Below, in pieces: positions 1 through 63,022 of a stretch of DNA of 63,022 bases. The DNA is from Patescibacteria group bacterium (GTDB lineage Bacteria; Patescibacteriota; Gracilibacteria; BD1-5; UBA2023). The notes below the pieces were generated by a model. The model made no database searches. It saw nothing but the letters and a program-made list of their open reading frames with translations, and was not told the origin of the DNA. The position numbers and the translations under genes are program-made. Location of the stretch: positions 1 through 63,022 of the forward strand of contig JAVKLK010000033.1 in the NCBI GenBank assembly GCA_031539165.1. Reading direction: 5' to 3'. Each line of letters begins with the position of its first letter. Position 1 is the first letter of the stretch.

Positions 1-44
1 AGGAAGAAGGAAGAGTTTTGTTTTAGAACACTCCTATTGTATCA

Positions 45-59
45 CCCCCCCCCCCCCCC
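45..59. repeat. homopolymeric C15 tract
   Basis: 15 consecutive C at 45-59, followed by gtcaaggggg. Lies ~90 nt upstream of the first CDS. Confidence 0.9.
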
Positions 60-147
60 GTCAAGGGGGAGAATAATGAAAACAGATTGTATTTTCTTTT
101 AGTAGCACTATTTTTAGAATTGTTTCCTCTACTTCTTTTTCATTGCC

Positions 148-1506
148 ATGTCTCCCAATCTTTCTCTTCTCTCCCGATCATACGACCTCCGAGGCGTCTA
201 TGGCTCAGAAATCGACGAATCATTTTTTGAAAATATTGGGAAAGCTCTCGGAACTTGGGGGCCAGAAGGGAAAATTGTTGTCGGAGGTGATGCTCGGCTT
301 TCTACCCCTTCTCTCAAAAAAGCACTTTCAGATGGACTACGATCTGTTGGAAGAGATGTGATTGATTTGGGCATTATATCAAGTGATATGCTTCAATATG
401 CAACCATTGCTTACGCCGAAGAGATTGCCCTGGGAGTTATGGTAACAGCAAGTCATAACCCAAAAGAATACAATGGCTTTAAAGCATGCCTAAAAAATGC
501 GCGCGCCATAAATCTCAAAGAAATTGGCTGAATTCTTGCAAAGAGTATAGAAACCGCTTCTTGGTTATCACCAAAAGGTCTCGGCTCACTCGAACAACGC
601 AATCTTCTCCCTCTTTGGATTGAGCGAATTTCATCATTTCTCATGTCTGACGTGAGTCATCTCAAAGTTGTTGCAGATGCAGGAAATGGAACAGCTGGAG
701 TATTTATGGAGGCCCTCGCTCATAAGCTCGGCTTTGAACTCATTCCCCTCTATTTTGAACCAGACGGGAATTTCCCCAACCATCATCCATCGCCAATCGA
801 ATCAAAAAACATGCAAGACCTTATTCAGAAGGTTCAGGAAGTCGGAGCTGATATCGGAGTAGCGTTTGATGGAGATGCTGACCGTGCCGTACTCTGCGAT
901 GGAAGTGGAAGCATTATTGGCGCATCCATTACCATGGCTGCCATCGCAGAACTGTTCCTCCTCGAAAACCCAGGAAAAACGATTATCTACAATACTGTTA
1001 CAAGTCGCATCGTTCCAGATACGGTTGCCCAGCTTGGAGGGAAATCCATTCGGGAAAAAGTTGGCCACGTGTATATAAAAGATCGAATGTCTCAAAATTC
1101 GGATGTTGTTTTTGCTGGAGAACATTCCAGTCACTACTTCTTCCCAAGTCTTTGAAATATGGACTCTGGAGTGATTGCTTTTCTTCTCTTTCTCGAATAC
1201 ATGGGGCAATTCGAGTGCAGTGCTCAAGCAGTCCGAGAAAAATTTACAAAATATTCTGCCATAGAAGAAACGAATTTCCGAGTGCGAAATGTTGCGGAAG
1301 TATTGAATTTCCTTTCGGATAGATACAAAGATGGCTATCAAGAACACCAAGATGGAATGTTTGTATCGTATGAGGATTGGTGGTTCAGTGTGCGTCCAAG
1401 TTCTGGAGAACCACTCATCCGTGTTAATATAGAAGCAACGAGTTCGGAGCTTCTTCGAGAGAAAGCGGAAGAAATTCTCTCGCAAATTCCTCAATTTCAC
1501 GTATAA
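148..1506 (+). CDS. phosphoglucomutase/phosphomannomutase family protein (alpha-D-phosphohexomutase)
   Basis: Track ORFs 148-531, 643-1155 and 1159-1506 share one frame, joined by in-frame TGA at 532-534 and 1156-1158 with no TAA/TAG between. Active site TASHNP, Mg site FDGDADR, sugar-binding GEHSSH. Confidence 0.9.
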
Positions 1507-1530
1507 CATCCTGAGTTATCCTTCCAAAAC

Positions 1531-2307
1531 GTGAATCTTTCTCTTGAAGCACTCCTCGCAGAAAATGCCGACCTCAAGCGCAAACTTGAGGTGAGTCGTC
1601 GTTGGATGGAACGAGAGGTCCGAGAAAGTGCCCACAAAATTGCGGCAAAGCGAGTAGGGAAAATGAGTATTGGCGCGAGAGATTCTTTTCTCGAAGAAAA
1701 CCAAGAAGAAATCATTGCGAATCGTATCCGATCCTATTTTGGAGAGCTTCTCTTGCTTAATGCTCCCAAAAATACTGTAGAACATCTCGTCGATTCAGAG
1801 ATTAGTTATTTTTCTCTCTCCAAGCTCTCTTCTGGGGATGGCATAGGAGTAGTGAGTTCCTATACTAAGATTCTCGATAGCCTCATAGAATCAGCTATTA
1901 CCAATCAATTCCGAAAGTTCGTATCCAAACAAGGACCCGTGATTCTTCGTTCAAATGATCCTCTAGAAAAAGCACTTCACCTCGTTATCACCAAGAAGTA
2001 CACGCTTTCCACCGGTCGTCTCTACGGACTCTTGAAGGCTATCAAAAAAAATGAACCCCTTTTAGAGTTTGGAAAGTGTTTTGCTCGATATCTAGAAAAA
2101 TATCCGAGTCTTGGAGGTTTTCTCCTCTCTGATGCTTTTTTTGTTCCCTACTCAAATCTTATTGAGGGGGAAGTATTCGGGGGGAAAAGACATACAGGAA
2201 AAATATCCAAAGAAGAAACGGAATCGGTTCGAGAACTTCTGGTTGGATGATTCAAAAATAAAGACGGTCTTCTCTATCAGTTTCTGAGTCAGATGAGCGT
2301 CATATAA
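1531..2307 (+). CDS. hypothetical protein
   Basis: Track ORF 1531-2250 (GTG start) reads through TGA 2248-2250 to TAA 2305-2307. No motif recognised. Confidence 0.5.
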
Positions 2308-2457
2308 CTAGAGCACTTCCTTTAGTTCTTCCAGCTCATCTTGGGTAAAATAGGCAAGTATGTTCATAAACTGCTCTTGCTGACGAACTGGCATATCGGA
2401 TGCGCGGATTTTTGTTTCGATAGGTACTTCAACAAGAACCTCTGTTACAGAGAACAT
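2308..2457 (-). CDS. small hypothetical protein (49 aa)
   Basis: ATG (rc of 2455-2457) to TAG (rc of 2308-2310): MFSVTEVLVEVPIETKIRASDMPVRQQEQFMNILAYFTQDELEELKEVL. Supported only by being an open frame. Confidence 0.2.
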   Translation of the reverse strand: MFSVTEVLVEVPIETKIRASDMPVRQQEQFMNILAYFTQDELEELKEVL

Positions 2458-2578
2458 GATTTATTTTGATTTTTGTATAGAGTTGAGCGTGCTGAGTATT
2501 CAGCAAAGGAAAACAAATATTTTTGAGGAAACTCTCGAATATCTGTCGATGAATTTATTAAAACACAAACAATAATAT

Positions 2579-3067
2579 ATGTCAATAATTCTCTGAATCG
2601 ATCCGGGAACCACTACTGTTTGATACGCGGTAATCCGATTGGAGTGAAGAAAACGCTCGATTGTCGATATCGGAGTAATTCACACACCCCCAAAGGCAGA
2701 TCTTTCATTGAAACTTCTTGACATTGGAGCGGATATCGAGTCGCTCGTTCGAACCCATTCCCCGGAAATATGCTGAGTGGAGCGATTATTTTTTGGGACA
2801 AACATAACAACAGCTATTGATGTGGCTCATGGACGCTGAGTTATTCTTCATACTCTCACACGACTTTGAATCCCCCTTCGGGAACTCAATCCAATGGAAG
2901 TAAAAAAAGGCATCTGTGGGAATGGGAGAGCCCCAAAAACCCAAGTCCAAAATGCTCTCAAGCTCCTTTTTGCACTCGATACCATACCAAAACCCGATGA
3001 TGCGGCAGACGCGCTCGCAATTGCCTATATTACCAGCCTCTCCCTCGAAATTCACTGATTGTCCTAG
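2579..3067 (+). CDS. ruvC: crossover junction endodeoxyribonuclease RuvC
   Basis: Appears only when TGA=Gly: MSIILGIDPGTTTVGYAVI... with TGA at 2594-2596 and 2621-2623 on conserved glycines. C-terminal PDDAADALAIAY motif. Ends TAG 3065-3067. Confidence 0.9.
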
Positions 3068-3133
3068 CTTGAATTTTGCGAACTATTCCTATACTGGAGG
3101 CCTTACACTATTTTACGGCTGAACTTTTCTTTT

Positions 3134-4936
3134 ATGCATATCACCTCAGATTCCATTCGAACCAAGTATCTCGAATTTTTTGGAACAAAAGCGCACGCCG
3201 TCATCCCTTCTGCTCCACTCATACCAGAAAATGATCCTTCAGTTCTCTTCAATACAGCAGGAATGCAGCCTCTTGTTCCTTACCTTCTTGGAGAAAAACA
3301 TCCTATGGGGAAACGAATTGCTGATGTTCAAAAATGCGTCAGAACCGGGGATATTGACGACGTAGGAGACAACACTCACCTTACATTCTTTGAAATGCTC
3401 GGGAATTGGTCTCTCGGTGATTATTTCAAAAAGGAATCTATTGAATGGTCTTGGGAATTTCTCACTTCCGCAGACTGGCTGGGGCTCGACCCAAAGATGA
3501 TAAGCGTGACTGTGTTTGAAGGGGATGAAAATGCCCCTCGAGACGAAGAATCAGCGACAATATGGAAGTCTCTCGGTATGCCAGAAGGACGAATTGCCTA
3601 TCTTCCTGCAGAAGACAACTGGTGGGCAGCAGGACCGACTGGGCCTTGCGGACCAGATACTGAAATTTTTTATTGGGTGGGTGAAGGACTCCCTCCGGAA
3701 GGATCAAACAAAGGTACCGATAGTGCCAATTGGATGGAGATATGGAACAATGTGTTCATGCAATACAACAGAATTGATGCCACAACACTTACTCCACTCC
3801 CTGCACCTTGTGTAGACACGGGTATGGGACTTGAACGAATCACCGCAACCCTAAACGGAAAAACAACCGTCTACGATACAGATATATTTGCTGAAGTACT
3901 TGCTTCCATCAAAAATCTCGTTGGAGACCACTATCAAGAAACATCCGCTCGAATCGTTGCGGATCATGTACGAGCTGCAACCCATATGATTGCCGACGGA
4001 GCAACTCCGAAGAATGTGGATCAGGGGTACATCCTTCGACGGCTTATCCGACGAGCTATTCGAGAGTTCTACAAGATGAATTACTCCAAGCCTGCTCTTG
4101 TACAGATTGCTGAGCTCTACATTGCAAAGTTTAGTCCAGTGTACGATTCCATTCGCACTGGAGCACAAAAAGTTCGAGATGAACTCACAAAAGAAGAGGA
4201 GAAGTTTACTCGAACGCTCGAACAAGGGACTCGTGAATTTGAAAAAATTGTTCGAGGAATGCAAGAAGCTGCCCAAAAAACCGGACAAACAATCACCCAT
4301 ATCTCCTGACAGAGAGCCTTTACACTCTTTGATACCTATGGATTCCCTTTTGAAATGACGGCAGAAATGGCGAAGGAGCAGGGATTCACGGTTGATAAAA
4401 CTGGCTTTGAACAAAAATTTGCCGCACACCAAGAACTTTCTCGAACTGCCTCAGCGGGAATGTTTAAGGGAGGGCTCGCCGATCAATCTGAAAAGACTAC
4501 CGCTCTTCACTCCGCTTGTCACCTCATGCTTGCGGGACTCCGAAAGGTGCTTGGAGAACATGTGGCACAAGCAGGATCCAATATCACAGAAGAGCGACTT
4601 CGGTTTGACTTCACCCATCCAGATAAGATGACTCCTGAGCAAATTGCAGAAGTAGAAGCCTATGTAAATGAGGCGATTCAATCTGAACTCACCGTTACGC
4701 TCGGGGAAGAAGCAAAGGAACAGGCAAAAAATCGAGGCGTTTCAGGGTCTTTCTGGGAAAAATACCCTGATGTCGTCAAGGTATACAAAATGGTTGGTGC
4801 AAACGGAGTTGTCTATTCAGAGGAACTTTGTGGAGGCCCTCATGTAGCAAACTCAAAAGATATGGGGAAATTCCGCATCACCAAGGAAGAATCTTCAAGC
4901 TCTGGAGTTCGAAGAATTAAGGCGGTATTGGAGTAA
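3134..4936 (+). CDS. alaS: alanine--tRNA ligase (short form, ~600 aa)
   Basis: Track ORFs 3134-4309 and 4355-4936 share a frame, joined by TGA 4310-4312 inside ISGQRAFTLFDTYGFPFEMT. Class II catalytic core, then editing-site motifs HSACHLM and CGGPHV. Ends RRIKAVLE with no further domain. Confidence 0.93.
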
Positions 4937-4937
4937 A

Positions 4938-6101
4938 TTACACCTTCAATCTCACCTCCCGTACTTCTTGTGACTTCTCACGAGCGGCTTTTGTTCCAGA
5001 AAGCAGACCGAAACTTATCGTCGAGAGAATCCATGACAGCTCGTAGAGAAGGGGGATTCGGTAAAAAGGGTTTTGACGTACCTGCGCGATTCATGCACAG
5101 GCAGCAACAAGTCCGAATAGGAGAATTGGACTATACGGTCCATACTGCCACATTCCGAGAGCAAAAAGCAGAGTAAGGACAATCCCCTGCTCCACCGCTA
5201 ATACGTGGGGTGATTTCCCCGGGAAAAAATATTGAGGAAGGAAAAGAATATTCAATCCAGGAATATAGATGAGATATGGCGAAAGTGGGCTCGCAGAATC
5301 GGTGAAATACTTCTTAAGCCTTGCGTCAAGCTGGGCTTGTGAGTCCGACACCTGTTGAAGTATGTGGGAAAAGTTCAGATGATGCTGTTTATTAAAGGAA
5401 ACTTTAAGCACTTGCCAAAGGTATTGAGGAATTGTTTGAACAAAAGCCATCACATCATGCCCAGATGGTAAAACAGTGGCAAATCAGAGAAAATGAGGGG
5501 TTTTCCCCATCAAAAGAAATACTGCCGTACTCACAAACAAAAACACATATCCAAATAGCAAGACCAGCGCTACGTTATCCCCCTGGAGAAAGCTGATGAC
5601 TGCTATAAAAATTAGGATAAACCATGTACTGGTACGACATCATACGTCAGCAAAAGCATGCTGCTTTGTGGTGAACAAAGAAAATACTGGGATAAATGCG
5701 GTTATAATTTGAACTCTCTCATATTCTTGGAGCCCTTGAACATCAATGGAATCCTTTTCCATAAGCCATGAGTACTGACTCGATGCCTCTTGTCCATGAA
5801 GAGCTCGATAGGCAGAGATAAGAATTGCAAGAAGGTATGCTCCATAAGCTCCGAGAAGCACAAGCCGATCGAGCGAGAGAGAAAGAGCAGGAATCACAAA
5901 GGTTAAAAGATCCGAAAGGAACCAATGATGCACAAAAAGAAATATCCCCGCCAAGGCAAGCAGTCGAACCGCATGCTTGGCATGATTTCGAACAAACGGA
6001 TGGGAAAGGTTTGGATTGTGTCTGGCAAGCAGAAACAGCGGAGCAAGGAAGAAATAGCTTATTGCCGCGTTAACTCGGTCTTTTTGAGAATTGGTGTTCA
6101 T
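4938..6101 (-). CDS. polytopic membrane protein, DUF4870/Tic20-like N-terminus
   Basis: Track ORFs 5640-6101 and 5091-5453 are joined in frame through TGA codons at 5640-5642, 5484-5486 and 5091-5093, down to TAA (rc 4938-4940). Multiple hydrophobic segments. N-terminal AAISYFFLAPLFLLA...FVRNHAKHA resembles DUF4870. Confidence 0.6.
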
Positions 6102-6180
6102 GGAAGTAGTTTATCATAGAATTTCAAAAAAATCACCAAACACTGCTTGAGTTTTGATGATTTCATGTTGGAATTATTTT

Positions 6181-6255
6181 TGGTTGCGGAGGTTCGAATC
6201 GAACGAACGACCTCCAGGTTATGAGCCTGGCGAGCTACCACTGCTCTACTCCGCG
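6181..6255 (-). tRNA. initiator tRNA-fMet (anticodon CAT)
   Basis: Reverse complement is CGCGGAGTAGAGCAGTGGTAGCTCGCCAGGCTCATAACCTGGAGGTCGTTCGTTCGATTCGAACCTCCGCAACCA. It folds as a cloverleaf with a C1:A72 mismatch typical of bacterial initiators, a CTCATAA anticodon loop and an encoded CCA. Confidence 0.9.
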
Positions 6256-6338
6256 GAATACATACTAAGCCTTGCAAGAATCCAAAATCAAGGAAGGCGC
6301 AGACATTATGGAGATAAGTCCAAAAACTGCAAAAGATT

Positions 6339-6413
6339 TGGTGCCAATGAGTGGAGTCGAACCACCGACCGCAGGGGTATGAATCCTGTGCTCTACCGCT
6401 GAGCTACATTGGC
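6339..6413 (-). tRNA. tRNA with CAT anticodon (elongator Met, or Ile2 if lysidine-modified)
   Basis: Reverse complement is GCCAATGTAGCTCAGCGGTAGAGCACAGGATTCATACCCCTGCGGTCGGTGGTTCGACTCCACTCATTGGCACCA. Paired 1:72, anticodon loop TTCATAC, encoded CCA. Confidence 0.85.
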
Positions 6414-6526
6414 AAGTGCGCAGAAGAGTATACAAAAGATTTCAAGAGTCAATTTTTCATTGACTTCTCATCGCTTTACCCTATCATTCGCGCGTCTTTT
6501 TTGGACCTTCTTTTTTTATTCTATTT

Positions 6527-8671
6527 ATGGCCATCGCGACCGACCTAAAAAATATCCGAAATTTCGGTATTTGTGCGCATATCGACGCAGGAAAAACAAC
6601 TACTTCAGAACGTATTCTCTTCTACTCAGGAAAATCCCACAAAATTGGTGAGGTTCATGATGGAGCGGCGACTATGGACTGGATGGAGCAAGAAAAAGAG
6701 CGTGGTATTACCATCACCTCTGCAGCCACTACAACAAGCTGGAAGGGTACTCAGCTCAATCTTATTGATACCCCAGGTCACGTTGACTTCACTATTGAAG
6801 TAGAGCGATCTATGCGTGTTCTAGACGGAGCAGTTGCGGTATTCGATGCTTCTCAGGGAGTTGAGCCACAATCAGAAACCGTTTGGAAACAAGCAGATAA
6901 GTACGGAGTACCTCGAATTGCCTTCGCAAACAAGATGGACAAGACAGGAGCTTCATTCCAAATGACTCTTGATTCTATCAAGGAGCGTCTTACTGGACCA
7001 AATAAAATTCTTCCAATTCAACTTCCTATTGGAGAAGAAAGCGATTTCACGGGTATTATCGACTGTGTAGAAAAGAAGGCATACACATTCGAAGGGAAAA
7101 TGGGAGAAAATGTTATTGAAATTGCTATACCAGACTCTCTCAAGGCAAAAGTTGATGAGATGCACGCGGCAATCGTAGAAAAAGCAGCGGAGCAGAGCGA
7201 GGAGCTCATGAACAAGTTCTTTGATGCTGGGACACTCACTGTTACAGAAATCAAGCAAGGACTTCGAAAGGGGGTTGTCTCTGACTCTATCTACCTGTTG
7301 ATGTGTGGTTCATCTCTCATGAATAAGGGAGTTCAGCTCATTCTCGATGCAGTAGTTGACTACCTTCCTTCTCCAAACGACGTAAATGAAGGAACCATCA
7401 GTGGACTTGATGCAAACGATGAGTCAAAGACTCTCACATTCAGACAGGAAGCAAGCGAGCCTCTTTCTGCTCTCGCCTTCAAGATCATGACGGATCCATT
7501 TGTAGGACGAATCACCTTTGTTCGTGTGTACTCAGGAACACTCAAGTCAGGAAGCTACGTTCTCAATCCAATTAGCGGACAAAAAGAGCGAATTGGACGA
7601 CTTCTCCAGATGCACGCAAATCAGCGTCAAGAAATCGATGAAATTCCAGCAGGAAACATCGGTGCGGTTATTGGACTCAAGGATACAAAGACAGGAGACA
7701 CTCTGTGTGAAGAGACAAAGGCAGTTATTCTTGAGCGAATGGAATTCCCAGAGCCAGTTATCTCTATCGCGGTAGAGCCAAAAACAAAGGCAGACCAAGA
7801 AAAAATGGGAATGGCCCTGAATAAGCTTGCAGAAGAAGATCCTTCATTCCGAGTTTCTACGAATTCAGAAACTGGTCAGACTATCATGGCAGGAATGGGA
7901 GAACTTCACCTTGAAATTCTCGTAGATCGAATGAAGCGTGAGTTCAAAGTAGAAGCAAACGTTGGAGCACCTCAGGTTGCCTACCGAGAAACTATTACTC
8001 AGGCAGTAAAAGATCAACAAGGAGTTCACAAGAAGCAATCTGGAGGACGAGGACAGTTCGGAGACGTTACTATTACTTTTGAGCCAATCACTCCAGAAGA
8101 ACGACGAGCAGATCCAGAAGGACTTGCTGAAGAGAATGTATTCGTGAATAAGATTGTCGGAGGAGTGGTTCCACGAGAATTCATTCCTGGTATCGAAAAG
8201 GGTCTTAAGAAAGCATACTCTCGAGGAATTATTGCTGGATATCCTATCGTTGACGTAAAGGCAACTCTTACTTTTGGTAGCTACCACGATGTTGACTCAA
8301 ATGAGCTTTCATTCCAACTCGCAGCAATCAAGGCATTCCGAAATGCTGCTGCTAAGGCAAAACCAGCACTTCTTGAGCCTATCATGAAGGTTGAGGTAAA
8401 TACTCCAGAAGAATACATGGGAGATGTTCTCGGAAATTTGAACTCAAAGCGAGGACAGATTACTGAGATGACCGAGCGAGGAATGGCAAAAATCCTTCGA
8501 GCGTTTGTTCCACTTTCTGAAATGTTCGGATACTCTACTGATCTGAGATCTATGTCTCAAGGACGAGCAACCTATGTTATGGAGTTCTCTCACTATAACC
8601 AGGTTCCTTCAAACATCACTGAGAAAATCCGAGCAGAGCGAGGAGTGAAGTTTGAAGAAGACGAAGAGTAG
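6527..8671 (+). CDS. fusA: elongation factor G
   Basis: Uninterrupted 714 aa ORF. G1 [10 protein letters not shown]3 [12 protein letters not shown], and full EF-G domains III-V. Contains no TGA. Confidence 0.98.
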
Positions 8672-8696
8672 ACAATTTCCTCTCCTGTGAAGTAAT

Positions 8697-8719
8697 AAAG
8701 CCCGGCATTGCCGGGCTTT
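8697..8719 (+). terminator. rho-independent terminator after fusA
   Basis: Hairpin AAAGCCCGGC-ATT-GCCGGGCTTT followed by a T-rich run, 26 nt after the fusA stop. Confidence 0.7.
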
Positions 8720-8800
8720 ATTACGCTTCAGTGGAATTTTCTTAGAAAGATATATACTGGATTCAGGTTAAGCCTTCTTTTAAAAAAAATTAAATTCCCC

Positions 8801-9445
8801 ATGATAATTTACTCTGATTTCTCTAAAACCATTACTTGACCACTGGGAGTATCAACATGGTCGAGCGTAGCAAAGAGTTGACTCCTTTGAAGTGAGTATG
8901 CTCAGAAGCGAGACCAGCTCTACGCAGAAAATATTGGTTACGAGCAAGCTGGAAATATTGAGAAAACAAATGCATGGTTTCGAAACCATGCAACACTAAT
9001 GATAGAATACGGATTATCCAAAGTCCATATAGAGCAAATAGTCCGCTCTGAGAATTATCTCCCAAGAGATGGATTTTCCAGTTTTATAGAAAAAATTAGA
9101 GCAAAGCATATACCGCTCATAATTGTAACTTCAGGATTTACCAACTTCATCGAGGCATGGTTTCAGGTACACGGATTCCCAACAGAAAATATCACTCTCT
9201 ATGGGAACACATTTTCTTTTGACCAAAATTGAAAAACAAATGGACTCGTTGGAATATCTCGCACTCCTCTAGATAAGTGGACTGAAGTTCCTCTATCTTC
9301 GGAAGAAAGCATCTATATTGGAGATGGGCATCGAGATTTACCTCCTTCAATTCCCACAAAACACTATACTACATACTGATTCTCAGACTCCGCATTCATG
9401 ATAAACCTCTGAACTGAGGGAAGTTTCCATGATATTCAACTATAA
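8801..9445 (+). CDS. HAD-superfamily hydrolase-like protein (pyrimidine 5'-nucleotidase-like)
   Basis: ATG 8801 runs through six in-frame TGA codons (track fragment 8999-9232) to TAA 9443-9445. Motif I region is IIYSDFSKTIT (DxSxT, not DxDxT). Also IIVTSG and a GDGHRD motif IV-like sequence. Confidence 0.6.
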
Positions 9446-9487
9446 AAACTTTTTATCCTGCCTCCATCACAAACATTTTCCCAAAAT

Positions 9488-9522
9488 AAAATCCCCTTGT
9501 TCTCTATGCTCAGGGGGATTTT
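9488..9522. terminator. hairpin between convergent genes (HAD-like CDS / lysS)
   Basis: AAAATCCCC-(17 nt)-GGGGATTTT with A/T runs on both sides, between two convergent stops. Confidence 0.5.
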
Positions 9523-9536
9523 ATATTTCAAATTAT

Positions 9537-11138
9537 CTACTCTTCACTCGACTTCGGGCGCATCAGAGGAAAAAGCACCACATCTCGGAGATTATTCTGT
9601 TCCGTAAGAAGAGCCACGATTCGATCAATTCCCATCCCCCATCCAGAAATCGGAGGCATTCCGTGCTCCATGGCTCTGACAAACTCAGCATCTCCTGTCA
9701 TGGCCTCCTCATCTCCAGAAGCAGCCGCTGCCTCTCCTTGAACAAAGCGCTCTGCCTGATCAATCGGATCCACGAGCTCGGAGTAGGAATTCACCAACTC
9801 CCATCCATTGATAACCAACTGGAAGGCATCCGCTTGATTTGTATGAGTATCATTTCTTCGGGCAAACGGCTTCAATATGATTGGATAATTATACAAGAAA
9901 GTCGGATTGATAATCTTTGGACGAGACATTTTCTTGTATAAGTAGTCAATGAGCGTGGTGAGTCCCATCTGGTCCATTCCTTCTATAACAATCCCTTTCG
10001 ATCGTATATCAGCACGCAAAGATTCTACCTCGGTGTACACAGATACATCAATTCCGGTATCCTTTTTTACAAGCTCGATATAGTCAAGCTTTGCCCAAGG
10101 AGTGGTGAAATCCACCGGCACCAACTCATTCGACTTATTCAGAATATTTCTCTTTCGATCAAGACCAAGCGTATCGAAAAGATAGTCAAACATTTTCTCG
10201 GTAAAGGCGATATTGTCTTTGTACGTCCAGTATGATGCGTTATGTTCAAGATGAAGGTGTTCTGGAAGATGAGACGGATCCATGCCTTCATTTCGGAAGG
10301 CTTTTCCAAGCTCAAAAATCTTCTCCATCCCAGCAATATTCATGAGTTTCAGAGGAATTTCATGAGAAATTCTCAGAAACACATCGATATCAAGGGCGTT
10401 CTGATGAGTAATATACGGCCTTGCTGCTGCTCCAGTTGCAGCATTCGTAAGCACCTGTCATTCAATTTCAGTAAATCCTTCTTTCCAGTAAAACTCTCGC
10501 AGTGTCCTGATGAAGTCAGATCGGAAACGGAAGCGTTTCATTGCCGATTCATCCGTTATGAGATCCAAATGACGCTCTCGATACTTCATCTCTTCATCAG
10601 CAATTCCATGAAATTTCTCTGGAAGTGGGCGAAGCGCCTTCCCCAAGAAAGTAAACTCAGAAACGAATACGGTAAGTTCTCCTTTATGAGTACGAAACAA
10701 TTCTCCTTTTACTCCAATAAAATCACCCAAATCAAGGAGTTTTTCCGAAAATTTAAACGCAGAAATTTCATCCTCTCCAGAGCCAACACTCCCAACTGAC
10801 CCATTTGCCGTTGTGATAGAGCAGTTTTCTTTTGAAAACATAATCTGAATTCGCCCTGACTCATCCTGGAGATGAGCAAAAGCAATTTTTCCGAAGGTTC
10901 GATAGAGTACAATTCGTCCAGCAGTGATAGTATCAACCACGGGAGATGCAATTACATCCTCCACTGTCCGGAACTCCCCCGCTCGATTCAAAATAGAGTC
11001 GACGGAGTGTTCTTTGGGGAACGTCTCAGGGTATACTGGCACTCCTAACGTTCGGATTCTCTCAAGTTTTTGGCGGCGAACCTGCATTTCGTCGTTCCCT
11101 GACATATGGCTTTGTAATGAGGAAATAGAAGGACTCAT
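9537..11138 (-). CDS. lysS: lysine--tRNA ligase (class II)
   Basis: Track ORFs 10458-11294 and 9537-10454 share a frame, joined by TGA at 10455-10457. OB-fold region, NAATGAAARPYITHQNALD, LRISHE, and class II motif 3 region GMGIDRIV. Start placed at ATG 11138 (alternative ATG 11105). The track M at 11294 would overlap the divergent gene. Confidence 0.9.
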
Positions 11139-11253
11139 CCTAGCAAATTTTCTAGGAAAGTCAAAAATGAGGTCACCGGGAAATTCTCTGCACTGTATCC
11201 TCTGAGAAAATACTTCCGCTTGCACCAAGGATTCGTTCTGGTACAATCCAAGT

Positions 11254-11889
11254 ATGAGACCTTTAGATAATCCCGTTCTCGTTGCAGCATACAAGCATGT
11301 ACTCCAGCTGCTCCAAAAGGTAAAGCATTACCCGTACCACAACATTGGGCACACCCTCGATGTCTTTCGACGGGCTCGAGAACTCGCAAAATCGGAGCAT
11401 ATTTCTCCAGAGGAAGAAGAAGATGTGCTTCTTGCAGCACTCTTTCATGACACTGGTTTTATCGAGTCGTATTCGAAGAATGAGGAAATCGGGGTACGAA
11501 TCGCTCGAGACTGGCTCACGCTCCAGTGACATCCAAAAACGAGAATTGCCCGAGTTGAATCACTCATTCTTGCCACCACTCCATTCTCAAAAACAAAGTC
11601 TGTCCTTGAGCAGATTATTCAAGATGCGGATTTGGATAATTTTGGGAGAGATGATTGTTTCCAGAAGATGCAAAAGGTAGAAGAGGAACTTCGAATCATG
11701 ACCCCACTGGACACACGTTCCATCTATACTATATTTCGCAAGCTTCACCACGAATTTCGATTTCAGACAAAGACATCAATCCGGGAGCGTCAAGCAAAAA
11801 AATTCAGAAATGCGATTCGATTTGATCGAATCTATGAACACGTTCTTTCTCAGGAAAGCTCCGAAGTATCTCTTCCTATCATAGTCTAG
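11254..11889 (+). CDS. HD-domain phosphohydrolase
   Basis: Track ORFs 11254-11529 and 11632-11889 share a frame, joined through TGA 11527-11529. YHNIGHTLDV ... LFHDTGF ... QDADLDNFG, the H..HD..D pattern. Confidence 0.75.
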
Positions 11890-11902
11890 GCATGATCTAT
11901 CA

Positions 11903-13870
11903 ATGAAACGAATTCTCTCCACAATCGCCCTTATCTTTACTCTTGGAACATGAATTGATGTTTCTGCCAATTTCAGCTATCCATTTTGAGAGATAGCAAA
12001 GCCAAGCTGTAGGAAAGAAGCCTGGTCTACACTGCAGGCAGACTGCAAGATGCCTCTCCCAAAAATTTCTGGGGCAGACTATATGAAATACAAAAATGAT
12101 TCCTCATTCCGAAGAATCTACACCGTACTCTGGGGGGCAACCTACGACTACGGATGGGATGTTGGTTTGGGAAGTCATCTCGGGGTAGATATAGCTACCT
12201 CTGAAGGAACTCCCGTACTTGCTATCGGAGCGGGGAAAGTAATACAAGCCGGAAAGGCGAGTGGCTGGGGGAACTTCATTACCATCGCTCATACCCTTGT
12301 TGATAAAACGACTCTTTTTTCAAACTACGCACATCTCTCCGAAATCCAGGTAAAGGTGGGAGATATCGTTCAACAGGGGCAAGTAATAGGAAATGTCGGG
12401 AATACTGGAAACTCCTACGGAAATCACCTCCACTTCCAAATCGATATCACTGACCAACTGCACCCGTATTATTATTCAAAATGTGGAGCAGGGAAAAACC
12501 CTATCGATCTCGTGAACAAAGGAGAGTGTCGCTCGTTCCTCCTCTCCAATACTATCGATCCAATAGCATTTCTCGAAAATGGCACACTCAGCACAAGCGC
12601 ACCAACAGCCGAAACCATTGAAACTATCAAACAGAAGCCGAGCATTATAATTGAGAAAAAATCCATTAAGTCACGAGAAGAAATTCTTAATGAAGAGGCA
12701 GAAGAATATCTCAAAAGCTATAACGTACTCATTGGATTGCCCGCAAAGGGAATGACAACTCTTGTTGGAAGGCCGCTTGATATAACGATACGCGCAGAAG
12801 ATTTCAACAAAAATCCAAGTATCAAAAATCTCCCCGGAGCTGGACTGAAGATTGTTGTAGATGAGTCAAAGGGGACAATGAGCGCTTCAAATATTACTCA
12901 ACTTTTTTGAGGAAAACGAACCATCCAATTTATTCCAAAATCTCCCGGGGTAACCCCAATACGATTCGTGCTCTGAAAGAGAGAAATTGCAAAAGGAGTG
13001 ATTTCTGTTCTTCCGAAAGGACAGAATGTTACAACAAATCAAGTGGAGATACGCGCTACTGCAAAACCCTACCTAGGACAGGAGTATGATGCCTATATTG
13101 CCCCACTTTCTGCATATGGATCATACATTGGGAATCTCCCCTATAGAGAAAGATACATCCTTGAGGTAGTGAAAGGAAAGGCAAAGTTCTGCCTCAAATT
13201 ACCACCAAAAGGAAGCCCCTGTGATCCGAGCATCTTGGTAGAGTCTCTTGAATTCTGATCGGCAGATACTGCTCTTGGATATCTTTCCACTCGAATTGTG
13301 GCGCTTGGAGGTGCCCCCATTGAAGTATCCGTTCGTCAGAAAAATGCAAAAAACAGTCTCGCACGAACAAAGCTTACGGTTCAAAACCCGACAAATCTCG
13401 ATAGACGATACCTCTACTATGATGCGGTTATCGCAGGGCTTGGAAAAAATTGGTGGAGTACTCGAAGTGGGTACGCGGGACAAGAACAACAAATGACTAC
13501 TCCCATGGTTCGAGAAATGGTAGAGCGACTTCTTGCTTATCGGATGCTCAAAGCAGGGAACGACATTCAGAAAAAACAAGCAGCACGTTCCGCGCTTGAC
13601 ACCTTCAGAAGGACAAGCTCCTCGCTCCCCAATAAAAACTGGTCGAGAGGAGAATTTGCAGAATTGCTTCTCAGAACTCTCAAAATCCCTCTCGTACAGA
13701 GATCACCCGTATTCCAGGATGAAGCTGAGGCTTTTGAAAAAACTATTTGAACCCTCAGAAGTGTATATAGTTTCCGCTGGCAAGATCAATTCGGAGAACG
13801 GTACTTCCAAGGTTCAGCGAATATCACTGTTGGAGAAGCACTCTACCTTTTAGAAAGAGTGTATCGATAA
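11903..13870 (+). CDS. secreted M23 (LytM-type) peptidase with long C-terminal extension
   Basis: ATG 11903 with signal peptide MKRILSTIALIFTLG. Joined in frame through TGA codons to track ORFs 12050-12910, 12998-13258 and 13298-13750, then on to TAA 13868-13870. M23 motifs SHLGVDIA and GNHLHFQI. The C-terminal ~60 aa is SLH-like. Confidence 0.8.
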
Positions 13871-13884
13871 TACAGAAGCGAGCA

Positions 13885-15837
13885 CTACCGACGCTTCCTT
13901 CTGAGCTCGATGAGTTTGTCTCTCAAATCTGCAGCAAGTTCGAAATCAAGGTTACTTGCCGCCACATCCATTTCGAGTTCCAACCGTCTAATAGCAGTAT
14001 CGAGCTTCTCAGAAGGAAGTTCTGCCAGTTCAGCCTCACTTTTCTTCCCCTTAAGTCAGATTTCCTTGATGGAAGAAAGGATGGTTTGTGGAGTAATTCC
14101 ATGAGCCACATTGTACGCATGTTGCACTCAACGACGCTGCTGCGTAATATCAATCGCCTCCTGCATGGCAGAAGAAATCCTCTTTTGATGAGAGTACATG
14201 ATAACTCTTCCATTCACATTCCGCGCAGCTCGACCGATAATCTGGAGCAAGGCACTCGTAGATCGAAGAAATCCTATCTTCTCCGCATCAAGAATTCCGA
14301 TAAACGAAACCTCCGGCAAATCAAGCCCCTCTCGCAAGAGATTTACTCAAACAATAACTTCAATCTTTCCGAGTCGAAGATCTCGCAAAATCTCAAGTCG
14401 CTCAATCGTTTCAATCTCTGAGTGGAGGTATTTTACCTTTACGCCATTCCCCGCGAGATATTCAGCAAGCTCCTCGCTCGATTTCTTTGTGAGAGTGGTT
14501 ATAAGCGCTCTCTCCCCTCGAGATCGGACATCTTGAATATTTCGCATGAGTGAATCCACCATAAATTCCATATCCTCAAGCTCAATTTGAGGATCAAGAA
14601 GTCCAGTAGGACGAATAATCTGCTCATGGACCTCAACTTGCTTTTCTGCTTCATATTTGGAGGGGGTTGCCGAGACAAAAACGGTTTGTCCCAGTTTTTT
14701 CTCAAACTCTTCAAACTTCAACGGGCGATTCTCGAGTGCGGATGGAAGGCGAAACCCATATTCAACAAGATTCAATTTTCTTGCCCTATCTCCCGCGTAC
14801 ATTCCACCCACTTGAGGTATGGATATATGAGATTCATCAATGAATACAAGATAGTCTTTCGGGAAAAAATTGAGCAAGGTAGACGGAGTACTTCCTGGCT
14901 CTCTCCGAGATAGGTACATCGAGTAGTTTTCAACTCCATTCACATATCAGACTTCCTGAAGCATTTCTAGGTCGTATTCTGTCTTCATTTTGATGCGCTC
15001 TGCCTCAAGAAGTTTCCCATTCTTCTTGAAAAATTCTACTCGTTCATCCAGTTCAGTTCGAATCTTTGGAATAATTTCTGCAACAATATCGGGAGATGTA
15101 ACAAAATGTTTCGCCGGAAAAAGGGTGACCTCTGAAACAGTCTCAATTCGCTCGTTTGTAAGGGCCTCTTTCCAATACATGCGCTCGAGCTCATCTCCAA
15201 AAAAATCAAGTACGAGGATGTGCTCACTCGAGCTTGGGAATATTTCCAATACATCACCGATAAGTCGGAACATTCCCGGCTTAAAGTCTGCTGAAGCACG
15301 ACGAAATTGAAGGGATACGAGTGTCGAAATAATCGACTCCATCGGGTAGTTTTTCTTGGTTTCAAAGAAGACGGTTTGTCCATGATAGTCATCAACCTCC
15401 CCTATTCCATAAATACAAGATACGGATGCAACAATAATGACATCCCTTCTTGTAAGAAGACTCTCCGTTGCAGCATGACGAAGACGATCTATTTCTTCAT
15501 TGATAGTCGATTCTTTCTCGATATATGTCCCTGTTTTTACCACAAAAGCCTCTGGCTGATAGTAGTCATAGTAACTGACAAAGTAGTGCACCGCATTCTC
15601 TGGAAAAAATTCTTTAAATTCTTGCGCAAGTTGTGCGGCAAGAGTCTTGTTGTGGGCAAGCACAAGAGTGGGACGTTGAAGCTCCTGGATAATATTTGCC
15701 ATGGTAAAGGTCTTTCATGAACCAGTAACTCCAAGCAGTGTCTGAAATGGATTTCCTTTACGAATTGAAGCAACGAGTCATGCAATTGCTTCGGGTTGAT
15801 CGCCGGTGGGTTTGTATTTGGAGTGAAGCTGAAACAT
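13885..15837 (-). CDS. uvrB: excinuclease ABC subunit B
   Basis: All fragments (15702-14947, 14943-14347, 14337-14128 and the tail) share one frame. N-terminus [18 protein letters not shown]. Walker A GVTGSGKTFT has its second G encoded by TGA (rc 15715-15717). C-terminal UVR motif [13 protein letters not shown]. Ends TAG (rc 13885-13887). Confidence 0.95.
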
Positions 15838-15954
15838 CGGTCAAAAGAAGAACGAAGGAGTACATTTAGAAAATCATTCTATCAGAAAGGAAGTGATTTG
15901 CGATTGATTTTCAAAATATATATCCGATAATGATTCGGTAATCCGTTGTTATTT

Positions 15955-16512
15955 ATGCAGACGTTTCTTAAAACAGAACAAGACGGGAACCGAGTAGAGT
16001 TCCTTGTCGATACCAATATCTTCTCTCTATCAAGCATTCTCAAGGCATCCTATATGTTTTTGGATGTTGCCTATTTCTTCTTCCGCAAGGACGAACAAGG
16101 AAATGTTGTAGTCCAAGTCACCAGAAAAGGTGACACTGGGATTGCTCCTGAGAGCCTCATCCGAGACTACAGTGATGAACTTCTTGCCACCGTTCTCCGA
16201 GAAAATCTTGAGCGAGACAACAAAGAAATTCGTGAAACTATCGTAAAAACCGCTCTTGGCGGGTATGCGGATGTACGAGGACATACGTCTGTAAATACAA
16301 ATCAGTATTCTCAGAATCTAATAGATTTTGATAAAGATATTGATGAAATCCTCAAAGAAATTGAAAGTGATCCAGATCTTCAGATAGACCAAGCAGAAAT
16401 CGATGCCGTTCTCAAAGAGATAGAATCATCTGAATCAAAGCGTAAAAATGGAAGCGTAACTATTGATCCTAATAAAGTTAAAGATGCTAAAGCAAAATTT
16501 TGATCTCGATAA
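15955..16512 (+). CDS. hxsD: HxsD-like protein with acidic repeat tail
   Basis: ATG 15955 (track TTG 15946). VEFLVDTNIFSLSSILKASYMFLDVAYFFF resembles the small His-Xaa-Ser system protein HxsD. The C-terminal tail carries the repeat IDEILKEIESDPD / IDAVLKEIESSES. Reads through TGA 16501-16503 to TAA 16510-16512. The family call is from memory of the family, not a search. Confidence 0.5.
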
Positions 16513-16690
16513 AGAGCTATACTCTGCATCCTCAATAGACACAACACTTGAGGCCTTTCAAGAGGGGTTTGAAGATGTGTATTTCAGTCGAACCGAATCT
16601 GGAATTGAGATACATGCAGAAAGTAAGGATGCCATCGAAATTGCCTTCTTGGAATTCGTGACCTACTGTACTTCTGTTTCTTCCCTATAG
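16484..16690 (+). CDS. second small HxsD-like protein (68 aa)
   Basis: ATG 16484: MLKQNFDLDKELYSASSIDTTLEAFQEGFEDVYF...IAFLEFVTYC. Overlaps the end of the previous CDS in another frame and stops 3 nt before the radical SAM gene. Confidence 0.4.
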   Translation: MLKQNFDLDKELYSASSIDTTLEAFQEGFEDVYFSRTESGIEIHAESKDAIEIAFLEFVTYCTSVSSL

Positions 16691-16693
16691 CTT

Positions 16694-18172
16694 ATGAGTA
16701 TGAATCTCCTTTCGCTTGCAAAAAATATCCATCCTAGTGTAGGATTCTTTCGATTCAAGAAATTGAATGGAAAAATTCTGATAACAAATGAAATAGGTGG
16801 ATGGCACTTCCTTGATGAAGATGAGTTTGCCTCATATGTTCAGGGTAAACTTGAGGATGGACCTTTATATGAAGCGTTAAAAAACAAGCTCTTTATAAAG
16901 GGACCCGATTATGAGGCTCAGATGGCAGCGGTATACCGGAAAAAAAATTCCTTCCTATTTTTCGGACCAACACTACACATGATTGTAACTACTCTTCGGT
17001 GTAATCATGCCTGCAAGTACTGTCATGCGGCTGTAGCCCCAATGACCGCAAAAGACTTGGATATGACAGTAGAAACAGCGGAAAAGGTTGTTGATACCAT
17101 CTTTTACTCATCGTCACCAAATCTGACCATTGAGTTTCAAGGAGGAGAAAGTCTGGTAAACTGGAAAGTTGTACAGTTTGTAATAGGATATGCCAAACAA
17201 AAGGCGTACTTTCTAAAAAAGAATCTTACCTTCTCTTTGGTCACCAATCTGTCTTTGATGGACGATGAAAAACTTACATATCTTCTAGATGAGGGGATTA
17301 ATATCTGTACGTCACTTGATGGAGATACGGAAACACATAATGATCAGCGAGTTTGGAAAGATGGAAATTCATATGAGAAAGCCACCTATTGGATTAAGAA
17401 AATAGAAAATGAGATGAAAAAGCGATGAGATGAATCCTACAAAGTATGAGCCCTAACTACTTGGACAAAAACAAGTATAAAGAATTATAAGAAGATAATT
17501 GATGCCTACGCATCTCTTGGAATAAACACAATTGGATTTAGATGGCTGAATCCGTATGGGTTTGCGGCTGCGCAAAAAGCCGACATGAGTTACTCTCTTG
17601 AAGAATATAAGGCTTTTTATAGGAATTGAATGGACTACATTCTTGATTTAAACAAGAAAGGGGTCTATCTTAGAGAAATGATTTCATCAGTATATCTGCA
17701 AAGCATACTAACAAACGAAGGAACTCAGTTTATGGATATTCGATCTCCTTCTGGGGTAGCACTATGATGAGTGGCATACAATTATGATGGGAAGGTCTAT
17801 GCGTCAGATGAATCACGCATGCTTTGAAGAATGGGCAAACAAGATTTTCTTCTCACTCCTATGCTAGAAACTGGAGAGGCCACATATACAGCCATGGCAA
17901 ACTCAGATGTGACAAAAATCGCAACTCTTGCAAGTACTTTGGATGGATTACCAGGATACAATGACTCTGTTTACAAACCCTATATGGGAACGGATATTAT
18001 CTATTCCTATACTCAATACGGGAATCCTTATAGTACTTTTGCGAAAGATGAGAAGAATAAAATGCATCTCGTAACTCTAGATTATCTGTTTGAAAAACTC
18101 CAAGATCCAGAATCAGCAAAAATATTCAAAAGCTGGGTATTTGGTGAAGATTTTCTAAAATCAGAGGCCTAG
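16694..18172 (+). CDS. radical SAM maturase, HxsB/HxsC-like (rSAM-1)
   Basis: Track ORFs 16694-17428 and 17831-18172 share a frame, joined through six TGA codons. CNHACKYC (CxxxCxxC) and FQGGES. N-terminal FRFKKLNGKILITNEIGGWHFLDEDEF is typical of peptide-maturase rSAMs. No Cys after the core. Confidence 0.85.
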
Positions 18173-18231
18173 CTGGTTCTTCTTGATTCTCGAGATTTAC
18201 ATGCTATACTTAAGTCACTAACATCACTATT

Positions 18232-18717
18232 ATGAGCATTAAACCAAAAAAGGAGCTCCCAAAAATTAAAAAAAATCTCTCTGGATTTCTGACACCAGAG
18301 AGCTCAAAAATAAAAAAACTTGATGCACTCGCTCTAGCAGTTGGAGCACTCGCCCTACTATGAGGTGTATCGGAAGCAGCAGCAAGCCACTCTAGCTCTA
18401 TAACTCCATCTCATAGCAATGCTGGAAGTCATGGAAATGGAGGAATCCAATCTGGAACCGCCTCGCACGTGAATGGAAATGGTATTGATGGAACAGTATG
18501 GTATAACCAAGGATTTGCAAACTGCGCCGTGAGTCAAGTAGTGAATTGACACGTAAGTGGAAGTATCCCGAGCCAAGTTCCTGGAACGGCAGATATTTCT
18601 GGATGAAATATTATGGGGACAAATTTATCTGCACACTCTAACAGCACAGTAAACAGTCACGCGAGTCATGGAAGTCATGGAAGTCATGGAAGTCATGGAA
18701 GTCATGCTGCTTACTAA
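18232..18717 (+). CDS. hxsA: His-Xaa-Ser repeat protein, putative RiPP precursor (HxsA-like)
   Basis: 161 codons. Lys-rich N-terminus, one hydrophobic segment LDALALAVGALALLGGV, then scattered SHSS, SHSN, SHGN, SHVN, GHVS, AHSN, SHAS, ending SHGSHGSHGSHGSHAAY. Three in-frame TGA codons. Confidence 0.75.
18664..18708 (+). repeat. tandem 9-nt coding repeat (agtcatgga x4 plus agtcatgct)
   Basis: Encodes (Ser-His-Gly)4-Ser-His-Ala at the C-terminus of the HxsA-like CDS. Confidence 0.95.
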
Positions 18718-18726
18718 ATTTTAGAC

Positions 18727-19422
18727 ATGAACAAAATAAAACAGTCACCTCAGATTATTATCGCTAGTATTCTGGCGTTTCTCATAGGATGTGGAGCTAT
18801 GTTCGCATGGTCTCAGCTACAGCATGTCTGAAATGGGAAATCAGAGAAAAAAGAAACTCGTGAAATGGTGCAAAAAAATTCTTCTGGCACTACTACCGGA
18901 ACCTGAGAGGTACCTTCTATTCGGATACCAACCCAATCTGATGTGTTTATGCAGAGCTTCTCTTGAATTATAAATGGAGAAGGATTTGATGCAAAGTTCA
19001 CAGCATACGGTCAAGCAAAAAAAACCATAGGCGACTATATAGCGAATGGAAGTGGTGGAATCTTTTACGAGTATCCAGGAACCGATTATGTAGTTCCGTC
19101 CCTTTTTGTCTGTGAAACCCTTACAACAGCAAAGAATATGAAAGACTTTGAAGGAGAGCTCCGGAATTCTATTCGCAAGTACCAAAGTGTTTTTACAATA
19201 CAGTCTAAATCTTCAGAAAACCCTGATTTTAAAATGCTCAATGAACATCTTCAGTCGTTTATATCAGGAAAAATACCATTTGAAGCATATCAAAAACTCG
19301 TAAGTCCTCTTCTTCAAAAATATGAGAAAGAGAGCAAGCTTTTTTCTTTCTTTCAAGAACTTATTGATATGAAAAAGGATGACACAGTTGACTGTGCCCA
19401 GCTCTCAAGAAAATACTTCTAA
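18727..19422 (+). CDS. putative lipoprotein
   Basis: ATG 18727, 9 nt after the precursor stop. Signal peptide with lipobox FLIGC. Joined through three TGA codons to track ORF 19138-19422. Confidence 0.6.
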
Positions 19423-19425
19423 GTT

Positions 19426-20898
19426 ATGTCCCGCGCCCATATACAATTTAGGGGGGTTATCGCCGATATTGACCAGAAGAAGAGTGGATGACATTTTCCC
19501 GATCAGCTCATTATTCGGGTTTGAAAATGATGTAACTTTCGTTGTGCCTTTTGTAATGTTGCAGAAAATGAAAAAGTCTTAAGCATAAAGGCATCACTCA
19601 AGGAAATTCTTGCCATAACCTTCCGCAAGATTCTTCATTCGAATCTTACCTCTGGAAGGATTAATGTTACCGTCTCTTGAGGCGAACCAAGTATATTTCA
19701 GGCAGAAACTATTTTTGTATTGAGATATTTTCGAAAGTATTTTGAAAAAAGAGGAATTACTGCTCAATTCGATATTCAAACGAACGCATCAAATATTGAT
19801 CAGAGATTCTCCGAAATACTCAAACAGGAATGAGTGGTTCAAGCTCTTGTTTCAACACATGCTCATGATCCCGATATATACAAAAAAATTATTGGTGTTC
19901 CCTATGAAACTCTGGGAAAGAAGGCTGAGCTAGGAATACGCAATCTCATCGAATGTTGAATTCCCGTTTCTCTTAATATAGTAATGAACTGAGTAAATGC
20001 TGATCATTACTTTGAACATATACAATACCTCGTTGCCTCTTTCCCAGAGATTGAACTTTATAACCTGGGTATGATGCAGCCTCACTGAATGGCACAAAAG
20101 AATTTAGAAGAGCTCTATCTTCCTTACGAAAAAGGACACCATCAGTATAACAGAGCAATTCACTATCTTAAGTGAATTGGGAAACGAGTTCATTCACATC
20201 TCGTAGGGCCACCTGTATGCTATATGGACGATGTAAGCTCAAGTCTTGAGTATCTTCATAACCGGAACATTTTCAGGGAATGACCTCAATCACAAACGCT
20301 TATTCAGGATATCAATGATGATAACAAAACTCATACCTCAGCCTGCAGAATGTGCAGAGCCAAGAGAGTATGCAGTGGAACATGGAAAGAATATGCTGAC
20401 AAACAGACGCTCCATCCAATCCCCACTGGACAATTTCTTATAAGCTCAAAATGATGCCATATATTTGAGAATAAAGCTGCTGCTGAAAAGCTTTATTCTC
20501 AAGGAATTCGTGAAGTATTCATTCTTGGAAAAGACAGTAATCAAATTATTGATGACATTGCTACGGTTAAGAATATCTGATACGAATCTATCATTTTAGT
20601 AGATACATTTGAAAATGTGAAAAATCCTTCGGACATATCCTGAGTAACAATTCAATCTTGGTTTGAAGACATGAAGAAGTACGGTCTTCAGAAGCTGCTT
20701 CATATAGAAAGATACAACCGAGAGAGTGGATTTCAGTTCCAGATTGACTCAGATGTACATATTCCCTATTTATCTTCAAAAGAAGCTGAGTGGATAAATC
20801 AACACCCTTTTCCAAGCATAGTATACCATGTTCACTCCTGGAGTCATGAGGCAAAGATGAAATGTCAAAATCGTTCAAATATAGTTTTCTGAAAATAA
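19426..20898 (+). CDS. radical SAM protein with C-terminal Cys motif and ~170 aa extension (rSAM-2)
   Basis: ATG 3 nt after the previous stop. IIRVGKGCNFRCAFCNV (CxxxCxxC). VSGGEPS with the first G encoded by TGA 19678-19680. Later CRMCRAKRVCSG (CxxCx5C). More than ten in-frame TGA codons. Tail matches track ORF 20671-20892. Confidence 0.85.
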
Positions 20899-20901
20899 CA
20901 T

Positions 20902-22347
20902 ATGAAAGTGGTAATTTTTTGATTTGGAAGACAAGGAAAAAAATATGCCTCGTATTTTAAATCCAAGGGAAATCACCAAATATTGATTGTTGGGAGGCAA
21001 AAAAGAAATGATGCCGATGGGCAGAAATATTGTGAATATGAACATTTCTTACAAGAATATAGATATACATCCTTTGATCTTGCGATAGTTGCAGTATCCC
21101 CCTTAAATGAACAAGAAAAGGTCATTCAAAACATTACCGAGCTTCCCATTTCGAAGATTCTCATAGAAAAACCCATAGGGAGTAGCCTGCTCCTAAAAAA
21201 ACTTTGCTCTAGAGAAAATGTTTTTTACTACTTCGATGAACTCTTTCATCCAGTATTCAACATGATGCTCAATCCAGAACGCTTACATATAGAAGCTGAG
21301 GATGAGAGTGATGCAATGAATATTATTGATCATGCACTCTCTTGATTTCTTTATCGAAAAGACTTTGAGTCAATCATATCAAATCTTTCAATAGAATATA
21401 AAAAATGATCTCCCAGCTATACTATTTATGAAAACGGAGAGACAATCGTTCATAAAGATGGAAATCTATCGTTCGGGAATCATGCTTTCTTCGAGTTAGC
21501 TTTTGATGCTGGAGTAAAATCTACTCTAGAAAGTATGGAAGATCCTGTAATCTGGGAAACAATTCGTATAAATAGCATATTCCTCCGGGAGTTTACGGAG
21601 CGCTGGAAACAAAAAAAGAATGTAGACTTATTTATAGGATTAAATGAATGTGAAGGACAATGTTTATTTTGTAATAAATGAGTGGGTCTCGTATGAGTTA
21701 CTGAGAGTGGAAAACAAAGTCAAGAAAACTGCATCCGCTACACTCCAAAAACAGAGGCAGAAGTATTCAAGATTGCAAAAAAGTGTTGGTGAAGTCCTGA
21801 AGTAATAACTATAACGGGATACGAGCCTATTCTTTACCCCAGGCTTACGGAACTACTTGACATAATTAGGGAAAGTAATCCCTCGGCCAAGATTCGCCTA
21901 AGAACGTCTGGATTTATAGAAATAAACCCAGTTCTCTACGAGAAGATAGATGGCGTCGAGCTTCCTATATATGGCTCAACTGAATTCATTCAAAATGCCA
22001 TGGGGGGCAACACAAAAGCATGGGAATGACTGCAGAAGAATATTGAAATAATCCAATCATATTGATTCATTGGGAAAATATTTTTTCAGACCATTCCTCT
22101 TCGAGAAAATATCCACGATATCAAGCATATACTTAACATGGTAGATGCTCTTGGAAATCAGAATGAGTTTCGGATTATATACCCCTATTTCATGCCAACT
22201 ATTCATATGGAACAGTTACTAAGTCGTGCAGAGGTGATAAAAACACTTCTGTCTGAATTGCCAGAAGTACTGAGAAAAAAATGTACTTTGGTTAACTTTC
22301 CAAGAAAACCATATTTAGATAACTTATTTAGAAGCATATGCCACTAG
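20902..22347 (+). CDS. Gfo/Idh/MocA-type NAD(P)-binding domain fused to a radical SAM domain (rSAM-3)
   Basis: N-terminus MKVVIFGFGRQGKKYASYF (GxGxxG, with one G encoded by TGA) and ILIEKP (the EKP signature). C-terminal half has CEGQCLFC (CxxxCxxC) and ITITGYEPIL. Joins track ORFs 20983-21345 and 22138-22347 in one frame. Confidence 0.8.
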
Positions 22348-23057
22348 TATCACGCCCTGTTTGATTCTGATTTAATATTCTCAGTGATGCTAAAAGCGAA
22401 TTTCACAGTCTGTTTCATGGAAATGAGATGGCAAGTTATTGCAAAATCATAAGTAGTGAATCTCACCCTGATATTCCAACCATAAAAGAAGTATATTTTT
22501 CATTTTGGAAAACAAGCGCCTACTCAAACGGAATTTTAAATTTTACAGAACTTCTCTCTCGGAGTCATTCACAAGAAGTACCAAAGATAGAAGCTCTATA
22601 CGAGAATCTTCTCAAGAAACAGTGAAAGCCAGGGGAAATATGAGAGATACACTACGGAATAGATTACTTAGACCATGATTTAGCCATATATTTTTGTTTT
22701 AAGGATAAATTAACTATCACAAAACTTCTTTCGGATGCATGTAAACTTCCGGAGGACTTTTTTTCGGAGTTCTTTTGGGAAGAGGCACGGAGGTTTCATC
22801 TTAAAATAAAGTACCATAGAAATGGGCAGGATATATCTGGAGTATTCACTTCGCATAATACCCCCGATATCAATGGCTTCCTCAAGTTTTTATCGAAATA
22901 TGAATCCGAAAAGCTCAAAGATATAGAGGCATATCACTCTAAAATAAAGGAAGAGTTTGTTATATATAATATTGAGTACTCGTTTAATTTTACAAAATGA
23001 AAGCTTGAAAATGTAGTATATTTCGTACTTCCTCGGTTTTGAGAGATTAGTGAGTAA
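22338..23057 (+). CDS. hypothetical protein
   Basis: ATG 22338 overlaps the previous stop by 10 nt (alternative ATG 22428). Includes track ORF 22428-22625 and reads through TGA codons to TAA 23055-23057. No motif recognised. Confidence 0.5.
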
Positions 23058-23784
23058 GTGACTGGTCTTTATATTTCTTTCAGATATGGAGATATCCGAG
23101 ATAGAGCGTCTTCATATCCGCATCGAATGCATTCCTAAGATCAAGCTGAATTCTTGAAAAGAATATTCTCCAAAAACGAGATTCAGAGAATTTATCACGC
23201 CAAAGATAATCTCGAAGGCACGACTTCAGGAAATGGATATCACAGCTCGAATTTATAAATAAAATAGCAAAGTCCTCTTCTCGAAAGGAGTAGCGTAGAG
23301 ACATAAAATCAAGGATTCCAATATCTCATGTTTCCATCTCAAAGAAATTGGAATTATCGAGACTTCCATGAATTAAAACTTTGCCAGAATCATTTTGGAT
23401 AGCATGAAGCGAAGATAGGGTAGCCCCCAGTTTCCCTCCTGTCTGAACAGAATACGTTGGACGTGTCGCTCATTTGCGCACATTCTCTATCTTGAGAAAT
23501 GAATAAGGTCATAGCTCACCTGAATCAATAATTCTTGGTATACGAATAGAGGAATCAGCAAGCAATTGATAAAAGTAATATTCCTTGTCCCTCTCGTGAG
23601 AAGAAACATAAAATTTATAAACCCACTGATATGCTGGATTAATGCAAACATACCCATAGTTTCCTGTAACTACCCGGAAGCCCTGCCCAGATAAAAAATC
23701 GTTCGGAAGAAGAGAGATAACTTCAGTCTTTCTCTCTTCCAATAAAACTCTTCGAAGCCGAATATCCTGGAAAAAATCGTTCAT
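23047..23784 (-). CDS. APH/choline-kinase-like phosphotransferase-fold protein
   Basis: Track ORFs 23509-23784 and 23080-23304 share a frame, joined through TGA codons. VLIHGSLDNSNFF (compare HGDLGDSNIF of aminoglycoside kinases) and GILDFMSLRYSFREEDFA (DFG-like region). Confidence 0.6.
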
Positions 23785-23840
23785 ACGTTATATAGTACTC
23801 TCTACCCTCTCGTTCTGGAAATTAATTTGCGAGGAAAAAA

Positions 23841-25136
23841 ATGAAACATACACTTCCCTCAAAAAGAAAGTTTTCTGTTAAAATGCCAACATTACTTGAG
23901 TCACTTCTCTGAGAATACGGTTCGCTTCTTGCGTGCTCCTTATTAGAAGTTCCAAGTTTCTCACAAATAGAAGAAATAGTGCAGAATACGGCAGTTCCCT
24001 TATCTACAAAAATTGCTGCAGCATCCAGACTGGAAAATATACCCTTCACCTCAGACGTATTAGATTTTCTTTGAAATGAAGAGATACATCCATCAATCCA
24101 AGCCGTCATAGTCAGTAAGTTTACCTTTGGGAAAGAAGTTAAGATTCTTGATTTTACAGATAGAATAAGTGATCTCCCCCTTCTAGTCCGGGAAGTTTTC
24201 TGGGCAGTTTTACCAATTCAAAGACGTGACATAGCTCAGATTATGAAGTCCACTTTGAGCCTATCAGAAAAGCAAATATTAGCTAAAAGAGCTCGAAATA
24301 GCATGCCTTCTCCAGAGCTATCATTTTGATTTCAAAGAATGCAACACTATCTCTATACCTGAAAGAGAGAAAGTAAATCTAATGCAATTAGTTGATGAAA
24401 TGAAGATTTTGAGAAACAAAAAACAATAATTGCATTGAAATTACATAAGCAAACCGAGCCTATATCAGTCAGCGAATACTGAATCATTACAGAAAATTCT
24501 CACTTCAATTCTTCTACCAGAGAAAAACATGCAGTTGCAGTAAATCGATATCAGCTTTCTCTTCTTCAATGGAAGAATCATTTCAAGATTATACCAAACA
24601 AAAGGAATCTTATTTTTTATTACAGGAAAGAACAGGGGGCTTTTGATCCGCACTACATTGAGATGGTACGCTTCTTAAAATGGTATATAGCTTCTTCCGG
24701 GTCACCACTATATACGGATATAAAGATAGCCCTTCGAGATAGGTCAAGTTTATTGCATGCAAAAAATATTTTCGGGGGAGAAGACTCTGACTATATCAGT
24801 GAAGAGTGACCCTTATTTCAAGCAAAGACAAGTGTTTTCTCAGATATGATTCACTTAAACCATGGAACTCCTGAAAAAACACCAGGGAGTTTAAGTATAG
24901 TCTGAGATGCAATTGCATCAGATCCTGAAAAATACTGCCCGTCATATATCCCCTTGCATCTTCTCTACTTTGGTGGAAGTAACTACACAACGATATATAG
25001 AAACTATAAATGAATACTACCAGGAAGTAACGAACTCGGTTTCCCTATGAATAAAAGTATGCGAGAGATTCTATCAGAGCTATTCGATGCTATAAGATGT
25101 GCTGAACTCACTCAATTGAAAAACGCTTGAATATAA
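23841..25136 (+). CDS. hypothetical protein (431 aa)
   Basis: GAGGAAAAAAATG ribosome-binding context at 23831-23843. The frame is open from 23841 to TAA 25134-25136 only when about nine TGA codons are read as sense. No motif recognised. Confidence 0.6.
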
Positions 25137-25166
25137 AATATTAAAAGTTGCCGAAGGAAAAACGAA

Positions 25167-26516
25167 GTGTACACTTTGAGCATGAAAAATAATCTTCTCG
25201 CCAAAGAAAAAACTACGAAAGAAAATCGAATTTGGGTCAGAATTGCAGCAGCCTGCAATGAGAAATGTAAATTCTGCCTCGATAGCGAAGCGCAGGATGG
25301 TCGATTGATTCCGGAAGATGAGGTAAAGCAAAAGATTCGCGAGGCTTTTGTTGCAGATACATATAATAGAGTGATTCTCTCATGAGGAGAAGCAAGCATT
25401 AATCCAAAGTTTTCTGAGTATATACAGTATGCAAAAGAAATTGGCTACAATCGGGTGCAGACGGTCACAAACGGTAATATGTTCTTCCGAAAAGAATTTT
25501 GTGACAAAGTAGTGAACGCCTGATTGGATGAGGTTACATTTTCAATGCACGGACACACTCCAGAGCTACACGATTATCTTACAGCAACACCCGGATCTTT
25601 TAAACGTGCACTTATCGGAATAGCAAACCTAAGAAAGTATCATCCTCATGTAATACTCAATATCGATATCGTGGTGAATCGACTCAATGTATCATTTCTT
25701 CCAAAAATAGTCTCCTTGTTCTTGAGATTTGGAATTATGGAATTCGATATACTCCAGATAATCCCCTTCTGAAGAGGTTTCAAAGAATTCAAAAATGAGC
25801 TTTTCTATAAAATCGAGGATGTACTCCCTCAGCTTCATGAAACATGGAATCTCTCAAAGATTCCATGAATGTATATTTGGACAAACCGTTTCCCTGCCGA
25901 AGCTTTTGAATGATACGAAGATCTAATACAGGATCCACGGAAAATAAAATCTGAGACTCTCGGAGAAGCAAGAAGTGAATACGATACTTTCATTCAGAGT
26001 CATGGAAAGAAGAAGCCTCGATGCTTCTGAGAAAGATGTGATGTCTGTTTCTTACAGCAATATTGTCATGATTTCCTCAAAAACAAAGATGCTCTTTTAG
26101 ATGGTAGAAAATACATCATTTGAGACAGGGCTTCCGGAGATATATCAGAAGCGGAACTCGTAGTTCTTAGGGGAGAAGAATTTCCAAGTGAGGTATATCG
26201 AAAATATGGGAATAATGGTGAAGAATTCATAGAAAAAATACAATCCCTGAAGCTAACAAAGACACAGCAGATTGTTAACGTACCAAAGTGCATACGAGCA
26301 GAGAATAACTCAGGGCAATATGAATGGTATTGAGATACGAGAGTTATTTGAGATGCTGAAGAATATACCGGACAGTACATTAAGAACTTCTATCGGAAGA
26401 AATCCCCGCGCTGCAAGTCCTGCATTCATTTTGAGAAGTGTGAGGGAATACATATAAATTTCATTCGATCCTATGGATTCCAAATAATGAAACCTATCCA
26501 GAAGAAAGAAGCATAA
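25167..26516 (+). CDS. radical SAM protein with C-terminal Cys-rich region (rSAM-4)
   Basis: Track ORFs 25167-25385 and 25524-25772 plus the downstream frame. AACNEKCKFC (CxxxCxxC). ILSGGEAS with a G encoded by TGA. CFGERCDVCFLQQYC and RCKSCIHFEKCEG near the C-terminus. GTG 25167 follows AAGGA; alternative ATG 25182. Confidence 0.85.
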
Positions 26517-26565
26517 ATCTCTGAAAAAGGTTGCTATTGTCGGAATTTAGGATTATATATTCGGT

Positions 26566-27555
26566 ATGGCAAACATCTGATACATCCAAGTAAATCGATA
26601 CTGCAACAATCAGTGCCATTTTTGTTCAAACCCATCAAACGGAAAAAACATAAGCTATGAAAGAGGGCAAAAGATTATCGATGAGTTTGTATCAAAGAAA
26701 TACAAGGGAATAATATTCACAGGCGGTGAGCCAACTCTATCTCCCGATTTAGCTCGTTGGATAGCATACGCGAAGTCTGTATGAATGGAATCTCGAGTAA
26801 TATCAAACTGAATGCGCTGCTCAGATTTCTGATATACAAAAAAACTTGCAGATGCTGGACTAGAACTCATTCACTTTTCTGTATTTTCGTACAATCCAAA
26901 AGTACACGACTTCCTCACAGATACTCCAGGATCATGGAAAAAACTAATGCTTTCCATATGAAATGCCCTAAAACTGGGTATTAGAGTTCAAATCAATACG
27001 GTCATTAATCGCTATAATCAGAACCATCTAGATGTAACAGTGAAATTTCTCTGTGGACAATTCCCAGAAATCCGTCACTTTGTATGGAACAATCTCGACC
27101 CCCTCATGATGCGAAAAACGGAGATTGCATACTCTACACTTCCAGATTTCTCTACATTTGAGAGGCCACTACAAAAGGCTATGACTTTTTTAGAGGAAAC
27201 TGGAAGAACATTCCGGGTGGAACGGGTACCTCTTTGTTATATGAGAGGCTTTGAGCATTTCTCAACAGAAACCAGAAAGATAGTCAAGGATGAAGAACGA
27301 ATTGTTCACTTCCTAGATGAAAGAGAAGTGGTAGAGCAAAAGTCAGAGTGGTTTTTTCATGACAAATCAGAGACTTGCAAAGGCTGTGATTTGAATGCAA
27401 TTTGTGCTGGAATCTGGCTTGCAAAACCAGCAAATATTTTCTGAGTCGATCATCCATGATATTTCAAAGATATCGAATATAAACCTCAAAAGCTTTCCTT
27501 GCAAGAAAAAGAGCTTATTATCTCAAAAATTAAAAATACTGGCAAATATGCCTAA
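26566..27555 (+). CDS. radical SAM protein (rSAM-5), paralogue of rSAM-4
   Basis: MANIGYIQVNRYCNNQCHFC (CxxxCxxC), FTGGEPTL, HDFLTDTPGSWKKL (compare HDYLTATPGSFKRA in rSAM-4), and C-terminal CKGCDLNAICAG. Includes track ORF 27040-27444. Confidence 0.85.
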
Positions 27556-28435
27556 TATTATTATCAATAATATCTGTAATCAGCGCTGCAGCTATTGTTT
27601 CGCAATGGATAGTATGACAGTGGATAAACTCCCCTTGCAGAATCAATCACTCGGAACATACCTTCAAATATTAAAATTCCTGAAAAAAGAGGGGGAGAAA
27701 GAGGTTCGACTTCTATGAGGTGAACCCCTTCTACATCCAGAAATATCAAAGTTCATAAAAATTGCCAACAAAGGGTGATTCTACACGCGAATATTCTCTA
27801 ATATTAATTTCTCTCCTGAATTTCTCCAGAAAACACTTCAGGGAAATAGCATCCCCAATGCTACTAACTGCAATATCAATAATCGTGATTTCTATTCAGA
27901 TAGCGAGTATGCTCAAGTGAAAAAAAACATTATTTACCTTCGAGAGAGCGGCTGTGATGTAACGATTGGCTACAATGTATACTCTTTAGAAAAACCATTC
28001 TCGGATATAATAGATATTTCAAGGAGCACGGGAATTCGGAGAATTAATCTTAAGGTTACCAATACCGCGTTGGGATCCCCCCTTATTGTTGACACATCAT
28101 CTAGAGAGTTTGGTAAATACTTAGCTACGGCTGTCATTCCATATCTCGGAGAATTTGAGTTCCTATTTTCTTGTTGATTAAGCAAGTCGATTTTCAGTGA
28201 AGAAGAAATTACCACCATGAATCAGCACTGACTTCTGCCAAAATGGTGATGCGATGGAAATATGGGAAAATACGATATAGATGTAGACGGATCAATATTT
28301 AAATGCTTTCCAACTCGTCCCCTTTACCTAAAGAAATCTATTCATATAAGCAATTTCTCTCCGAGACAAAAATCCATAGAAAAATTTGCTCAGCTAGAAA
28401 ACTCTACCGACATATGCATAGCTCATAAACTTTAA
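27548..28435 (+). CDS. radical SAM protein with partial SPASM/twitch-like motif (rSAM-6)
   Basis: ATG 27548 overlaps the previous stop by 8 nt. NNICNQRCSYC (CxxxCxxC). LLGGEPLL with the first G encoded by TGA. GCDGNMGKYDIDVDGSIFKCFP resembles the start of a SPASM domain. Includes track ORF 27917-28177. Confidence 0.8.
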
Positions 28436-28439
28436 ATCT

Positions 28440-29501
28440 ATGTTTCCTTTTACTCTCTGATATTCAGAAAATCCCGTTGTTCAAAAATATCAAGACTTAT
28501 ACGCAAAAGATCTCCTAGAAATAGCAATGGAGCTAGAGACATCTTTTGAGAAAATGGATTCTAAATTTCTCCTTCTTGGAGATATATCAACTACGCTTGA
28601 AGCTTTTCGAGCCAAGGAGTTAGAGGCAAGTGAAGCGCTAAAATTTCTCCAACAAGAGTTTGAATATTGGAAATCGAACTGTAAATCACGTATGTTTTCA
28701 TTTTCATGAAACAGTATCCCTGGAGTAGCAGTGCTTCTCTCAGAAAAAGACGCAAATATCCATGCACGAGTACATGATGGACACCCTGAACATGTGCGAA
28801 CCAATGTCGTTTGATGATGGGGGAAGGTTCCAGTAGAAGACTGGATCACCCTCTATGAGAAAAGCTTTTCAATTCTCAAAACATCCTCACCCTGATTCTG
28901 CAATGAACTTTCATGAATCATAAATAAAATAATTCCAATGGACGTGAGTATCAGGGTACATAATTCTTGCTCGTATGATCGATGCATATGACATCTTTAT
29001 TTAAGTTACCCCTTGGAAATAGATGTCCCCGAACTAGCCGTACTTGAAGCTCTCATACATGAGTCGAACCACAATAAATTAAACCTTATTCTAAAGCAGG
29101 ATCCCCTCGTTCTAAATGGACGTGAAACCAAATATTATTCCCCCTACCGCCCAGATGCGCGACATATTCATGGGATTTACCTTGGACTCCATGCAATGGC
29201 TTGAGTATTTTATACACTATTCGAACTTCACTCAACTGGGAAATATCTTCTCAATCATCGATGGCTAGAGAAGGCAACGGCATACTTCATCAAAGATAGC
29301 CTTTCTATAAAAGTACTCGATCGATATGCACAACTTACAGATCTTGGGAAAACTGTCTATGAAGAAATGAAAGCGGTTCATGAAGAAACCGCGAAAATGG
29401 TTAGTCAGTGTGTAACACCCGATATTCTTAATAGAGCAAAACACATAAATCAGGAGCATTTTATGAAAGTGCAGATGATTCACTCAGATTTGTTATATTA
29501 A
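28440..29501 (+). CDS. HExxH-motif domain protein (family co-occurring with rSAM peptide maturases)
   Basis: ATG 4 nt after the rSAM-6 stop. LIHESNHNKLN (HExxH), then YSPYRPDARHIHGIYLGLHAMA. Joins track ORFs 28527-28709 and 29013-29204 in frame. Confidence 0.65.
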
Positions 29502-30728
29502 TTAAAGGTGGAGGGCACTTTGAATCCAGCGAAGTAATTCATAGAAGATAGACTTCCCTGATACCCCTGTAATCACCCACCCTAAAAATCAGTAAAAGAA
29601 GAAGGAGGGTGGTTGATGCAGAACAAACTCTCGGAATAAAAAGGCTTCTCCATAATCATGAATTCGTTGTTTGAATGCGGAAAGAAGTGTTAGATGTTTT
29701 GGGACAATAGAAAAAACAGGCTGAGAAGTATCTATTGAGAGAAATGAAAGATCATTCTTTTCAGGATTGTAAGCATTCTTCTCACGAGCTATTCTCATGA
29801 AAGAATCCCAAAGTATAGATGTTTCTTTCATTGCAATCAAATCTCATACCCTCAAATCAGAAACAGGAATACGCAAATTTCCTCAAATCAATGTCCATAT
29901 ACTACGAATCCTAGGAGAGAAATAAAATATCTTCTCTAGAAGAAAAACTGATACTGTCTGCCAGAAAAGAAAAAATATTCCAGCAATAAGAAGTACAGAA
30001 AAGTACGATTGAATAAATACCAAAAGAGATTTATTTTGGAAGCTTTCAAATAAGACGGCAAGTATCATAAGAAGTGTTCCAAATAGAAGCACTCGGAGCT
30101 GTTTCAAAGTGAGTTTTGGAAGAAGAATCATGAGTATTCATGCCTTCATAATCAAATAATTCTCTCTACCAAAACTCACTATAACCCTATCAATATCTAC
30201 GAGTAGCCCCAGTCCAAATGGTGATGCAGAGAGGAAAAAGAGAGATGAGAAAACAAGCATTCTAATTCACTGAATTCCCCAAGAGCGAAATTTAAACGGG
30301 TGTTCCTCTAAGTTTGGAAGAATTCAACCTAAGCCAAAAAAAAGAAGTATTCGTTGAAAGATTGCCAGCAGAAATACTCCTGCTGCCATATTCGACAGAA
30401 GAGCGAAGGGAATGCTTTTAAGAAAACCTATACAAAATATAACACCAAGAGCGAGAATATTTTCAAGCTCCAAGATACGCCTCACATAAACAAAAAATCA
30501 GAGGGAGAAAAAAACAATCAGTGTTAGATAGTCATGAGTGGCTAACTCCGGTCCTAATTCGTGCCTTACCAAAAGGAGGCCAAAGATACAACTCACGAGA
30601 ATCGGGACAATTCAGTACTTTTTTTTCTCAAGGAAACATAGAAATAAGAGTACTACAGCGAAAACCCCCCATTCAATGGAAATGATTGGAGGGATTCCAG
30701 AGAATATAGTGGGGGGAACTCAAGGCAT
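29502..30728 (-). CDS. polytopic integral membrane protein
   Basis: Joins track ORFs 29883-30131 and 29589-29840, extending upstream to ATG (rc 30726-30728) through TGA codons. About 8 hydrophobic segments and a soluble C-terminal part. The start is 1 nt after the upstream stop. Confidence 0.6.
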
Positions 30729-30729
30729 T

Positions 30730-33642
30730 TTATCGAATCGAACTAAGAAGCGGTGGTGGGTCCTTAATGAAATTTGGATTATATTCTATGACTACGGGAA
30801 ACGCGGCGAAAGAATCAGTCGTCGTGCTGATAGTGCGTAGTCTTGGGGCAGCGCCAGAACAATTCCCGTCAAGATTACACGTTGCCCCTCCCATAACCTT
30901 CGTAGTGGTATATCGGTTTGGTATTTTAATTCAAGCAGTACCACCAGAATTTTCTGCATCAACCAAGGTGTATCGACGGAGGAAATTTAAATCATACTTT
31001 TGAGCAAGATCTCGGTCACAAGAAGCATTTCCAATAATAGACGGACAGTACACCGGGCTCTTTGTAGCACCTCCAAGAGAGTTTGCGCTGATTACCGATC
31101 CATAGATATAGAGTTGATTCTGAAGCTTATCAATTCCGACACCCGCTCCAAGCTCGTCTGTTCCATCAAATCCAACAAGTGCTCCATCAGCATACAGAAA
31201 TCCTGATATGTTTGTAACAGAAGGATCAATGTAAATATTTCCTCCTTGTCCCGAATCGTCTTTTAGGGCAATAATAGCAAGATTCCCTCCCCCTGTATCG
31301 TACGCAATATTTGATCGAATAAATACATTCAATCCCTTCGTGACAATCGTTCTCTTCCCAGAAACGGTATATACCCCCGAAGCATCCTGAAGCGAAAGTC
31401 TCTGCCCTCCCGATGTAGCTTCATAGAGATATACTACTCCGTCATCTTGTGCAATGGATGCTCCATTAAGCATACTTCAGGATGTGATGCGACCGGCAGC
31501 CATATCAGAAGAACTCAGAGAACCAGAAACAGGCTCTGTTCGAAGTGATCTTGTGCCAACAGAGGCAGCTCGACGAATAGCCAATCGAGTATCTTCCTTC
31601 GAAACTCAAGACAATACGGTCACATTCTCCGAGAATTGATTCGTTGTAATCTGATTTGCCTCATCCGATGCGGTGAGTCCAACTATTTTTACTCCATTTT
31701 GGAGCGTAGTACTCCGAACATCTCCCCAGTAACTCGTTTTTCAAACAACGGGGCCATTTATAACAGCCCTCTTTCCGTCAAAACTGTACGCAAGGTGGGT
31801 AGAAAATACCGTGTTATTCGTTCGTCCAACTGTTGTTCCTGGAATCTGCTCCAGTGTAGTGTAAAGGGGGCTTTGAGTGGAGCTACTCGATGAAGGAAAT
31901 GCAAATTGCTGAGCAAGAAGATTTCGAGATACCCCTATGCTCGCATTCTCCATTGAAAGATGGTCTGTACCAGCATGAAACGTGAAAGAAGGTGTAGATG
32001 AATTATCTACAAACTGAACAGAAATTTCAGGAGAAGCAGCATTCAATGAAGTCTGACTTTGTATTGAAAGAGTGCTCTGCTGAATTGTTCCCTCGATTAA
32101 TCCACCCGTTCGTATGTCTCCAGTAAGTTCCAGAAGATACGGAACTTTCCATTTCCCATCAACAGACGCAGAATCAGAAACTACCGTGTTTGTAAACTGT
32201 GGATCAGTGACTCGAATTCGCATCTCATTAAGCGTAAACGCAGACGATGAATCCGAAGGAGTTGTACCTGGAGCATACCCGGATGCCGTAGGAGCATACG
32301 CTGAAAAGTTCACTCGATACTTTCATGAGTTCACCCCATTTGAAGTAAGTACTCCTGGAATAGAGAACGTCTCCGTACCTACTGGAGCAATGGGTATACG
32401 AACCGAACTCGGATTAGCTGTATTAGAAACAAATACGGCTGAGTCATCTGCTCGTGTATGTTGGTTTAAGTAATTCGTGTTTTTGTACGTAAACTCTTGC
32501 GCAAGAGTTCGATTAATTCCCGATGCAGGAAGAATAGGATTTCCATACCCATCCCTCAATACATACGTGAGTTCATACGGTGTTCCATTTGCTACTGCAG
32601 AACCAGGAGAAATGCTATTACCATCTACTGAAAGCGTTGGGGCATGCATTGGATTTGCATACACCACATAGGAGAATCCTGCCGATCAGCCTGCACAGTT
32701 CCCTGCAGCATCACATACTTGAGTAATATTCCACTGATAGGGGCGTCCAGCATTGCTCAAGTTCTGTCGAACATTGCTGATATCTCCCGTATATCGAATC
32801 GTATAATCTGTCGTAGTTCCAGAAACTGGAGTTTGAGCATTAGTCGTTGCATTGGTAAAGTTTCCCGACCAGCTTGCAAGAGGAGAGCCGGCTCCATCGC
32901 TATATACTGCTGAAAATCCCTGAGCACTGTTTGCTACTAAGTTTGGTCCACCAGAAGAATCGGTGAAGTTCCCCGTTGTTACAACCGGTGGTTGTGTATC
33001 AACACGGTATGTGTTCGATCCATAGCGAGGAACAGAGAGATTTCCTGCCCCATCAACAGCAATCGCAGCAAATTTATAGGCCCGGTTTCTATTGGAACGG
33101 GCAGAATCCGTATATACAATTGATGTGTTTGCGGTCAGTCCTCCAATCTGAGTATACGAAGTCCATCCACTCGAGAAATCTGGAGAAGCGTCCGAGTATG
33201 AAACGTAATAATAGTATCCCGAAAGGTTCGATCCTCCATAATCGGATGCTGTTACCGACACAGAAACACTCGGGTTGTTTGACCATCCATCCGTATAATT
33301 CACTGAGGCGGCCGATGGAACTGTGGCATCCCAGTACTGACACCCAATTCATCCAGCCCAAGCACTGTATACTCTAGCCTGTGCAAGATACTGTATACCG
33401 TATGTACCTGGATAGAGACTATCGAGAGAAGGGTTCGGTCCAGTGCCGTCAAACTGACCATCAGCAGAACACTGGGTAATGCTTGAGCCTGTAGAAAGAG
33501 AATACCCGCCATACCAAGCAGCAGAAGTGGTCTGCATGCAAGCAAGAAGGATAAGTATGCCACATGAAATCTGGCAAGAAATCTGAATTAGGCGTGAATA
33601 TCTCATAAAAGGGGAGGTAACACCCCTATAGTAGTACATCAT
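30730..33642 (-). CDS. large secreted/surface protein (~970 aa)
   Basis: Five track ORFs (33349-33642, 32686-33303, 32323-32667, 31741-32313, 30931-31473) share one frame, joined only by TGA codons. Signal-peptide-like MRYSRLIQISCQISCGILILLACMQTTSAAW (alternative start 33606). Ser/Thr/Gly/Asn-rich, beta-rich repeat-like segments such as NTYRVDTQPPVVTTGNF. Confidence 0.7.
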
Positions 33643-33663
33643 TTTTAAAGTGCAACCCCGAAA

Positions 33664-34281
33664 CTATTGAGCTGGAAGAGTGAGCGGTGGCTTCGGAAGA
33701 TTCTGGATTCGTGCGCGACAAGCGGACTGCGCATTCGATGTAGTAAGGGCTTTGCAGAATTCCTCTGTCACACGAGGCAAAGAGAGATTTTGAACTTGTT
33801 GGATCTCACAACTCTCTCGATATATTGAACCAGAAGCATTCTGATATATATCCTTACAGGCAGATGGACTCTCGGATTTTGAAGCGGTAAAGTGTTTCAC
33901 CTGAAGCGTGCAGGCTTCTATTTTCTGAGAATCTCCAAGAGTGGCGCAAGATTTGGCATCTCCTGAACGCTTTGCGAGTTCCAACTTTACTGAATCTTGG
34001 CAAACTTGTTTAATTCAAACATCTTCAAAAACATCACAACCAGACTCATCAGTTGCCGTTTTTGCGATAGAGGCGGCTACCTCTCGCCCACAGATTTGAC
34101 TCGCCTGAGCTACACAACTCCGATAGGTTGGATTTCTGTCGAGATCGGCACCAATCGCCTCAATGCTTGCCTTGGGATCTGGAGCAGGAGGGAGTCCTGG
34201 TTGAGTAGGAATATCCGATTTTGTACAAGAAGCAAGGATAAGGAGGCTTACAGCCAGGCCGAAAAAAGAGAGAGATCGCAT
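33664..34281 (-). CDS. Cys-rich lipoprotein
   Basis: Track ORFs 34015-34281 and 33664-33984 joined by TGA (rc 34015-34017). Signal peptide with lipobox LILASC. Regularly spaced Cys. Confidence 0.6.
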
Positions 34282-34387
34282 GGAAAAAGATTACTCCCCC
34301 ATCATACTGGGGAATCTGATGATGTGCAAGCAGAAATACAGTTGCAATACAAAAGAAGGGCCATACACTTTCAGTTCTTTCGAAATA

Positions 34388-34966
34388 ATGCGATATATCC
34401 TTACTTGACCCCCTTGTAGCGGGAAAACATCTCTCAAAGAAGCCTTACGTTCAACTGGAGTTCGTGTAGTGGACGAAATTCAAATGCGCTGTATCAAATG
34501 ATATGTCGATACTCTCTGATGAGAGCAAGAGTGGAAGAATTGGATTCGTCCAAATGGAAAAATGCATGAATCACACTTCCGAGAATTCATGACCCGATGT
34601 CTGGATCTTCAAATGGAAGAGGAGGAGCATACATGAATGAGTGCTCCTGTCGTATTTGATAGAAGTGCTCTTGATTGTTTGAGTTTTTTAGAACTTCGAA
34701 ACATTCCGTGAATCCGGTACGAATGGCTAAAGATTGCACGACATATAGAGCAAATCTGATGATACCAGCACATCTTTCACTGTGCGATGATAGAATCAGA
34801 ATTCTCTAAGAGAACGGCAGCAGGAAGAGTAATAACATCCGATGAGGCTCAAGCCTTTGAAGCAATAAATCAACGCAATTATCAGGCATTCCCCCAAAGC
34901 ATTCTTCCTGAAATGGATATTCAAAGTCGTGTGAATGCAGTATTAACTGTTATACAGAAGGCATAG
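34388..34966 (+). CDS. P-loop ATPase (AAA_28-like)
   Basis: Invisible under the standard code. MRYILTGPPCSGKTSL, with the Walker A G encoded by TGA 34406-34408. VVFDRSALDCLSF. Ends TAG 34964-34966. Confidence 0.7.
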
Positions 34967-35789
34967 CAGCAATCTTTTGCGCAAGCAAAAGCCACTGATT
35001 CAGTGATATATCAGCGGGGCGGGCGAGAAGCGATATATCCATGGAAGAGAAACATTCCGAAAGATATCGTTTGGTTTCAGGGTTACCTCCAGAAAGATTC
35101 GATAGGGCGAGTTTTCTTGGTTGCGCAAACCCACGGGAAATACATGACAAAAAAAGACGCTCTTGCTCTTTCGATCGAGGAGCATTCGTTGTTTCAAATA
35201 CAAGAACGCTCGATTCCACTTTTGGAGGGGGGACAAAATTTCATGGACTTACCCGAATTGCTTCATGTATTTCGGAAGTACGATTTGCACAGGCAAGAGA
35301 GAGATAGGAAGCTCCGAAGCCACGAGACTCTCGAATCTTATCTCCCACTTCCTGTTGCATCAAAATAACCATCGCACTCGGGGAGTGTTCTACCTCGTAC
35401 AGAAATCGAAAAAGGATTGGCGAAGTGATGTAGTAGGGAATATTTGCAACAACGATGCTTTCTTGCTTGGGAGAGAAATGCAAAACATCCTGATGCAGAA
35501 TTTCAAACTCCGTTGAGGCATCCGGCATTAATTCTTTTTTAGCATATCTATCCTTGAGGATGGCAATCATTTTGGGATCGAACTCAACCAAAGTAAGCGA
35601 TGCTGGTTTTTGCTTGAGGATATGTTCTGTTAGAGCTCCATATCCTGGTCCAACCTCGATTACATGCTTCCCTTGCAAGGATTTAAGCTCAGCGATAGAC
35701 GCGAGAATATGATCGTTGGTCAGGAAGTTCTGGCCGAGAGATTTCTTCGGTTCAATGGAATATCGACGCTGGATTTCAGAATGAGACAT
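34950..35789 (-). CDS. rsmA: 16S rRNA (adenine1518/1519-N6)-dimethyltransferase
   Basis: Track ORFs 35241-35789 and 34950-35219 share a frame. KKSLGQNFL, VIEVGPGYGALT, ANIPYYITSPI. Confidence 0.9.
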
Positions 35790-35805
35790 GCTTCTTCCTC
35801 AGAGA

Positions 35806-36558
35806 TTAATTATTTTGCGTTTTTGTTTTCAAATTCCATTTACTTTTTATTCTTGAAAGTTCCCCCACATAAATAGTCCACTGCATGAGAAAACTCTCGT
35901 AGTTTTGGTTGAGTTTATCTACAAAAATATCTTTATCAGCAATATACGATTGAACCGTATTTTGCGTTCCAATCAGTCGTGCCATATCTCTATAGGCAGT
36001 CATTTTTGTTTGAACAAGAGCCTTGCACGATGAGGCACCATACAAAAACTGTGAGGCACCCCCATCAGTCGAAACTCAGCCACTAAATGCCATAACAGCC
36101 TCTCGAAGAGGGTTTCCTTCAGTCTCCAACGAAGAACATATATTCGCATACTTTGTTGGGAAGGCATCTTTTGCCTTCGGTCAAGTCTCGTCGAACCAGT
36201 CTACCAGTTTTTTATTTACCTCGACTGGATTCTTCGTATTGGCACCCTGAAATCATTTGAGTGCTTGCTCTACCTCTGCATCAAGTTTCTGAAACTCTCT
36301 ATCAAGAACTACCTGATATGCCACGTCATACGAACTTGCAACTTTCCCCTCTGGACAAAGATACTCCGTGATGGATTTTGGAGTTCACTTCGCCCGTGCG
36401 TCAAGGCAGGCCTGAATATCGGCAGTATATTTGCTCTGAGCATCTGAAGCGAACAAAAACACAAAAAATCCGCCAAGAATAAGCGCTGCTGCTCCACCAA
36501 AAAGGGAGAGAAGGTATTTTCCAAGACGACGGAGTGTCGATGCTTTTATTTGTTTCAT
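35806..36558 (-). CDS. membrane-anchored hypothetical protein
   Basis: ATG (rc 36556-36558): MKQIKASTLRRLGKYLLSLFGGAAALILGGFFVFLF. Joined through TGA codons to track ORF 35806-36045. Confidence 0.5.
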
Positions 36559-36833
36559 CGGAAAAAAGAGACTATTTTCTGCCGAAGAGTAGCAGGTTTT
36601 GACTCTTTTTCAATCATCTCAACTCCAAAAATAAGCATTTTTATGATTGAACCGAGTGTATGTCTCTCTCCTTCTTCCAAAACACGACGTTTGAGTTCAT
36701 CACGAGCTTTTTCTGTTCTTTTGATACCATAAATAGAGGTGATGATGCCTCAAAGAATCATACCAGTGACAAGCGCATCCATTTTCTTCACGCCCCGCTT
36801 TGCGAGGGCTCGTTTTCCAGAACTTCAAAACAT
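36546..36833 (-). CDS. small membrane protein (95 aa)
   Basis: Its ATG overlaps the Hsp20 stop (TAATG at 36835-36831). One hydrophobic segment MDALVTGMILGGIITSIYGI. Three TGA codons. Confidence 0.4.
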
Positions 36834-37273
36834 TATGATTCTAACTTATTAATCTTGATGGTTTTGGAAGGGAAACTGAGTTTTGGAACCGAAACAGAGA
36901 GGAGATTATTTTCCATGGTTGCCTGCACTTTATTGAAGGCAAGGTTCTCCGGAAGAATGATACTTCGGGAAAACGGACCAAAAAAACATTCTGTCACCAA
37001 CATGCGATTTGATTCTGAATACACAGACGGTCGAACTCGCTCTCCTGAAATAGTGAGAATATTTCGCGTAACGGATATATCGATTTCTGATATATCAATC
37101 CCCGCGAGAGGGGCGATAATAGTAATCGCCTCTTCTCCATCGAGAATATCCAGAGCCACCTGACCTACATCAAGCTCAGGAGCCTCCTCATCCGAGTGTT
37201 CGACATGAATGTGTCAATCGCTGTGATCGTCTGAATGAGTTTCCTCATTTCCGAGTCCAAAAAACTTAAACAT
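36833..37273 (-). CDS. Hsp20/alpha-crystallin family small heat shock protein
   Basis: Alpha-crystallin core GQVALDILDGEEAITIIAPLAGIDISEIDISVTRNILTISGER ... LLSVSVPK. Start set at MFKFFGLG (ATG rc 37271-37273). The track fragments are joined by TGA at 37214-37216. Confidence 0.8.
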
Positions 37274-37417
37274 AGGTTGAATTTGAGCAAATGGTATCGA
37301 GCAATCCAGTTTTTGCAAATATTGAAGACTCATGGTAGTCTTTTGAAGACTGCCTCGTTTCCTTATATTGTCCATCTCGTGACTGTACCTTCGATCATCA
37401 AAGACTTTTTCGGGAAT

Positions 37418-38623
37418 ATGACCCTTCTCCCCACCTGGTGGCCAAGGGGACATGAAACGAGGGAAAAAATTACTGTCTCCCTTCCTGAAATAGAGCACAA
37501 TCAGACCGTTCAAAAGATACGACTCAATCGAAAACAAAAAATATTCTTTCTTGATACTATTGGGTCTCTCGTTGGAGCCTGAATCCCCATTGTTACATCG
37601 CTGAAACTTCTCTATTTTCAGTCGAAAGACAAGCCCGTGAAAGATCTCTGTCTTTATGCAAAAACTCAGATTGAAAAAGGGAGAAATCTCGCTTCAACGA
37701 GCAGAGACATGCCGGGAGTTTTTAATCAGTTTGATAGTGCCATGTTTGAAATGGGCGATGCGACTGGGAAAATAGGCTATATTTTCACCACTTTGATGGA
37801 AAAAGAGGAGAAAATGTTAGAAATTGAACGAAAAGTAATTGGAGCTCTCATTTACCCAATTGCCGTAATCGGAGTTGCTGTACTTATGGTCGTAGGTCTG
37901 CTGATTTTTGTGATTCCAAGAATTGAGAGTATTTATGCAGAAGCTCATACGGCACTCCCTCCCCTGACACAAGGAGTGCTTTCGTTTTCTCACTTTTTGC
38001 AAAAGTATGGAATTTGGGTTGGAGCTGGAGTGGCGGGGATGGTATTTTGTGGACAAATTCTCCTCCGACAAAAATCATTCCGCTTGTTCTTTGACACAAA
38101 TATTCTTCGTATCCCCATTTTTGGGAAGCTCATTCGATACAAAATACTCGTAATATTTTCTGACTTTCTTTCGCTCCTCCTTCAGTCATGAGTCACCATT
38201 CATCGAGCCCTTGAAATAATACGGGAGGGGATGCCCAATCTTGCATACAGACTTCACATAGAGAGCATTATCAAAGAAGTCAGACTCGGGAAGCACCTTT
38301 CCAGTGCTCTCGGATGAGAGTATCTCGATAAAAGACTCGCTGGTGAGACGGGAGAAGCTCAAGAGTTACAGGCGAGCAAGGAGCGCCTTGAGGCTTTTAG
38401 TGTCGAGCTCTCCACATCAGTAAAGGTAGGCGAAACCACAGGAACTCTCGCAGCCATGCTGGGAAAGTCTGCAAAAAGGTACGAAAAAGAGATTGACGGA
38501 ATAGTAAAGAACATGAGTTCCCTTCTGGAGCCCATTGTTATTATTGTCGTCGGAGGAATTGTTGGAGTAATTATCTTAGCAATCATGATGCCATTCTTCA
38601 ATATGGCAAAAGTGATTGGCTAA
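37418..38623 (+). CDS. pilC: type IV pilus assembly platform protein PilC (GspF family)
   Basis: Track ORFs 37235-37582 and 37637-38191 plus the downstream part share one frame. Two GspF-type repeats ([17 protein letters not shown] with a G encoded by TGA; [19 protein letters not shown]). C-terminal TM segment [25 protein letters not shown]. The start (ATG 37418) is uncertain. Confidence 0.8.
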
Positions 38624-39693
38624 TTCATAGAAGCCTCTGCAAGACGCTCTGTTTGATCGGCAATCTGAAGAGCCTCAATAATGCCCCCCATCTTCCCCTG
38701 CATAATTGCTGGAAGGTTGGAGAAATTCTGACCAATACGGTGGTCTGTAACTCGATCTTGCGGGAAGTTATAGGTTCGGATTTTCTCTGATCTATCCCCA
38801 GTTCCCACTTGAGCAAGTCGCGCAGAACCTAATTCTGCATTTCGCTTTGCCTCTTCTAAAGCATATACTCGGGCCCGCAAAATCTCCAGAGCTTTCATTT
38901 TATTTTGGAGCTGAGACCGCTCATCCTGACATTCCACTACTACTCCTGTTGGCACATGGACCATACGGATTGCAGAATTGGTCTTATTAACCGCTTGACC
39001 TCCCGCTCCACTCGAACGAGAAACGAAAATTTCCAAATCTTCTTCTCGAATATCAATATCAAGAGCCTCTACTTCTGGCATCACCGCAACGGTCACGGTA
39101 CTCGTATGTACTCGCCCCTTTGCCTCTGTCTCTGGAATACGCTGAACTCGGTGAGTGCCCCCCTCAAATTTGAAGTGAGAGTAAGCCCCCGCTCCTGATA
39201 TTTTCACAATCATTTCTTTAATTCCCCCCACATCAGCAGAGTTTTCTTCCAAGACTTCTGTTGAGAAGCCAACCTCTTTTGCATACAACATATATGCATT
39301 GGCAAGCTCTCGACCAAACAATGCCGCTTCATCACCTCCAGCACCCGCTCGAACTTCAAGAATAATGTTTTTATCATCGTTTTTATCCTTTGGAAGGAGC
39401 GCAAGCTTAAGAGCCTCTTCTAAATCAGGGAGTTGGGACTCTGACTCGGTGAGTTGCATTTTGGCAAGCTCAATCATCTCGGAATCCTTTTCTGTAGCGA
39501 GAATCTCTTTTGCTTCGGCAAGATTTTGAATCAATGACTTATACTGAGCATACAACTCTACGGTTTTCTCCAAAGTTTTCTTCTTCTGCATAGTCTCCTT
39601 GAGGAGCTTTGGATCACTATAAATGGCGCCGTCTTGGAGTTTTGTTTCAAGAGCATGGAAATCGTCGACAAGATGGTCGAGTTCAAACTTCAT
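38620..39693 (-). CDS. prfA: peptide chain release factor 1
   Basis: Uninterrupted 357 aa [17 protein letters not shown] (PxT-type RF1 tripeptide position) and [11 protein letters not shown] (GGQ). Confidence 0.95.
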
Positions 39694-39808
39694 AGGAAGA
39701 GGGGGGATAATGTGGCTTGCAGTCTAGAGAAAAGCTGGAAAAAATCCACTCATTTTGCATTTTGCGGAAGTCTCGATAGTATCTGCCCTGCAAAGTGTCT
39801 TGATTCAA

Positions 39809-39891
39809 GCCCCGATGGCGAAATGGTAGACGCGGAGGACTCAAAATCCTCTTCCTCTGGAGTGCGGGTTCAAGTCCCGCTTGGGGCACCA
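39809..39891 (+). tRNA. tRNA-Leu (anticodon CAA)
   Basis: GCCCCGATGGCGAAATGGTAGACGCGGAGGACTCAAAATCCTCTTCCTCTGGAGTGCGGGTTCAAGTCCCGCTTGGGGCACCA. Anticodon loop CTCAAAA, long variable arm, encoded CCA. Confidence 0.92.
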
Positions 39892-40141
39892 ATCAAGCAA
39901 CAAAACGTCAAGACATTCAGCTTTGCAATCAAAATAAGGAGGAGTATAGTACTTTCGCACTTCACAATCCGTGCATCTGCCTCGCGTATTTTTCTCTACA
40001 ATTTTACGCACTCCTTGGTGGTCCTGGATGGTCCGGTCTTCGTACCAACCACAACCACCCCTACCCTTGCTCTCTGTGATACGGTGAGCCTGGGACTCCT
40101 GCACACAGGGAACAAATAGAGGACATAACGATTGTGCGGTG

Positions 40142-40170
40142 AAAACTGAGCTCAAAAGGCTCAGTTTTTT
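40142..40170 (+). terminator. rho-independent terminator
   Basis: AAAACTGAGC-TCAAAAG-GCTCAGTTTTTT, ~250 nt after tRNA-Leu and 55 nt before the giant ORF. Confidence 0.6.
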
Positions 40171-40224
40171 GCGTGTTAGAGGGGTATTGGATATACTGAA
40201 CCCAGTAGTAGTCAATCCCCCTTT

Positions 40225-43200
40225 ATGACAGGAAATACAGAAGTGCACGGTCAAAACCCGAATACTCAGCAAGCCCCACTCAATGCCGTTCAACTGCGCA
40301 AGCTTGAACAAAGCGTCTATGCAGCATCTCTTGAGTATGGTAAATCCAAGATTACCACCTCAGAATGAGCAAAGGGGTTCCTGCAGTTTGCAACGAGAAT
40401 TATGAGCTTTGCAGATCTCGCAAACCGAGCAACAAGTCTTTCGCCAGAGCTGCGATCCTATTTGGAGGCAGTAGAGAGCCATATGTATCGTGACCGGGAT
40501 TTCCAGAATGAGTCAATAACTCGAGGGGAATTCAGCAGCAAAGAGTCTCGAGAATCTGCGGGGAAATGAATGCAACGAGCCATGAGTCAACTCGTGACGA
40601 AAGTATCTTTCTTCGAAAGAAGACGTGAAAGAATTCTAAAAACTATCGAAACAACCTACGATATATCCGCCTCCCAGAAACAAGCCGCACAATCTCTTCT
40701 CTGAAGCTATCCAGGAGAATCTCTCACGAATCTGATGTATCCGAAGCAACTCAATACCTATCTCCAGGTAGTCTTCGGAGACACCATGCCTCTTATGAAA
40801 TCTTCAGCAAAGCGCCTGCGATCAATTGCTGGAACCTATTTCAACCAATTAAGCCCTGAAGAAAAACGAGAACTCCTTGCGGGAGAGCCATCAACCGAGC
40901 TGGTGCAAAAACTCTGGGGTTGACTGGGTATTTTGGAGAAGAAACGATTCATAGAGGAGTACGGTCTCTCCTACTCGTTTGATCAACTCGTAGATCTTGA
41001 TCCGACAAATTTTTCGCGTGAAAACCTCACCAAAATCGCACAGGAGCATATTCGAGAGCAAATTTCAATCTGAGCCTACTCCAAGAGTGACACTCAGCAC
41101 GGACAGGAAGTATTGGCAACTATCGTAGATGAGCATTTCGACTGGTTTAGTATTGCAGGAGAAACGCTCACCTCAGATGAACTGATTCAGTTGCTCGAAA
41201 ATAAAAGCTTCAGTCCCGCTCTAGCAAAACGAATGGCGGAGGATATCTGGAACACCCACGAAAGCTGGAAAGGGATTTCAGCGAAGGAAACAGTGGAATC
41301 TGCTCAAGAAAAACGAAGGAAGTATGAGCAAGCAGAGCGCCTGAATGAGGCATCTATCCATCAAATTCGCGAAAAACAACTTGAATCAGGAGGAAGTATC
41401 GAGGGGGAAGATGTACTTCTGGGCGATGCATTTCGAACAAATCAAAAGAGTGCCGTTCTCATAGTTACAGACCCGACAACAAACAAAGAGCGATACTATC
41501 GAGTTTCCGCAGGTCACGAAGTAACGGAAGATGAGCCAGAATTGATGAGCATATATATAACTCCAATCGGAGAAGATGGAAATATCGATGCATCAATTGT
41601 AAAAAAATCCTCAGATAGAGTAGAAGGGATGCGGTGAATCCTACCTCGCATTCGGGGACAACAAGCAAGAATTGTCTCGTCAGAAGTTTTCGATGCCAAC
41701 AATGGAACTTCCATTTCTAAACAAACCGTGGATGCAAGCTCCATCATTCACGATCCCGATGCAGTAAACCGAGTGCCTTCTTCTTCAACGGAAGACTCTC
41801 AGGAAGAGGGTGCCCCAGATGGAGCCTCTCTTGGAGGTGCTCTACTCGCTACTGGAATGGGCTGAGGAGGCGCAGGACAACCACCGGAAGATGGTGAGTC
41901 AATTGGAGATGAGGAAGAAGAGCCAGAAGAACATCCTCAAGGAATCCCTGCTGAAATGGCGGGAGAAGCACCGGAAAATACACAAGAAACACAGACTCTT
42001 ATTCACTCACTTGAAGAACTCAATAAGAAGCTCTCCGAAAGCATCGAAGGCTTCAGCAAGATAGAGGAAGGATCCCTTATCAGTATCGGAAAAGCAGGAC
42101 AAGATACTTGGAATGTCTTCAAAGTGGAAAGTATTTCTGAGACAGGACTCAGCTTATATGATGGAAATGCGGGGGGCGTAGGAGTCGAGACGATTTCCTT
42201 TCAGGATCTTTTCAACGCGCACAAACGCCTCCGTCTTAAGGGTTTGGGCAAGCATAGTGGAGCATCCGGGCTTCTCAGCCTCATGCAAAACCATTCAACG
42301 AAAAAAGACACTTGGGCAGGCATGGAAATTCGGAAGAATGATGCAGGGGAAGATGAGTTTGATTTCACTGACAGACGATTTGACTCCGTAAAACACCGAA
42401 AACACTATTTCGTCGGTCGGGACGGACGAATTGTAGAAATCCTTTCTCTTGCAGATGGGACAATCACTGCAAGAATTGGAGAAAAATATAACGAAAAGGA
42501 GAATACTGCTTCATGGGGAGAAGAGCACGAATATCCGATTCAGTATCTCGCTCACTTCATGATACGATTCTCTGTGGAGCCAAAAAACAGTCCCTACCGA
42601 GAAATCGCACAACGTCCAGTAGAAGAGCATACAGAACATGGGCGCGTTAAGCATATATTTGGTCGATTGAGCATCCATGATGTATTTGCGGGAGGAAAGA
42701 AGTTTTTTGAGGAATTTAAGCACAAGCTCGAGCATGGAAATCACATGCAAGAACACCGTGTCATGCTTGGAATTGCTGATAAGCTATGAATGAAGAAGTG
42801 GAATGCGGAGTGGTATTGGGACTACAAGTCCAAGGCGGAGAACGAAGAGAAGAAAATGATCGAAGATCGACTCGATACTCTGGGGAAAATGTCTTCGCCC
42901 GACAGACAAAAATCAATCCGAGCCTCTCTCCTCAACGATGGGACGCACGACTATGATCACTGGACCAATGCGCTGAGCATGATAGAGAAACATGGGCACC
43001 TCTATGCGGGAGGACTTCAAGATCTTGAGGGTTCTTGGATCTACTTCCGACGTATAGCGGGCATCCCTCTTGATGCGGATATAAGCCAGTACTCTGAGTT
43101 TCAAGAAGCAGTGAAAGGCGTTCGAGGAAGTATTCTTGACGGAAACGTCACCGAGGAGGCAGTCATTCAAGAGTATATGAAAAAGAATGTCCATTTCCCC

Positions 43201-44592
43201 AATTCACAGATTTGGCGAATGGTGAAAAAGAGAATCCAAAGCGGAAATGACGAAGAGTTAAAAAATGGTGGCATAGAAGTTGAACAATTCAGCACGCTCG
43301 ATCAGCGCGTAAATTATGCCCTCTCAAAGATAGAATCTCGAGAATATGCACATGCCATTGGGGCAATGGAGCCAATTTTCGACAAAGACGGACCAGCTCA
43401 CAAAAAGCAATCCCTCGCATTCATGTTTGCCATGAGTCGAATTCCCGAGCGTCTTCCTCCTTCTTTACTGAGCAAATTCACGGATATCTACAACAAAGGA
43501 CGCCTCCACTCTCCCGCTCTGGTATTTATTAAAGATCTCTCGAGTCAAGCAATATTTCGAGATACCGTGAAAGCGATTGTGGAAGAGAAAGTCTCCAGAC
43601 TTCAAGCAGATCCTGCCACTCAAGCAGAAGGGAATGCTCTGAAAAACGATTTCGACCAGATGATGGGAGCAATAAGCAAAAACGGAGATATGAAACCTAT
43701 TTTTGCATCCATGAAAAAATTCTGGGAGTCCTACGGTCCAGAAATACAAAAGGAATTGACCGCAGCGCCAGAAAGTTCTATCCTCAGCAGCAGTACTGCT
43801 CGAAATGAGAATCCGGCGCTCGGACGATATCACTCAAAGCTAAAGTCACAAATTGGAGACGCCAATATTGCAAATGATGGGGAAATCGATCGTGGAACCC
43901 CTTTTGCAGCAGGAGAAACAGGGGCGAGTGTTATCTTCCTCCGTCCTGATAAGGTGATTGATAAAATGGGGCTTAATCTTTCCAGTAACTCATTCGCTCA
44001 GACTGGATTGGAAAAAGCATTCCAAGAAGATTTTGTCGATGCACTAAAACTCATCCGAGACAAAGGTGTAGAAGAGCTTTCAGAAGAGGATAAGCGCGCG
44101 CTCTTTGAATCTGTATATACAGCATTCACCGCCAAGATACAGTCTGTGAGTGATATCAGTCGATTCCTCCGACATGAAACAGTGAAGCCCTTTATAGAGA
44201 TGGGACTAGAACCTCCAAAAGAAGCTACTCGGGCTCAAGTGGAAGAACGAACTCGAGAAATTGCTGAACGACTTGCGCCGAAGAAAAAGGATTTACGAGA
44301 GAAAAATCGACAAATCAAGCAACTCTCTGATGCAAATCAACAAGTTCCTGATGGCCTTGAGCTGGAAAGCGTCTTACTCTCACAAGAGGTGCGACAGCTT
44401 GAAGCAGAGATGAAGGCAGAACAAAATAAGCTTCAACGATTTGGGAAGTATAACCCTCTAGATGATGCCCACCAAGCCCACTTTGAGGCCATGTATGCCC
44501 GATTCACCGGATCAGGAACCAGCGTTGCCCAAACCGTGAACCATGCGCGCAATGGAGCTGCGGCGGTCATGAACCCCGCTCGACAACCGTAA
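40225..44592 (+). CDS. giant hypothetical protein (~1455 aa)
   Basis: Track ORFs 40735-40923, 41113-41637, 41956-42789 and 42790-44592 are all in frame 1, joined only by TGA. First ATG after TAG 40177-40179 is 40225. Acidic low-complexity stretch GDEEEEPEEHPQG. No domain recognised. Confidence 0.7.
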
Positions 44593-44607
44593 AATATCCC
44601 CGATACA

Positions 44608-44637
44608 AAGCCAACCACTCCTCGGTTGGCTTTTTTT
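44608..44637 (+). terminator. rho-independent terminator after the giant ORF
   Basis: AAGCCAACC-ACTCCTC-GGTTGGCTT followed by a T7 run. Confidence 0.7.
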
Positions 44638-44661
44638 GAGCGAGAGCATATACTCTGGGCC

Positions 44662-45825
44662 ATGAACCGAATTGGAATTGACGCACGAATGTATGGGAGT
44701 GCTTTCACAGGAATTGGAAACCATGTTTCCCATCTTTTAAAAGAGCTCGCAAAAATTATTGAAAAGTGAGAAACGCAGAGCGAATATATCATCTTTTGTG
44801 AAGAGGGAAATGCCGAGGAAATAGCCTCACTCTCACCCTCATTCAAAGCCGTACCGGTGGATATTCCCCACTATTCTTTCAAAGAACAAATTCTCTACCC
44901 CTATCTCATCCAAAAACAAAAGGTGGATTTGATGCATTTCCCTCACTTCAACGCTCCTCTCGCATACCGAAAGCCGAGCATTGTGACTATTCATGACCTT
45001 ATCCTGTCCTTCTATCCAGGCAAATCAATCGGATCGTGGTTCAAAGAAAGGGCCTATCATCTTACTCTCGCCTCTATTACAAAGCGAGCGGAGAAGATTA
45101 TTTCTGTGAGTGCTCACACAAAGAAAGATATCGTTGAGCTTCTTCAAATTGACGATAGGAAAATTCAGGTCATCTACAACGGCGTAGACGAGCGTTTCTT
45201 TGAAACAATTCCCGAGAAGAAAATACAAGAAGTAAAGACTCGTCTTGGACTCTCTCGATATATTCTCTACCGCTGACTTCATCGAGATCACAAAAATCTC
45301 TGACGACTGGTTCATGCGTTCAAGAAACTTCTCGACCTTTGATACGAGGGTCAACTCGTGCTCGCAGGAAAAGAAGATCCTCGAACAGGAGAGGCGAGAG
45401 AGGCAGTACGAGAACTCTGACTGAGAAATTCCGTGGTATTTCCTGGATATATTGAAGAAGATGACATGATTCCCCTCCTTCAATGAGCGGAACTCTATGT
45501 AATGCCGTCTTTGTATGAAGGGTTCGGTCTACCGATAATAGAAGCCATGGCAAGCAGGGTACCTGTTGCTGCATCAAAAACCACTTCACTCCCAGAGGTA
45601 TGAGGTACTGCAGCACGGTATTTCCACCCTCTTCGAGTCGATGAAATGGCGACTACTTTGCACGAGATACTCATAAGCTCCCCTCTTCAGGAGACAATGA
45701 AGCAGGAGGGAGTGATTCAGGCAAAAAAATTCAGTTGGGTTACCCTCGCAGAAGAAACCCTAAATCTATACAAGGAAGTACTCCAAAATAGAGGACTCCT
45801 TCCCGTAAAAGACAGAGAGGATTAG
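44662..45825 (+). CDS. GT4-family glycosyltransferase
   Basis: [12 protein letters not shown] ... track ORF 44857-45276 ... then [38 protein letters not shown], with TGA encoding the first G of EVGG. Ends TAG 45823-45825. Confidence 0.85.
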
Positions 45826-46508
45826 TACTGCTCAAAGTGTATCGCCTCCTTAGGAATGCCAAGCAAGGAGAGTTTCTCTCGAACATCCTTCACCATTACT
45901 GGACTTCAACAAATGAAGAACTCTTGAAATTGACCAATATATTCTGGGGTCAATGCTTCTGTCACATACCCCTTTCGAAAAGGAGATGAGGCATCTTTGG
46001 GTCGACTTATGTATTGTTCAAAAGAAAAATTTGGGTTTTCTGATTGGATTCGAACAATTTCTTCCTGTAAGAAAACATCGTCTTCTGTTCTTACTCCAAA
46101 AAGAAAATGCGTACGAGACAAGGTTCTTCTTTGCTCGAGTGCTTTAATCTGAAAATACAATGGAGCAAATCCTGTCCCTGTTCCGATAAACAATCGAGAT
46201 ACTTCACCATCCGTGAGAGTAAAATGTCCAAGAGGCCCCATTCCAGAAAGCGTTTGCCCTATCTCAATATCACATATTTCTCGACTTCATGCCCCTTCAT
46301 GGGGGAGGCGTTTAATGATAAAATGAAATACTCCTTCTTGAAAGAAACTTATTGAGTAGGCTCGGCGCAATCCCGATGGAAGAAGAAACAGCACATACTG
46401 TCCCGGGAGAGGCGGGGGAGCTTCCGAACAAGAGAATTGCAACTCAAAGACATCATGAGTGAGAGCTTTCTTATTCAGAAGCGTGTAGGAATGCTGAACT
46501 ATGGCCAT
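45822..46508 (-). CDS. ferredoxin-NADP reductase-type FAD/NAD(P)-binding oxidoreductase
   Basis: Track ORFs 46287-46568 and 45906-46241 share a frame. RRAYSIS (RxYS FAD site), GTGTGFAP, and FICGSPVM with the G encoded by TGA. Start set at ATG 46508 to avoid overlapping the upstream CDS (alternative 46568). Confidence 0.75.
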
Positions 46509-46515
46509 AGTAAAA

Positions 46516-46884
46516 TTATGCTGCTGCGCGAAATGATTCATTATTTGCCGAAGCGCTCGAATATGCATGCGAGACGACCGGGGTATCTGGAGTATTCACT
46601 TGGACCGCTTTTCGAACTGCTTGCATCTGAGAGATAAAATCAGCATATTCTGCAACTGCCTCCGGAGAGATTTGTTGTGCAGAAAATGGAAGCAATGCTC
46701 GAATATTGGGAACCAAAGGAATAATTCTTGCTCGAAGCTGAGCAATAATCTCCTTCGTTTGTACCGATCCATCGGAAACAACAGGAAAGGCTCCCTCTAT
46801 CATGGGAGCTACTCCTGCTTCTTGAGCTATTCAGTCAGCAGGAGTGGGTTTCGCTGTATCAACGGAATCAGACTGAGATATCAT
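46516..46884 (-). CDS. hypothetical protein downstream of recA
   Basis: ATG (rc 46882-46884), joined through one TGA to track ORF 46516-46803. No RecX-like motif recognised. Confidence 0.45.
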
Positions 46885-46907
46885 GCTATGATGATAGCAT
46901 AAAGCGC

Positions 46908-47900
46908 TTATTTCGCAAACTTTGCACGAATCTCTGCCTCAATAGATTCGGCAATTTCTGGATTCTGAGAGAGAAATTCTCGAGCATTTTCTCGCCCTTG
47001 CCCCAGTTTCACTTCTCCATAACTATAAAACGCCCCTGATTTCTTGATTGCTCCAATGTCCGCACCGATATCAATAATCTCTCCTGTCCGAGATATTCCT
47101 TCATTAAAGAGGATATCAATTTCCACTTCACGGAATGGTGGAGCAATTTTATTTTTCACTACTTTTACTTTTGCCCTATTTCCTGTTGCCTCTTTATCAT
47201 CCCCGGTTCCTGATTCAATTTTTTCTTTTCTTCGTATATCAAGTCGCTGAGATGCATAAAACTTCAATGCATTTCCTCCAGTGGTAGTTTCCGGATTCCC
47301 AAACATGACTCAAATCTTCATTCGAATCTGATTGATGAATATAACCGTCGTATTGGATTTAGAGATAACTCCCGTTATTTTCCGAAGAGCCTGTGACATC
47401 AGTCGAGCTTGCAATCCCATGAAAGAATCACCCATGTTCCCTTCGATTTCCGCTTTCGGAACCAAGGCAGCTACAGAGTCAACCACTATCAAATCTACTG
47501 CACCGGAACGCACGAGTGCATCGACAATTTCTAAAGCCTGCTCTCCATAGTCTGGCTGAGAGATAATAAGCTCGTCGATATTTACTCCTATCTTTCGTGC
47601 ATACTCAGGATCAAGGGCATGTTCAGCATCAATGAATGCTGCCGTTCCACCTGCCTTCTGACACTCGGCAATAGCATGAAGTGTAAGTGTAGTCTTTCCT
47701 GAGGACTCTGGACCGTATATCTCAACGATACGCCCCTTTGCGTAACCACCTCCTAGGGCGGCGTCTAGGGCGATAGAACCAGAGGATACCGTCTCAACAT
47801 TGAGGAGTGATTGAGTCCCGAGAGTCATAACGGAGCCGGCTCCGAATTGTTTCTCTATCATCGCAAGAGCTTGCGTGAGGGCTTCTTTCTTATTACTCAT
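46908..47900 (-). CDS. recA: recombinase RecA
   Basis: Track ORFs 47310-47900 and 46908-47306 are joined by TGA 47307-47309 inside the invariant [29 protein letters not shown]. Walker [10 protein letters not shown]. Confidence 0.97.
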
Positions 47901-47976
47901 ATGAAAAAATTACAAATATAGGGTGATTGTATGAAAAATATATACTTTGCAAATAATTATATGTACTTTGTATATA

Positions 47977-48219
47977 TTATCTTCGTTTTATGAAGTGTTC
48001 CCGCATGGATGCTTCCGACCCAGAAGCGATTCTTTCGCTTCCGCATACACTACAGCGGTATTTGCCGAGGTCTTCATTTACCACCTCAACCGCAACGATC
48101 CCAGCACAATCGTGACAATAATGAACAAGAGCACCTCTCTCAAAATCAAAATTCTCACGCTTCTTTCCAAAAGAAGCCACATTTACCAAATCGTTGTATG
48201 TTGAAGTCATGCGGCACAA
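47977..48219 (-). CDS. small zinc-ribbon protein
   Basis: 80 aa ORF with CHDC ... CSVC (two CxxC pairs), between dnaJ and recA on the same strand. Confidence 0.5.
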   Translation of the reverse strand: MCRMTSTYNDLVNVASFGKKRENFDFERGALVHYCHDCAGIVAVEVVNEDLGKYRCSVCGSERIASGSEASMREHFIKRR

Positions 48220-48284
48220 ATAAGTATCTCATGTACTATACGAAAATCACGGAAAAATCCGAGAAAATCGAAGAAAACTTTTCT

Positions 48285-49406
48285 CTAATCGAACAGTTTC
48301 TCGAAAAAACCTTTAGCATCGTAGGTATCAAGGCGCTTTTCTTGAGCAATTGCTTGATAGAGTTCTCGCTCTTTCTTTGAGAGTTTTTTGGGGATTTCAA
48401 GAGCAAGCTCAAGGATGCAGTTCCCTCTTGGAGCAGCTTTCTTGGATACGTCAGGGAAGCCTTCTTGTTTAAAAACAAGCTCTGATCCGGGATCCGTACC
48501 TGGTTTGATATCAATCTCTTTGTCTCCCATAAGAGGAATGGTCACTCGTTTCTTTGTTCATAGAATGAACTCTACCGGATCGAAAGATACTCGATATCGA
48601 ACATGATTCCCCTCTCGTACAAGACCCTGAAATGTATCAGGAACTCGAAAGTGCACAAAAAGATCACCTGACCCATCCTTCCCTTCATGCCCCTCATCCC
48701 GAAGCTTAATCGTCATTTCATCATCGATACCTGCCGGAACATCTATCGTTCGTTTTCTTTTTTCTTCAATATATCGATGTCCTTTGCACGTCCCACAAGG
48801 AACGCGAATCACCTTCCCTGTTCCATCACAGCGCTCACAAGAGGATGATTGTTCCATAACGCCAAAAAGGGTTTGTACCCGACGACGCACTTTTCCGCTT
48901 CATCCACAGTCTGGACAAGAAGTGATATCGCTGGCAGATTTTGCACCAGAACCTTTGCAATCTGGACAAAGAATCTGCTTCTCAAATTGAACCTCTTTTT
49001 GCACTCCGGTGTATGCCTCTGCAAATGAAAGTGATACCGTAATTTCTATGTCGGCACCTATTTCTCTCCGACGTCACTGAGGGGATCGCCCCCCAAAGAA
49101 TGTCTCAAAAATATCCCCCATGTCGAACTCTTGTCAGAATCCACCAGAGAATCCACCAGAGAATCCACCAGAGCCAAAACCCTGAGAGCCTTCCATCGTA
49201 CCGAATCGGTCATAGTGAGCCTTTTTCGTCTCGTCACTCAAAACCGAGTATGCCTCGTTTACTTTTTTAAATTCTGCTTCCTTCGATGGATCACCTCGAT
49301 GCCTGTCTGGGTGAAGCTCCATTGCCTTTTTTCGATATGCTTTCTTTATATCGTCCGCACTCGCGGATCGATCAACTCATAAGAGTGAATAAAATTCGTA
49401 TGCCAT
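48285..49406 (-). CDS. dnaJ: molecular chaperone DnaJ
   Basis: [16 protein letters not shown] (G encoded by TGA, rc 49377-49379), HPD, G/F region (GGFS)3. Four CxxCxGxG-type repeats: [32 protein letters not shown]. Joins track ORFs 49134-49322, 48558-48890 and 48285-48545. Confidence 0.93.
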
Positions 49407-49539
49407 GCCCAAAAGATATCGAATGTTTCCCAAAAAACAAGCACCCCGCCAAAAAAATAAGCACCGAAACACAGAGTGTGCAAGTATTCTTCCAATAGAG
49501 TGGACTTGATTCCATCTTTTTCCCCTATACAGTAGAAGT

Positions 49540-50316
49540 ATGCAAGCATTGAATCATCCGAAAACGACGGAGCGAGTAGACTCCTTTCTCAAGGCATCTC
49601 CAAATCCCGATACTCATACTCGAGCCCTCTTTATTCGGGCTCAAAAATATATACGCTGGATATCTTGGATTCCTGGTCTACAAATGGTTGCCGTATGCAA
49701 CAGTCTTTCGTTCTATGCTGGAGAAAAGGATTCTGATATAGATCTGTTTATCGTGACAAAACCCAATCGCATGTGGCTTGCTCGATTCTTGATTACTGGG
49801 ATATTTCACTCACTGGGGGTCCGACGACATGGAACGGCAATCGCGGGGAGATTTTGTCTTTCATTTTTTTGTACGACGGATGCACTCGATTTCCAAAAAA
49901 TTGCGATTGAAGACGATGTGTATCTTCATGCATGGATACGTCACCTCAAGCCAATCTGGACAAAAAATCAAGCCTACGAGGTATTTTTGCAGGCAAATGC
50001 ATGGGTGAATCTTACTCCCGCTCAGAAAGAAAAAAATCTTCAATTTCTCCTTCCGAATCTACCAAAAAAATCCCCCCCTCACGCTTTGAAAAAGAAATGA
50101 TGGGAGGAAATGTATATCTTTGAAGCACTCTTCAACTGAACTGATACCGTGCTTCGATGGATCTTTGAGCCAAAGACTATTCGAGAGTGGGAGAGACTCG
50201 GGAAACCTTGGGGCATCCAAATCACAGAGAATATGCTCAAATTTCACAGAAATGATGCACGAATCGAGATACGAGAGGAGTGGAAGAGCTTGCTGCAAGA
50301 AAAGCAGAGCTCTTAG
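49540..50316 (+). CDS. nucleotidyltransferase-fold-like hypothetical protein
   Basis: Track ORF 49540-50100 extended through two TGA codons to TAG 50314-50316. GEKDSDIDLFIV resembles a Pol-beta-type NTase motif. Confidence 0.5.
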
Positions 50317-52988
50317 GCTTGAGATGGCGTGTGTGCCGACTGAGTAATAACCACCTCCGAGAGACCAGCCGCTCATCGAGCAAGTTCATCCTGCACTTCA
50401 TTGAGCTTTCATTGTGCCATCTTTGCCACATCAGCACCTGGAACTTCAAGACGATATGATCCTGGTTCATAGATACTCTTTGCTGTATCGATAACATTTT
50501 TTGGAAGCTTCGCCGTAACAATTGCATCGAGAATTTCTTTTTTTGCTTCTGGTTTAAGCTCGGCAAATTTCTTCCCAAATTCTGGGGTGAGTTTCCCACT
50601 CTGGGAATCTACATATCCCTCTTTCACGAGAGCTTCATGAGGATCATTCCCCATAGTTTTCCCGAGATAGAGAGCCAGTCCTGCGGCAGCCGCAAGAGTG
50701 ACCGCTCCAATTTTTGCTCTTCCAGGAACCTCTACTGCCGCCTTCGAAGTCACTGCGACCAGTTGTGCTCAGAGTTTTGGGGCAACAGCACCAACAATTC
50801 GAGCTCATCGGAATGCTGCACCAATGGTTTCTCCTGCAGTCTTGAGGGTAGAGTATCCTGTGATGAATGCTACAGCCCCCCTTGGATTCTTGGCCATATG
50901 TACGACGGATCCTCCGAGCAGTGCCATACCAAGGGCTCACTTTCCAGTATTCTCTAGGGTCAATCCTTCATTTTTATTGATTTCCACTTCAGAGAGAAGA
51001 ACCAGTCCTGCAACTGGCATAGAGAGAGCACTTCCAATCATCTTGAGCCATCCAGAAGCTTCTGCTTTTTTCTCCTGAGAGAGAAGCTCATACGTTCCCG
51101 CGCTGAGTCCAATGAGTGGTATTCCGTTGAAGAGGTGTTTGATTCCCTGAGTTCCAAGCTTCATAAAGGCAACTCTCAACTGCTGTATATCTTCCGTCTT
51201 CTGAATCATCAGAAGAGTCGTGTCCTGCACTCGAGAAATGGTTGCTATCTTAGAGATATCCTCCAGTGCCCCCAAATATTTCACCCCTACCACACTTCGA
51301 GCTGCAAGTTGTTTCTGTGTATCAAGTATTCCATTAAGTACTTCTGCATGCTCAAGTACTCTCGCCGAACCATTTCCACCGAATTTTTGCACATCTTGAG
51401 AGAGTTGCTTCAACCAGTCAACTGCATCGGATCCCTTGAGATTCTTAGTAACGAGACGACGAATTTCATCAAGATTATTCGTACTGCGAATTTGGTTTGC
51501 TGCTGCTTTTCCAACAATATCGTCCAATTCAGCAAACTGCTTCAGAGTTCCTGGGACTTTTGCTTCGGTCTCCAGTGCCTGAATCAGTCGATAGTTCTTC
51601 TGAACATCTTGCGTCAAACCTTGCAAACGACGAAGTTCATCAATATGTGAACCAGAAGATGCCGCAACACCAAGCTTCTTCTCTAGTTCTGCAAAATTCT
51701 GCAAAATTGGCTCGTAGTTCCCCAGTGCATGAGCTCGCATTACATCTTTCCCCATTTTGATACCATCAACCGTTGTATTTGTAAGCAGGCTTACTCCCAA
51801 ACTTGCCGTAGCAGCAACCATAGTCCCTGAAATGGAAGCAAACAAGCTCGCTGGTTTATAGAGGAGATAGAGAAGACTCGCCTTCTTTTGAGGATCATCT
51901 CCTACGGAAGCCACCAAACTATTCACCTCATCAAATCAAAACATTGCGGGAGGAATACCCACCCCATCAAGCGTAAGTGCAAAGTGCTGCTTGGGAGCAT
52001 TGAGTGATTCTTGGACCATGCTCACAGCAAATTTACTTGCTGGAATCACTCCAGCCATAAGAAGCTCAAAAATGATGCTTGCATTACCGAATGCGTATTT
52101 TTCTAAGAGTTCCAATCCATCACCCACAGCAAGCTTTCACTCTTTCTGCCATTTCTCTCCCTTGTCACGAATTACTTCCTCTGGAAATTTGTGCTTCTCC
52201 AAAATGCTCACCAGTGCTTTCGCTCTTTCGGGAGAAAGTTCAACCCCATTAAAGTATCGATCTTCAATCCACTTCTTCGACTGGGCAATAGAGGCCTCTT
52301 TCATTTCCTGCTTTTGCTCTGGGGTGAGTTCTGGAGTACGTTTCTTCACTTCTGCTTGAACCGCTTCCTTCACTTCTTGCGCTTTTTCTCCTACAGGGCC
52401 AACCACCTCTGAAATCTTAAAGCCGTTTGTCATGAATTTTACCAGATTCTCAAGAACCGTCATAACTCCAGCAATTCCTTCTTTGTGAATTGGTTCTAGA
52501 AGCTTACCAAGCGCTGCTGCTCCAGAGTATTCCAGAACTTTTTGTCCTGCTTCATTCACTGACTCTCGTGCCCCTTCAGCAATTTTTTTGATTTCGGTGT
52601 AGTCACCGGATCGAGCAGCTTGTTCCGCCTTTTTTGCCAAGACTTGGGCGGACTCCACAGAGCCTCCGACTGCAGCGCGAGCTGCTTCTGTGCCTGAATG
52701 AACGGATGTGCTGACCTGATCAAGAGTATGTTTTTGTTCTGGAGAGAGTCCTGCCTTGAAGTCAGCAAGAATGTCTTTTCCTTCCTGAACAAGTCCGGTT
52801 CTTTTTTCAGAAAGTGTATGCTCAAGCTTTGCCACGAGATCGGCATATTTTGCTTTCTCCGTATCGTTCGTTGCTCTACTTGCCCGCTCTTTGAGTGCTG
52901 CGAGGAGCGTTTCTGGATGACGAGTCTCTGTAAGATTCTCGATTGACTGAGGACCGGAAGAGAGCGTTGGATTTTGGGAGATAGACAT
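50313..52988 (-). CDS. giant hypothetical protein (~891 aa) with hydrophobic C-terminal third
   Basis: Track ORFs 52137-53039, 51936-52127, 50937-51926 and 50409-50753 share one frame, joined by TGA. Start set at ATG 52988 (alternative TTG 53039). Ends TAA (rc 50313-50315). Confidence 0.65.
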
Positions 52989-53048
52989 AAAAAAATGTGA
53001 GGTTTCCTTGATTTTCTCACATTTTTCTATTTTGAGCAAAAAATGATG

Positions 53049-56000
53049 CTAGACTCCTTGGAGTTTATTTGGCTCTCTCTTGAATTGGTTTTCAAACCAA
53101 GTTGAGAGTCCAGAAATTACTCCCACTGGCATATTTACATACATATTCTTGAAGTACCGAAGAAACGTTTCTTTTGCCACATCCAAATTTGATACTGATT
53201 CTCCTTTGTGTGCATTTCGAGTTTCAGTAAGAGCCCACACTGCAAATATTCCAAAAGTGAGTCCACCATTCACTACGCCCGGATGGCTGCTTCCGAGAAG
53301 GGTTGTCTTGAGTGCCTCTCCTGCTTTCGTTGTCCATTTTGACTCGGAAGCCAAAATGGTAGTAATTTCTCGAGCAAGAACGAGAGGTTGGCGAACGGCA
53401 TTTGCCACCGCTCCAACAACTGGTGTGTCGATTGGTTTCATAAGAACCGCATTGTTGAAGAATTTAGCAAAGCCATTCTTCCCCTCGTATATATCATACT
53501 TCAGCATTTTCTGAATCATTGCCTGCGAAGCGCCCCCTTCTTTTGGGGCTGCTGCAGCGGCTGTCTCCGATGTTGGGCGAGCGTCATGGGCAGGGGTTGT
53601 TGCCGGAGAAGGAGCTCCAGCAGGAGCTGCAGGAGCTGCAGGAGCTGCAGAAGTTCCGTTACGAGCAGCAAGAGCGGCTTCTATCTTGTCATTAAAGTGC
53701 TGGGCTGGCTTGAATACAACTTTGTTGTCACCCAGTTTCATTGTATAGGTTCCATCCAGAGCTCTGACAAAATTGACAGTCTTACCCGTAGAAAGAGTAA
53801 TAGTGCCCGTTTGTCCTATAACTTCTCGTTGAAGATTCACTCGATCTCCCGTAATAGTTGCTGTGGAAGCTCCAATTTTGGCTGGCTTATAATAATGAAG
53901 CGCCCCGCCAATCGCTGCATTCAAAAGGAACTCGGAGAATCCGTCATTCCATACATCTGGATCTTTTGATCGAAGCCTCTCTATGTCAGAAATACCAAGA
54001 TTTACAGCAGTAAGAACTGCGGGGACGAATAGTCCTTGTTTCAAAAGCCCATCTATCGCTGGATGCTTTGCTCCATCAAACAACTTCCCCACCTTTATCG
54101 GACTCGCCTGAGATACCGTTCGGAACAAAGCAAATCCAACCGAGTTCATAATAACCGTCTTGGCTGCATCTGGCTGGTTCATAAACCACTCCTGATTACG
54201 AATTCCCGCATGAGCAGCGGTAAACACCGTCCCCTCAATAGCAGAACGTCCAGCGACTCCAGCCCAACGCAGACCACTATTTAGTCTTCCTGCACCAACC
54301 GCGATTTGTTGTCATCTATTGAAGTGCAAAGCACCTCTGAGGGCCATTCTTCCAGCTACTCAGGCAATTCAGCCAGAAATAAGAACACTGGTGAGATCGT
54401 AAACGACAAAATTTACCATTCGAGTCATTCATTCGTCAGAAATCTTAAACCACTCATTCAGAGGATCTACCGCATCTCGATATTGCTCCCATTCGACAAG
54501 TTTGTCTGGATTTGAAATTTTTTGCACTTTTTTCTGAAAGGTAAATCGGCTCTCAAGCGCTTTTGTCTGAGCCTTTCGAAGTTCTTCCAAGTAGTAGGTG
54601 TAGTTTGGTACCCCTGCAGCCTCAAAGGCGGCACGATTTGCCTCAAACTCTCGCTTTGCAATGGTATCGAGCTCTGTGGTCATACGGCGCATGGCAATTC
54701 CGACCCGATTGGTAATATCATCGGATTCTGCCTTCGTAAGAGTTACCCCATCAATGGCGGAAGCATTGAGCGAATAAAACATATCGTGCATCATTTCCGT
54801 TCCATCATTTCGGCGCATAATTCGGATGGCAATCTTTCGCATGCTCGGCTCATCTTTTGCTGAGGCAAGCATCTTAAGATCAGCAATATCATCAGAAGCC
54901 CCTACTCCATGGGCCTCAAGAATCTTAGCAGCCTCTTGTGCAGCTCCTGCTGGAGAGAGAGTTTGATTACTCAGAATATCTTCAAGTGCGCGGCATGCTT
55001 TTGCTTTTGCTTCACTTCTTATCCAGCGAATAGACGTAACTCCTTTCCCTTCTCGAATCTCACTAAGAATAGCTCGAATTGAAAGATTGGCGAGTGTTGC
55101 AATGCCTCCTTTTTCTCGGTCAATTAGTCCACCCTCCGGTCTTCCCGAAGGTGAAGTGGTATCAGGCAAGCCTCCATAACCACCAGAGTTTGCTGGCGAG
55201 GAAGGAGCTGTCGGTTTAGCATCAGGGACATACAGCGGACTTCTCGGATCCCCAGAACTCGTACGTCGTCCTCCTCCGCCAATCGGTGAACTCACCGGTG
55301 CTGCTGAAGCTCATTCTCGAGGACTACTCTCCTCACTCTGTGGAGTGATTCCGGCAATTGATTCTAGAGCAGCCAAAGTAAGTGGCCCGAACCATCCATC
55401 TACAGAGCCCGAACGAGAAACCGTCTTTCAGAGAAGCACAATCTGTGCCTGTATGGCGCGAACATGTTCTTCTGTTGGAGCATCCTGAACCTGCTTCAAA
55501 AGAACGGCAAGACTCTTGTTTCCATCATCTCCAGCATTCAATTTTTCTTGAACTGCTGCAATTCTCTGAGCGTACTGCTTCACATGCTCTGTATTCCATG
55601 CAAGTTTGCGTGCTCCATCAGGGCTTTGAGATTCCCTTGAAGCCACTGACTGTTTCGCACGATCTCGAGTAGCTTGATCAATATTGGCATTCTCTCCTTC
55701 AATGGCTTGAGACGTTTCGGTACGAATTTGCTTCTCTCCATCTTTCTTCTTTTGATCTGCCTCAGAAGCAGCAAGGATATATTTCTGAAGAATGGCAAAT
55801 CGGGCCTCAAATTCAGGACCTGCATTTCCTCATTTCAGCGCTCGCTCCGATTGCATAAACTCAGTGAGTTCTTTGCGAACCTGCACATCAGCAAGGTTCA
55901 CTTTGGAAAGCTTATCCCAGAGCTGATCAATATTGCTTTCGTTGTATACTCCTCCCCAAGAAGCGATATTCCCGGCGAGAGTTGATTTGAGAGCTTGCTT

Positions 56001-56069
56001 CTCAGATTGAGTTCCTTTTTGCACGATTGCCGCATCCGTGTGAAACTCGAGTGTATATTTGTTAGCCAT
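53049..56069 (-). CDS. giant hypothetical protein (~1006 aa)
   Basis: Track ORFs 55830-56156, 55428-55646, 54429-55295 and 53049-54227 share one frame, joined by TGA. Start set at ATG 56069 because a terminator hairpin lies at 56118-56145 (alternative TTG 56156). DGWFGPLTLAAL resembles a peptidoglycan-binding motif. Ala/Pro linker AAPAAPAAPAGAPSPATTP. Confidence 0.65.
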
Positions 56070-56117
56070 AAGAAAAGGTGATTTACCCTCAAATTGCCAT
56101 ATTTCCTCTATCAATGC

Positions 56118-56145
56118 AAAAATCGGACCCTTTCGAATCCGATTT
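56118..56145 (-). terminator. rho-independent terminator after the RlmD-like gene
   Basis: On the minus strand: AAATCGGA-TTCGAAAGGG-TCCGATTT followed by a T run, about 25 nt after the stop at 56171. Confidence 0.5.
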
Positions 56146-56170
56146 ATTGTTGACAATAGTATAAATTATT

Positions 56171-57580
56171 TTAATTATCCGAAATTCGAGCAAGTCTCAC
56201 CACGGTCTCAATATGGTGCGTATGAGGAAACATGTCCACTGGTATTATATCGGTAATAGTATATTTCCCTCCTTCCAAGAGTGATGCCAAATCACGAACG
56301 AGTGTCGAAGGATTACAGCTCACATAGAGAATTTCTCTTGGCTGAAAAGCAAGAATGTTCCCCGCAGCGCTTGGGTGCATTCCGTCACGAGGTGGATCAA
56401 CTACGAGGGTATCCGCCGATCATCCATTCGCGAGAAATTTTTCCAGGAATTGTTCAACAGGAGCATTTACTGCTTCAAACGTATCAGAAAGTCCATTGAT
56501 TCCAGCATTCTTCGTGGCATCCATACTTGCGTCTGGAACGATTTCAACAGAATAGACTTTTTCAAATAAGTCCGCAAGAAGTATTCCAATAGTTCCCGTT
56601 CCAGCGTACAAATCAAGAAGTATTCCCTTTTGATATCGAATAAGTGATCGGACCGCTCCATAGAGCTGTTCGGCACCCTGGGTATTCGTCTGGAAAAAGC
56701 TTTTCGGACGAATCTCAAAGCGCTTCCCAAGAAGAGTCTCATCGATATATCCAGAACCGTGGAGGATTTCTGCTTCTCCCGTAACAATATCGGCACGACC
56801 AGAATTCTTCAGAAGAATCATCGTGTGCACCCCCTCTTCTTGGAGGAGGTTCTTCCATACCCCATCAAATCGGTCTCGATCAAAGGCCGGATCCTGTGTA
56901 TTAATACTCCAGAGAATCATGCAATTCCCCGTAGTTTTGGACTCACGAACGACAAAGTGTCTCCAAACTCCTTTGGCAGTCTTCGGATCATAGGTTGGAA
57001 GTCCAGAGGCACGAGTGAGAGCATCTGCCTTGCGAAAAATAGCGTTTACTCTATCGGAAGCAAGAACGCAGTACTCGCAATTCACAATACGGTCAAACTC
57101 TCCCTGCTTATGAAATCAAAATCGGAACTCATCATGAATTTCTTCCTTTGCAGAAATGTATTTCCCAAAGGAAAATTCCAGCTTATTTCTATATCCTTCC
57201 GTCTCTGGACTCGGAAGTATAGAGTGCCAATGAGCCTGTGTAAGATGACCATTTGCCGCAAGGCCAGAAAAACATTCTCGCACTTGCTCATCTTTGATTC
57301 TCAGTTGCTCCTCATACCGAATTGGGAGCCATTTACATCCTCCATACACTTGGTAGTGGGCAGGAAGAGGTTGCTCAAGAGGAGAATGTTCGATTACATC
57401 GAGCATTTGTCATTCCAGATGCCCCTTCCGAACTTTTAGGATTCGAACCGATACGAGCTGACCAGGAATTACGCCCCCAGACACCATAACAGCTCTTCCA
57501 TCTTCGGCACGCGCAAGTCCCTTGCCACTAAATACAAGCTTCTCAATCCGAACTCTCGGGAGAATTTCATTTTTTTTCAT
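56171..57580 (-). CDS. TRAM-domain RNA (uracil-5-)-methyltransferase, RlmD/TrmA family
   Basis: Fragments 57116-57406, 56420-57085 and 56171-56380 plus the N-terminus MKKNEILPRVRIEKLVFSGKG share one frame. DLYAGTGTIG, VVDPPRDGMH, YVSCNPSTL. Confidence 0.85.
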
Positions 57581-57601
57581 AAATTTCGTAAAAGGTCCGA
57601 A

Positions 57602-58147
57602 CTATCGAACAGTAATACCCTGACTCGTCAACTCGAAGTTCCCGGAAGAAGTAATCAGTCGAGGAGAAGCTATATTCACTGGAGCTTCTGCTGTTTTTTT
57701 CTTCAAGGCGACACTGGCAACAATCGAATTTGCATCGAGTTGCACTGGTTTTGGATAGCGAAGTTTGAGCAAGAGAACTCCCGGCATGCTCGAAACGGGG
57801 ACAATTTCTACAGGAACTCCCCCCTCTGTTTCTGCCGCTTCTCCAAACACTATCGCCTCTGGATCGGCGACAAGAGTGAGTTCAAGACCAGTAACTCCCT
57901 GAGCAGCACGCCCCATTCGGATCTGAACACGGTCTGTGCCAGCGCTCCCTTGAGCCAAAAGAATATCCGCGCTCTCTCGAATAGAAGATCACTTTGTTGC
58001 TTCGATAGCAGAAGCTTGGAGCTTCACACCAACATCGGTATTAAACAATGCAACATTTACTCCGAGGGCAAATGCCAAGGCGGTAGTTCCGATGGCGAGA
58101 TGCTTTCGGAGGGTTGCTTGCTTAAATTCTTGAAAAATATCTTTCAT
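57602..58147 (-). CDS. secreted or membrane-anchored hypothetical protein
   Basis: ATG (rc 58145-58147). Signal-anchor LAIGTTALAFALGVNVALF, joined through one TGA to track ORF 57602-57958. Confidence 0.5.
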
Positions 58148-58191
58148 ATACGGGCAATTGATTAGGATGAAGTGTATCCGAAATCCACCCT

Positions 58192-58842
58192 ATGGTCAAA
58201 CATTCTCTCTCATTTGGAGTCGACGAAGCAGGTCGATGAGCCTGGGCAGGTCCTGTATATGCCGCAGCATGCGTTTTTTTGAAACCAAAATTCAAGCGTA
58301 CCCTAACCTGGTGAATCATTACCGACTCAAAACTTCTCTCCGCACCCCTGCGTGATCGCATTTACGAGGAAATGCATGAGGCAAGAAATCGAGGAGAAAT
58401 AGCATTTGCTGTCGGTTCTAGTTCTGCCGAAACAATAGACAGAGTATGAATCAAAGAAGCAAATCGTCTTGCAATGGAAATGGCAATTCAAGAACTCATG
58501 AGGATTCTCTGACACAACTTTTCCATCTGTATTAAAGTAGATGGTCGAGACCATTACCGCTTCAATCTAGAAGTGCCCCACACTCTCGAAGAGCATGTTG
58601 GCTGAGACCGTCGTTTCAAAGAAATCGGAGCCGCCTCCATTCTCGCAAAAGTATCTCGAGATAGATACATGCAAGAATTGGAAAGGCAGTATCCCTATGG
58701 ATTTGACCTCCACAAAGGCTATGGAACAAAGTGACACAGAGAAAAACTTGAGAAATCTGGACCAAGCCCAGAACATCGTTTCTCCTATGCTCCAATCCGG
58801 GTTTTTGGAGAAAGAAAATTCTTCACATGTTCTTCAGAGTAA
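58192..58842 (+). CDS. rnhB: ribonuclease HII
   Basis: Invisible under the standard code. [22 protein letters not shown] with TGA 58237-58239 as the G of [35 protein letters not shown]. Ends TAA 58840-58842. Confidence 0.9.
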
Positions 58843-58888
58843 AAAACTTGATTCGCGCCCTGAAAAAACTATAGTTTTCCGCGAACTA

Positions 58889-60037
58889 ATGCCATTTTCC
58901 GTGAAATCTACTCTTGCCTTTTCCTTGGTTTTGATTCTGATATTTTCGTCAGGAATCAATTTCGTGACTGCCGCGCCAAGTGCTCCTACCAGTCCAAGCC
59001 TTCCTCCAACGGTTTCTTCGAGCGTTACAAAAGTAGTAGCTGAAACGCTTTCTACCAATACTGGAGAAACAGTGATTGCTCAAGATGAAGTAAGCTCTGC
59101 CCTTTCGAAGCTCATTCAAATTTACGAAAAACGGGTAACTCGGCTCCAGGATGAAGTAAACCGACTCCGTATCGAAAACGAGGATCTCCGCACTCAGATC
59201 ACAAATGCAGGACTTAAAGCCACAAGCATTCCAACTCCGGCCCTAGTACCATCGCAATCTTCAGGAAGCACAGCTCCAAAAACTCCTCAAGAAAAACGCT
59301 ACGATGCCATCGTATCAAATGTTGTGGTGAGTCTCCCTGAAATTTTGAAGAAAAATTCCGTCTCTGCCTCTGGATCAATTGGATTGTTTGAGTTCATTGA
59401 ACCAAAAAACTTCTTCATCTCCATCGATAACGGACTGAATCCTGCTGGAGTAACCGCATTTAAGACAAAAATCCTTTTTGAATACGACGCAAATCTTAAT
59501 CTTAAAATTATCGGAGTATTTGAATTGGATTACCCAACACAACGATACGTGACTGTTCGAGGAAACAATCCATTCTCTGGAGTTACTCGAATCCGAGTGA
59601 AAAACCCGAATTATGCTGGAAGACTCCTTGATGAACCAGTAATTCCAAACAGTACTGGAGGAACCATATCAGCAACCGCTTCTTCTTCATCGACAAAACC
59701 AACCGCCACTTCAACAGAAGCCCCTTCAGCAAATGCTACCGTGGAAGATGTTCGAAAAGCATATGATAAGAACAAACTCGGAGATGCTATTGAACTTGCC
59801 AACTCGGTACTTGCAAAAAATCCGAACAATATAGAGGTTCTCACTATGCGAGCAAGAAGCCAGTACATCTTCAGCAAGTTTGACTCGGCACTGGGAGATA
59901 TCGCAACCATTTATAAGATTCAGGGTGACGCTATTGATTGTGGTATAGTGAATGATGGTGCTCGAGCTGAGAAAGCTCTCAAAGGAGCCAAAGGAAGCAC
60001 ATTCAGCACCCTACAGACAACAAAGTGTAAGAAATAA
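58889..60037 (+). CDS. secreted protein with coiled-coil and TPR-like C-terminus
   Basis: Distal part of track ORF 58595-60037. Start moved to ATG 58889 (MPFSVKSTLAFSLVLILIFSSGINFVTA signal peptide) because the upstream part overlaps rnhB in another frame. Confidence 0.6.
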   Translation: MPFSVKSTLAFSLVLILIFSSGINFVTAAPSAPTSPSLPPTVSSSVTKVVAETLSTNTGETVIAQDEVSSALSKLIQIYEKRVTRLQDEVNRLRIENEDLRTQITNAGLKATSIPTPALVPSQSSGSTAPKTPQEKRYDAIVSNVVVSLPEILKKNSVSASGSIGLFEFIEPKNFFISIDNGLNPAGVTAFKTKILFEYDANLNLKIIGVFELDYPTQRYVTVRGNNPFSGVTRIRVKNPNYAGRLLDEPVIPNSTGGTISATASSSSTKPTATSTEAPSANATVEDVRKAYDKNKLGDAIELANSVLAKNPNNIEVLTMRARSQYIFSKFDSALGDIATIYKIQGDAIDCGIVNDGARAEKALKGAKGSTFSTLQTTKCKK

Positions 60038-60054
60038 TTTTCTGAGAAGCACAT

Positions 60055-60082
60055 AAAAAAATCCCCGTGTGGGGATTTTTTT
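60055..60082. terminator. bidirectional terminator between convergent genes
   Basis: AAAAAATCCCC-GTGT-GGGGATTTTTT, between the stop at 60037 and the groEL stop at 60106. Confidence 0.7.
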
Positions 60083-60105
60083 CTTGAAAGTGCAAGACTC
60101 TCAAA

Positions 60106-61752
60106 TTAGTACATACCTCCCATACCTCCCATTCCTGCTCCATGATCATGAGCTGGGGCTTCAGATGTTGGCTTCGGAGCATCAACAATAAGTGCTTCTG
60201 TTGTAAGGAACATTCCTGCAATTGAAATCGCATTTTCCAAAGCACATCGCTCTACTTTCTTCGGATCAATAATTCCTGCCTTGAGCATATCCACAAAAGT
60301 ATCTTTTGCAGCATCGTATCCGTAGTTTACATCAGAGGATCGAACGATGGAGTCAACAACGAGTGCTCCTTCTTTCCCGGCATTTTCAGCAATCTGACGA
60401 ACGGGATATGAGAGTGCTCGTGCGACAATCTGTGCACCAATCTCTTGATCTCGATTCTCAAATTTCATCGAAGCAATTGCCGCAGAAGCCTTGAGAAGAG
60501 CCACTCCTCCTCCAGCAACAATCCCTTCTTCAACTGCTGCTTTTGTCGCATTAAGTGCATCTTCAATACGAAGTTTCTTTTCTTTCATCTCCACTTCAGA
60601 CGCAGCTCCTACCTTGATTACCGCAATACCTCCAGCAAGCTTGGCGAGTCGCTCATGAAGTTTCTCACGGTCGTAGTCTGATTTTGTATTTTCAATCTGA
60701 GCTCGAATTTCTGATACTCGGGCGTCAATTCGAGTTTTGTCTCCAGCACCACCGATAATTGTGGTGGAATCTTTCTTTGATACAACCGTTTTTGCTCGAC
60801 CAAGATGTTCTACCCCCGCCATATCAAGCTTGTATCCAAGTTGATCGGTGATAACGGTAGCACCGGTAAGAATAGCGATATCCTGAAGTATTTCTTTCTT
60901 TCTATCTCCAAATCCAGGAGCCTTGATAGCAAGAACATTGAGAACTCCCTTGAGTTTGTTCAAAATAATCCCCGTAAGAGCATCCCCATCCACATCTTCA
61001 GCAACAATGACCAAGTCTCGCTTCCCCATACCCGCAAGAGCCTCCAAAAGAGGGAGAATATCTTTGAGACTTGATACTTTTTTATCAGTAACAAGAATGT
61101 GTGCATCAGAGATACGGGCTTCCATCTTTTCAGCATCACTTACCATATAAGGGGAGATATACCCTGTATCGAATTTCATACCTTCGGTGAGCTCAACGGA
61201 AAGACCAAAAGTCTGCCCTTCTTCAACCGTGATAACCCCATCTTTCCCCACTTTATCCATAGCATCGGAAATAATGCCCCCAACTTCAGCATCTTGTGCA
61301 GAAATTGTCGCAACTTGTGCTATCTCTTCTTTGGTAGAAAGCATCTTTGCATTTTTTGCAAGCTCAATCTCCACTTCTTCTCCTGCTTTCTTCATACCAT
61401 TCTTTAGCTCGATTGCATTGATTCCGGATCGAATTTCGCGGAGTCCTTCTTTTACCATCGCATAGGTTAAGAGGGTTGCTGTCGTAGTACCATCTCCAGC
61501 AGCATCATTCGTTCGAGAAGCAGCCTCCTTGATGAGTTCTGCCCCCATATTCTCGATTTTATCTTCGAGCTCTATTTCTTTGGCGATGGTTACTCCATCG
61601 TTCGTCACCTGAGGAGCCCCATATCCTTTGGAGAAAATGACATTCCGACCTTTGGGTCCTATAGTCGCGGTAACGGTTTTTGCCACTTTTTCAATACCAG
61701 TGAACATTTTGAGGCGAGCTTCGTCGCCGAAATGAATATTTTTTGCTGACAT
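60106..61752 (-). CDS. groL: chaperonin GroEL
   Basis: Uninterrupted 548 aa [15 protein letters not shown] and the C-terminal [10 protein letters not shown] tail. No TGA. Confidence 0.98.
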
Positions 61753-61797
61753 ATATTCAAAAATTAAAGACTAATAATCGTGAAGAGTATCTAGGAT

Positions 61798-62088
61798 TTA
61801 CCCAAGTTTGGCGAGTATGTACTCGTAGCCAACAATTCGGTATTTAGTCCCATCAACCTCGACCTCATCACCAGAATACTGTCCAGAAAGGACTCTATCC
61901 CCTGGTTTCAGGTCTATGGAGATATGTTTTCCGTTCGCGTCCTCTCGACCCGGACCAACTGCTACTACCTCATACATATTTGGGCGCTCTTTGTTTGCAG
62001 AGGCGGGAAGTATAATTCCCGACTTTGTGATGTTCTCGGCCTCGACTCCTTTCAAAAGAACTCGATCCGACATTGGCTGTATTTGCAT
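61798..62088 (-). CDS. groES: co-chaperonin GroES
   Basis: 96 aa: MQIQPMSDRVLLK...GIILP...EVVAVGPG, directly upstream of groEL. Confidence 0.95.
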   Translation of the reverse strand: MQIQPMSDRVLLKGVEAENITKSGIILPASANKERPNMYEVVAVGPGREDANGKHISIDLKPGDRVLSGQYSGDEVEVDGTKYRIVGYEYILAKLG

Positions 62089-62112
62089 ATCAGAGAGAAT
62101 TAAAAACTAAAA

Positions 62113-62140
62113 TTAAGCACTCAGATTATATATGTGCTAA
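62113..62140 (-). promoter_or_regulatory. CIRCE-like inverted repeat (putative HrcA operator) upstream of groES
   Basis: Minus strand reads TTAGCACAT-N9-GAGTGCTTAA, against the CIRCE consensus TTAGCACTC-N9-GAGTGCTAA. Lies 25 nt upstream of the groES ATG. Confidence 0.55.
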
Positions 62141-62152
62141 TTTTTAAGTCAA
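62125..62152 (-). promoter_or_regulatory. putative sigma-70-type promoter of groES-groEL
   Basis: Minus strand has TTGACT (rc 62147-62152), a 16 nt spacer, then TATAAT (rc 62125-62130). The -10 box lies inside the CIRCE spacer. Confidence 0.4.
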
Positions 62153-62362
62153 TAAAAATTCTTGCTCTCCATTTTTCACAATAATTCTGAAGAGAACTGG
62201 GAAATTATTTGACAAAGACTCCCTAATTTGAATAATCACGATTACTCTCGTTCCAAATTGCATAGGCAATAGGAACTCTCCGGCTTGTCCCCGGAGAGTG
62301 TATGGGCTGTTCACGTTTGTTGGACGCATACTGGTGCGGGCAACCGCAAGAAGGAGACAACC

Positions 62363-62923
62363 ATGAAAAAGACCCTGATTGCCCTCGTGGGCATGGCAAG
62401 TTTGGCTCTGGCGAGCACAGCGGCGATGGCGGTACAAGTGGACGTCGGTCTGAACAAAGCTGAGCTGGTCGCGATTGGCGGTGGCAGTGGTGACATGAAG
62501 CTCAACGGCGGCGGTTCTGGTTCCATCCAAGCAGCGTTCCCCGACGGCAACGGCATCACCAAGCAACAACCCGCTTTCGCTGGCTATCTGAAGTTTGACC
62601 AAGGCGTCGCACTGAAGCCGAGCACTGCCGTGGCCGACATCAACGCACACGTGGGCAAACCCGGTGGACTCACCAAGCTGGAACCTCAAGCCGTCGGCCT
62701 GATTGCCCTGAAGCCGGTCGCTGCCCTGCATGGCGACAAGGGAGAACCCATCACTAGCGATGTGCTGAAACCTGGCCTGGCCTCCGGCATTCCGACGCTG
62801 TGGAAACCTGAAGCCGTGATCGCCAAGAAAGCCGACGACAAGCGCCCCTGCACCGTAGCCGGTGGCAAAGGCGTGGCCCTCCAACCCGGCACTGGTGCTT
62901 TCGCTTCGGCGATGACCACCTGA
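62363..62923 (+). CDS. secreted hypothetical protein in the GC-rich terminal segment
   Basis: AAGGAG 6 nt upstream of ATG 62363. Signal peptide MKKTLIALVGMASLALASTAAMA. GC-rich codons. The frame closes at TGA 62921-62923 under the standard code, but has no stop before the contig end if TGA=Gly. Confidence 0.5.
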   Translation: MKKTLIALVGMASLALASTAAMAVQVDVGLNKAELVAIGGGSGDMKLNGGGSGSIQAAFPDGNGITKQQPAFAGYLKFDQGVALKPSTAVADINAHVGKPGGLTKLEPQAVGLIALKPVAALHGDKGEPITSDVLKPGLASGIPTLWKPEAVIAKKADDKRPCTVAGGKGVALQPGTGAFASAMTT

Positions 62924-63011
62924 TTCTGGGCCAAGGAAAGACCTGTAACCGCTTTTGGAACTCCCGAACATCCTCCTTGGAGTGATATCGGCTCTGACCA
63001 AAAGTACAAAG

Positions 63012-63022
63012 CCCCCCCCCCC
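63012..63022. repeat. terminal homopolymeric C tract
   Basis: The contig ends in 11 consecutive C. Confidence 0.9.

Follow-up and report, generated by a model that had tools for sequence, protein, structure and literature searches.

The window analysed in this work is a single stretch of DNA of 63,022 nucleotides, and the part between positions 148 and 62088 carries the genes in which TGA had been proposed to be a sense codon. Every gene named by the sequence-only reading (the mutase, ruvC, alaS, lysS, uvrB, recA, dnaJ, rsmA, pilC, the RlmD-like gene, rnhB, the P-loop ATPase and radical SAM) was verified via Pfam. The main features are the following, with in-frame TGA written as g in the motifs:

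148..1506, forward strand: phosphogluco/phosphomannomutase-family gene, 452 aa, 2 TGA (Pfam PGM_PMM_I-IV)
2579..3067, forward strand: ruvC, 162 aa, 7 TGA at codons 6, 15, 23, 66, 87, 97 and 160 (Pfam RuvC, 2.5e-39)
3134..4936, forward strand: alaS, short form, 600 aa, 1 TGA at 4307-4309 (ISgQRAF; Pfam tRNA-synt_2c, 1.8e-140)
6308..8671, forward strand: fusA (EF-G), 787 aa when counted from the start chosen, with just 2 TGA (Pfam EF-G domains; 59% identity with E. coli fusA)
9537..11294, reverse strand: lysS, 585 aa, 1 TGA (Pfam tRNA-synt_2; E. coli lysS, 348 bits)
13885..15837, reverse strand: uvrB, 650 aa, 6 TGA, one in Walker A (GSgKT, 15715-15717; Pfam UvrB domains)
16694..29501, forward strand: low-GC island (0.34-0.38) with six radical SAM genes (Pfam Radical_SAM, codon counts, composition)
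34163..34966, forward strand: P-loop ATPase (AAA_28), 267 aa, 9 TGA (Pfam AAA_28, 1.7e-16)
34950..35789, reverse strand: rsmA/ksgA, 279 aa, 1 TGA (Pfam RrnaAD, 2.9e-34)
37205..38623, forward strand: pilC-like T2SS protein F gene, 472 aa, 4 TGA (Pfam T2SSF, 1.1e-43)
38620..39693, reverse strand: prfA (RF1), 357 aa, 0 TGA, stop TAG (the only match to PF00472 and PF03462)
46908..47900, reverse strand: recA, 330 aa, 1 TGA at 47310-47312 (KIgVMFG; Pfam RecA, 6.8e-136)
48285..49406, reverse strand: dnaJ, probable start 49406, 373 aa, 5 TGA (Pfam DnaJ, DnaJ_CXXCXGXG, DnaJ_C)
56171..57580, reverse strand: RlmD/TrmA-like RNA uracil-5 methyltransferase gene, 469 aa, 3 TGA (Pfam tRNA_U5-meth_tr, TRAM)
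58192..58842, forward strand: rnhB (RNase HII), 216 aa, 6 TGA, one in GRgAWAGP at 58237-58239 (Pfam RNase_HII, 1.5e-31)
60106-61752 and 61810-62103, reverse strand: groEL and groES, 0 TGA among 65 Gly codons (Pfam Cpn60, E. coli groL and groS matches, codon counts)
62363..62923, forward strand: GC-rich ORF with signal peptide, ending in TGA at 62921-62923; an apparent exception outside the range 148-62088

By comparing the stop-to-stop ORFs of the window under alternative codes, a clear increase in length was observed only when TGA was read as sense. Under table 11 there were 114 ORFs with a median of 120 aa, 12 of them 300 aa or longer; once TGA was made a sense codon there were 49 with a median of 368 aa, 29 of them 300 aa or longer, covering 96.8% of the window. 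Reading TAG or TAA as sense did not lengthen the ORFs (median 131 aa either way). These counts agree with the proposal that the standard code splits conserved genes at single TGAs. The genes for RuvC, RNase HII and the P-loop ATPase had been said to appear only after read-through, and indeed none of the three has a table-11 ORF that reaches 100 aa. In-frame TGAs numbered 217 in the automatic selection of 49 ORFs and 225 in the 48 ORFs of the curated list, and their positions are even along the ORF length (31, 16, 21, 27, 26, 27, 18, 23, 15 and 21 per decile). In the same 48 ORFs, essential genes among them, there was no in-frame TAA or TAG. ORF lengths are unable to tell table 4 from table 25, because both codes open identical frames.

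The meaning of the codon was read from alignments between the genome's ORFs and E. coli K-12 loci totalling 209 kb, for which the best non-overlapping HSPs without stops were kept; UvrB and RNase HII were left out of this tabulation because their HSPs extended beyond a stop, and were checked separately. Genome-wide, the 124 TGA columns held Gly in 63, Ala in 10, Glu in 8 and Trp in 1, so Gly is dominant, and neither Trp nor gaps; the window contributed 27 of these columns, 14 of them with Gly. In the same alignment GGN codons stood opposite Gly in 59-67% of columns and TGG opposite Trp in 39%. The somewhat lower Gly share of TGA than of GGN would be expected if TGA prefers less constrained positions. 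The log-likelihood placed Gly ahead of the runner-up, Ser, by 91.6 nats. All remaining codons kept their standard meaning against E. coli, CGA, CGG and AGG included; Arg occupied 55% of CGA columns (n=895) and 47% of CGG columns (n=113), and Trp was outside the top residues at either codon. ATG was flagged as 'Leu' by the leave-one-out likelihood, which was rejected as an artefact of a single-codon amino acid and not taken as a reassignment.

At the level of single genes, the TGAs of alaS and recA align with Gly of E. coli AlaRS and of E. coli QIRMKIGVMFGNP, respectively, and the DnaJ sites LLgV and CPDCGgSG are each opposite Gly in E. coli DnaJ. RuvC codons 6, 15 and 87 are Gly in the RuvC structures of E. 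coli, P. aeruginosa and T. thermophilus. UvrB is 50% identical to its E. coli counterpart, with its six TGAs opposite R, G, G, G, E and a gap, and the Walker A site is among those at Gly. In RNase HII, homologues have Gly at codons 16 and 138 (E. coli alignment, T. maritima structures), and the TGA at codon 86 is opposite an Asn that E. coli and T. maritima share. Furthermore, in UvrB from 80 Gracilibacteria-type loci the columns with at least five TGAs are almost all Gly, and TGA swaps with GGN. The description of the TGAs as falling on invariant Gly thus holds at the cited sites; taken for every TGA it does not, since Gly is found in about half of the columns (63/124). Every cited site lies in frame, and the context given for it was upheld in RuvC at 2594-2596 (ILgIDPG) and 2621-2623 (TVgYAV), in UvrB, in radical SAM at 19678-19680 (VSgGEP), in DnaJ at 49377-49379 and at CPDCGgSG, and in RNase HII. 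Two coordinates were shifted by one codon: the TGA placed at 4310-4312 in AlaRS is at 4307-4309, and that placed at 47307-47309 in RecA is at 47310-47312.

UGA is a minor codon, with 14.6% of the Gly codons of the window. It is absent from groEL, groES and prfA, rare in fusA, recA, alaS and lysS, and accounts for 13-48% of the Gly codons of the radical SAM island. The most strongly expressed genes avoid UGA, and genes of low GC or poor conservation use it commonly.

A tRNA with anticodon UCA, which the sequence-only reading had suggested looking for, was found elsewhere in the genome (contig C37, 27274-27352). It carries G1:C72, C2:G71, G3:C70 and U73, the glycine identity set that serves as the criterion for tRNA-Gly(UCA) (PMC8629427). 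The molecule combines acceptor and T stems of 7 and 5 bp with a short variable region and scores 45.8 bits against the general tRNA model RF00005. It was present in 41 of the 41 genomes searched, at 84-100% identity, and among 30 extracted copies the anticodon loop was invariant and three stems showed compensatory changes. Because its acceptor stem and discriminator base carry the determinants of tRNA-Gly, it would presumably be charged by GlyRS, and glycine would then be inserted at UGA.

The prfA product is the only class-I release factor of the genome in PF00472 and PF03462 profile searches. Its codon-recognition site PxT reads PET, it passes TIGR00019 (prfA; 461.6 bits, cut-off 423.25) and fails TIGR00020 (prfB; 277.6 bits, cut-off 370), and its identity with E. 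coli RF1 is 46%, against 34% with RF2. RF2 is the sole factor that reads UGA as a stop. The absence of prfB, also proposed as a check, agrees with the search: the prfB cut-off was reached in none of the 41 genomes, and a control search matched 10 reference bacteria. As the assembly is in 46 contigs, with a marker completeness of 100%, this falls short of a strict proof of absence. The RF1 genes of relatives contain up to 17 in-frame TGAs. The retained RF1 terminates at UAA and UAG, the only stops used: all 54 genes that could be aligned to an E. coli C-terminus end in TAA or TAG, the median offset from that terminus being 0 aa, and the curated gene list of the window has 35 TAA and 12 TAG stops, the one exception being the foreign-looking ORF at 62363-62923.

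The same frames would also be opened if UGA encoded Trp (table 4), the code of Mycoplasmatales and of a number of insect endosymbionts. Such a Trp reading is extremely improbable, because Trp is found in only one of the 124 TGA columns, far from its share at TGG, and relatives exchange TGA with GGN and not with TGG. Moreover, the sole tRNA-Trp of the genome has anticodon CCA, with A1:U72 and G73, and the UCA tRNA has neither of these two elements. Another reading would keep UGA as a stop or as selenocysteine, so that the split genes would be pseudogenes, assembly errors, selenoprotein genes or cases of programmed read-through. ARAGORN does name the UCA tRNA 'tRNA-SeC'; however, its 7/5 acceptor/T geometry, short variable region and fit to the general tRNA model oppose selenocysteine, and a profile search of the genome gave no SelB at the cut-off. 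The lack of a detectable RF2 speaks against UGA as a stop, and the 225 TGAs against no TAA or TAG in 48 ORFs, as well as the identical sites carrying TGA or GGN in 80 relatives, speak against both, which leaves a negligible probability for either.

It is also conceivable that UGA mainly encodes Gly and acts as a context-dependent terminator in a few genes, such as the ORF at 62363-62923. This ORF contains no TAA or TAG before a terminator hairpin, and under code 25 its frame goes on for 139 codons across the hairpin into secD. The gene order groEL-groES-ORF-secD and the TGA end occur in five independent assemblies (four of them other metagenome contigs), and the indels between strains are all in frame, although the five copies are too alike to reveal selection. 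A chimeric join at the GC-rich contig end was rejected, since the gene order recurs in the four other metagenome assemblies; a structured RNA was likewise rejected, with no Rfam match and with in-frame indels, a signal peptide and an RBS favouring a protein-coding gene. Nevertheless, a dual meaning of UGA is very unlikely: no factor reading UGA as a stop was found, all 54 testable native genes end in TAA or TAG, the codon usage of the ORF is foreign (GC3 0.69, with CTG, GGC and GCC preferred), and the ORF is missing at the corresponding site in two same-genus genomes. Its foreign usage and patchy presence fit a recent transfer from a standard-code donor, with a stop that is no longer read. A search of 5.8 billion proteins returned only four homologues, all near-identical, and no donor; 1.8 billion representatives added nothing save a weak repeat match. 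There is a slim chance that this is a conserved secreted-protein gene depending on a UGA stop in a UGA=Gly genome without RF2, either through a context-dependent second meaning or as a standard-code gene kept for expression in a standard-code partner or host.

The codon-to-residue statistics, the tRNA with its identity elements, the failure to find RF2 and the termination at TAA and TAG are all established observations, and the window is almost certainly a whole contig of an 887-kb genome from an uncultured organism of Gracilibacteria type within the Patescibacteria (CPR) that uses NCBI table 25. The checks put forward with the sequence-only reading were all favourable, and none of the outcomes named as counting against it (TGA columns dominated by Trp or gaps, an RF2 gene, no tRNA able to read UGA) was encountered.

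That UGA encodes Gly in Absconditabacteria and Gracilibacteria is established (PMC8629427, PMC13695967, PMC4032931), and table 25 is named the Candidate Division SR1 and Gracilibacteria code (Campbell et al., 2013 and Rinke et al., 2013, as cited in PMC8629427 and PMC13695967; Hanke et al., 2014, PMC4032931). The biology is therefore not new: UGA=Gly, tRNA-Gly(UCA) and a lost RF2 together form the textbook signature of these groups. The present genome resembles them in UGA at Gly, in the tRNA(UCA) with its four identity elements, in the missing RF2 and kept RF1, in its small size (0.89 Mb) and CPR type, and in its GC of 0.43, within the reported range of 0.21-0.53 (PMC8629427), with no essential differences. 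It has no sign of the additional CGA/CGG-to-Trp change that is reported for Absconditabacteria and some Gracilibacteria.

In line with the proposed origin in a recoded lineage, the closest public genomes are labelled Candidatus Gracilibacteria; the nearest UvrB loci, at up to 85% identity, are labelled Candidatus Gracilibacteria, Patescibacteria or 'Peribacteria'. Two Gracilibacteria-labelled species keep UGA as a stop, with RF2 present and tRNA-Gly(UCA) lacking (PMC8629427). Table 11 is the code assumed for the GTDB class Gracilibacteria, apart from a few members with a predicted use of table 25, and the recoded clade is GTDB JAEDAM01, comprising BD1-5 and Absconditabacterales (PMC13695967). 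The broad NCBI label is shared with the UGA-stop species, but here and in 40 of the 40 relatives tRNA(UCA) is present and RF2 was not found, and the genome therefore probably belongs to the recoded group.

Table 4 users include Mycoplasmatales, Hodgkinia, Zinderia, Nasuia, Stammera and some Eggerthellaceae. They share with the present genome a reduced size, the capture of UGA from stop to sense and the loss of RF2; the difference is that UGA is read there as Trp by tRNA-Trp(UCA) or a modified tRNA-Trp(CCA), and here as Gly by a Gly-type tRNA(UCA). The warning that table 11 or table 4 would give a wrong annotation is correct, and both contig and genome need table 25: table 11 fragments most genes, and table 4 would turn about 15% of the glycines of the window into Trp, catalytic ones such as that of the UvrB Walker A included. 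Table 25 is also the frame in which the more unusual features of the window, namely the radical SAM island, the giant ORFs and the GC-rich ORF with a TGA end, are to be read.

In this work, a markedly better gene structure was observed when TGA was read as a sense codon. Read with the standard code (table 11), the window yields 104 ORFs of 100 aa or more, and the majority are short. Among the codes compared by stop-to-stop ORFs across the window, only TGA as sense mended the gene structure.

Stop-to-stop ORFs of the window under alternative codes
Table 11: 114 ORFs, median 120 aa, 12 of at least 300 aa, coverage 86.8%
TGA sense: 49 ORFs, median 368 aa, 29 of at least 300 aa, coverage 96.8%
TAG sense: 108 ORFs, median 131 aa, 13 of at least 300 aa, coverage 89.5%
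TAA sense: 108 ORFs, median 131 aa, 16 of at least 300 aa, coverage 90.2%

This confirmed the sequence-only reading, according to which in-frame TGAs split the genes under the standard code. The 49 automatically picked ORFs contain 217 in-frame TGAs and all stop at TAA or TAG. The curated list of 48 ORFs contains 225, which show the even distribution that a sense codon should have and represent 14.6% of the 1,537 glycine codons of the window. Pfam scans of the table-25 translations (UGA as Gly) bore out every gene that had been named, i.e., PGM/PMM mutase, RuvC, AlaRS, LysRS, UvrB, RecA, DnaJ, RsmA, T2SS-F/PilC, the RlmD-like methyltransferase, RNase HII, the AAA_28 ATPase, and the radical SAM enzymes. 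The TGA codons cited in them are all in frame, with the peptide contexts as quoted, and only two positions had to be moved by one codon, to 4307-4309 in AlaRS and to 47310-47312 in RecA. The share of TGA among glycine codons is 0% in groEL, groES, prfA, and the 480-aa ORF at 58595-60037, 2-3% in fusA, recA, alaS, and lysS, and 27-48% in ruvC, rnhB, the P-loop ATPase, and most of a low-GC radical SAM island. This island (16694-29501, GC 0.34-0.38) contains six radical SAM genes, one of them fused to a Gfo/Idh/MocA-like domain, and several ORFs without a Pfam match. TGA accounts for 13-48% of its glycine codons, compared to 2-16% in the adjacent housekeeping genes, which suggests a separate compositional history within code-25 lineages.

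Some other gene models were also observed. Four very large ORFs, at 30730-33642 (970 aa), 40225-44592 (1455 aa), 50313-52988 (891 aa), and 53049-56069 (1006 aa), had no Pfam match at E<=0.001, and each is interrupted by 7-8 TGAs and nothing else. The RNase HII frame (58192-58842) shares 248 nt with the TGA-free 480-aa ORF, so the true start of the latter probably lies further downstream. The longest dnaJ frame (48285-49700) begins at 49700, with homology from the ATG at 49406. AlaRS (3134-4936) has 600 aa, with the catalytic and SAD domains and without the C-terminal part, compared to the E. coli alaS gene of 2,631 nt (about 876 codons).

The meaning of UGA was determined in the whole genome of the window (886,863 bp in 46 contigs, of which the window is C23; marker completeness 100%, contamination 1.1%). 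All its ORFs were aligned, with TGA masked as X, to 209 kb of E. coli K-12 bearing conserved genes, and the opposite E. coli residue was tallied per codon in the 32,754 columns left once wrong-frame hits were removed. The 124 TGA columns face mostly Gly (63, 51%), followed by Ala (10) and Glu (8), and Trp only once. For comparison, the share of Gly is 59-67% in the columns of the four GGN codons, and that of Trp is 39% in TGG columns. In a likelihood based on the genome's own substitution profiles, Gly was ahead of the runner-up Ser by 91.6 nats. The standard meaning was found for every other codon, including CGA, CGG, and AGG, to which some related lineages give a new meaning (PMC8629427). 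In a separate check, three of the UvrB TGAs, including the one in Walker A, fell on Gly. Codons 6, 15, and 87 of RuvC correspond to Gly in RuvC structures from three species (E. coli, P. aeruginosa, and T. thermophilus), and RNase HII codons 16 and 138 are Gly, while its TGA codon 86 is a conserved Asn. The description of these positions as invariant glycines thus holds for the examples given and not for the TGAs as a whole; overall, TGA acts as a glycine codon under slightly weaker constraint. Evidence independent of E. coli comes from UvrB of 80 related public genomes, most of them titled Candidatus Gracilibacteria (identity up to 85%). Columns with at least five TGAs are almost all glycine columns, where TGA alternates with GGN (e.g., 24 TGA/54 Gly and 22 TGA/55 Gly).

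The genome has a single class-I release factor, which is located in the window.

38620-39693, minus strand: class-I release factor gene

This factor is RF1: its score of 461.6 bits passes the prfA cut-off of 423.25, its prfB score of 277.6 bits falls short of the 370 required, and its identity to the E. coli factors is 46% for RF1 and 34% for RF2. Its PxT site is PET, where RF2 has SPF; the corresponding RF1 stop-codon recognition tripeptide of E. coli is PAT. As anticipated from the window, none of the 41 genomes searched (the 46-contig draft and 40 relatives) had a prfB match at the cut-off, and the same search matched 10 reference bacteria. The relatives' RF1 genes carry up to 17 in-frame TGAs, and that of the window none. 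For the 54 genes that could be aligned as far as the C-terminus of the E. coli protein, the offset from this point to the following TAA/TAG had a median of 0 aa (10-90% range -5 to +5 aa).

ARAGORN identified 37 tRNAs in the genome, including one each of tRNA-Gly(UCC), tRNA-Trp(CCA), and the anticodon UCA, the last on another contig (C37).

C37:27274-27352: tRNA with anticodon UCA

This tRNA, whose presence had also been anticipated, has G1:C72, C2:G71, G3:C70, and the discriminator U73, the features by which Shulgina and Eddy call tRNA-Gly(UCA) (PMC8629427). It shares 6 of the 7 acceptor-stem pairs with tRNA-Gly(UCC), and tRNA-Trp has A1:U72 and G73. It scored 45.8 bits against the general tRNA model (gathering score 29). 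The same tRNA is present in all 41 genomes (the window's genome and 40 relatives from three families of one order) with 84-100% identity. The anticodon loop CUUCAAC is unchanged in all 30 extracted copies, among which the acceptor, anticodon, and T stems show compensatory changes. Its geometry is not that of a tRNA-Sec, and a search for SelB found none. No tRNA-Gly(GCC) was detectable in the assembly by ARAGORN or blastn-short, and GGC and GGT are in use (347 codons in the window). Either the draft lacks this tRNA, or all four GGN codons are read by tRNA-Gly(UCC); several relatives have tRNA-Gly(GCC) beside tRNA(UCA).

The assignment of UGA to Gly is thus supported, and the code is table 25, as known in Absconditabacteria (SR1) and Gracilibacteria (PMC8629427, PMC13695967, PMC4032931). 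The phenomenon itself is already known, and the value of the finding lies in the right annotation of this genome. Testing was not trivial: in some Gracilibacteria-labelled genomes, RF2 is retained and UGA serves as a stop (PMC8629427; PMC13695967). Unlike these, the window's genome and all relatives searched belong to the recoded side.

The frame of one ORF runs into a TGA in the GC-rich segment (62300-63022, GC 0.57-0.64) at the contig end, for which Rfam gave no family match.

62363-62920, plus strand: ORF of a signal-peptide protein, between groES and secD

The ORF has a classic Sec signal peptide, a strong Shine-Dalgarno sequence, and foreign codon usage (GC3 0.69; CTG, GGC, and GCC favoured), and its frame meets TGA at 62921-62923. 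The contig breaks off downstream, in the poly-C of a terminator hairpin. A chimeric join was ruled out by four contigs from different metagenome samples (L131-L134), which repeat the order groEL-groES-ORF-secD in nearly identical DNA, save a hypervariable middle where all indels are in-frame. The same TGA ends the ORF in the window and in all four, as it would if UGA had a second, terminating role here, but nothing beyond this ORF supports such a role, and we consider it very improbable. Read with table 25, the homologous frame continues past the TGA for 139 codons without TAA/TAG, across the hairpin and into secD. Two genomes of the same genus have groES directly adjoining secD, and in a third, another small gene for a signal-peptide protein occupies the site and has a proper stop. 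Protein homologue searches found no donor family. The simplest reading is that the ORF (62363-62923) was recently imported from a standard-code bacterium and its stop is no longer read as a stop. Other high-GC3 ORFs (0.58-0.75, native GC3 ~0.35-0.4) on further contigs of the genome (C6:18825-19871, C10:815-2488, C26:2802-4403, and C46:11998-13794), one of which encodes a lipoprotein-like protein (MKHLKF...LSAC), are candidate imports from GC-rich bacteria, and all have proper TAA/TAG stops.

What the first reader, a model, noticed from the sequence alone, without database searches (positions are those of the whole stretch)
15955..29501. A 13.5 kb His-Xaa-Ser peptide island with six radical SAM enzymes in a reduced table-25 genome
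Seen: between uvrB and a surface-protein module lie two tightly packed plus-strand gene strings. Gaps are 3-59 nt and several starts overlap the preceding stop. String 1 (15955-23057): two HxsD-like proteins, rSAM-1 (CNHACKYC), a His-Xaa-Ser repeat precursor, a lipoprotein, rSAM-2 (CNFRCAFC), a Gfo/Idh/MocA-rSAM fusion (CEGQCLFC) and an unknown protein. String 2 (23841-29501): a 431 aa unknown protein, rSAM-4 (CNEKCKFC), rSAM-5 (CNNQCHFC), rSAM-6 (CNQRCSYC) and a HExxH-motif protein. An antisense kinase-fold gene separates the strings. Established: the His-Xaa-Ser system (HxsA repeat peptide, two rSAM maturases HxsB/HxsC, and HxsD) is defined only by comparative genomics; to my knowledge it has no characterised product. 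Inference: this is an expanded Hxs-type RiPP-like pathway with three times the usual number of rSAMs, plus redox, hydroxylase-like and kinase-like tailoring. That is a large investment for a small epibiont-type genome, so the product is probably important, for example a modified surface or secreted peptide or a metal-binding molecule.
Basis: partly seen in the sequence, partly recalled or inferred. Interest (0 to 1): 0.9.

Follow-up and report, generated by a model that had tools for sequence, protein, structure and literature searches.

The report
Expanded His-Xaa-Ser radical-SAM maturation island
A 14.8 kb gene cluster in a Gracilibacteria genome is an enlarged, unusual version of the His-Xaa-Ser (HXS) system, which was shown in E. 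coli in 2026 to block phage DNA entry; here six radical-SAM enzymes and a hydroxylase most likely modify a small exported histidine-rich repeat protein.

Summary
Read with table 25, window 15955-29501 holds HxsD, an HxsD-like mini-protein, HxsB, an HxS-repeat protein, six radical-SAM (rSAM) enzymes, an aKG-HExxH hydroxylase and a kinase-fold gene. HxsD, HxsB and the hydroxylase pass curated NCBIfam cut-offs. No rSAM reaches an HxsC or primary-metabolism cut-off.

- The two strings form one system. The same genes lie in one same-strand operon in another Gracilibacterium (L028). HxsD/HxsB/HxsA4 also sit beside orthologues of the hydroxylase, rSAM4 and rSAM5 in high-GC Myxococcota/Pseudomonadota MAGs, which carry seven rSAMs.
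- "No characterised product" is out of date. A 2026 paper shows E. coli HxsABCD is an anti-phage system with HxsA as an exported, rSAM-matured effector.
- The expansion is not unique to this genome. HxsD-HxsD'-HxsB-HxsA is a conserved core in Gracilibacteria, followed by a hypervariable set of rSAMs and tailoring enzymes.

New here:
- The whole Gracilibacteria HxsB clade has lost the auxiliary Fe-S cysteines while keeping the SPASM-type fold.
- The substrate has a conserved leader, an export segment and a slippage-prone (SHG)n tail.

The biological role (phage barrier, prey interaction or metal binding) is inferred only. Verdict: new variant of a known kind, interest 0.6.

The parts
15955..16512 (+). 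HxsD (185 aa). The N-terminal 90 aa match the HxsD model. The acidic C-terminal extension is conserved in Gracilibacteria.
   Evidence: TIGR03976 54.1 bits, cut-off 50. Orthologues at 37-55% identity in L001-L003, L026, L029 and L030.
16484..16690 (+). HxsD-related mini-protein (68 aa). It overlaps the end of hxsD by 29 nt.
   Evidence: NF038315 19.5 bits, below the cut-off of 41. A 64-70 aa gene sits in the same position, also overlapping hxsD, in L002, L003, L024-L030. The L010 counterpart passes the cut-off (52.2 against 41).
16694..18172 (+). HxsB: an rSAM maturase with an N-terminal RRE-like domain and a SPASM-type C-terminal fold that lacks all auxiliary-cluster cysteines.
   Evidence: TIGR03978 464 bits, cut-off 370. 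Only 4 Cys in the whole protein. Seven conserved SPASM Cys are replaced. The loss is shared by all 120 closest homologues. AF2 model of a 67%-identical homologue: pLDDT 87; best PDB matches CteB and anSME.
18232..18717 (+). HxsA-like substrate (161 aa). In order: a conserved leader motif, a hydrophobic export segment ending AAA|S, a G/S/N/H-rich region with the motif S-x-V-V-N-G-H-x-S, and an (SHG)n tail ending AAY.
   Evidence: Sub-threshold HxsA4 (31.1) and HxsA3 (27.5) hits. Family alignment A1, with 11 database members. Shorter members pass the HxsA3/A4 cut-offs. The gene lies right after hxsB in 9 CPR loci.
18664..18706 (+). Perfect 9-nt tandem repeat (AGTCATGGA x 4.8) encoding the (SHG)n tail. 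Copy number differs between close strains.
   Evidence: TRF score 86, 100% matches. P0122 (96% identical) has one unit fewer. L026 and L027 differ by one unit.
18727..19422 (+). Membrane-anchored or lipoprotein partner (231 aa; lipobox-like LIGC).
   Evidence: No family hit. A 31%-identical orthologue sits at the same position in L028. Alignment with the L001 neighbour.
19426..20898 (+). rSAM2: an HxsC-like rSAM with a C-terminal CxxCx5C motif and a 170-aa extension.
   Evidence: Best NCBIfam hit is HxsC, 71.7 bits against a cut-off of 267.9. PF04055 52 bits. Orthologues in L028 (48%) and L026 (40%). Paralogue of rSAM4 and rSAM5.
20902..22347 (+). Fusion of a Rossmann-like N-domain with rSAM3 (CEGQCLFC).
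   Evidence: PF04055 46.3 bits; GFO_IDH_MocA 21.2 bits, below the cut-off of 24. The two halves are separate genes in L028 (28% and 30% identity). An N-domain-only gene lies next to the rSAM4 orthologue in L018. No close relative found in the metagenome scan.
22338..23057 (+). Orphan 239-aa protein. Its start overlaps the fusion gene by 10 nt.
   Evidence: No Pfam, NCBIfam, PADLOC or PDB hit. Only one real homologue (84% identity) among 1.84 billion representatives. Absent from L028.
23047..23784 (-). Kinase-fold (APH-like) protein. The catalytic Asp is not conserved.
   Evidence: PF01636 28.5 bits, partial match. A 29%-identical homologue follows the rSAM2 orthologue on the same strand in L026. 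The catalytic-loop motif reads HGS or HSN instead of HGD.
23841..25136 (+). Unknown 431-aa protein, the first gene of string 2. It is lineage-specific.
   Evidence: No hit in any library or in PDB. No homologue in any fetched locus.
25167..26516 (+). rSAM4: an HxsC/HxsC4-like rSAM with a C-terminal domain carrying 8 further invariant Cys.
   Evidence: HxsC4 124.6 bits against a cut-off of 500. More than 120 full-length Gracilibacteria homologues at 54-66% identity. Orthologue at 40-41% identity in high-GC Hxs loci. Invariant Cys listed. AF2 model and fold search.
26566..27555 (+). rSAM5: an HxsC-like rSAM with CxxCx5C. It is always paired with rSAM4.
   Evidence: HxsC 94.2 bits against a cut-off of 267.9. 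62-78% identity in L016, L018, L021 and L028; 47% in the high-GC loci.
27548..28435 (+). rSAM6: a short rSAM (295 aa).
   Evidence: PF04055 44.7 bits. Orthologues in L028 (55%), in L023 directly upstream of an HxsA-like gene (51%), and in L029 next to an HxsA-like gene (44%).
28440..29501 (+). aKG-HExxH-type peptide hydroxylase (motif HESNH).
   Evidence: TIGR04267 63.3 bits, cut-off 40. Orthologues lie beside rSAM4/5 in L016, L018, L019, L021 and L028 and in the high-GC loci.
29502..30728 (-). Polytopic membrane protein (about 8 TM segments). Possible member of the island.
   Evidence: GC 0.373, like the island. Opposite-strand membrane proteins of 335-443 aa with a similar TM pattern neighbour the rSAM4/rSAM5/HExxH triad in L016, L018, L019 and L021, but show no detectable sequence similarity to this one.

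Best explanation
The island is one extended His-Xaa-Ser (HXS) maturation system of the HxsA3/A4 type.

Its substrate is the 161-aa HxsA-like protein. This has a conserved N-terminal leader (K-x-P-K-x-K...F-L-T-x-E-S-x-K-I-x-K-K), a hydrophobic export segment with an AxA-type cleavage site, and a Gly/Ser/Asn/His-rich region. That region carries the invariant S-x-V-V-N-G-H-x-S motif and a C-terminal (SHG)n-aromatic tail.

In the cytoplasm, HxsB binds the substrate. HxsB has an RRE-like N-domain, an rSAM core and a SPASM-type fold without auxiliary clusters. Together with three HxsC-like paralogues (rSAM2, rSAM4, rSAM5), which are probably partnered by HxsD and the HxsD-like mini-protein, and with two further rSAMs, it performs radical C-H chemistry on His/Ser motifs. 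The aKG-HExxH enzyme adds hydroxyl groups.

The modified protein is then exported and stays at the cell surface, possibly with the adjacent membrane-anchored protein.

Shown here: family memberships, domain make-up, synteny and co-inheritance. Inferred: substrate assignment, order of steps, chemistry and export.

The biological role is inference only. By analogy with E. coli HXS, the single most likely role (about 0.3) is a surface barrier against phage or foreign DNA entry. Prey or host interaction and metal binding are close alternatives.
For: - Curated HMM memberships: HxsD 54.1 (cut-off 50), HxsB 464 (cut-off 370), aKG-HExxH 63.3 (cut-off 40). Six PF04055 domains.
- HxsD-HxsD'-HxsB-HxsA-like is a conserved four-gene core in nine CPR loci: the window, L001, L003, L024, L025, L026/27, L028, L029 and L030.
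- L028 has both strings in one same-strand operon, with orthologues of Lipo, rSAM2, the Gfo-like domain, rSAM3, rSAM4, rSAM5, rSAM6 and HExxH.
- High-GC loci (L006, L007, L008, L010, L013) put HxsD, HxsD_rel, HxsB and HxsA4 (all above cut-off in L010) next to HExxH and an rSAM4 orthologue (40-41% identity). Three of them (L006, L007, L010) also show the rSAM5 orthologue (47%); L008 and L013 end before it.
- HxsA-like genes lie directly beside the HExxH and rSAM4 orthologues in L019/L020, beside rSAM6 orthologues in L023 and L029, and upstream of an rSAM4-like gene, with one rSAM gene between, in L024.
- rSAM2, rSAM4 and rSAM5 are mutual paralogues. Their best hits are HxsC/HxsC4, and each has a C-terminal CxxCx5C motif.
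- The HxsB model's nearest structures are peptide/protein maturases: CteB, anSME, TigE, ChlB and SuiB.
- In E. coli, HxsB/C/D mature HxsA, HxsC binds HxsD, and mature HxsA is exported (PMC13128918).
- aKG-HExxH enzymes hydroxylate His, Asp and Gln residues in rSAM-modified peptides (PMC12636437).
- Repeat copy number varies between near-identical strains.
Against: - No rSAM reaches the HxsC (267.9) or HxsC4 (500) cut-off, and the substrate is below the HxsA3/A4 cut-offs.
- The rSAM4-rSAM5-HExxH triad occurs without any HxsA/HxsB/HxsD gene within 10 kb in L016, L018 and L021. It may therefore have other substrates.
- The rSAM4 core resembles small-molecule or lipid rSAMs (GDGT-MAS, BlsE, viperin, MoaA) as much as peptide maturases.
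- HxsB lacks the auxiliary-cluster cysteines; mutating two of them in E. coli abolishes defence.
- The mature substrate has no Lys or Arg and no peptidoglycan-binding domain. The E. coli 'basic repeats bind DNA, anchored to peptidoglycan' model therefore does not transfer directly.
- Export is judged by eye only; no signal-peptide predictor was run.
- No chemistry has been demonstrated for any member of this subtype.
Confidence: 0.65

Rival explanations
1. Two independent systems happen to be adjacent. String 1 is an Hxs core that matures the HxS-repeat protein. String 2 (rSAM4-rSAM5-rSAM6-HExxH) is a separate, lineage-wide Gracilibacteria module. It acts on a different substrate, for example the neighbouring 970-aa surface protein, another envelope component or a small molecule.
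For: - The triad has more than 120 full-length homologue clusters in Gracilibacteria. It occurs with no HxsA/B/D within 10 kb in L016, L018 and L021.
- A Surf970-like gene lies near the triad or the Hxs core in the window, L001, L003, L016, L018 and L030.
- An antisense gene and a 56-nt divergent gap split the two strings in the window.
- The rSAM4 core is structurally closest to non-peptide rSAMs.
Against: - L028 joins both strings in one same-strand operon.
- High-GC loci keep HxsD/B/A4 together with HExxH and the rSAM4/rSAM5 orthologues despite only about 40% identity to the window, which argues for co-inheritance as a unit.
- In L019/L020 an HxsA-like gene directly follows the HExxH and rSAM4 orthologues. 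In L024 a second HxsA4-type gene lies two genes upstream of an rSAM4-like gene.
Confidence: 0.2
2. A classical RiPP natural-product pathway. The HxS protein is only a precursor, from which a small, heavily cross-linked peptide is cut and released. That peptide would act as an antibiotic, a signal, or a His-rich metallophore for Ni/Zn/Cu.
For: - The architecture is leader plus core. HxsB has an RRE-like N-domain and resembles sactipeptide and cyclophane maturases.
- aKG-HExxH enzymes are RiPP tailoring enzymes.
- High-GC HxsA4 proteins have no hydrophobic export segment and look like plain precursors.
- The tailoring sets are hypervariable (halogenase, sulfotransferase, AsnB, aminotransferase, carbamoyltransferase), which is typical of natural-product clusters.
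- The mature region has 14 His and no Lys or Arg.
Against: - No peptidase, ABC exporter or immunity gene lies in the island.
- The substrate family has a conserved hydrophobic segment followed by an AxA-like site, as in Sec-exported proteins.
- The only experimentally studied Hxs system yields a processed protein effector, not a small peptide.
Confidence: 0.12
3. Primary-metabolism rSAM enzymes (MoaA, PqqE, haem or cofactor maturases) or an assembly chimera, with no Hxs biology.
For: JGI names one rSAM4 homologue 'MoaA'. The GC content of the island differs from its flanks.
Against: - MoaA/PqqE/AhbD-type scores are 26-75 bits against cut-offs of 231-500, while HxsB and HxsD pass theirs.
- Synteny with L028, L026 and L029 spans the whole island.
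- The rSAM clusters are 2-7 GC points below their flanks in 6 of 7 related loci, so the dip is a property of the cluster.
- Near-identical copies of two island genes exist on other contigs: P0122 at 96% and P0252 at 84%.
Confidence: 0.03

Closest known systems
Canonical HXS anti-phage system of E. coli/Klebsiella (HxsD-HxsB-HxsC-HxsA; TIGR03976-03979; PMC13128918)
   Same: - HxsD and HxsB are members by curated HMM.
- The substrate is an HxS-repeat protein with an N-terminal export signal.
- HxsC-like rSAM paralogues are present.
- The logic is the same: cytoplasmic rSAM maturation followed by export.
   Different: - 14-15 genes instead of four, with six rSAMs instead of two.
- Gene order is D-D'-B-A-... 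rather than D-B-C-A.
- No rSAM passes the HxsC cut-off.
- HxsB has lost all auxiliary-cluster Cys.
- The substrate has no peptidoglycan-binding domain and no basic residues. It carries (SHG)n rather than SHRSS-type repeats.
- There is an extra HxsD-like protein, an aKG-HExxH hydroxylase, a kinase-fold gene and orphan genes.
- The host is a table-25 CPR bacterium, whereas 99.7% of HxsA proteins surveyed in that paper are from Pseudomonadota.
HxsA3/HxsA4-type variant curated in NCBIfam (NF038309, NF038313, NF038315 HxsD_rel, NF038332 HxsC4), as seen in the high-GC MAG loci L006-L013
   Same: - The start is the same: HxsD-HxsD_rel-HxsB-HxsA.
- The tail is (HGS)n ending in an aromatic residue.
- Several HxsC-like rSAMs are present.
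- The same HExxH hydroxylase and the same rSAM4/rSAM5 pair are present (40-47% identity).
   Different: - The window's proteins fall below every one of these cut-offs.
- The substrate has gained a hydrophobic export segment and an 80-aa spacer.
- HxsB has no auxiliary clusters.
- rSAM2, rSAM3, rSAM6, Lipo, the kinase-fold gene and the orphans have no counterparts in the high-GC loci.
- I found no published description of this subtype's gene set.
rSAM plus aKG-HExxH RiPP systems (ChlB-type cyclophane formation with beta-hydroxylation; PflC/PosC; BpmH)
   Same: An rSAM maturase and an aKG-HExxH hydroxylase are combined in one cluster. His is a known hydroxylation target. ChlB is among the structural neighbours of the HxsB model.
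   Different: - Here the hydroxylase is a free-standing protein, not fused to the rSAM.
- The substrate is a long exported repeat protein.
- No cyclophane motif has been shown.
SPASM-domain peptide/protein maturases (CteB, anSMEcpe, SuiB)
   Same: The overall fold of the HxsB model matches: CteB E 6e-18 over 465 columns; anSME TM-score 0.76-0.79 normalised to the target.
   Different: The seven Cys that ligate auxiliary [4Fe-4S] clusters are all replaced in the window's HxsB, and the four C-terminal ones are absent in all 120 closest homologues.

Membership tests
HXS system (canonical HxsABCD) | HxsB: equivalog model TIGR03978 at or above the cut-off, full length | tested here: met
   464.4 bits against 370, model positions 3-466 of 466.
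HXS system (canonical HxsABCD) | HxsD: equivalog model TIGR03976 at or above the cut-off | tested here: met
   54.1 bits against 50. Relatives carry PF27806 HxsD.
HXS system (canonical HxsABCD) | HxsC: equivalog model TIGR03977 at or above the cut-off | tested here: not met
   Best scores are rSAM5 94.2, rSAM2 71.7 and rSAM4 64.6 bits against 267.9. HxsC is nevertheless the top or second hit for all three.
HXS system (canonical HxsABCD) | HxsA: a protein with tandem His-Xaa-Ser repeats encoded in the cluster | tested here: met
   7 HxS motifs, with a perfect 9-nt x 4.8 repeat at 18664-18706. However, it is below the curated HxsA3/A4 cut-offs (27.5 against 65; 31.1 against 55).
HXS system (canonical HxsABCD) | HxsA carries a signal peptide and a peptidoglycan-binding domain | tested here: not met
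   No Pfam domain at all. A hydrophobic segment plus an AAA|S site is seen by inspection and is conserved in the family, but no signal-peptide predictor was available. The peptidoglycan-binding domain is absent.
HXS system (canonical HxsABCD) | HxsB has a second Fe-S cluster motif; E. coli C399/C402 are needed for defence | tested here: not met
   All seven SPASM-region Cys are replaced in the window. The four C-terminal ones are absent in 120 of 120 closest homologues.
HXS system (canonical HxsABCD) | Four-gene operon in the order D-B-C-A (99.6% of systems) | tested here: not met
   The order here is D-D'-B-A-Lipo-rSAM2-..., 14-15 genes in all.
HXS system (canonical HxsABCD) | Blocks phage DNA entry | not testable with these tools
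   Needs experiment. PADLOC 2023 has no HXS model and gives only generic pVip rSAM hits.
HxsA3/A4-type extended Hxs variant (NCBIfam) | HxsD_rel (NF038315), HxsA4 (NF038313) or HxsA3 (NF038309), and HxsC4 (NF038332) at or above their cut-offs | tested here: not met
   Window scores are 19.5 against 41, 31.1 against 55, 27.5 against 65 and 124.6 against 500. Homologues in the same family do pass: L010 HxsD_rel 52.2 and HxsA4 91.2; the L024 84-aa protein 61.2; P0131 67.6.
HxsA3/A4-type extended Hxs variant (NCBIfam) | Shared gene set and order with loci whose members pass the cut-offs | tested here: met
   D-D'-B-A plus HExxH plus rSAM4/rSAM5 orthologues in L006, L007, L008, L010 and L013.
aKG-HExxH peptide hydroxylases (TIGR04267 / IPR026337) | Domain model at or above the cut-off, with the HExxH motif | tested here: met
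   63.3 bits against 40, model positions 4-177 of 177; motif HESNH. Activity was not tested.
Radical SAM superfamily | PF04055 above the gathering score, with a CxxxCxxC motif | tested here: met
   Six proteins, 44.7-79 bits against 29.5. Motifs.
RiPP pathway (leader-dependent peptide maturation) | Precursor with leader and core; RRE-type recognition domain; dedicated protease or exporter | tested here: inconclusive
   A conserved leader motif and an RRE-like beta3-alpha3 N-domain in the HxsB model are present. No protease or exporter gene is present.
Gfo/Idh/MocA oxidoreductases | PF01408 at or above the gathering score | tested here: not met
   21.2 bits against 24. No PDB sequence match. 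A Rossmann-like GxGxxG motif is seen by inspection only.
APH-type kinases | PF01636 match with the catalytic HxD...N loop | tested here: inconclusive
   28.5 bits against 23.2, but covering only model positions 22-111 of 239. The catalytic Asp is replaced: HGS in the window, HSN in the L026 homologue.
Primary-metabolism rSAMs (MoaA, PqqE, AhbD, NirJ, BioB-like) | Equivalog model at or above the cut-off | tested here: not met
   All are 26-75 bits against cut-offs of 231-650.

The most novel reading that the evidence does not exclude
Gracilibacteria have turned the HXS system into a lineage-wide genomic island of two parts. One part is a conserved core: HxsD-HxsD'-HxsB-HxsA, with an HxsB that has dispensed with its auxiliary Fe-S clusters. 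The other is a hypervariable arsenal of up to about nine rSAMs and assorted tailoring enzymes.

Together these would decorate a Sec-exported, slippage-variable His-repeat surface protein. On this reading the protein is a principal determinant of phage or DNA exclusion, or of prey attachment, in these largely CRISPR-poor epibionts. The chemistry installed on the HxS/VVNGH motifs would be of a new kind.
Probability: 0.3. Interest if true: 0.8.

Novelty: new variant of a known kind. Interest (0 to 1): 0.6.

Why it matters
HXS is the only defence system reported to stop phage DNA at entry, and its chemistry (a +8 Da change on one HxS motif) is unsolved.

This island and its relatives show a second, much larger form of the system, spread across an entire candidate phylum with reduced genomes. 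It has a different substrate design: no peptidoglycan anchor and no basic residues. Its HxsB works without auxiliary clusters. It also has a conserved partnership with an aKG-HExxH hydroxylase and two HxsC-like rSAMs.

That gives three things:
- Natural 'mutants' for dissecting what each Hxs component does.
- A defined minimal conserved set (D, D', B, A, rSAM4, rSAM5, HExxH) to reconstitute.
- A candidate explanation for how CPR bacteria with few classical defence systems protect or arm their surface.

About 1% of a genome of roughly 1-1.5 Mb is spent on it.

Tried and rejected
- Table-11 reading was rejected.
- A metagenome scan with the Gfo-rSAM3 fusion found no relative.
- The look-up of encoding contigs, the search of protein representatives and structure prediction refuse table-25 translations. 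Structures were therefore predicted for database homologues (P0133 for HxsB, P0001 for rSAM4), not for the window's own proteins. The orphans (431 aa, 239 aa, Lipo) could not be modelled.
- PDB sequence searches for the 431-aa protein, the 239-aa protein and the fusion gave nothing.
- A TGA-free fragment of the 239-aa protein searched against 1.84 billion representatives found one real homologue only.
- PADLOC gave only generic viperin-like rSAM hits.
- Promoter and terminator scans were not above shuffled controls, so operon boundaries rest on gene spacing only.
- I tested whether the antisense membrane protein (29502-30728) is homologous to the opposite-strand membrane proteins beside the triad elsewhere. 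The TM pattern is similar but no sequence signal was found.
- I looked for mobile-element boundaries. There is no tRNA, integrase-like ORF or other rSAM gene next to the island.
- The GC dip was considered as evidence of recent horizontal transfer. I rejected that, because the rSAM clusters are lower in GC than their flanks in 6 of 7 related loci.
- A literature search for Gracilibacteria rSAM clusters found nothing relevant.

Full report
**Genetic code and gene map**

The window is read with TGA as a sense codon.
- TGA (1277) outnumbers TAA (666) and TAG (488), and table-25 ORFs are far longer than table-11 ORFs.
- Every island gene except the 68-aa one has in-frame TGA.
- TGA codons of rSAM4, rSAM5 and HExxH align with Gly in table-11 orthologues at 9 of 20 aligned sites, and never with Trp.

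| Coordinates | Strand | Gene |
|---|---|---|
| 15955-16512 | + | HxsD |
| 16484-16690 | + | 68-aa HxsD-like protein (HxsD') |
| 16694-18172 | + | HxsB (CNHACKYC) |
| 18232-18717 | + | HxS-repeat protein |
| 18727-19422 | + | membrane-anchored/lipoprotein-like protein (Lipo) |
| 19426-20898 | + | rSAM2 (CNFRCAFC) |
| 20902-22347 | + | Rossmann-like + rSAM3 fusion (CEGQCLFC) |
| 22338-23057 | + | 239-aa orphan |
| 23047-23784 | - | kinase-fold protein |
| 23841-25136 | + | 431-aa unknown |
| 25167-26516 | + | rSAM4 (CNEKCKFC) |
| 26566-27555 | + | rSAM5 (CNNQCHFC) |
| 27548-28435 | + | rSAM6 (CNQRCSYC) |
| 28440-29501 | + | HExxH protein (HESNH) |

Gaps run from -29 to +59 nt. UvrB lies upstream (953 bits). 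An antisense polytopic membrane protein and a 970-aa surface protein lie downstream. No other CxxxCxxC ORF exists in the 63 kb window.

**Family assignments**

| Protein | Model | Score (bits) | Cut-off |
|---|---|---|---|
| HxsD | TIGR03976 | 54.1 | 50 |
| HxsB | TIGR03978, full length | 464 | 370 |
| HExxH protein | TIGR04267, aKG-HExxH peptide beta-hydroxylase | 63.3 | 40 |
| rSAM5 | HxsC | 94.2 | 267.9 |
| rSAM2 | HxsC | 71.7 | 267.9 |
| rSAM4 | HxsC | 64.6 | 267.9 |
| rSAM4 | HxsC4 | 124.6 | 500 |
| Repeat protein | HxsA4 / HxsA3 | 31.1 / 27.5 | 55 / 65 |
| 68-aa protein | HxsD_rel | 19.5 | 41 |

- The first three rows pass their curated cut-offs. All six rSAMs also pass Pfam PF04055.
- For rSAM2, rSAM4 and rSAM5, HxsC or HxsC4 is the best or second-best hit, but far below the cut-off.
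- Scores against MoaA, PqqE and haem-maturase models are 26-75 bits against cut-offs of 231-650. The primary-metabolism alternative therefore fails.
- The Gfo/Idh/MocA hit is sub-threshold (21.2 against 24).
- The APH hit is partial, and the catalytic Asp is not conserved.

**What is already known**

That is out of date. A 2026 Nature Communications paper (PMC13128918) reports the following.
- E. coli HxsABCD is a broad anti-phage system that blocks genome entry.
[quoted passage not shown] It is processed, carries a +8 Da change on an SHRSS motif, and acts in the periplasm.
- HxsC binds HxsD.
- Both Fe-S motifs of HxsB and HxsC matter for function.
- 99.7% of the HxsA proteins they surveyed are from Pseudomonadota, and 99.6% of systems have the gene order D-B-C-A.

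The original comparative-genomics definition is attributed to Haft and Basu (cited in PMC9062424). NCBI's pipeline already names many Gracilibacteria proteins 'His-Xaa-Ser system radical SAM maturase HxsB'.

**Are the two strings one system?**

Three lines of evidence say yes.
1. L028 (GCA_031386685.1), a Gracilibacterium whose HxsB is 63% identical, has one same-strand operon: HxsD, a 66-aa gene, HxsB, a 261-aa HxsA-like protein ending ...HGSHGSHGSHAAY (the window's own tail), Lipo (31%), rSAM2 (48%), the Gfo-like domain and rSAM3 as two separate genes (28% and 30%), a methyltransferase, rSAM4 (62%), rSAM5 (78%), rSAM6 (55%) and HExxH (41%). The window differs by fusing the Gfo-like domain to rSAM3, and by carrying the 239-aa orphan, the antisense kinase-fold gene and the 431-aa gene in place of the methyltransferase.
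2. High-GC, table-11 MAG loci found through HxsB (Myxococcota/Pseudomonadota; L006, L007, L008, L010, L013) share the layout. It runs HxsD, HxsD_rel, HxsB, HxsA4 with 15 HGS repeats (all above cut-off in L010), four rSAMs or rSAM-like genes, and then HExxH (83 bits). After that comes an rSAM4 orthologue (40-41% identity, including the C-terminal Cys motif). An rSAM5 orthologue (47%) follows where the fetched locus extends that far, as in L006, L007 and L010. These loci are one related clade, so they count as one independent lineage. Even so, the gene set has travelled together across about 60% sequence divergence.
3. HxsA-like genes sit directly beside 'string 2' enzymes elsewhere. One follows the HExxH and rSAM4 orthologues in L019/L020. 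Others lie beside rSAM6 orthologues in L023 and L029. In L024 one lies upstream of an rSAM4-like gene, with one rSAM gene between them.

Against this, the rSAM4-rSAM5-HExxH triad also occurs with no Hxs core within 10 kb in L016, L018 and L021. I therefore keep 'two modules with different substrates' as a rival at 0.2.

**The wider pattern in Gracilibacteria**

HxsB and rSAM4 each have more than 120 full-length homologue clusters at 52-69% identity, almost all from Gracilibacteria. At least nine contigs, matched by length, carry both.

The four-gene core HxsD-HxsD'-HxsB-HxsA-like recurs in nine CPR loci. One of them is the complete genome of the human-oral Ca. Gracilibacteria HOT-871, where it follows the ATP synthase operon.

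What follows the core is hypervariable. There are three to about nine further rSAMs, plus a Trp-halogenase, a sulfotransferase with an APS kinase, 2OG oxygenases, AsnB, aminotransferases, a carbamoyltransferase, a PP-loop ATPase and methyltransferases.

So 'six rSAMs' is typical of this lineage rather than special to this genome. I found no paper describing these clusters.

**The substrate**

A profile of four HxsA-like proteins retrieves only 11 proteins from 5.8 billion. All share four features:
- a leader (K-x-P-K-x-K...F-L-T-D-E-S-G-K-I-x-K-K);
- a hydrophobic segment ending in an AxA-like site;
- an invariant S-x-[VI]-[VI]-N-G-H-x-[SN] motif;
- an (HGS)n tail ending in W, Y or C.

Short members pass the HxsA3/A4 cut-offs. 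The window's copy fails because of an 80-aa spacer.

Its tail is a perfect 9-nt x 4.8 tandem repeat. Copy number differs between near-identical strains: the window against P0122, and L026 against L027.

The mature part has 14 His, no Lys or Arg, and no peptidoglycan-binding domain. The E. coli model of electrostatic DNA binding anchored to peptidoglycan therefore cannot simply be carried over.

The island has no protease or ABC exporter. That favours Sec export of a protein over release of a small RiPP. This is an inference from inspection; no signal-peptide predictor was available.

**The enzymes**

- **HxsB.** The window's HxsB has only four Cys. All seven SPASM-region Cys conserved in high-GC HxsB are replaced. 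None of the 120 closest homologues keeps the four C-terminal ones, and about 100 keep none at all. Yet the clade is well conserved (65% mean column identity). An AF2 model of a 67%-identical member (pLDDT 87, pTM 0.88) matches CteB, anSMEcpe, TigE, ChlB and SuiB over nearly its full length. The SPASM-type fold and an RRE-like N-domain are therefore kept while the cluster ligands are gone. In E. coli, the C399A/C402A mutations abolish defence.
- **rSAM2, rSAM4 and rSAM5.** These are mutual paralogues, each with a C-terminal CxxCx5C motif. The rSAM4 family has eight further invariant Cys. Only its rSAM core matches known structures (GDGT-MAS, BlsE, viperin, SkfB, MoaA), so its substrate class is not settled by fold.
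- **aKG-HExxH enzymes.** These hydroxylate His, Asp and Gln residues in rSAM-modified peptides, and can cleave backbones oxidatively (PMC12636437).

**Most likely mechanism**

This is an extended HXS-type pathway.
1. HxsB recognises the leader.
2. HxsB and the HxsC-like rSAMs, partnered by HxsD and HxsD', carry out radical chemistry on the HxS and VVNGH motifs.
3. HExxH hydroxylates.
4. The product is exported to the cell surface.

I put 0.65 on this system-level statement. The biological role is inference. A barrier to phage or DNA entry, by analogy with E. coli, is the single most likely role at about 0.3. It fits the hypervariable tailoring and the slippage-variable repeats, both hallmarks of an arms race. 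Prey or host interaction and metal binding are not excluded.

**Other points**

- The GC dip of the island (0.375 against 0.445) is shared by the homologous clusters in 6 of 7 loci, so it is not evidence of recent transfer.
- No tRNA or integrase-like ORF flanks the island.
- The 239-aa protein is a true orphan: one homologue among 1.84 billion representatives.

**Verdict**

This is a new variant of a known kind, interest 0.6. The value lies in four things:
- the cluster-less HxsB clade;
- the conserved link between the Hxs core and the HExxH/rSAM4/rSAM5 module across phyla;
- the different substrate design;
- the lineage-wide, hypervariable rSAM islands of a reduced-genome phylum.

Noticed in passing
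window 30730-33642 (-); also L001 19639-21432, L003 4245-8231, L016 16694-19471, L018 14781-17201, L030 19714-21450: A large signal-peptide-bearing surface protein with no Pfam domain (Surf970) lies next to the Hxs core or the rSAM4/5/HExxH triad in six loci, in varying orientation. Homologues are 24-37% identical. This could be conserved synteny or a functional link, for example as a partner or target.
   Followed up: partly
window 29502-30728 (-); L018 12207-13538, L019 7616-8836, L021 14346-15659, L016 15577-16584: An opposite-strand polytopic membrane protein of 335-443 aa sits beside the rSAM4/5/HExxH triad in several Gracilibacteria. The four in other loci are homologous to each other. 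The window's has a matching TM pattern but no detectable sequence similarity to them.
   Followed up: yes
window 16000-30000: The island is about 7 GC points below its flanks (0.375 against 0.445). Homologous rSAM clusters are 2-7 points below their flanks in 6 of 7 related loci, so this is a property of the cluster rather than a mark of recent transfer.
   Followed up: yes
window 18664-18706: A perfect 9-nt tandem repeat (AGTCATGGA x 4.8) encodes the SHG tail. Close relatives differ by exactly one unit (the window against P0122; L026 against L027), which suggests slippage-driven length variation.
   Followed up: partly
window 20902-22347 vs L028 14418-16155 and L018 9272-9997: The Rossmann-like domain and rSAM3 are fused in the window but are separate adjacent genes in L028. 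In L018 the Rossmann-like domain alone precedes the rSAM4 orthologue.
   Followed up: partly
L010 (CAMAWH010000012.1, titled Klebsiella pneumoniae MAG): This contig has GC 0.64 and a Myxococcota-like seven-rSAM Hxs cluster. It is probably mis-binned or mislabelled rather than Klebsiella.
   Followed up: no
database proteins P0121-P0130: Public gene calls for these CPR lineages render TGA as Trp (table 4): W appears where the window's table-25 reading has G. This degrades HMM scores and exact-match look-ups for table-25 organisms.
   Followed up: no
window 6181-6255 and 6339-6413 (-): Two adjacent tRNA-Met (CAT) genes lie 84 nt apart. A tRNA-Leu (CAA) is at 39809-39891. None of them borders the island.
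   Followed up: no
window 40225-44592 (+): A 1455-aa ORF, the longest in the window, was not examined.
   Followed up: no
L026/L028/L025 upstream and L021/L022 downstream: In several Gracilibacteria the rSAM island abuts the same HSP20-MgtC-sigma-factor block, in opposite orientations. In L029/L030 it follows the ATP synthase operon, and in the window it follows uvrB. The island thus occupies different housekeeping contexts in different lineages.
   Followed up: partly

What the first reader, a model, noticed from the sequence alone, without database searches (positions are those of the whole stretch)
18232..18717. Candidate precursor: membrane-anchored protein with dispersed S-H-x-S/N motifs ending in (SHG)4SH
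Seen: the 161 aa product has a Lys-rich N-terminus and one hydrophobic helix. It then carries 8 dispersed His motifs, each His preceded by a small residue (SHSS, SHSN, SHGN, SHVN, GHVS, AHSN, SHAS) and followed two residues later by Ser or Asn. The C-terminus, SHGSHGSHGSHGSHAAY, is encoded by a perfect 9-nt tandem repeat at 18664-18708. Three Gly positions are TGA. Established: this matches the HxsA concept. Inference: His and/or Ser side chains are the targets of the neighbouring rSAMs. The repeat could vary in copy number by slippage, and a His-rich array could bind metal.
Basis: partly seen in the sequence, partly recalled or inferred. Interest (0 to 1): 0.75.

Follow-up and report, generated by a model that had tools for sequence, protein, structure and literature searches.

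The report
His-rich HxsA-type protein, Gracilibacteria variant
This gene, from a bacterium that reads TGA as glycine, encodes a small exported histidine-rich protein that radical-SAM enzymes probably modify; it belongs to a large, undescribed branch of the His-Xaa-Ser (HXS) system, which in E. coli blocks phage DNA entry.

Summary
ORF 18232-18717 (+) encodes 161 aa once its three in-frame TGA codons are read as Gly. It has a Lys-rich N-terminus, one hydrophobic helix and 12 His. All 12 follow a small residue, and 11 sit in H-x-[S/N]. The protein ends in (SHG)4SHAAY, encoded by a perfect 9-nt repeat.

It lies directly after genes that pass NCBI's curated cut-offs for HxsD and HxsB. It is the only such ORF in the 63 kb window. 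It belongs to a family with 487 cluster representatives, mostly from TGA-recoded lineages. The family shares a leader (PKxKKxLxxFLTxESGKIxKKD), a 14-17-residue hydrophobic segment, an AxA-like site, a VNGH motif and a variable SHx tail. HxsB lies directly upstream in 11 of 13 informative metagenomic loci.

The protein scores below the cut-offs of all four curated HxsA models, and no neighbouring radical-SAM enzyme passes as HxsC. It has no peptidoglycan-binding domain and no basic residues, unlike E. coli HxsA. It is more likely a cleaved secreted protein than a membrane anchor.

The slippage prediction is confirmed. A 98.9%-identical strain differs by exactly one 9-nt unit. Modification chemistry, export and function are inferred. 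Verdict: new variant of a known kind, moderate interest.

The parts
15946..16512 (+). HxsD homologue, 188 aa
   Evidence: NCBIfam TIGR03976 gives 54 bits against a cut-off of 50. It is 42-52% identical to the HxsD gene in related loci.
16484..16690 (+). Conserved 68-aa ORF between HxsD and HxsB, with an F.EF.NY-type C-terminal motif. It may be a second HxsD-like partner. The start codon is uncertain.
   Evidence: An ORF sits at this position in L001, L002, L003, L016, L017 and L026. It has no Pfam or NCBIfam hit. Profile comparison with HxsD is inconclusive: E = 0.015, probability 3%.
16694..18172 (+). HxsB radical-SAM maturase, 492 aa. It keeps the CX3CX2C motif but has none of the C-terminal auxiliary-cluster Cys residues.
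   Evidence: TIGR03978 gives 464 bits against a cut-off of 370. The closest solved structure is CteB (5WGG), matching the core only.
18183..18224 (+). Two overlapping sigma-70-like hexamer pairs in the 59-nt gap before the precursor. This is the largest gap in the cluster.
   Evidence: The number of such sites in the region does not exceed the shuffles, so this is weak evidence.
18232..18717 (+). HxsA-type His-rich pre-protein, 161 aa under code 25
18232..18321 (+). Lys-rich leader, aa 1-30 (PKIKKNLSGFLTPESSKIKK)
   Evidence: This is the most conserved part of the family: P10, K11, K13, K14, F19, L20, E23, K26, I27, K29 and D31 are invariant in A1. It aligns to positions 2-30 of the NCBIfam HxsA3 profile.
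18322..18384 (+). Hydrophobic segment (aa 32-47) followed by SEAAA. This is a probable Sec signal h-region and AxA cleavage site just before Ser52-His53.
   Evidence: Kyte-Doolittle peak at residues 32-46. AF2 helix 29-45 with pLDDT 92. The family's hydrophobic segment is 14-17 aa, followed by E[DE]xxA[AG]H. Cleavage itself is inferred.
18385..18663 (+). Disordered Ser/Gly/Asn/His-rich core. It holds the 7 dispersed [S/G/A]-H-x-[S/N] motifs (the last, H143, is followed directly by the repeat) and the family's VNGH motif (aa 104-107).
   Evidence: AF2 pLDDT is 46-55.
18664..18706 (+). Perfect 9-nt tandem repeat (AGTCATGGA, 4.8 copies) encoding (SHG)4SH
   Evidence: TRF. Strain L018 has one unit fewer. 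Run lengths of 0-10 His occur across the family.
18727..19422 (+). 231-aa protein with an N-terminal TM or signal segment, function unknown
   Evidence: No family hit. L001 and L021 carry a protein of similar size and N-terminal hydrophobic segment directly after the precursor, but it shows no detectable sequence similarity.
19426..20898 (+). Radical-SAM protein, 490 aa. Its best match is HxsC, but below the cut-off.
   Evidence: TIGR03977 gives 71.7 bits against a cut-off of 267.9.
20902..22347 (+). Fusion of a Rossmann-like N-terminal domain with a radical-SAM domain, 481 aa
   Evidence: Pfam Radical_SAM 46 bits. GFO_IDH_MocA 21 bits, which is weak. L026 has the two parts as separate adjacent genes.
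22338..23057 (+). 239-aa protein of unknown function
   Evidence: No family hit.
23047..23784 (-). APH-like kinase-fold protein, 245 aa
   Evidence: Pfam APH 28.5 bits against a cut-off of 23.2.
23841..25136 (+). 431-aa protein of unknown function
   Evidence: No family hit.
25167..26516 (+). Radical-SAM protein, 449 aa. Its best match is HxsC4, but below the cut-off.
   Evidence: NF038332 gives 124.5 bits against a cut-off of 500.
26566..27555 (+). Radical-SAM protein, 329 aa. Its best match is HxsC, but below the cut-off.
   Evidence: TIGR03977 gives 94.2 bits against a cut-off of 267.9. It has a 43%-identical homologue in L021.
27545..28435 (+). Radical-SAM protein, 296 aa. It is the counterpart of the enzyme that directly follows the precursor in the compact locus L016.
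   Evidence: 32% identity over 307 aa to L016 3883-4779, E = 6e-39. Pfam Radical_SAM. No HxsC hit in NCBIfam.
28440..29501 (+). alpha-KG-HExxH-type peptide beta-hydroxylase, 353 aa, with an HESNH motif
   Evidence: TIGR04267 gives 63.3 bits against a cut-off of 40. It has a 33%-identical homologue beside a second precursor copy in L021.
29502..30728 (-). Multi-pass membrane protein, 408 aa, function unknown
   Evidence: No family hit. A similar-sized multi-TM gene sits beside the HExxH gene in L021. Homology between the two is not shown.
30730..33642 (-). Large secreted protein, 970 aa, that recurs next to loci of this type
   Evidence: tblastn finds homologues in L001, L003, L021, L024, L030, L032 and L033, in varying position and orientation. 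No Pfam or PDB match.

Best explanation
The ORF encodes the substrate protein (HxsA-type) of a Gracilibacteria/Absconditabacteria-lineage variant of the His-Xaa-Ser (HXS) radical-SAM maturation system.

Shown:
- It is translated with TGA as Gly into a 161-aa pre-protein.
- The pre-protein has a 30-residue Lys-rich conserved leader, a roughly 16-residue hydrophobic segment, an AxA-like site, and a disordered, almost uncharged Ser/Gly/Asn/His-rich region of about 110 residues. That region holds 12 [S/G/A]-H-x-[S/N] motifs and a length-variable SHG tail.

Inferred:
1. In the cytoplasm the leader is bound by HxsD, the small neighbouring ORF, or the N-terminal domain of HxsB.
2. HxsB and a second radical-SAM enzyme (27545-28435, possibly also the HxsC-like paralogues) covalently modify one or more H-x-S/N motifs. 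In E. coli HxsA a +8 Da change maps to SHRSS.
3. The alpha-KG-HExxH enzyme may beta-hydroxylate His or Asn.
4. The product is exported by Sec and cleaved after AAA51. This releases a modified His-rich polypeptide at the cell surface.

Its role there is most likely an envelope-level barrier or interaction function like the E. coli antiphage effector. The mechanism must differ, because this protein has no peptidoglycan-binding domain and no basic residues.
For: - Genes directly upstream pass the curated cut-offs for HxsD and HxsB.
- Gene order HxsD, small ORF, HxsB, precursor recurs in L001, L003, L016, L017 and L026. HxsB lies directly upstream of the precursor in 11 of 13 informative metagenomic loci.
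- The family has 487 representatives with a conserved leader, hydrophobic segment, AxA-like site, VNGH motif and SHx tail.
- 86% of 1316 family His are H-x-S/N.
- 65 of 68 members match NCBIfam HxsA3 at E <= 1e-3.
- The close strain differs in the ORF by 3 synonymous changes and one in-frame repeat unit only.
- In some relatives (SHG)n is encoded by fully diversified codons, so the peptide repeat itself is selected.
- AF2 models only the hydrophobic helix with confidence. The rest is disordered, as expected of a maturase substrate.
- In E. coli, HxsB, HxsC and HxsD are needed for N-terminal processing and for a +8 Da modification of an S-H-x-S-S motif. The product is exported and blocks phage DNA entry (PMC13128918).
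- alpha-KG-HExxH enzymes hydroxylate His and Asp in RiPPs (PMC12636437).
Against: - The protein is below every curated HxsA cut-off. The best family member reaches only 47.9 bits against 65 for HxsA3.
- No radical-SAM enzyme in the window reaches the HxsC or HxsC4 cut-offs.
- The window's HxsB has lost all auxiliary-cluster Cys. In E. coli, mutating the second cluster abolishes defence.
- The mature part has 0 Lys/Arg and no recognisable domain. The electrostatic DNA-binding and peptidoglycan-anchoring model of E. coli HxsA therefore does not transfer.
- A 30-residue n-region is unusually long for a Sec signal. I ran no signal-peptide predictor.
- No PADLOC defence model matches beyond generic radical-SAM/viperin similarity.
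- There is no expression, mass-spectrometry or phenotype data.
Confidence: 0.75

Rival explanations
1. RiPP-like secreted metal binder. The maturation route is the same, but the released His-rich polypeptide captures or buffers Zn, Ni or Cu for a metabolically reduced episymbiont. It is not an antiphage barrier.
For: - The mature part has 12 His in about 110 residues and no Lys or Arg, so its only titratable charge comes from His.
- The family median is 9 His, 1 Lys/Arg and 2 Asp/Glu.
- A His lies 1-2 residues after the predicted cleavage site across the family. From my own knowledge, this could form an N-terminal Cu/Ni site.
- The cluster has RiPP-type tailoring genes: several radical-SAM enzymes and an alpha-KG-HExxH hydroxylase.
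Against: - The cluster has no metal transporter, metal-responsive regulator or riboswitch.
- The only experimentally studied HXS system is a phage defence (PMC13128918).
- Simple metal binding would not need radical-SAM chemistry.
Confidence: 0.2
2. Uncleaved N-terminal signal anchor. The Lys-rich N-terminus stays in the cytoplasm, and the His-rich region is displayed on the outer face, tethered to the membrane.
For: - The charge distribution favours an N-in topology: 9 Lys before the helix and none after.
- There is a single confident helix at 29-45.
- The n-region is unusually long for a cleavable signal peptide.
Against: - The uncharged segment is about 16 residues here and 14-17 across the family. 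That is short for a stable transmembrane helix and typical of signal-peptide h-regions.
- It is followed by a conserved small-x-small site just before the first His.
- E. coli HxsA is N-terminally processed and released into the periplasm.
Confidence: 0.25
3. An ordinary low-complexity secreted protein that is not modified. Its position next to the radical-SAM genes would be coincidental.
For: - No curated HxsA model is passed.
- The downstream radical-SAM genes are not conserved between loci.
Against: - HxsB is directly upstream in 11 of 13 informative loci, and HxsD is also present.
- The leader is conserved far more strongly than the rest of the protein.
- The leader is shared with NCBIfam HxsA3 and HxsA4.
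Confidence: 0.04
4. A spurious ORF or microsatellite artefact, not a real gene.
For: Under the standard code the frame has three stops. It also contains a perfect DNA repeat.
Against: - TGA is a sense codon throughout the window.
- The family has 487 representatives.
- The close strain shows only synonymous changes plus an in-frame indel.
- Other loci encode the same peptide repeat with diversified codons.
Confidence: 0.01

Closest known systems
E. coli HXS antiphage system, effector HxsA (Li et al., Nat Commun 2026, PMC13128918)
   Same: - Both use HxsD and HxsB homologues, which here pass the curated cut-offs.
- In both, the substrate has an N-terminal export signal and repeated S-H-x-S motifs.
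- The E. coli protein is N-terminally processed, modified on SHRSS and exported. The same route is inferred here.
   Different: - Lineage: this one is from a code-25 candidate-phyla bacterium. The paper found 99.7% of HXS systems in Pseudomonadota.
- Gene order: HxsD, small ORF, HxsB, HxsA here, against HxsD-HxsB-HxsC-HxsA in 99.6% of the paper's systems.
- There is no peptidoglycan-binding domain and there are no basic residues.
- It has 12 motifs (7 H-x-S, 4 H-x-N, 1 H-x-A) plus a hypervariable SHG tail, against five repeats in E. coli.
- HxsB lacks the auxiliary-cluster Cys.
- No HxsC passes its cut-off.
- The cluster carries about 10 kb of extra genes: 4 more radical-SAM enzymes, a kinase-like gene and an alpha-KG-HExxH hydroxylase.
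NCBIfam HxsA3 (NF038309) and HxsA4 (NF038313), with the HxsC4 radical-SAM enzyme (NF038332)
   Same: - The Lys-rich leader aligns to HxsA3 profile positions 2-72, and the SHxSH tail aligns to HxsA4.
- 65 of 68 family members match HxsA3 at E <= 1e-3.
- One neighbouring radical-SAM enzyme has HxsC4 as its best match.
   Different: - All scores are below the curated cut-offs: 27.5/65 for HxsA3, 31.1/55 for HxsA4 and 124.5/500 for HxsC4.
- The best family member reaches 47.9 bits for HxsA3.
- The protein is longer, at 161 aa against profiles of 81-93 positions, and it has the family's extra VNGH-containing middle region.
Radical-SAM/SPASM RiPP systems such as SCIFF/CteB (PDB 5WGG)
   Same: The precursor has a leader-plus-core layout. 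HxsB's radical-SAM core is most similar to CteB among solved structures. The precursor gene lies next to the maturase gene.
   Different: The substrate is a protein of about 110 residues with its own Sec-type signal, not a short Cys-rich peptide. This HxsB has no SPASM Cys. The cluster has no dedicated protease or ABC exporter.
alpha-KG-HExxH peptide beta-hydroxylases (ChlBH, BpmH, PflC/PosC; PMC12636437)
   Same: Gene 28440-29501 passes TIGR04267 and has an HExxH motif. Known members hydroxylate His, Asp, Gln or Asn in radical-SAM-associated RiPPs.
   Different: [quoted passage not shown] It has not been tested on this substrate. It is absent from the compact loci of the same family, L016 and L017.

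Membership tests
HxsA (NCBIfam TIGR03979, HxsA2, HxsA3, HxsA4) | Score at or above the curated cut-off of one of the HxsA models | tested here: not met
   A4 31.1/55, A3 27.5/65, A2 9.6/48, and no hit to TIGR03979.
HxsA (NCBIfam TIGR03979, HxsA2, HxsA3, HxsA4) | Repeated His-Xaa-Ser motifs | tested here: met
   Of 12 His, 7 are H-x-S and 4 are H-x-N. No shuffle out of 200,000 matches the pattern. 86% of family His are H-x-S/N.
HXS system (HxsABCD) | Adjacent HxsB radical-SAM maturase | tested here: met
   TIGR03978 gives 464 bits against 370. The gene ends 59 nt upstream of the precursor. The same adjacency holds in 11 of 13 informative loci.
HXS system (HxsABCD) | HxsD small protein | tested here: met
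   TIGR03976 gives 54 bits against 50.
HXS system (HxsABCD) | HxsC radical-SAM maturase | tested here: not met
   The best scores are 94.2 and 71.7 bits against 267.9 for TIGR03977, and 124.5 against 500 for HxsC4. The enzyme that follows the precursor in the compact locus (window 27545-28435) has no HxsC hit.
HXS system (HxsABCD) | N-terminal export signal on HxsA | tested here: inconclusive
   The 16-residue hydrophobic segment and the AAA-S site fit a Sec signal. The n-region is 30 residues long, and I had no signal-peptide predictor.
HXS system (HxsABCD) | Peptidoglycan-binding domain and basic HxS repeats, as in E. coli HxsA | tested here: not met
   No Pfam domain. The mature part has 0 Lys/Arg and is disordered in the AF2 model.
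HXS system (HxsABCD) | Radical-SAM-dependent covalent modification and processing of HxsA | not testable with these tools
   This needs co-expression and mass spectrometry.
HXS system (HxsABCD) | Antiphage activity | not testable with these tools
   No PADLOC model matches. No relative was found on viral contigs or in phage records. A phenotype test is needed.
Code-25-lineage HxsA-like family (defined here; 487 representatives) | Leader PKxKKxLxxFLTxESGKIxKKD, a 14-17-aa hydrophobic segment, an AxA-like site, His, a VNGH motif and an SHx tail | tested here: met
   All these elements are present in the window protein. Its E-values to P0002-P0005 range from 4.5e-9 to 5e-3.

The most novel reading that the evidence does not exclude
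In Gracilibacteria/Absconditabacteria the HXS machinery has been rebuilt into a larger surface-protein maturation system. In this reading, a Sec-exported, disordered, uncharged His-rich protein is multiply modified by up to six radical-SAM enzymes and an alpha-KG-HExxH hydroxylase. Its SHG tail changes length by slippage. It works together with the recurrent ~1000-aa secreted neighbour at the episymbiont-host or cell-phage interface. The chemistry and mechanism would differ from the E. coli DNA-entry block, and HxsB would work without auxiliary Fe-S clusters.
Probability: 0.2. Interest if true: 0.75.

Novelty: new variant of a known kind. Interest (0 to 1): 0.5.

Why it matters
The HXS system was given a function only in 2026, as a block on phage DNA entry in E. 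coli. That study reported it as almost confined to Pseudomonadota.

This locus shows a large and highly diversified sister family in TGA-recoded candidate-phyla bacteria. No curated model captures it, and code-11 or code-4 gene calling mistranslates it. Its substrate lacks the two features the E. coli model relies on, namely basic repeats and a peptidoglycan anchor. It keeps the H-x-S/N motifs.

This points to the modified His motif itself as the functional core, and it gives a natural comparison for working out the unknown radical-SAM chemistry. The length-variable SHG tail and the compositional island suggest rapid, conflict-driven evolution in organisms with very small genomes.

Tried and rejected
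- PADLOC scan of ten cluster proteins (HxsD to the 25167 radical-SAM enzyme): only generic radical-SAM/viperin similarity.
- Phage GenBank records (blastn) and IMG/VR viral contigs: no relatives.
- Rfam, at gathering thresholds across the window and at permissive thresholds for 15.7-19.5 kb: only tRNAs, no riboswitch.
- Promoter and terminator scan: site counts do not exceed the shuffles.
- Small ORF against HxsD by profile-profile comparison: inconclusive, probability 3%.
- The 231-aa TM protein against its positional counterpart in L001: no similarity.
- Pfam and PDB searches for the 970-aa neighbour: nothing.
- AF2 of the precursor: no fold beyond the hydrophobic helix. I therefore ran no fold search.
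- The look-up of encoding contigs for P0004: not on record.
- Cluster look-up: ten singletons with no names.
I used P0001 instead, which has Trp at the TGA positions.
- My first motif scan of the proteobacterial loci was unreadable, because I had applied TGA read-through to standard-code DNA.
- Reading TGA as Trp (code 4): rejected, because of the UvrB Walker A and the HxsB alignment.
Full report
**1. Observation**

The ORF at 18232-18717 (+) is real. It reads as 161 codons only if its three in-frame TGA codons (18361, 18547, 18604) are sense codons. The whole window behaves this way: long ORFs such as a 1455-aa gene appear only with TGA read-through.

Gly is the supported reading, not Trp:
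- UvrB's Walker A reads GVTGS-TGA-KT, and several radical-SAM enzymes read S-TGA-GEP.
- The six TGA positions of the window's HxsB align with G, D, T, A, Q and A in standard-code HxsB, never with W.
- The TGA in VN-TGA-H falls on the family's conserved VNGH Gly.

From established knowledge, code 25 places the organism in Gracilibacteria or Absconditabacteria. The nearest HxsB in GTDB genomes is from a Candidatus Gracilibacteria MAG, at 63% identity.

The protein has these features:
- There are 9 Lys in the first 30 residues.
- There is one hydrophobic segment at residues 32-46.
- There are 12 His, all after residue 52.
- Every His follows S, G or A.
- The +2 residue is Ser in 7, Asn in 4 and Ala in 1.

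In the non-repeat part, 7 of 7 His fit [SGA]H.[SN], and none of 200,000 shuffles reached this. The tail (SHG)4SHAAY is encoded by a perfect 9-nt repeat at 18664-18706.

There are seven dispersed motifs, not eight, and the repeat ends at 18706, not 18708.

**2. Context**

The genes are tightly packed, with gaps of 59 nt or less. In order they are:
- HxsD at 15946-16512: TIGR03976, 54 bits against a cut-off of 50.
- A conserved 68-aa ORF at 16484-16690.
- HxsB at 16694-18172: TIGR03978, 464 bits against 370.
- The His-rich ORF.
- A 231-aa TM protein.
- A radical-SAM enzyme that is HxsC-like, at 72 bits against 268.
- An unknown gene, a kinase-like gene on the minus strand, and another unknown gene.
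- Two more radical-SAM enzymes. One is HxsC4-like (124 bits against 500) and one is HxsC-like (94 against 268).
- A 296-aa radical-SAM enzyme at 27545-28435.
- An alpha-KG-HExxH peptide beta-hydroxylase: TIGR04267, 63 bits against 40.

The 16-30 kb block has a GC content of 0.36-0.39, against 0.42-0.47 in the flanks. No other ORF in the window, in any frame, carries the leader, the VNGH motif or an SHx run.

**3. Family**

A word-indexed search found a 96%-identical protein (P0001) and four relatives at 38-62% identity. A profile of these five, searched against 1.84 billion representatives, found 487 proteins at E <= 1e-3 and 120 at E <= 1e-10. Most are 100-170 aa long.

Members share the following features:
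- a leader, [FL]PK[IL]KKxLxxFLTDESGKI[TS]KKDAL
- an uncharged segment of 14-17 residues
- E[DE]xxA[AG] followed directly by His
- a variable Ser/Gly/Asn/Thr/His region with a conserved H[AS]SG[IV]VNGH[YF]S motif
- a C-terminal (S-H-x)n run of 0-10 His

Of 1316 His in 133 members, the +2 residue is Ser in 60% and Asn in 26%. The median Trp content is 5.5%. This reflects TGA miscalled as Trp, so most members come from recoded lineages.

NCBIfam HxsA3 matches 65 of 68 members at E <= 1e-3. The best score is 47.9 bits against a cut-off of 65. The family is therefore an unmodelled sister of HxsA3 and HxsA4.

AF2 with the family alignment models only helix 29-45 with confidence. Residues 52-158 have pLDDT 46-55, which indicates disorder.

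**4. Linkage to the maturases**

The order HxsD, small ORF, HxsB, precursor recurs in L001, L003, L016, L017 and L026. Of 15 metagenomic loci, 13 have enough upstream DNA to judge, and HxsB is directly upstream of the precursor in 11 of them.

In the compact locus L016 the precursor is followed at once by a 298-aa radical-SAM enzyme. L017 also starts a radical-SAM gene there. The L016 enzyme is 32% identical to window gene 27545-28435. In the window, therefore, the second core enzyme lies 8.8 kb downstream of the precursor, after a block of accessory genes.

Parts of that block recur elsewhere. L026 has an HxsC-like radical-SAM enzyme and a separate Rossmann-like gene followed by a radical-SAM gene. 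L021 has the 26566-type radical-SAM enzyme and the HExxH enzyme next to a second precursor copy. Accessory content is otherwise very variable.

**5. Repeat dynamics**

L018, a Logan contig from SRR27421862, is 98.9% identical to the window over 1495 nt. Within the ORF it differs by three synonymous changes and by exactly one 9-nt unit.

Two other near-identical pairs also differ in unit number. L023 and L024 have 11 and 5 SHG units, and also differ by an internal duplication. L032 and P0028 have 5 and 3.

Some loci carry perfect 9- or 18-nt DNA repeats. L017, L028 and L029 encode the same (SHG)n with diversified codons. Slippage therefore operates, and the peptide repeat is also under selection.

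**6. What is known**

Li et al. (Nat Commun 2026, PMC13128918) showed that the E. coli HxsABCD system is an antiphage system that blocks phage DNA entry. Their main findings:
- HxsB, HxsC and HxsD are needed for non-canonical N-terminal processing and for a +8 Da modification on SHRSS.
- The two Ser and the His they mutated in that motif are each essential.

alpha-KG-HExxH enzymes beta-hydroxylate His, Asp, Gln or Asn in RiPPs (PMC12636437).

**7. Interpretation**

The protein is best read as the HxsA-type substrate of a lineage-specific HXS variant. The conserved Lys-rich leader is the likely maturase recognition element. The H-x-S/N motifs are the likely modification sites. The short hydrophobic segment plus AAA-S suggests Sec export and cleavage, which would release a disordered His-rich polypeptide. 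All of these steps are inferred.

Function is the weakest step. The E. coli model of basic repeats binding DNA from a peptidoglycan anchor cannot apply as such. The mature part here has no Lys or Arg and no domain. Candidate-phyla cells are generally thought to lack an outer membrane; this last point is from my own knowledge.

Metal binding remains a live alternative. So does a role with the recurrent ~1000-aa secreted neighbour.

The window's HxsB, together with those of L001 and L016, has lost every auxiliary-cluster Cys. Proteobacterial HxsB proteins have seven to eight. This argues for altered chemistry, or for a shift of catalysis to the other radical-SAM enzymes.

**8. Verdict**

Three parts are overstated or untested: 'established' HxsA membership, the membrane anchor, and metal binding.

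The locus is a new variant of a known kind and is moderately interesting. It extends a recently characterised defence system into recoded candidate-phyla bacteria, with a different substrate design and an expanded enzyme set. Nothing here is categorically new, and all mechanistic steps still need experiments.

Noticed in passing
window 16484-16690; L001 9802-9987; L002 2519-2716; L003 9709-9921; L016 1759-1947; L017 1807-2004; L026 4260-4445: A conserved 60-70-aa ORF lies between HxsD and HxsB in these loci. It has a C-terminal F.EF.NY motif and no Pfam or NCBIfam hit. It may be a second HxsD-like partner. The profile comparison with HxsD was inconclusive.
   Followed up: partly
window 16694-18172: The window's HxsB, and those of L001 and L016, keep the CX3CX2C motif but have no C-terminal auxiliary-cluster Cys. 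Klebsiella and Myxococcota HxsB have 7-8 such Cys. L002, L003 and L017 keep three.
   Followed up: partly
window 30730-33642 (-); L001, L003, L021, L024, L030, L032, L033: A secreted protein of about 1000 aa with a conserved C-terminal region has no Pfam or PDB match. It recurs next to Hxs loci in seven other contigs, in varying position and orientation. This hints at a functional link.
   Followed up: partly
P0068, P0078, P0089 (family members, not in the window): Some relatives carry a C-terminal extension of about 150-190 aa directly after the SHx repeats. Two of them start this extension with Cys and end it with HN. Pfam gives weak Hint (18 bits) and PT-HINT (21.9 bits) matches, both below threshold. 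This could mean autoprocessing at the C-terminus of the His-rich region.
   Followed up: partly
window 16000-30000: The whole cluster is a compositional island, with GC 0.36-0.39 against 0.42-0.47 on both sides. I found no integrase or adjacent tRNA. The tRNAs lie at 6.2-6.4 kb and 39.8 kb.
   Followed up: no
L021 and L026 (same 166-kb contig, Ga0210025_1000060): One genome carries two precursor genes about 20 kb apart. One sits in an HxsD, small ORF, HxsB, HxsA locus. The other sits beside an alpha-KG-HExxH enzyme and the large secreted protein, with no HxsB or HxsD nearby.
   Followed up: partly
L004-L013 (Proteobacteria and Myxococcota): In these standard-code genomes an HxS-repeat ORF starts about 300 nt after HxsB, giving the order HxsB then HxsA. 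The E. coli paper reported HxsD-HxsB-HxsC-HxsA as near-universal.
   Followed up: no
family C-termini (P0001-P0153; L001, L021, L022, L025, L030, L031): The family has recurrent C-terminal endings: GGWC (18 of 133), GSRW (13) and GSRR (6). AAY occurs in the window protein and in three database members, including its 96%-identical relative P0001. In L001 the Trp of GGWC is a true TGG codon. These endings could be processing or sorting signals.
   Followed up: no
L001 13551-15573: The related Gracilibacteria locus carries a HemN/HutW-like radical-SAM enzyme and a diphthine-ammonia-ligase-like PP-loop ATPase downstream of its precursor. The window has neither, which shows how variable the accessory gene set is.
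   Followed up: no

What the first reader, a model, noticed from the sequence alone, without database searches (positions are those of the whole stretch)
20902..22347. Single polypeptide fusing a Gfo/Idh/MocA NAD(P) oxidoreductase domain to a radical SAM domain
Seen: one continuous table-25 frame. The N-terminal ~230 aa carry the GFGRQG Rossmann fingerprint and the EKP signature. The C-terminal ~250 aa carry CEGQCLFC and a GGEP-equivalent TGYEP. I know of no well-known family with this architecture. Inference: coupled dehydrogenation or reduction with radical chemistry on the same substrate, or an in-cis reductant supply.
Basis: partly seen in the sequence, partly recalled or inferred. Interest (0 to 1): 0.65.

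Follow-up and report, generated by a model that had tools for sequence, protein, structure and literature searches.

The report
Rossmann oxidoreductase fused to radical SAM
In a Gracilibacteria genome that reads TGA as glycine, two genes that lie side by side or apart in relatives (a small NAD(P)-type oxidoreductase and a small radical SAM enzyme) are joined into one 481-residue protein inside a large cluster related to the HXS anti-phage system, which ties the two activities to one pathway without showing what they do.

Summary
Window 20902-22347(+) is one open frame under genetic code 25, with 8 in-frame TGA codons and a TAG stop. It carries GFGRQG, EKP, CEGQCLFC and TGYEP at the stated places.

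- **The fusion is real.** Five other public contigs of the same species encode the same 481-aa protein. The one contig whose DNA was read has no indel in 4,074 nt.
- **C half.** It is a radical SAM domain by Pfam (46 bits, cut-off 29.5) and by predicted fold.
- **N half.** It misses Pfam's GFO_IDH_MocA cut-off (21-22.5 bits against 24). A confident model of a stand-alone homologue (pLDDT 94) matches only Gfo/Idh/MocA structures, biliverdin reductase A best.
- **No second fusion.** A HMMER scan of 1.84 billion representative proteins found none. Each half matches separate ~245-aa proteins from code-25 bacteria.
- **In related clusters** the two genes are adjacent (3 loci), 3-4.5 kb apart (2), or only one is present (4).
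- **Context.** The gene sits in a low-GC, 13.5-kb expanded His-Xaa-Ser (HXS) cluster with six radical SAM domains.

The most likely reading is a lineage-specific fusion of two tailoring enzymes that act on the HxsA-like protein. An in-cis electron supply is unlikely. This is a new variant of known kinds and of moderate interest.

The parts
20902..22347 (+). Fused 481-aa ORF (code 25, 8 TGA = Gly, TAG stop). It starts 3 nt after the stop of the upstream HxsC-like gene and overlaps the downstream gene by 10 nt.
   Evidence: The same ORF occurs on five other contigs.
20902..21609 (+). N half (aa 1-236), a miniaturised Gfo/Idh/MocA-fold NAD(P)-type domain. It has GFGRQG (nt 20920-20937), EKP (21166-21174), FDELF (21232-21246) and IDHALS (21325-21342).
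   Evidence: Pfam GFO_IDH_MocA 21.2-22.5 bits, below the 24 cut-off. It is homologous over its full length to stand-alone 225-255-aa proteins. The AF2 model of homologue P0046 has pLDDT 94.4, and Foldseek against PDB returns only Gfo/Idh/MocA structures in the top 50.
21598..21630 (+). Fusion junction ERWKQ|KKNVDL. There is no stop, and the ancestral start codon of the rSAM gene is AAG (Lys238) here.
   Evidence: Stand-alone rSAM homologues begin M-x-[IL]-D-[LI] exactly at this column. In L004 the two genes are separated by TAA plus 4 nt, in different frames. The junction is identical in L001.
21610..22347 (+). C half (aa 237-481), a small single-cluster radical SAM domain. It has CX3CX2C (nt 21649-21672) and the SAM-binding TGYEP (21814-21828). 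No further conserved Cys is present.
   Evidence: Pfam Radical_SAM 46.3 bits against 29.5. AF2 pLDDT is about 90 over aa 280-470. Foldseek hits are GDGT-MAS, viperin, BlsE, DesII, MoaA, SuiB, PqqE and QueE. The family alignment has only the three cluster Cys invariant.
15946..16512 (+). HxsD
   Evidence: TIGR03976, 54 bits against a cut-off of 50.
16694..18172 (+). HxsB, a radical SAM/SPASM maturase
   Evidence: TIGR03978, 464 bits against a cut-off of 370.
18232..18717 (+). HxsA-like putative substrate. It has an N-terminal hydrophobic segment, a His/Ser/Gly-rich body, and ends SHASHGSHGSHGSHGSHAAY.
   Evidence: HxsA4 31 bits (cut-off 55) and HxsA3 27.5 bits (cut-off 65), both below cut-off. 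Sequence.
19426..20898 (+). HxsC-like radical SAM protein with an extra C-terminal region
   Evidence: TIGR03977, 71.7 bits, far below the cut-off of 268. Homologues in other loci are 44-50% identical.
25167..26516 (+). HxsC4-like radical SAM protein, the most conserved gene of the cluster type
   Evidence: NF038332, 124.5 bits, below the cut-off of 500. It is 55-65% identical in L002-L006, L012 and L013.
26566..27555 (+). A further radical SAM gene (CNNQCHFC) that my first ORF list missed
   Evidence: 78% identity over 323 aa to L003 12711-13694.
27548..28435 (+). Radical SAM gene; the start is corrected from 27359.
   Evidence: Pfam Radical_SAM 43.9 bits. Homologues align from aa 64 of the longer ORF.
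28440..29501 (+). aKG-HExxH-type peptide beta-hydroxylase
   Evidence: TIGR04267, 63.3 bits against a cut-off of 40.

Best explanation
The gene is a real, lineage-specific fusion of two neighbouring genes of an expanded His-Xaa-Ser (HXS-type) maturation cluster in a code-25 Gracilibacteria-like bacterium.

Shown:
- One 481-aa protein joins a complete miniaturised Gfo/Idh/MocA-fold domain to a complete small radical SAM domain. The N domain keeps GxGxxG, EKP, Asp-Glu and His. The C domain keeps CX3CX2C and a GGE-like motif and has no auxiliary-cluster cysteines.
- The junction falls exactly at the end of one ancestral protein and the start of the other. The ancestral ATG is now AAG, so the rSAM half cannot start at its ancestral start codon.

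Inferred:
- Both domains are tailoring enzymes for the HxsA-like His/Ser-rich protein encoded four genes upstream.
- The rSAM domain cleaves SAM reductively and abstracts a hydrogen atom from a residue of that protein.
- The Rossmann domain uses NAD(P)(H) for a two-electron hydride step, oxidising an alcohol or reducing a carbonyl or imine, on the same substrate. A candidate target is a Ser side chain or a beta-hydroxyl installed by the cluster's HExxH hydroxylase.
- The fusion holds the two at 1:1 stoichiometry and close together, but it is not required for their function.
For: - The ORF is continuous and recurs in independent assemblies.
- Between the window and L001, 15 codons differ synonymously and 10 non-synonymously, with no indel.
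- Each half is homologous over its full length to stand-alone ~245-aa proteins, and all family-invariant residues are kept in the fused copy.
- The N-domain family fold is Gfo/Idh/MocA. The C half is rSAM by Pfam and by fold.
- In L002, L003 and L004 the two genes are adjacent in the order N then C, within syntenic clusters.
- The cluster holds HxsD and HxsB above their curated cut-offs, plus HxsA-, HxsC- and HxsC4-like genes and an HExxH peptide hydroxylase.
- In E. coli, HXS rSAM enzymes mature the HxsA protein (PMC13128918).
- A radical SAM enzyme paired with an NADPH-dependent reductase is established for AprD4/AprD3 (PMC5461906).
- In L008 a short-chain dehydrogenase gene lies directly upstream of the small rSAM gene, on the opposite strand.
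Against: - No biochemical data exist for either family.
- The two genes do not depend strictly on each other. They lie 3-4.5 kb apart in L008 and L012. The N-domain gene occurs without the small rSAM gene in L005, L006 and L007. The rSAM gene occurs without a visible N-domain gene in L013, which is truncated upstream.
- The fusion is seen in only one species-level lineage, at 96-100% protein identity.
- The N half shows 6 non-synonymous against 4 synonymous codon differences, too few to exclude relaxed constraint.
- The target's own N half was modelled poorly because it had no alignment in that job, so its fold rests on a homologue about 24-30% identical.
- Pfam's cut-off for GFO_IDH_MocA is not reached.
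Confidence: 0.55

Rival explanations
1. The fusion is neutral or incidental. The stop codon and the 4-nt spacer between two abutting genes were lost. The two domains work as independently as the separate proteins do in relatives, on different steps or sites, with no coupling or channelling.
For: The fusion is confined to one lineage. In L004 the two genes are separated only by TAA plus 4 nt, so a few small mutations could join the frames. Gene order and co-occurrence vary among clusters.
Against: The ancestral start codon was also replaced (ATG to AAG), and all family-invariant residues of both halves are kept. The ORF is maintained without indels in diverged strains. These points are also compatible with a neutral fusion, so they only show that the product is not decaying.
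Confidence: 0.3
2. The Rossmann domain passes electrons from NAD(P)H to the [4Fe-4S] cluster of the fused rSAM domain and so replaces flavodoxin or ferredoxin (in-cis reductant supply).
For: Only the architecture itself supports this. From general knowledge, bacteria of this group have small genomes and few electron carriers.
Against: The fold family is hydride-transfer dehydrogenases/reductases, with conserved EKP Lys and His. No Pfam flavin or Fe-S family matched the N half or its 20 aligned family members. The cluster's five other rSAM proteins carry no such domain. The N-domain gene occurs in clusters that lack this rSAM. From general knowledge, NAD(P)H is an obligate two-electron donor.
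Confidence: 0.06
3. The N half is a non-catalytic or differently liganded domain that only resembles a dehydrogenase, for example a substrate- or partner-binding scaffold or a domain binding another nucleotide.
For: Pfam's cut-off is not met. The domain is about 60-100 aa shorter than typical Gfo/Idh/MocA enzymes, and TM-scores are only 0.46-0.63. A profile search against PDB sequences finds only a weak N-terminal Rossmann match to ketol-acid reductoisomerase.
Against: GxGxx[GA], Lys14, Glu-Lys-Pro, Asp-Glu and His144 are invariant or nearly so across a family only 23-31% identical. That pattern is typical of a conserved active site.
Confidence: 0.1
4. The single frame is an artefact, caused by a wrong genetic code, an assembly error or a homopolymer error in the A-rich junction.
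For: The junction DNA is A-rich (AAACAAAAAAAGAATG). Public gene calls on this contig and on IMG contigs give only a 120-aa fragment.
Against: Those fragments end at TGA codons, which is what reading the gene with code 11 produces. TGA aligns with Gly 75 times and with Trp never. The junction DNA is identical in L001, and the junction peptide is the same in the three 481-aa variants found on five contigs.
Confidence: 0.02

Closest known systems
HXS (His-Xaa-Ser) system HxsABCD, shown in E. coli to be an anti-phage defence in which rSAM enzymes mature the HxsA effector (Li et al., Nat Commun 2026, PMC13128918)
   Same: The window cluster has HxsD and HxsB above NCBIfam cut-offs, an HxS-repeat protein and HxsC-like rSAM genes. 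Of all NCBIfam families, the rSAM half of the target matches HxsC best.
   Different: That match is 26 bits against a cut-off of 268, so the target is not HxsC. The cluster has six rSAM domains, an HExxH hydroxylase, an APH-like kinase and the Rossmann domain, where the canonical system has four genes. Its gene order differs from the canonical D-B-C-A order. It lies in Gracilibacteria, whereas 99.7% of known systems are in Pseudomonadota. No defence function was tested, and PADLOC has no hit for the target.
Gfo/Idh/MocA oxidoreductases; the closest structures are biliverdin reductase A (1gcu, 2h63), MviM (3uuw), WlbA (3oa0) and GnnA (7bvj)
   Same: It has an N-terminal Rossmann domain with GxGxxG, an EKP motif after a central strand, a C-terminal alpha/beta sheet domain and a conserved His. 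All top 50 structural matches fall in this superfamily.
   Different: The domain is about 236 aa where typical members have 290-380. Identity to the matched structures is 8-16% and TM-scores are 0.46-0.63. It falls below Pfam's cut-off. The presumed substrate is a protein, not a sugar or a tetrapyrrole.
AprD4/AprD3, a radical SAM diol dehydratase with its NADPH-dependent reductase partner (PMC5461906)
   Same: A radical SAM step and an NAD(P)H hydride step act in succession on one substrate. This is the best precedent for how the fused protein could work.
   Different: AprD4 and AprD3 are separate proteins that act on an aminoglycoside. AprD4 is a larger rSAM enzyme and only a weak structural match (6fd2, rank 33). 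I did not check which fold family AprD3 belongs to.
Radical SAM enzymes with an N-terminal alpha/beta cofactor domain: cobalamin-dependent class B enzymes (CysS, TokK) and methylthiotransferases (MtaB)
   Same: The overall layout is the same, an N-terminal Rossmann-like domain followed by the rSAM core. These appear as full-length but poor matches (rmsd 21-24 A).
   Different: Their N domains bind cobalamin or an Fe-S cluster. The N half here has NAD(P)-type motifs, a two-lobed Gfo/Idh/MocA fold and no Pfam hit to a B12-binding domain.

Membership tests
Radical SAM superfamily (PF04055) | CX3CX2C motif that ligates the [4Fe-4S] cluster | tested here: met
   C250, C254 and C257 are present and are invariant in the 12- and 15-sequence family alignments.
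Radical SAM superfamily (PF04055) | Pfam score above the curated cut-off | tested here: met
   46.3 bits against 29.5, aa 248-413.
Radical SAM superfamily (PF04055) | Partial TIM-barrel fold and a GGE-type SAM-binding motif | tested here: met
   TGYEP lies at aa 305-309 and its Pro is invariant. The AF2 C half has pLDDT about 90 and matches viperin, MoaA, BlsE, DesII, SuiB and QueE at E 1e-5 to 1e-3.
Radical SAM superfamily (PF04055) | Reductive cleavage of SAM to a 5'-deoxyadenosyl radical | not testable with these tools
   This needs anaerobic biochemistry.
Gfo/Idh/MocA oxidoreductase family (PF01408 and the C-terminal domain families) | Pfam GFO_IDH_MocA score above the curated cut-off | tested here: not met
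   21.2 bits for the full protein and 22.5 bits for the N half, against 24. Seven of 20 family members match at E up to 0.01, best 8e-6.
Gfo/Idh/MocA oxidoreductase family (PF01408 and the C-terminal domain families) | GxGxxG dinucleotide fingerprint and the EKP motif | tested here: met
   GFGRQG at aa 7-12 and EKP at aa 89-91. Lys and Pro of EKP are invariant and Glu nearly so. GxGxx[GA] is conserved once W from code-4 translation of TGA is read as Gly.
Gfo/Idh/MocA oxidoreductase family (PF01408 and the C-terminal domain families) | Two-domain fold: Rossmann domain plus a C-terminal alpha/beta sheet domain | tested here: met
   This was shown for the stand-alone homologue P0046 (pLDDT 94.4, pTM 0.90), whose top 50 PDB matches are all Gfo/Idh/MocA. 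The target's own N half was not modelled confidently. Its membership in this protein family is shown by full-length homology.
Gfo/Idh/MocA oxidoreductase family (PF01408 and the C-terminal domain families) | NAD(P)(H) binding and hydride transfer | not testable with these tools
   Inferred only from the motifs.
HxsC (TIGR03977), His-Xaa-Ser system rSAM maturase | NCBIfam equivalog score above the cut-off | tested here: not met
   26.3 bits against 267.9. Within the cluster the C-half family profile is closest to the 26566 rSAM and the HxsC4-like protein, at 25 and 24 bits.
HXS system (HxsA, HxsB, HxsC, HxsD) | All four components present by curated models | tested here: inconclusive
   HxsB (464 against 370) and HxsD (54 against 50) pass. 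The HxsA-like protein (31 against 55; 27.5 against 65) and the HxsC-like protein (72 against 268) do not.
HXS system (HxsA, HxsB, HxsC, HxsD) | Anti-phage activity | not testable with these tools
   Known only for the E. coli system (PMC13128918).
Cobalamin-dependent (class B) radical SAM enzymes | N-terminal B12-binding domain | tested here: not met
   No B12-binding Pfam family matches. The N-domain family fold is Gfo/Idh/MocA.
SPASM/twitch radical SAM enzymes | C-terminal Cys-rich auxiliary-cluster domain | tested here: not met
   Only the three CX3CX2C cysteines are invariant in the family. No SPASM or Fer4_12 hit was found for the target.

The most novel reading that the evidence does not exclude
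The fused protein is a self-contained two-cofactor enzyme, with SAM/[4Fe-4S] and NAD(P)(H). It would start a reaction by radical hydrogen abstraction on a His/Ser motif of a protein substrate and finish it by hydride transfer. An example is net deoxygenation, or reductive or oxidative cross-link formation on HxS repeats, by analogy with AprD4/AprD3 but on a protein. It would act within an expanded six-rSAM HXS-type system that bacteria of the candidate phyla radiation use to build a modified surface or anti-phage effector.
Probability: 0.2. Interest if true: 0.75.

Novelty: new variant of a known kind. Interest (0 to 1): 0.45.

Why it matters
- **A functional link.** The fusion works like a Rosetta stone. 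It ties a previously unnoticed family of miniature Gfo/Idh/MocA-fold proteins to a small radical SAM family, and ties both to HXS-type protein maturation. The chemistry of that maturation is still unsolved, even for the E. coli system (a +8 Da modification).
- **A wider range for HXS-like systems.** These clusters are far more elaborate than the four-gene canonical system, with up to about ten rSAM genes in a row in L005. They occur in small-genome bacteria that read TGA as Gly.
- **An annotation gap.** Applying code 11 to this contig and to related IMG contigs hides the gene. NCBI and IMG list only a 120-aa fragment, 'hypothetical protein' in IMG. Architecture searches in public databases would therefore miss it.

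Tried and rejected
- **Table-25 translation refused.** The representative search would not accept the table-25 translation. I used P0001, a code-4 translation of a 98%-identical strain with W in place of G at the 8 TGA sites.
- **Word-indexed homologue searches.** They returned almost nothing: only P0001, and two N-domain proteins.
- **PDB by sequence.** There were no hits for the full protein. The N-domain profile gave only ketol-acid reductoisomerase Rossmann matches at E about 0.7. The rSAM profile gave weak MoaA and QueE matches.
- **Combined alignment.** An alignment of the fused protein with both half-length families (A5) was misaligned by MAFFT and discarded. As a result, no full-length model has both halves supported, and no inter-domain geometry can be claimed.
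- **Metagenome scans.** The rSAM patterns found nothing. The N-domain patterns found one locus, L007. Two pattern attempts failed because the alignments were too variable.
- **PADLOC.** There was no hit for the target, HxsA or HxsD.
- **Literature.** I found no paper on a Gfo/Idh/MocA-radical SAM fusion or on Gracilibacteria rSAM clusters.
- **Cobalamin-binding N domain.** I considered it and rejected it on motifs and fold.
- **Independent translation of the rSAM half.** I rejected initiation at its ancestral start codon, which is AAG here. The homologous N-terminus (K-N-V-D-L, nt 21613-21627) has no ATG, GTG or TTG codon.
Full report
**Observation.** Window 20902-22347(+) translated with the standard bacterial code is broken by eight stops. 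All eight are TGA, and the frame ends in TAG. The whole window behaves the same way: long ORFs tile it only when TGA is read through. One example is a UvrB gene that scores 953 bits and contains six TGA codons. I aligned cluster genes of the window with homologues from other loci and looked at what lies opposite each TGA codon. It was Gly in 75 of 151 cases and Trp in none. Code 25, not code 4, is therefore correct. The table-25 product is 481 aa. Pfam finds Radical_SAM at aa 248-413 with 46.3 bits against a cut-off of 29.5. It finds GFO_IDH_MocA at aa 1-95 with 21.2 bits against a cut-off of 24.

**Is the single frame real?** The word-indexed protein search found one relative, P0001. It is a 481-aa protein from two ENA metagenome contigs, translated there with code 4. 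The DNA of one contig (L001) is 98.0% identical to the window over 4,074 nt with no gap, and the junction is identical. Within the gene 25 codons differ, 15 synonymously and 10 not. The 90% cluster of P0001 holds three 481-aa variants on five contigs from ENA and Logan assemblies. It also holds 120-aa fragments from JGI/IMG and from NCBI. The NCBI fragment lies on a 63,022-bp contig, which is this window. The fragments run to a TGA codon, so they are what code 11 makes of the gene. The fusion is therefore not an assembly or sequencing artefact, but public annotation does not show it.

**Where the two halves come from.** I ran a full HMMER scan of 1.84 billion representative proteins with P0001. 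It gave 62 hits at E up to 0.001, and none covers both halves. The C half (aa 239-481) matches stand-alone proteins of about 244-252 aa (P0003-P0011, 29-35% identity, E 1e-35 to 1e-23). The N half (aa 1 to about 230) matches stand-alone proteins of about 225-255 aa (P0013 onward, E down to 1e-15). Many of these hits have Trp where relatives have Gly, so they too come from code-25 organisms. The stand-alone rSAM proteins start M-x-[IL]-D-[LI] at the column of the target's K238-N-V-D-L. The stand-alone N-domain proteins end a few residues after the motif that the target has at aa 224-230. The target is thus one complete protein joined to another with no linker, and the ancestral ATG is now AAG.

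**Gene arrangement in relatives.**
- Three Candidatus Gracilibacteria genomes (L002-L004) have syntenic clusters in which the two genes are separate and adjacent, N domain first. In L004 they are separated by TAA plus 4 nt and lie in different frames. In L002 and L003 an ORF-free spacer of about 470 bp lies between them.
- In L008 and L012 both genes are in the cluster but 3-4.5 kb apart.
- L005, L006 and L007 have the N-domain gene but no small rSAM gene within 8-10 kb.
- L013 has the rSAM gene without a visible N-domain gene, though that contig ends 558 nt upstream.

**The N half.**
- By sequence alone the assignment is marginal. The target scores 21-22.5 bits, seven of 20 family members match GFO_IDH_MocA at E up to 0.01, and a family profile finds only a weak Rossmann match in PDB sequences.
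- By structure it is clear. An AlphaFold2 model of the stand-alone homologue P0046 (NCBI Gracilibacteria MAG, 40-sequence alignment) has mean pLDDT 94.4 and pTM 0.90.
- Its 50 best PDB matches are all Gfo/Idh/MocA proteins. Rat and human biliverdin reductase A come first (E about 1e-7), then MviM, WlbA, GnnA, inositol dehydrogenases and glucose-fructose oxidoreductase, with TM-scores of 0.46-0.63.
- Across a family only 23-31% identical, Lys14, the Lys and Pro of EKP, Glu113 and His144 are invariant. Gln11, Glu89 and Asp112 are nearly so. The target keeps all of them.
- I conclude that the N half is a shortened, divergent Gfo/Idh/MocA-fold domain that very probably binds NAD(P)(H). Binding itself is inferred.

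**The C half.** AlphaFold2 with an rSAM-only alignment gives pLDDT about 90 for aa 280-470. The N half, which had no alignment in that job, is poor. Foldseek matches GDGT-MAS, viperins, BlsE, DesII, MoaA, SuiB, PqqE, SkfB, CteB and QueE at E 1e-5 to 1e-3, with no single close relative. Only the three cluster cysteines are invariant, so there is no SPASM or twitch domain. Among curated NCBIfam models the best is HxsC, at 26 bits against a cut-off of 268. Within the cluster the family profile is closest to the 26566 rSAM and the HxsC4-like protein.

**Context.** The gene lies in a co-directional, tightly packed block that coincides with a low-GC stretch (0.36-0.39 against 0.42-0.47 in most of the rest of the window). 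The block contains:
- HxsD (54 bits against 50) and HxsB (464 against 370);
- an HxsA-like His/Ser/Gly-rich protein that ends in SHG repeats;
- a small lipoprotein-like gene;
- an HxsC-like rSAM and then the fused gene;
- two unknown genes and an oppositely oriented APH-like kinase gene;
- an HxsC4-like rSAM and two more rSAM genes (26566-27555 and 27548-28435);
- an aKG-HExxH peptide beta-hydroxylase.

The canonical four-gene HXS system was reported in 2026 to be an E. coli anti-phage defence. There HxsB and HxsC, with HxsD, mature HxsA, including a +8 Da modification of an SHRSS motif. Of known systems, 99.7% are in Pseudomonadota (PMC13128918). The clusters found here are a much expanded relative of that system in Gracilibacteria. 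I found no paper that describes them.

**Mechanism.**
- Shown: one polypeptide, two complete domains with intact family signatures, and membership in an HXS-like cluster.
- Inferred: both domains tailor the HxsA-like protein. The rSAM domain would abstract a hydrogen atom. The Rossmann domain would do a two-electron NAD(P)(H) step of the alcohol/carbonyl type, which is the typical chemistry of its fold family. The HExxH hydroxylase and the many Ser residues offer plausible hydroxyl substrates.
- Precedent: AprD4/AprD3 shows an rSAM enzyme working with an NADPH reductase (PMC5461906).
- Limit: because relatives keep the genes separate, sometimes far apart, and each occurs without the other, the fusion argues for a shared pathway and perhaps proximity. 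It does not argue for obligatory coupling. A neutral fusion remains a serious rival, at about 0.3.
- In-cis reduction of the Fe-S cluster is unlikely, at about 0.06. The fold is a hydride-transfer fold with no flavin or Fe-S family match, the other five rSAM proteins of the cluster lack such a domain, and the N-domain gene occurs where this rSAM is absent.

**Comparison and novelty.** The protein is a member of the radical SAM superfamily, with all testable features met. At fold and motif level it belongs to the Gfo/Idh/MocA superfamily, although it fails Pfam's curated cut-off. It is not HxsC, not a class B rSAM enzyme and not a SPASM enzyme. Neither the databases searched here nor the literature searches showed the combination on one chain. 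A caveat is that fragmentary code-11 gene calls could hide other cases. I rate it a new variant of known kinds: a real and unusual architecture, confined to one lineage, and useful mainly as a pointer to function within an unexplored family of HXS-like clusters.

Noticed in passing
window 20902-22347, and the window as a whole: Public gene calls treat this code-25 contig as code 11. NCBI and JGI/IMG list only a 120-aa fragment of the target (aa 28-147, labelled 'hypothetical protein' in IMG), bounded downstream by a TGA codon.
   Followed up: yes
window 26566-27555 (+): An additional radical SAM gene (CNNQCHFC, 329 aa) was missed by a longest-ORF list. It is 78% identical to L003 12711-13694. 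The apparent ORF 26613-26984 is spurious, and the next rSAM gene starts at about 27548, not 27359.
   Followed up: yes
window about 16000-30000: A low-GC stretch (0.36-0.39 against 0.42-0.47 in most of the rest) coincides with the HXS-like cluster, which suggests horizontal acquisition. I did not look for mobility genes or repeats at its borders.
   Followed up: no
window 30730-33642 (-); L003 17250-18253; L004 12483-12850; L005 15510-17930; L007 3-2750; L013 10916-11290: A 970-aa protein with a hydrophobic N-terminal segment has homologues next to the cluster in five other loci. It may belong to the system, or it may be a second substrate or effector.
   Followed up: partly
L002 3761-4229; L003 9532-9994: A spacer of about 470 bp with no convincing ORF lies between the N-domain and small rSAM genes in two Gracilibacteria genomes. 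In L004 the gap is 4 nt. It could be a decayed gene, an RNA or a small peptide gene. It remains unexplained.
   Followed up: no
L005 716-12939: A Gracilibacteria MAG (GCA_028689115.1, contig of 971 kb) has nine radical SAM genes in one co-directional block together with the N-domain gene, a carbamoyltransferase gene and a PPDK_N-like gene. This is an even larger version of the cluster.
   Followed up: partly
L008 3040-3855 (-): A short-chain dehydrogenase (adh_short) gene with 9 TGA codons sits immediately upstream of the small rSAM gene, on the opposite strand. In that cluster the Gfo/Idh/MocA-like gene lies 3 kb downstream. It is a second NAD(P) enzyme type next to this rSAM family.
   Followed up: partly
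window 22338-23057 (+), 23841-25136 (+), 18727-19422 (+): Three cluster genes have no family match in Pfam or NCBIfam. The 22338 gene has a homologue in the same position in L013 (28% identity), and the 18727 gene has homologues in L002 and L003 (26-27% identity).
   Followed up: partly
window 6181-6255 (-), 6339-6413 (-), 39809-39891 (+): There are two tRNA-Met(CAT) genes 84 nt apart and one tRNA-Leu(CAA). No tRNA-Gly(UCA) lies in the window. The ORF 39795-40208 in a longest-ORF list overlaps the tRNA-Leu and is probably spurious.
   Followed up: no
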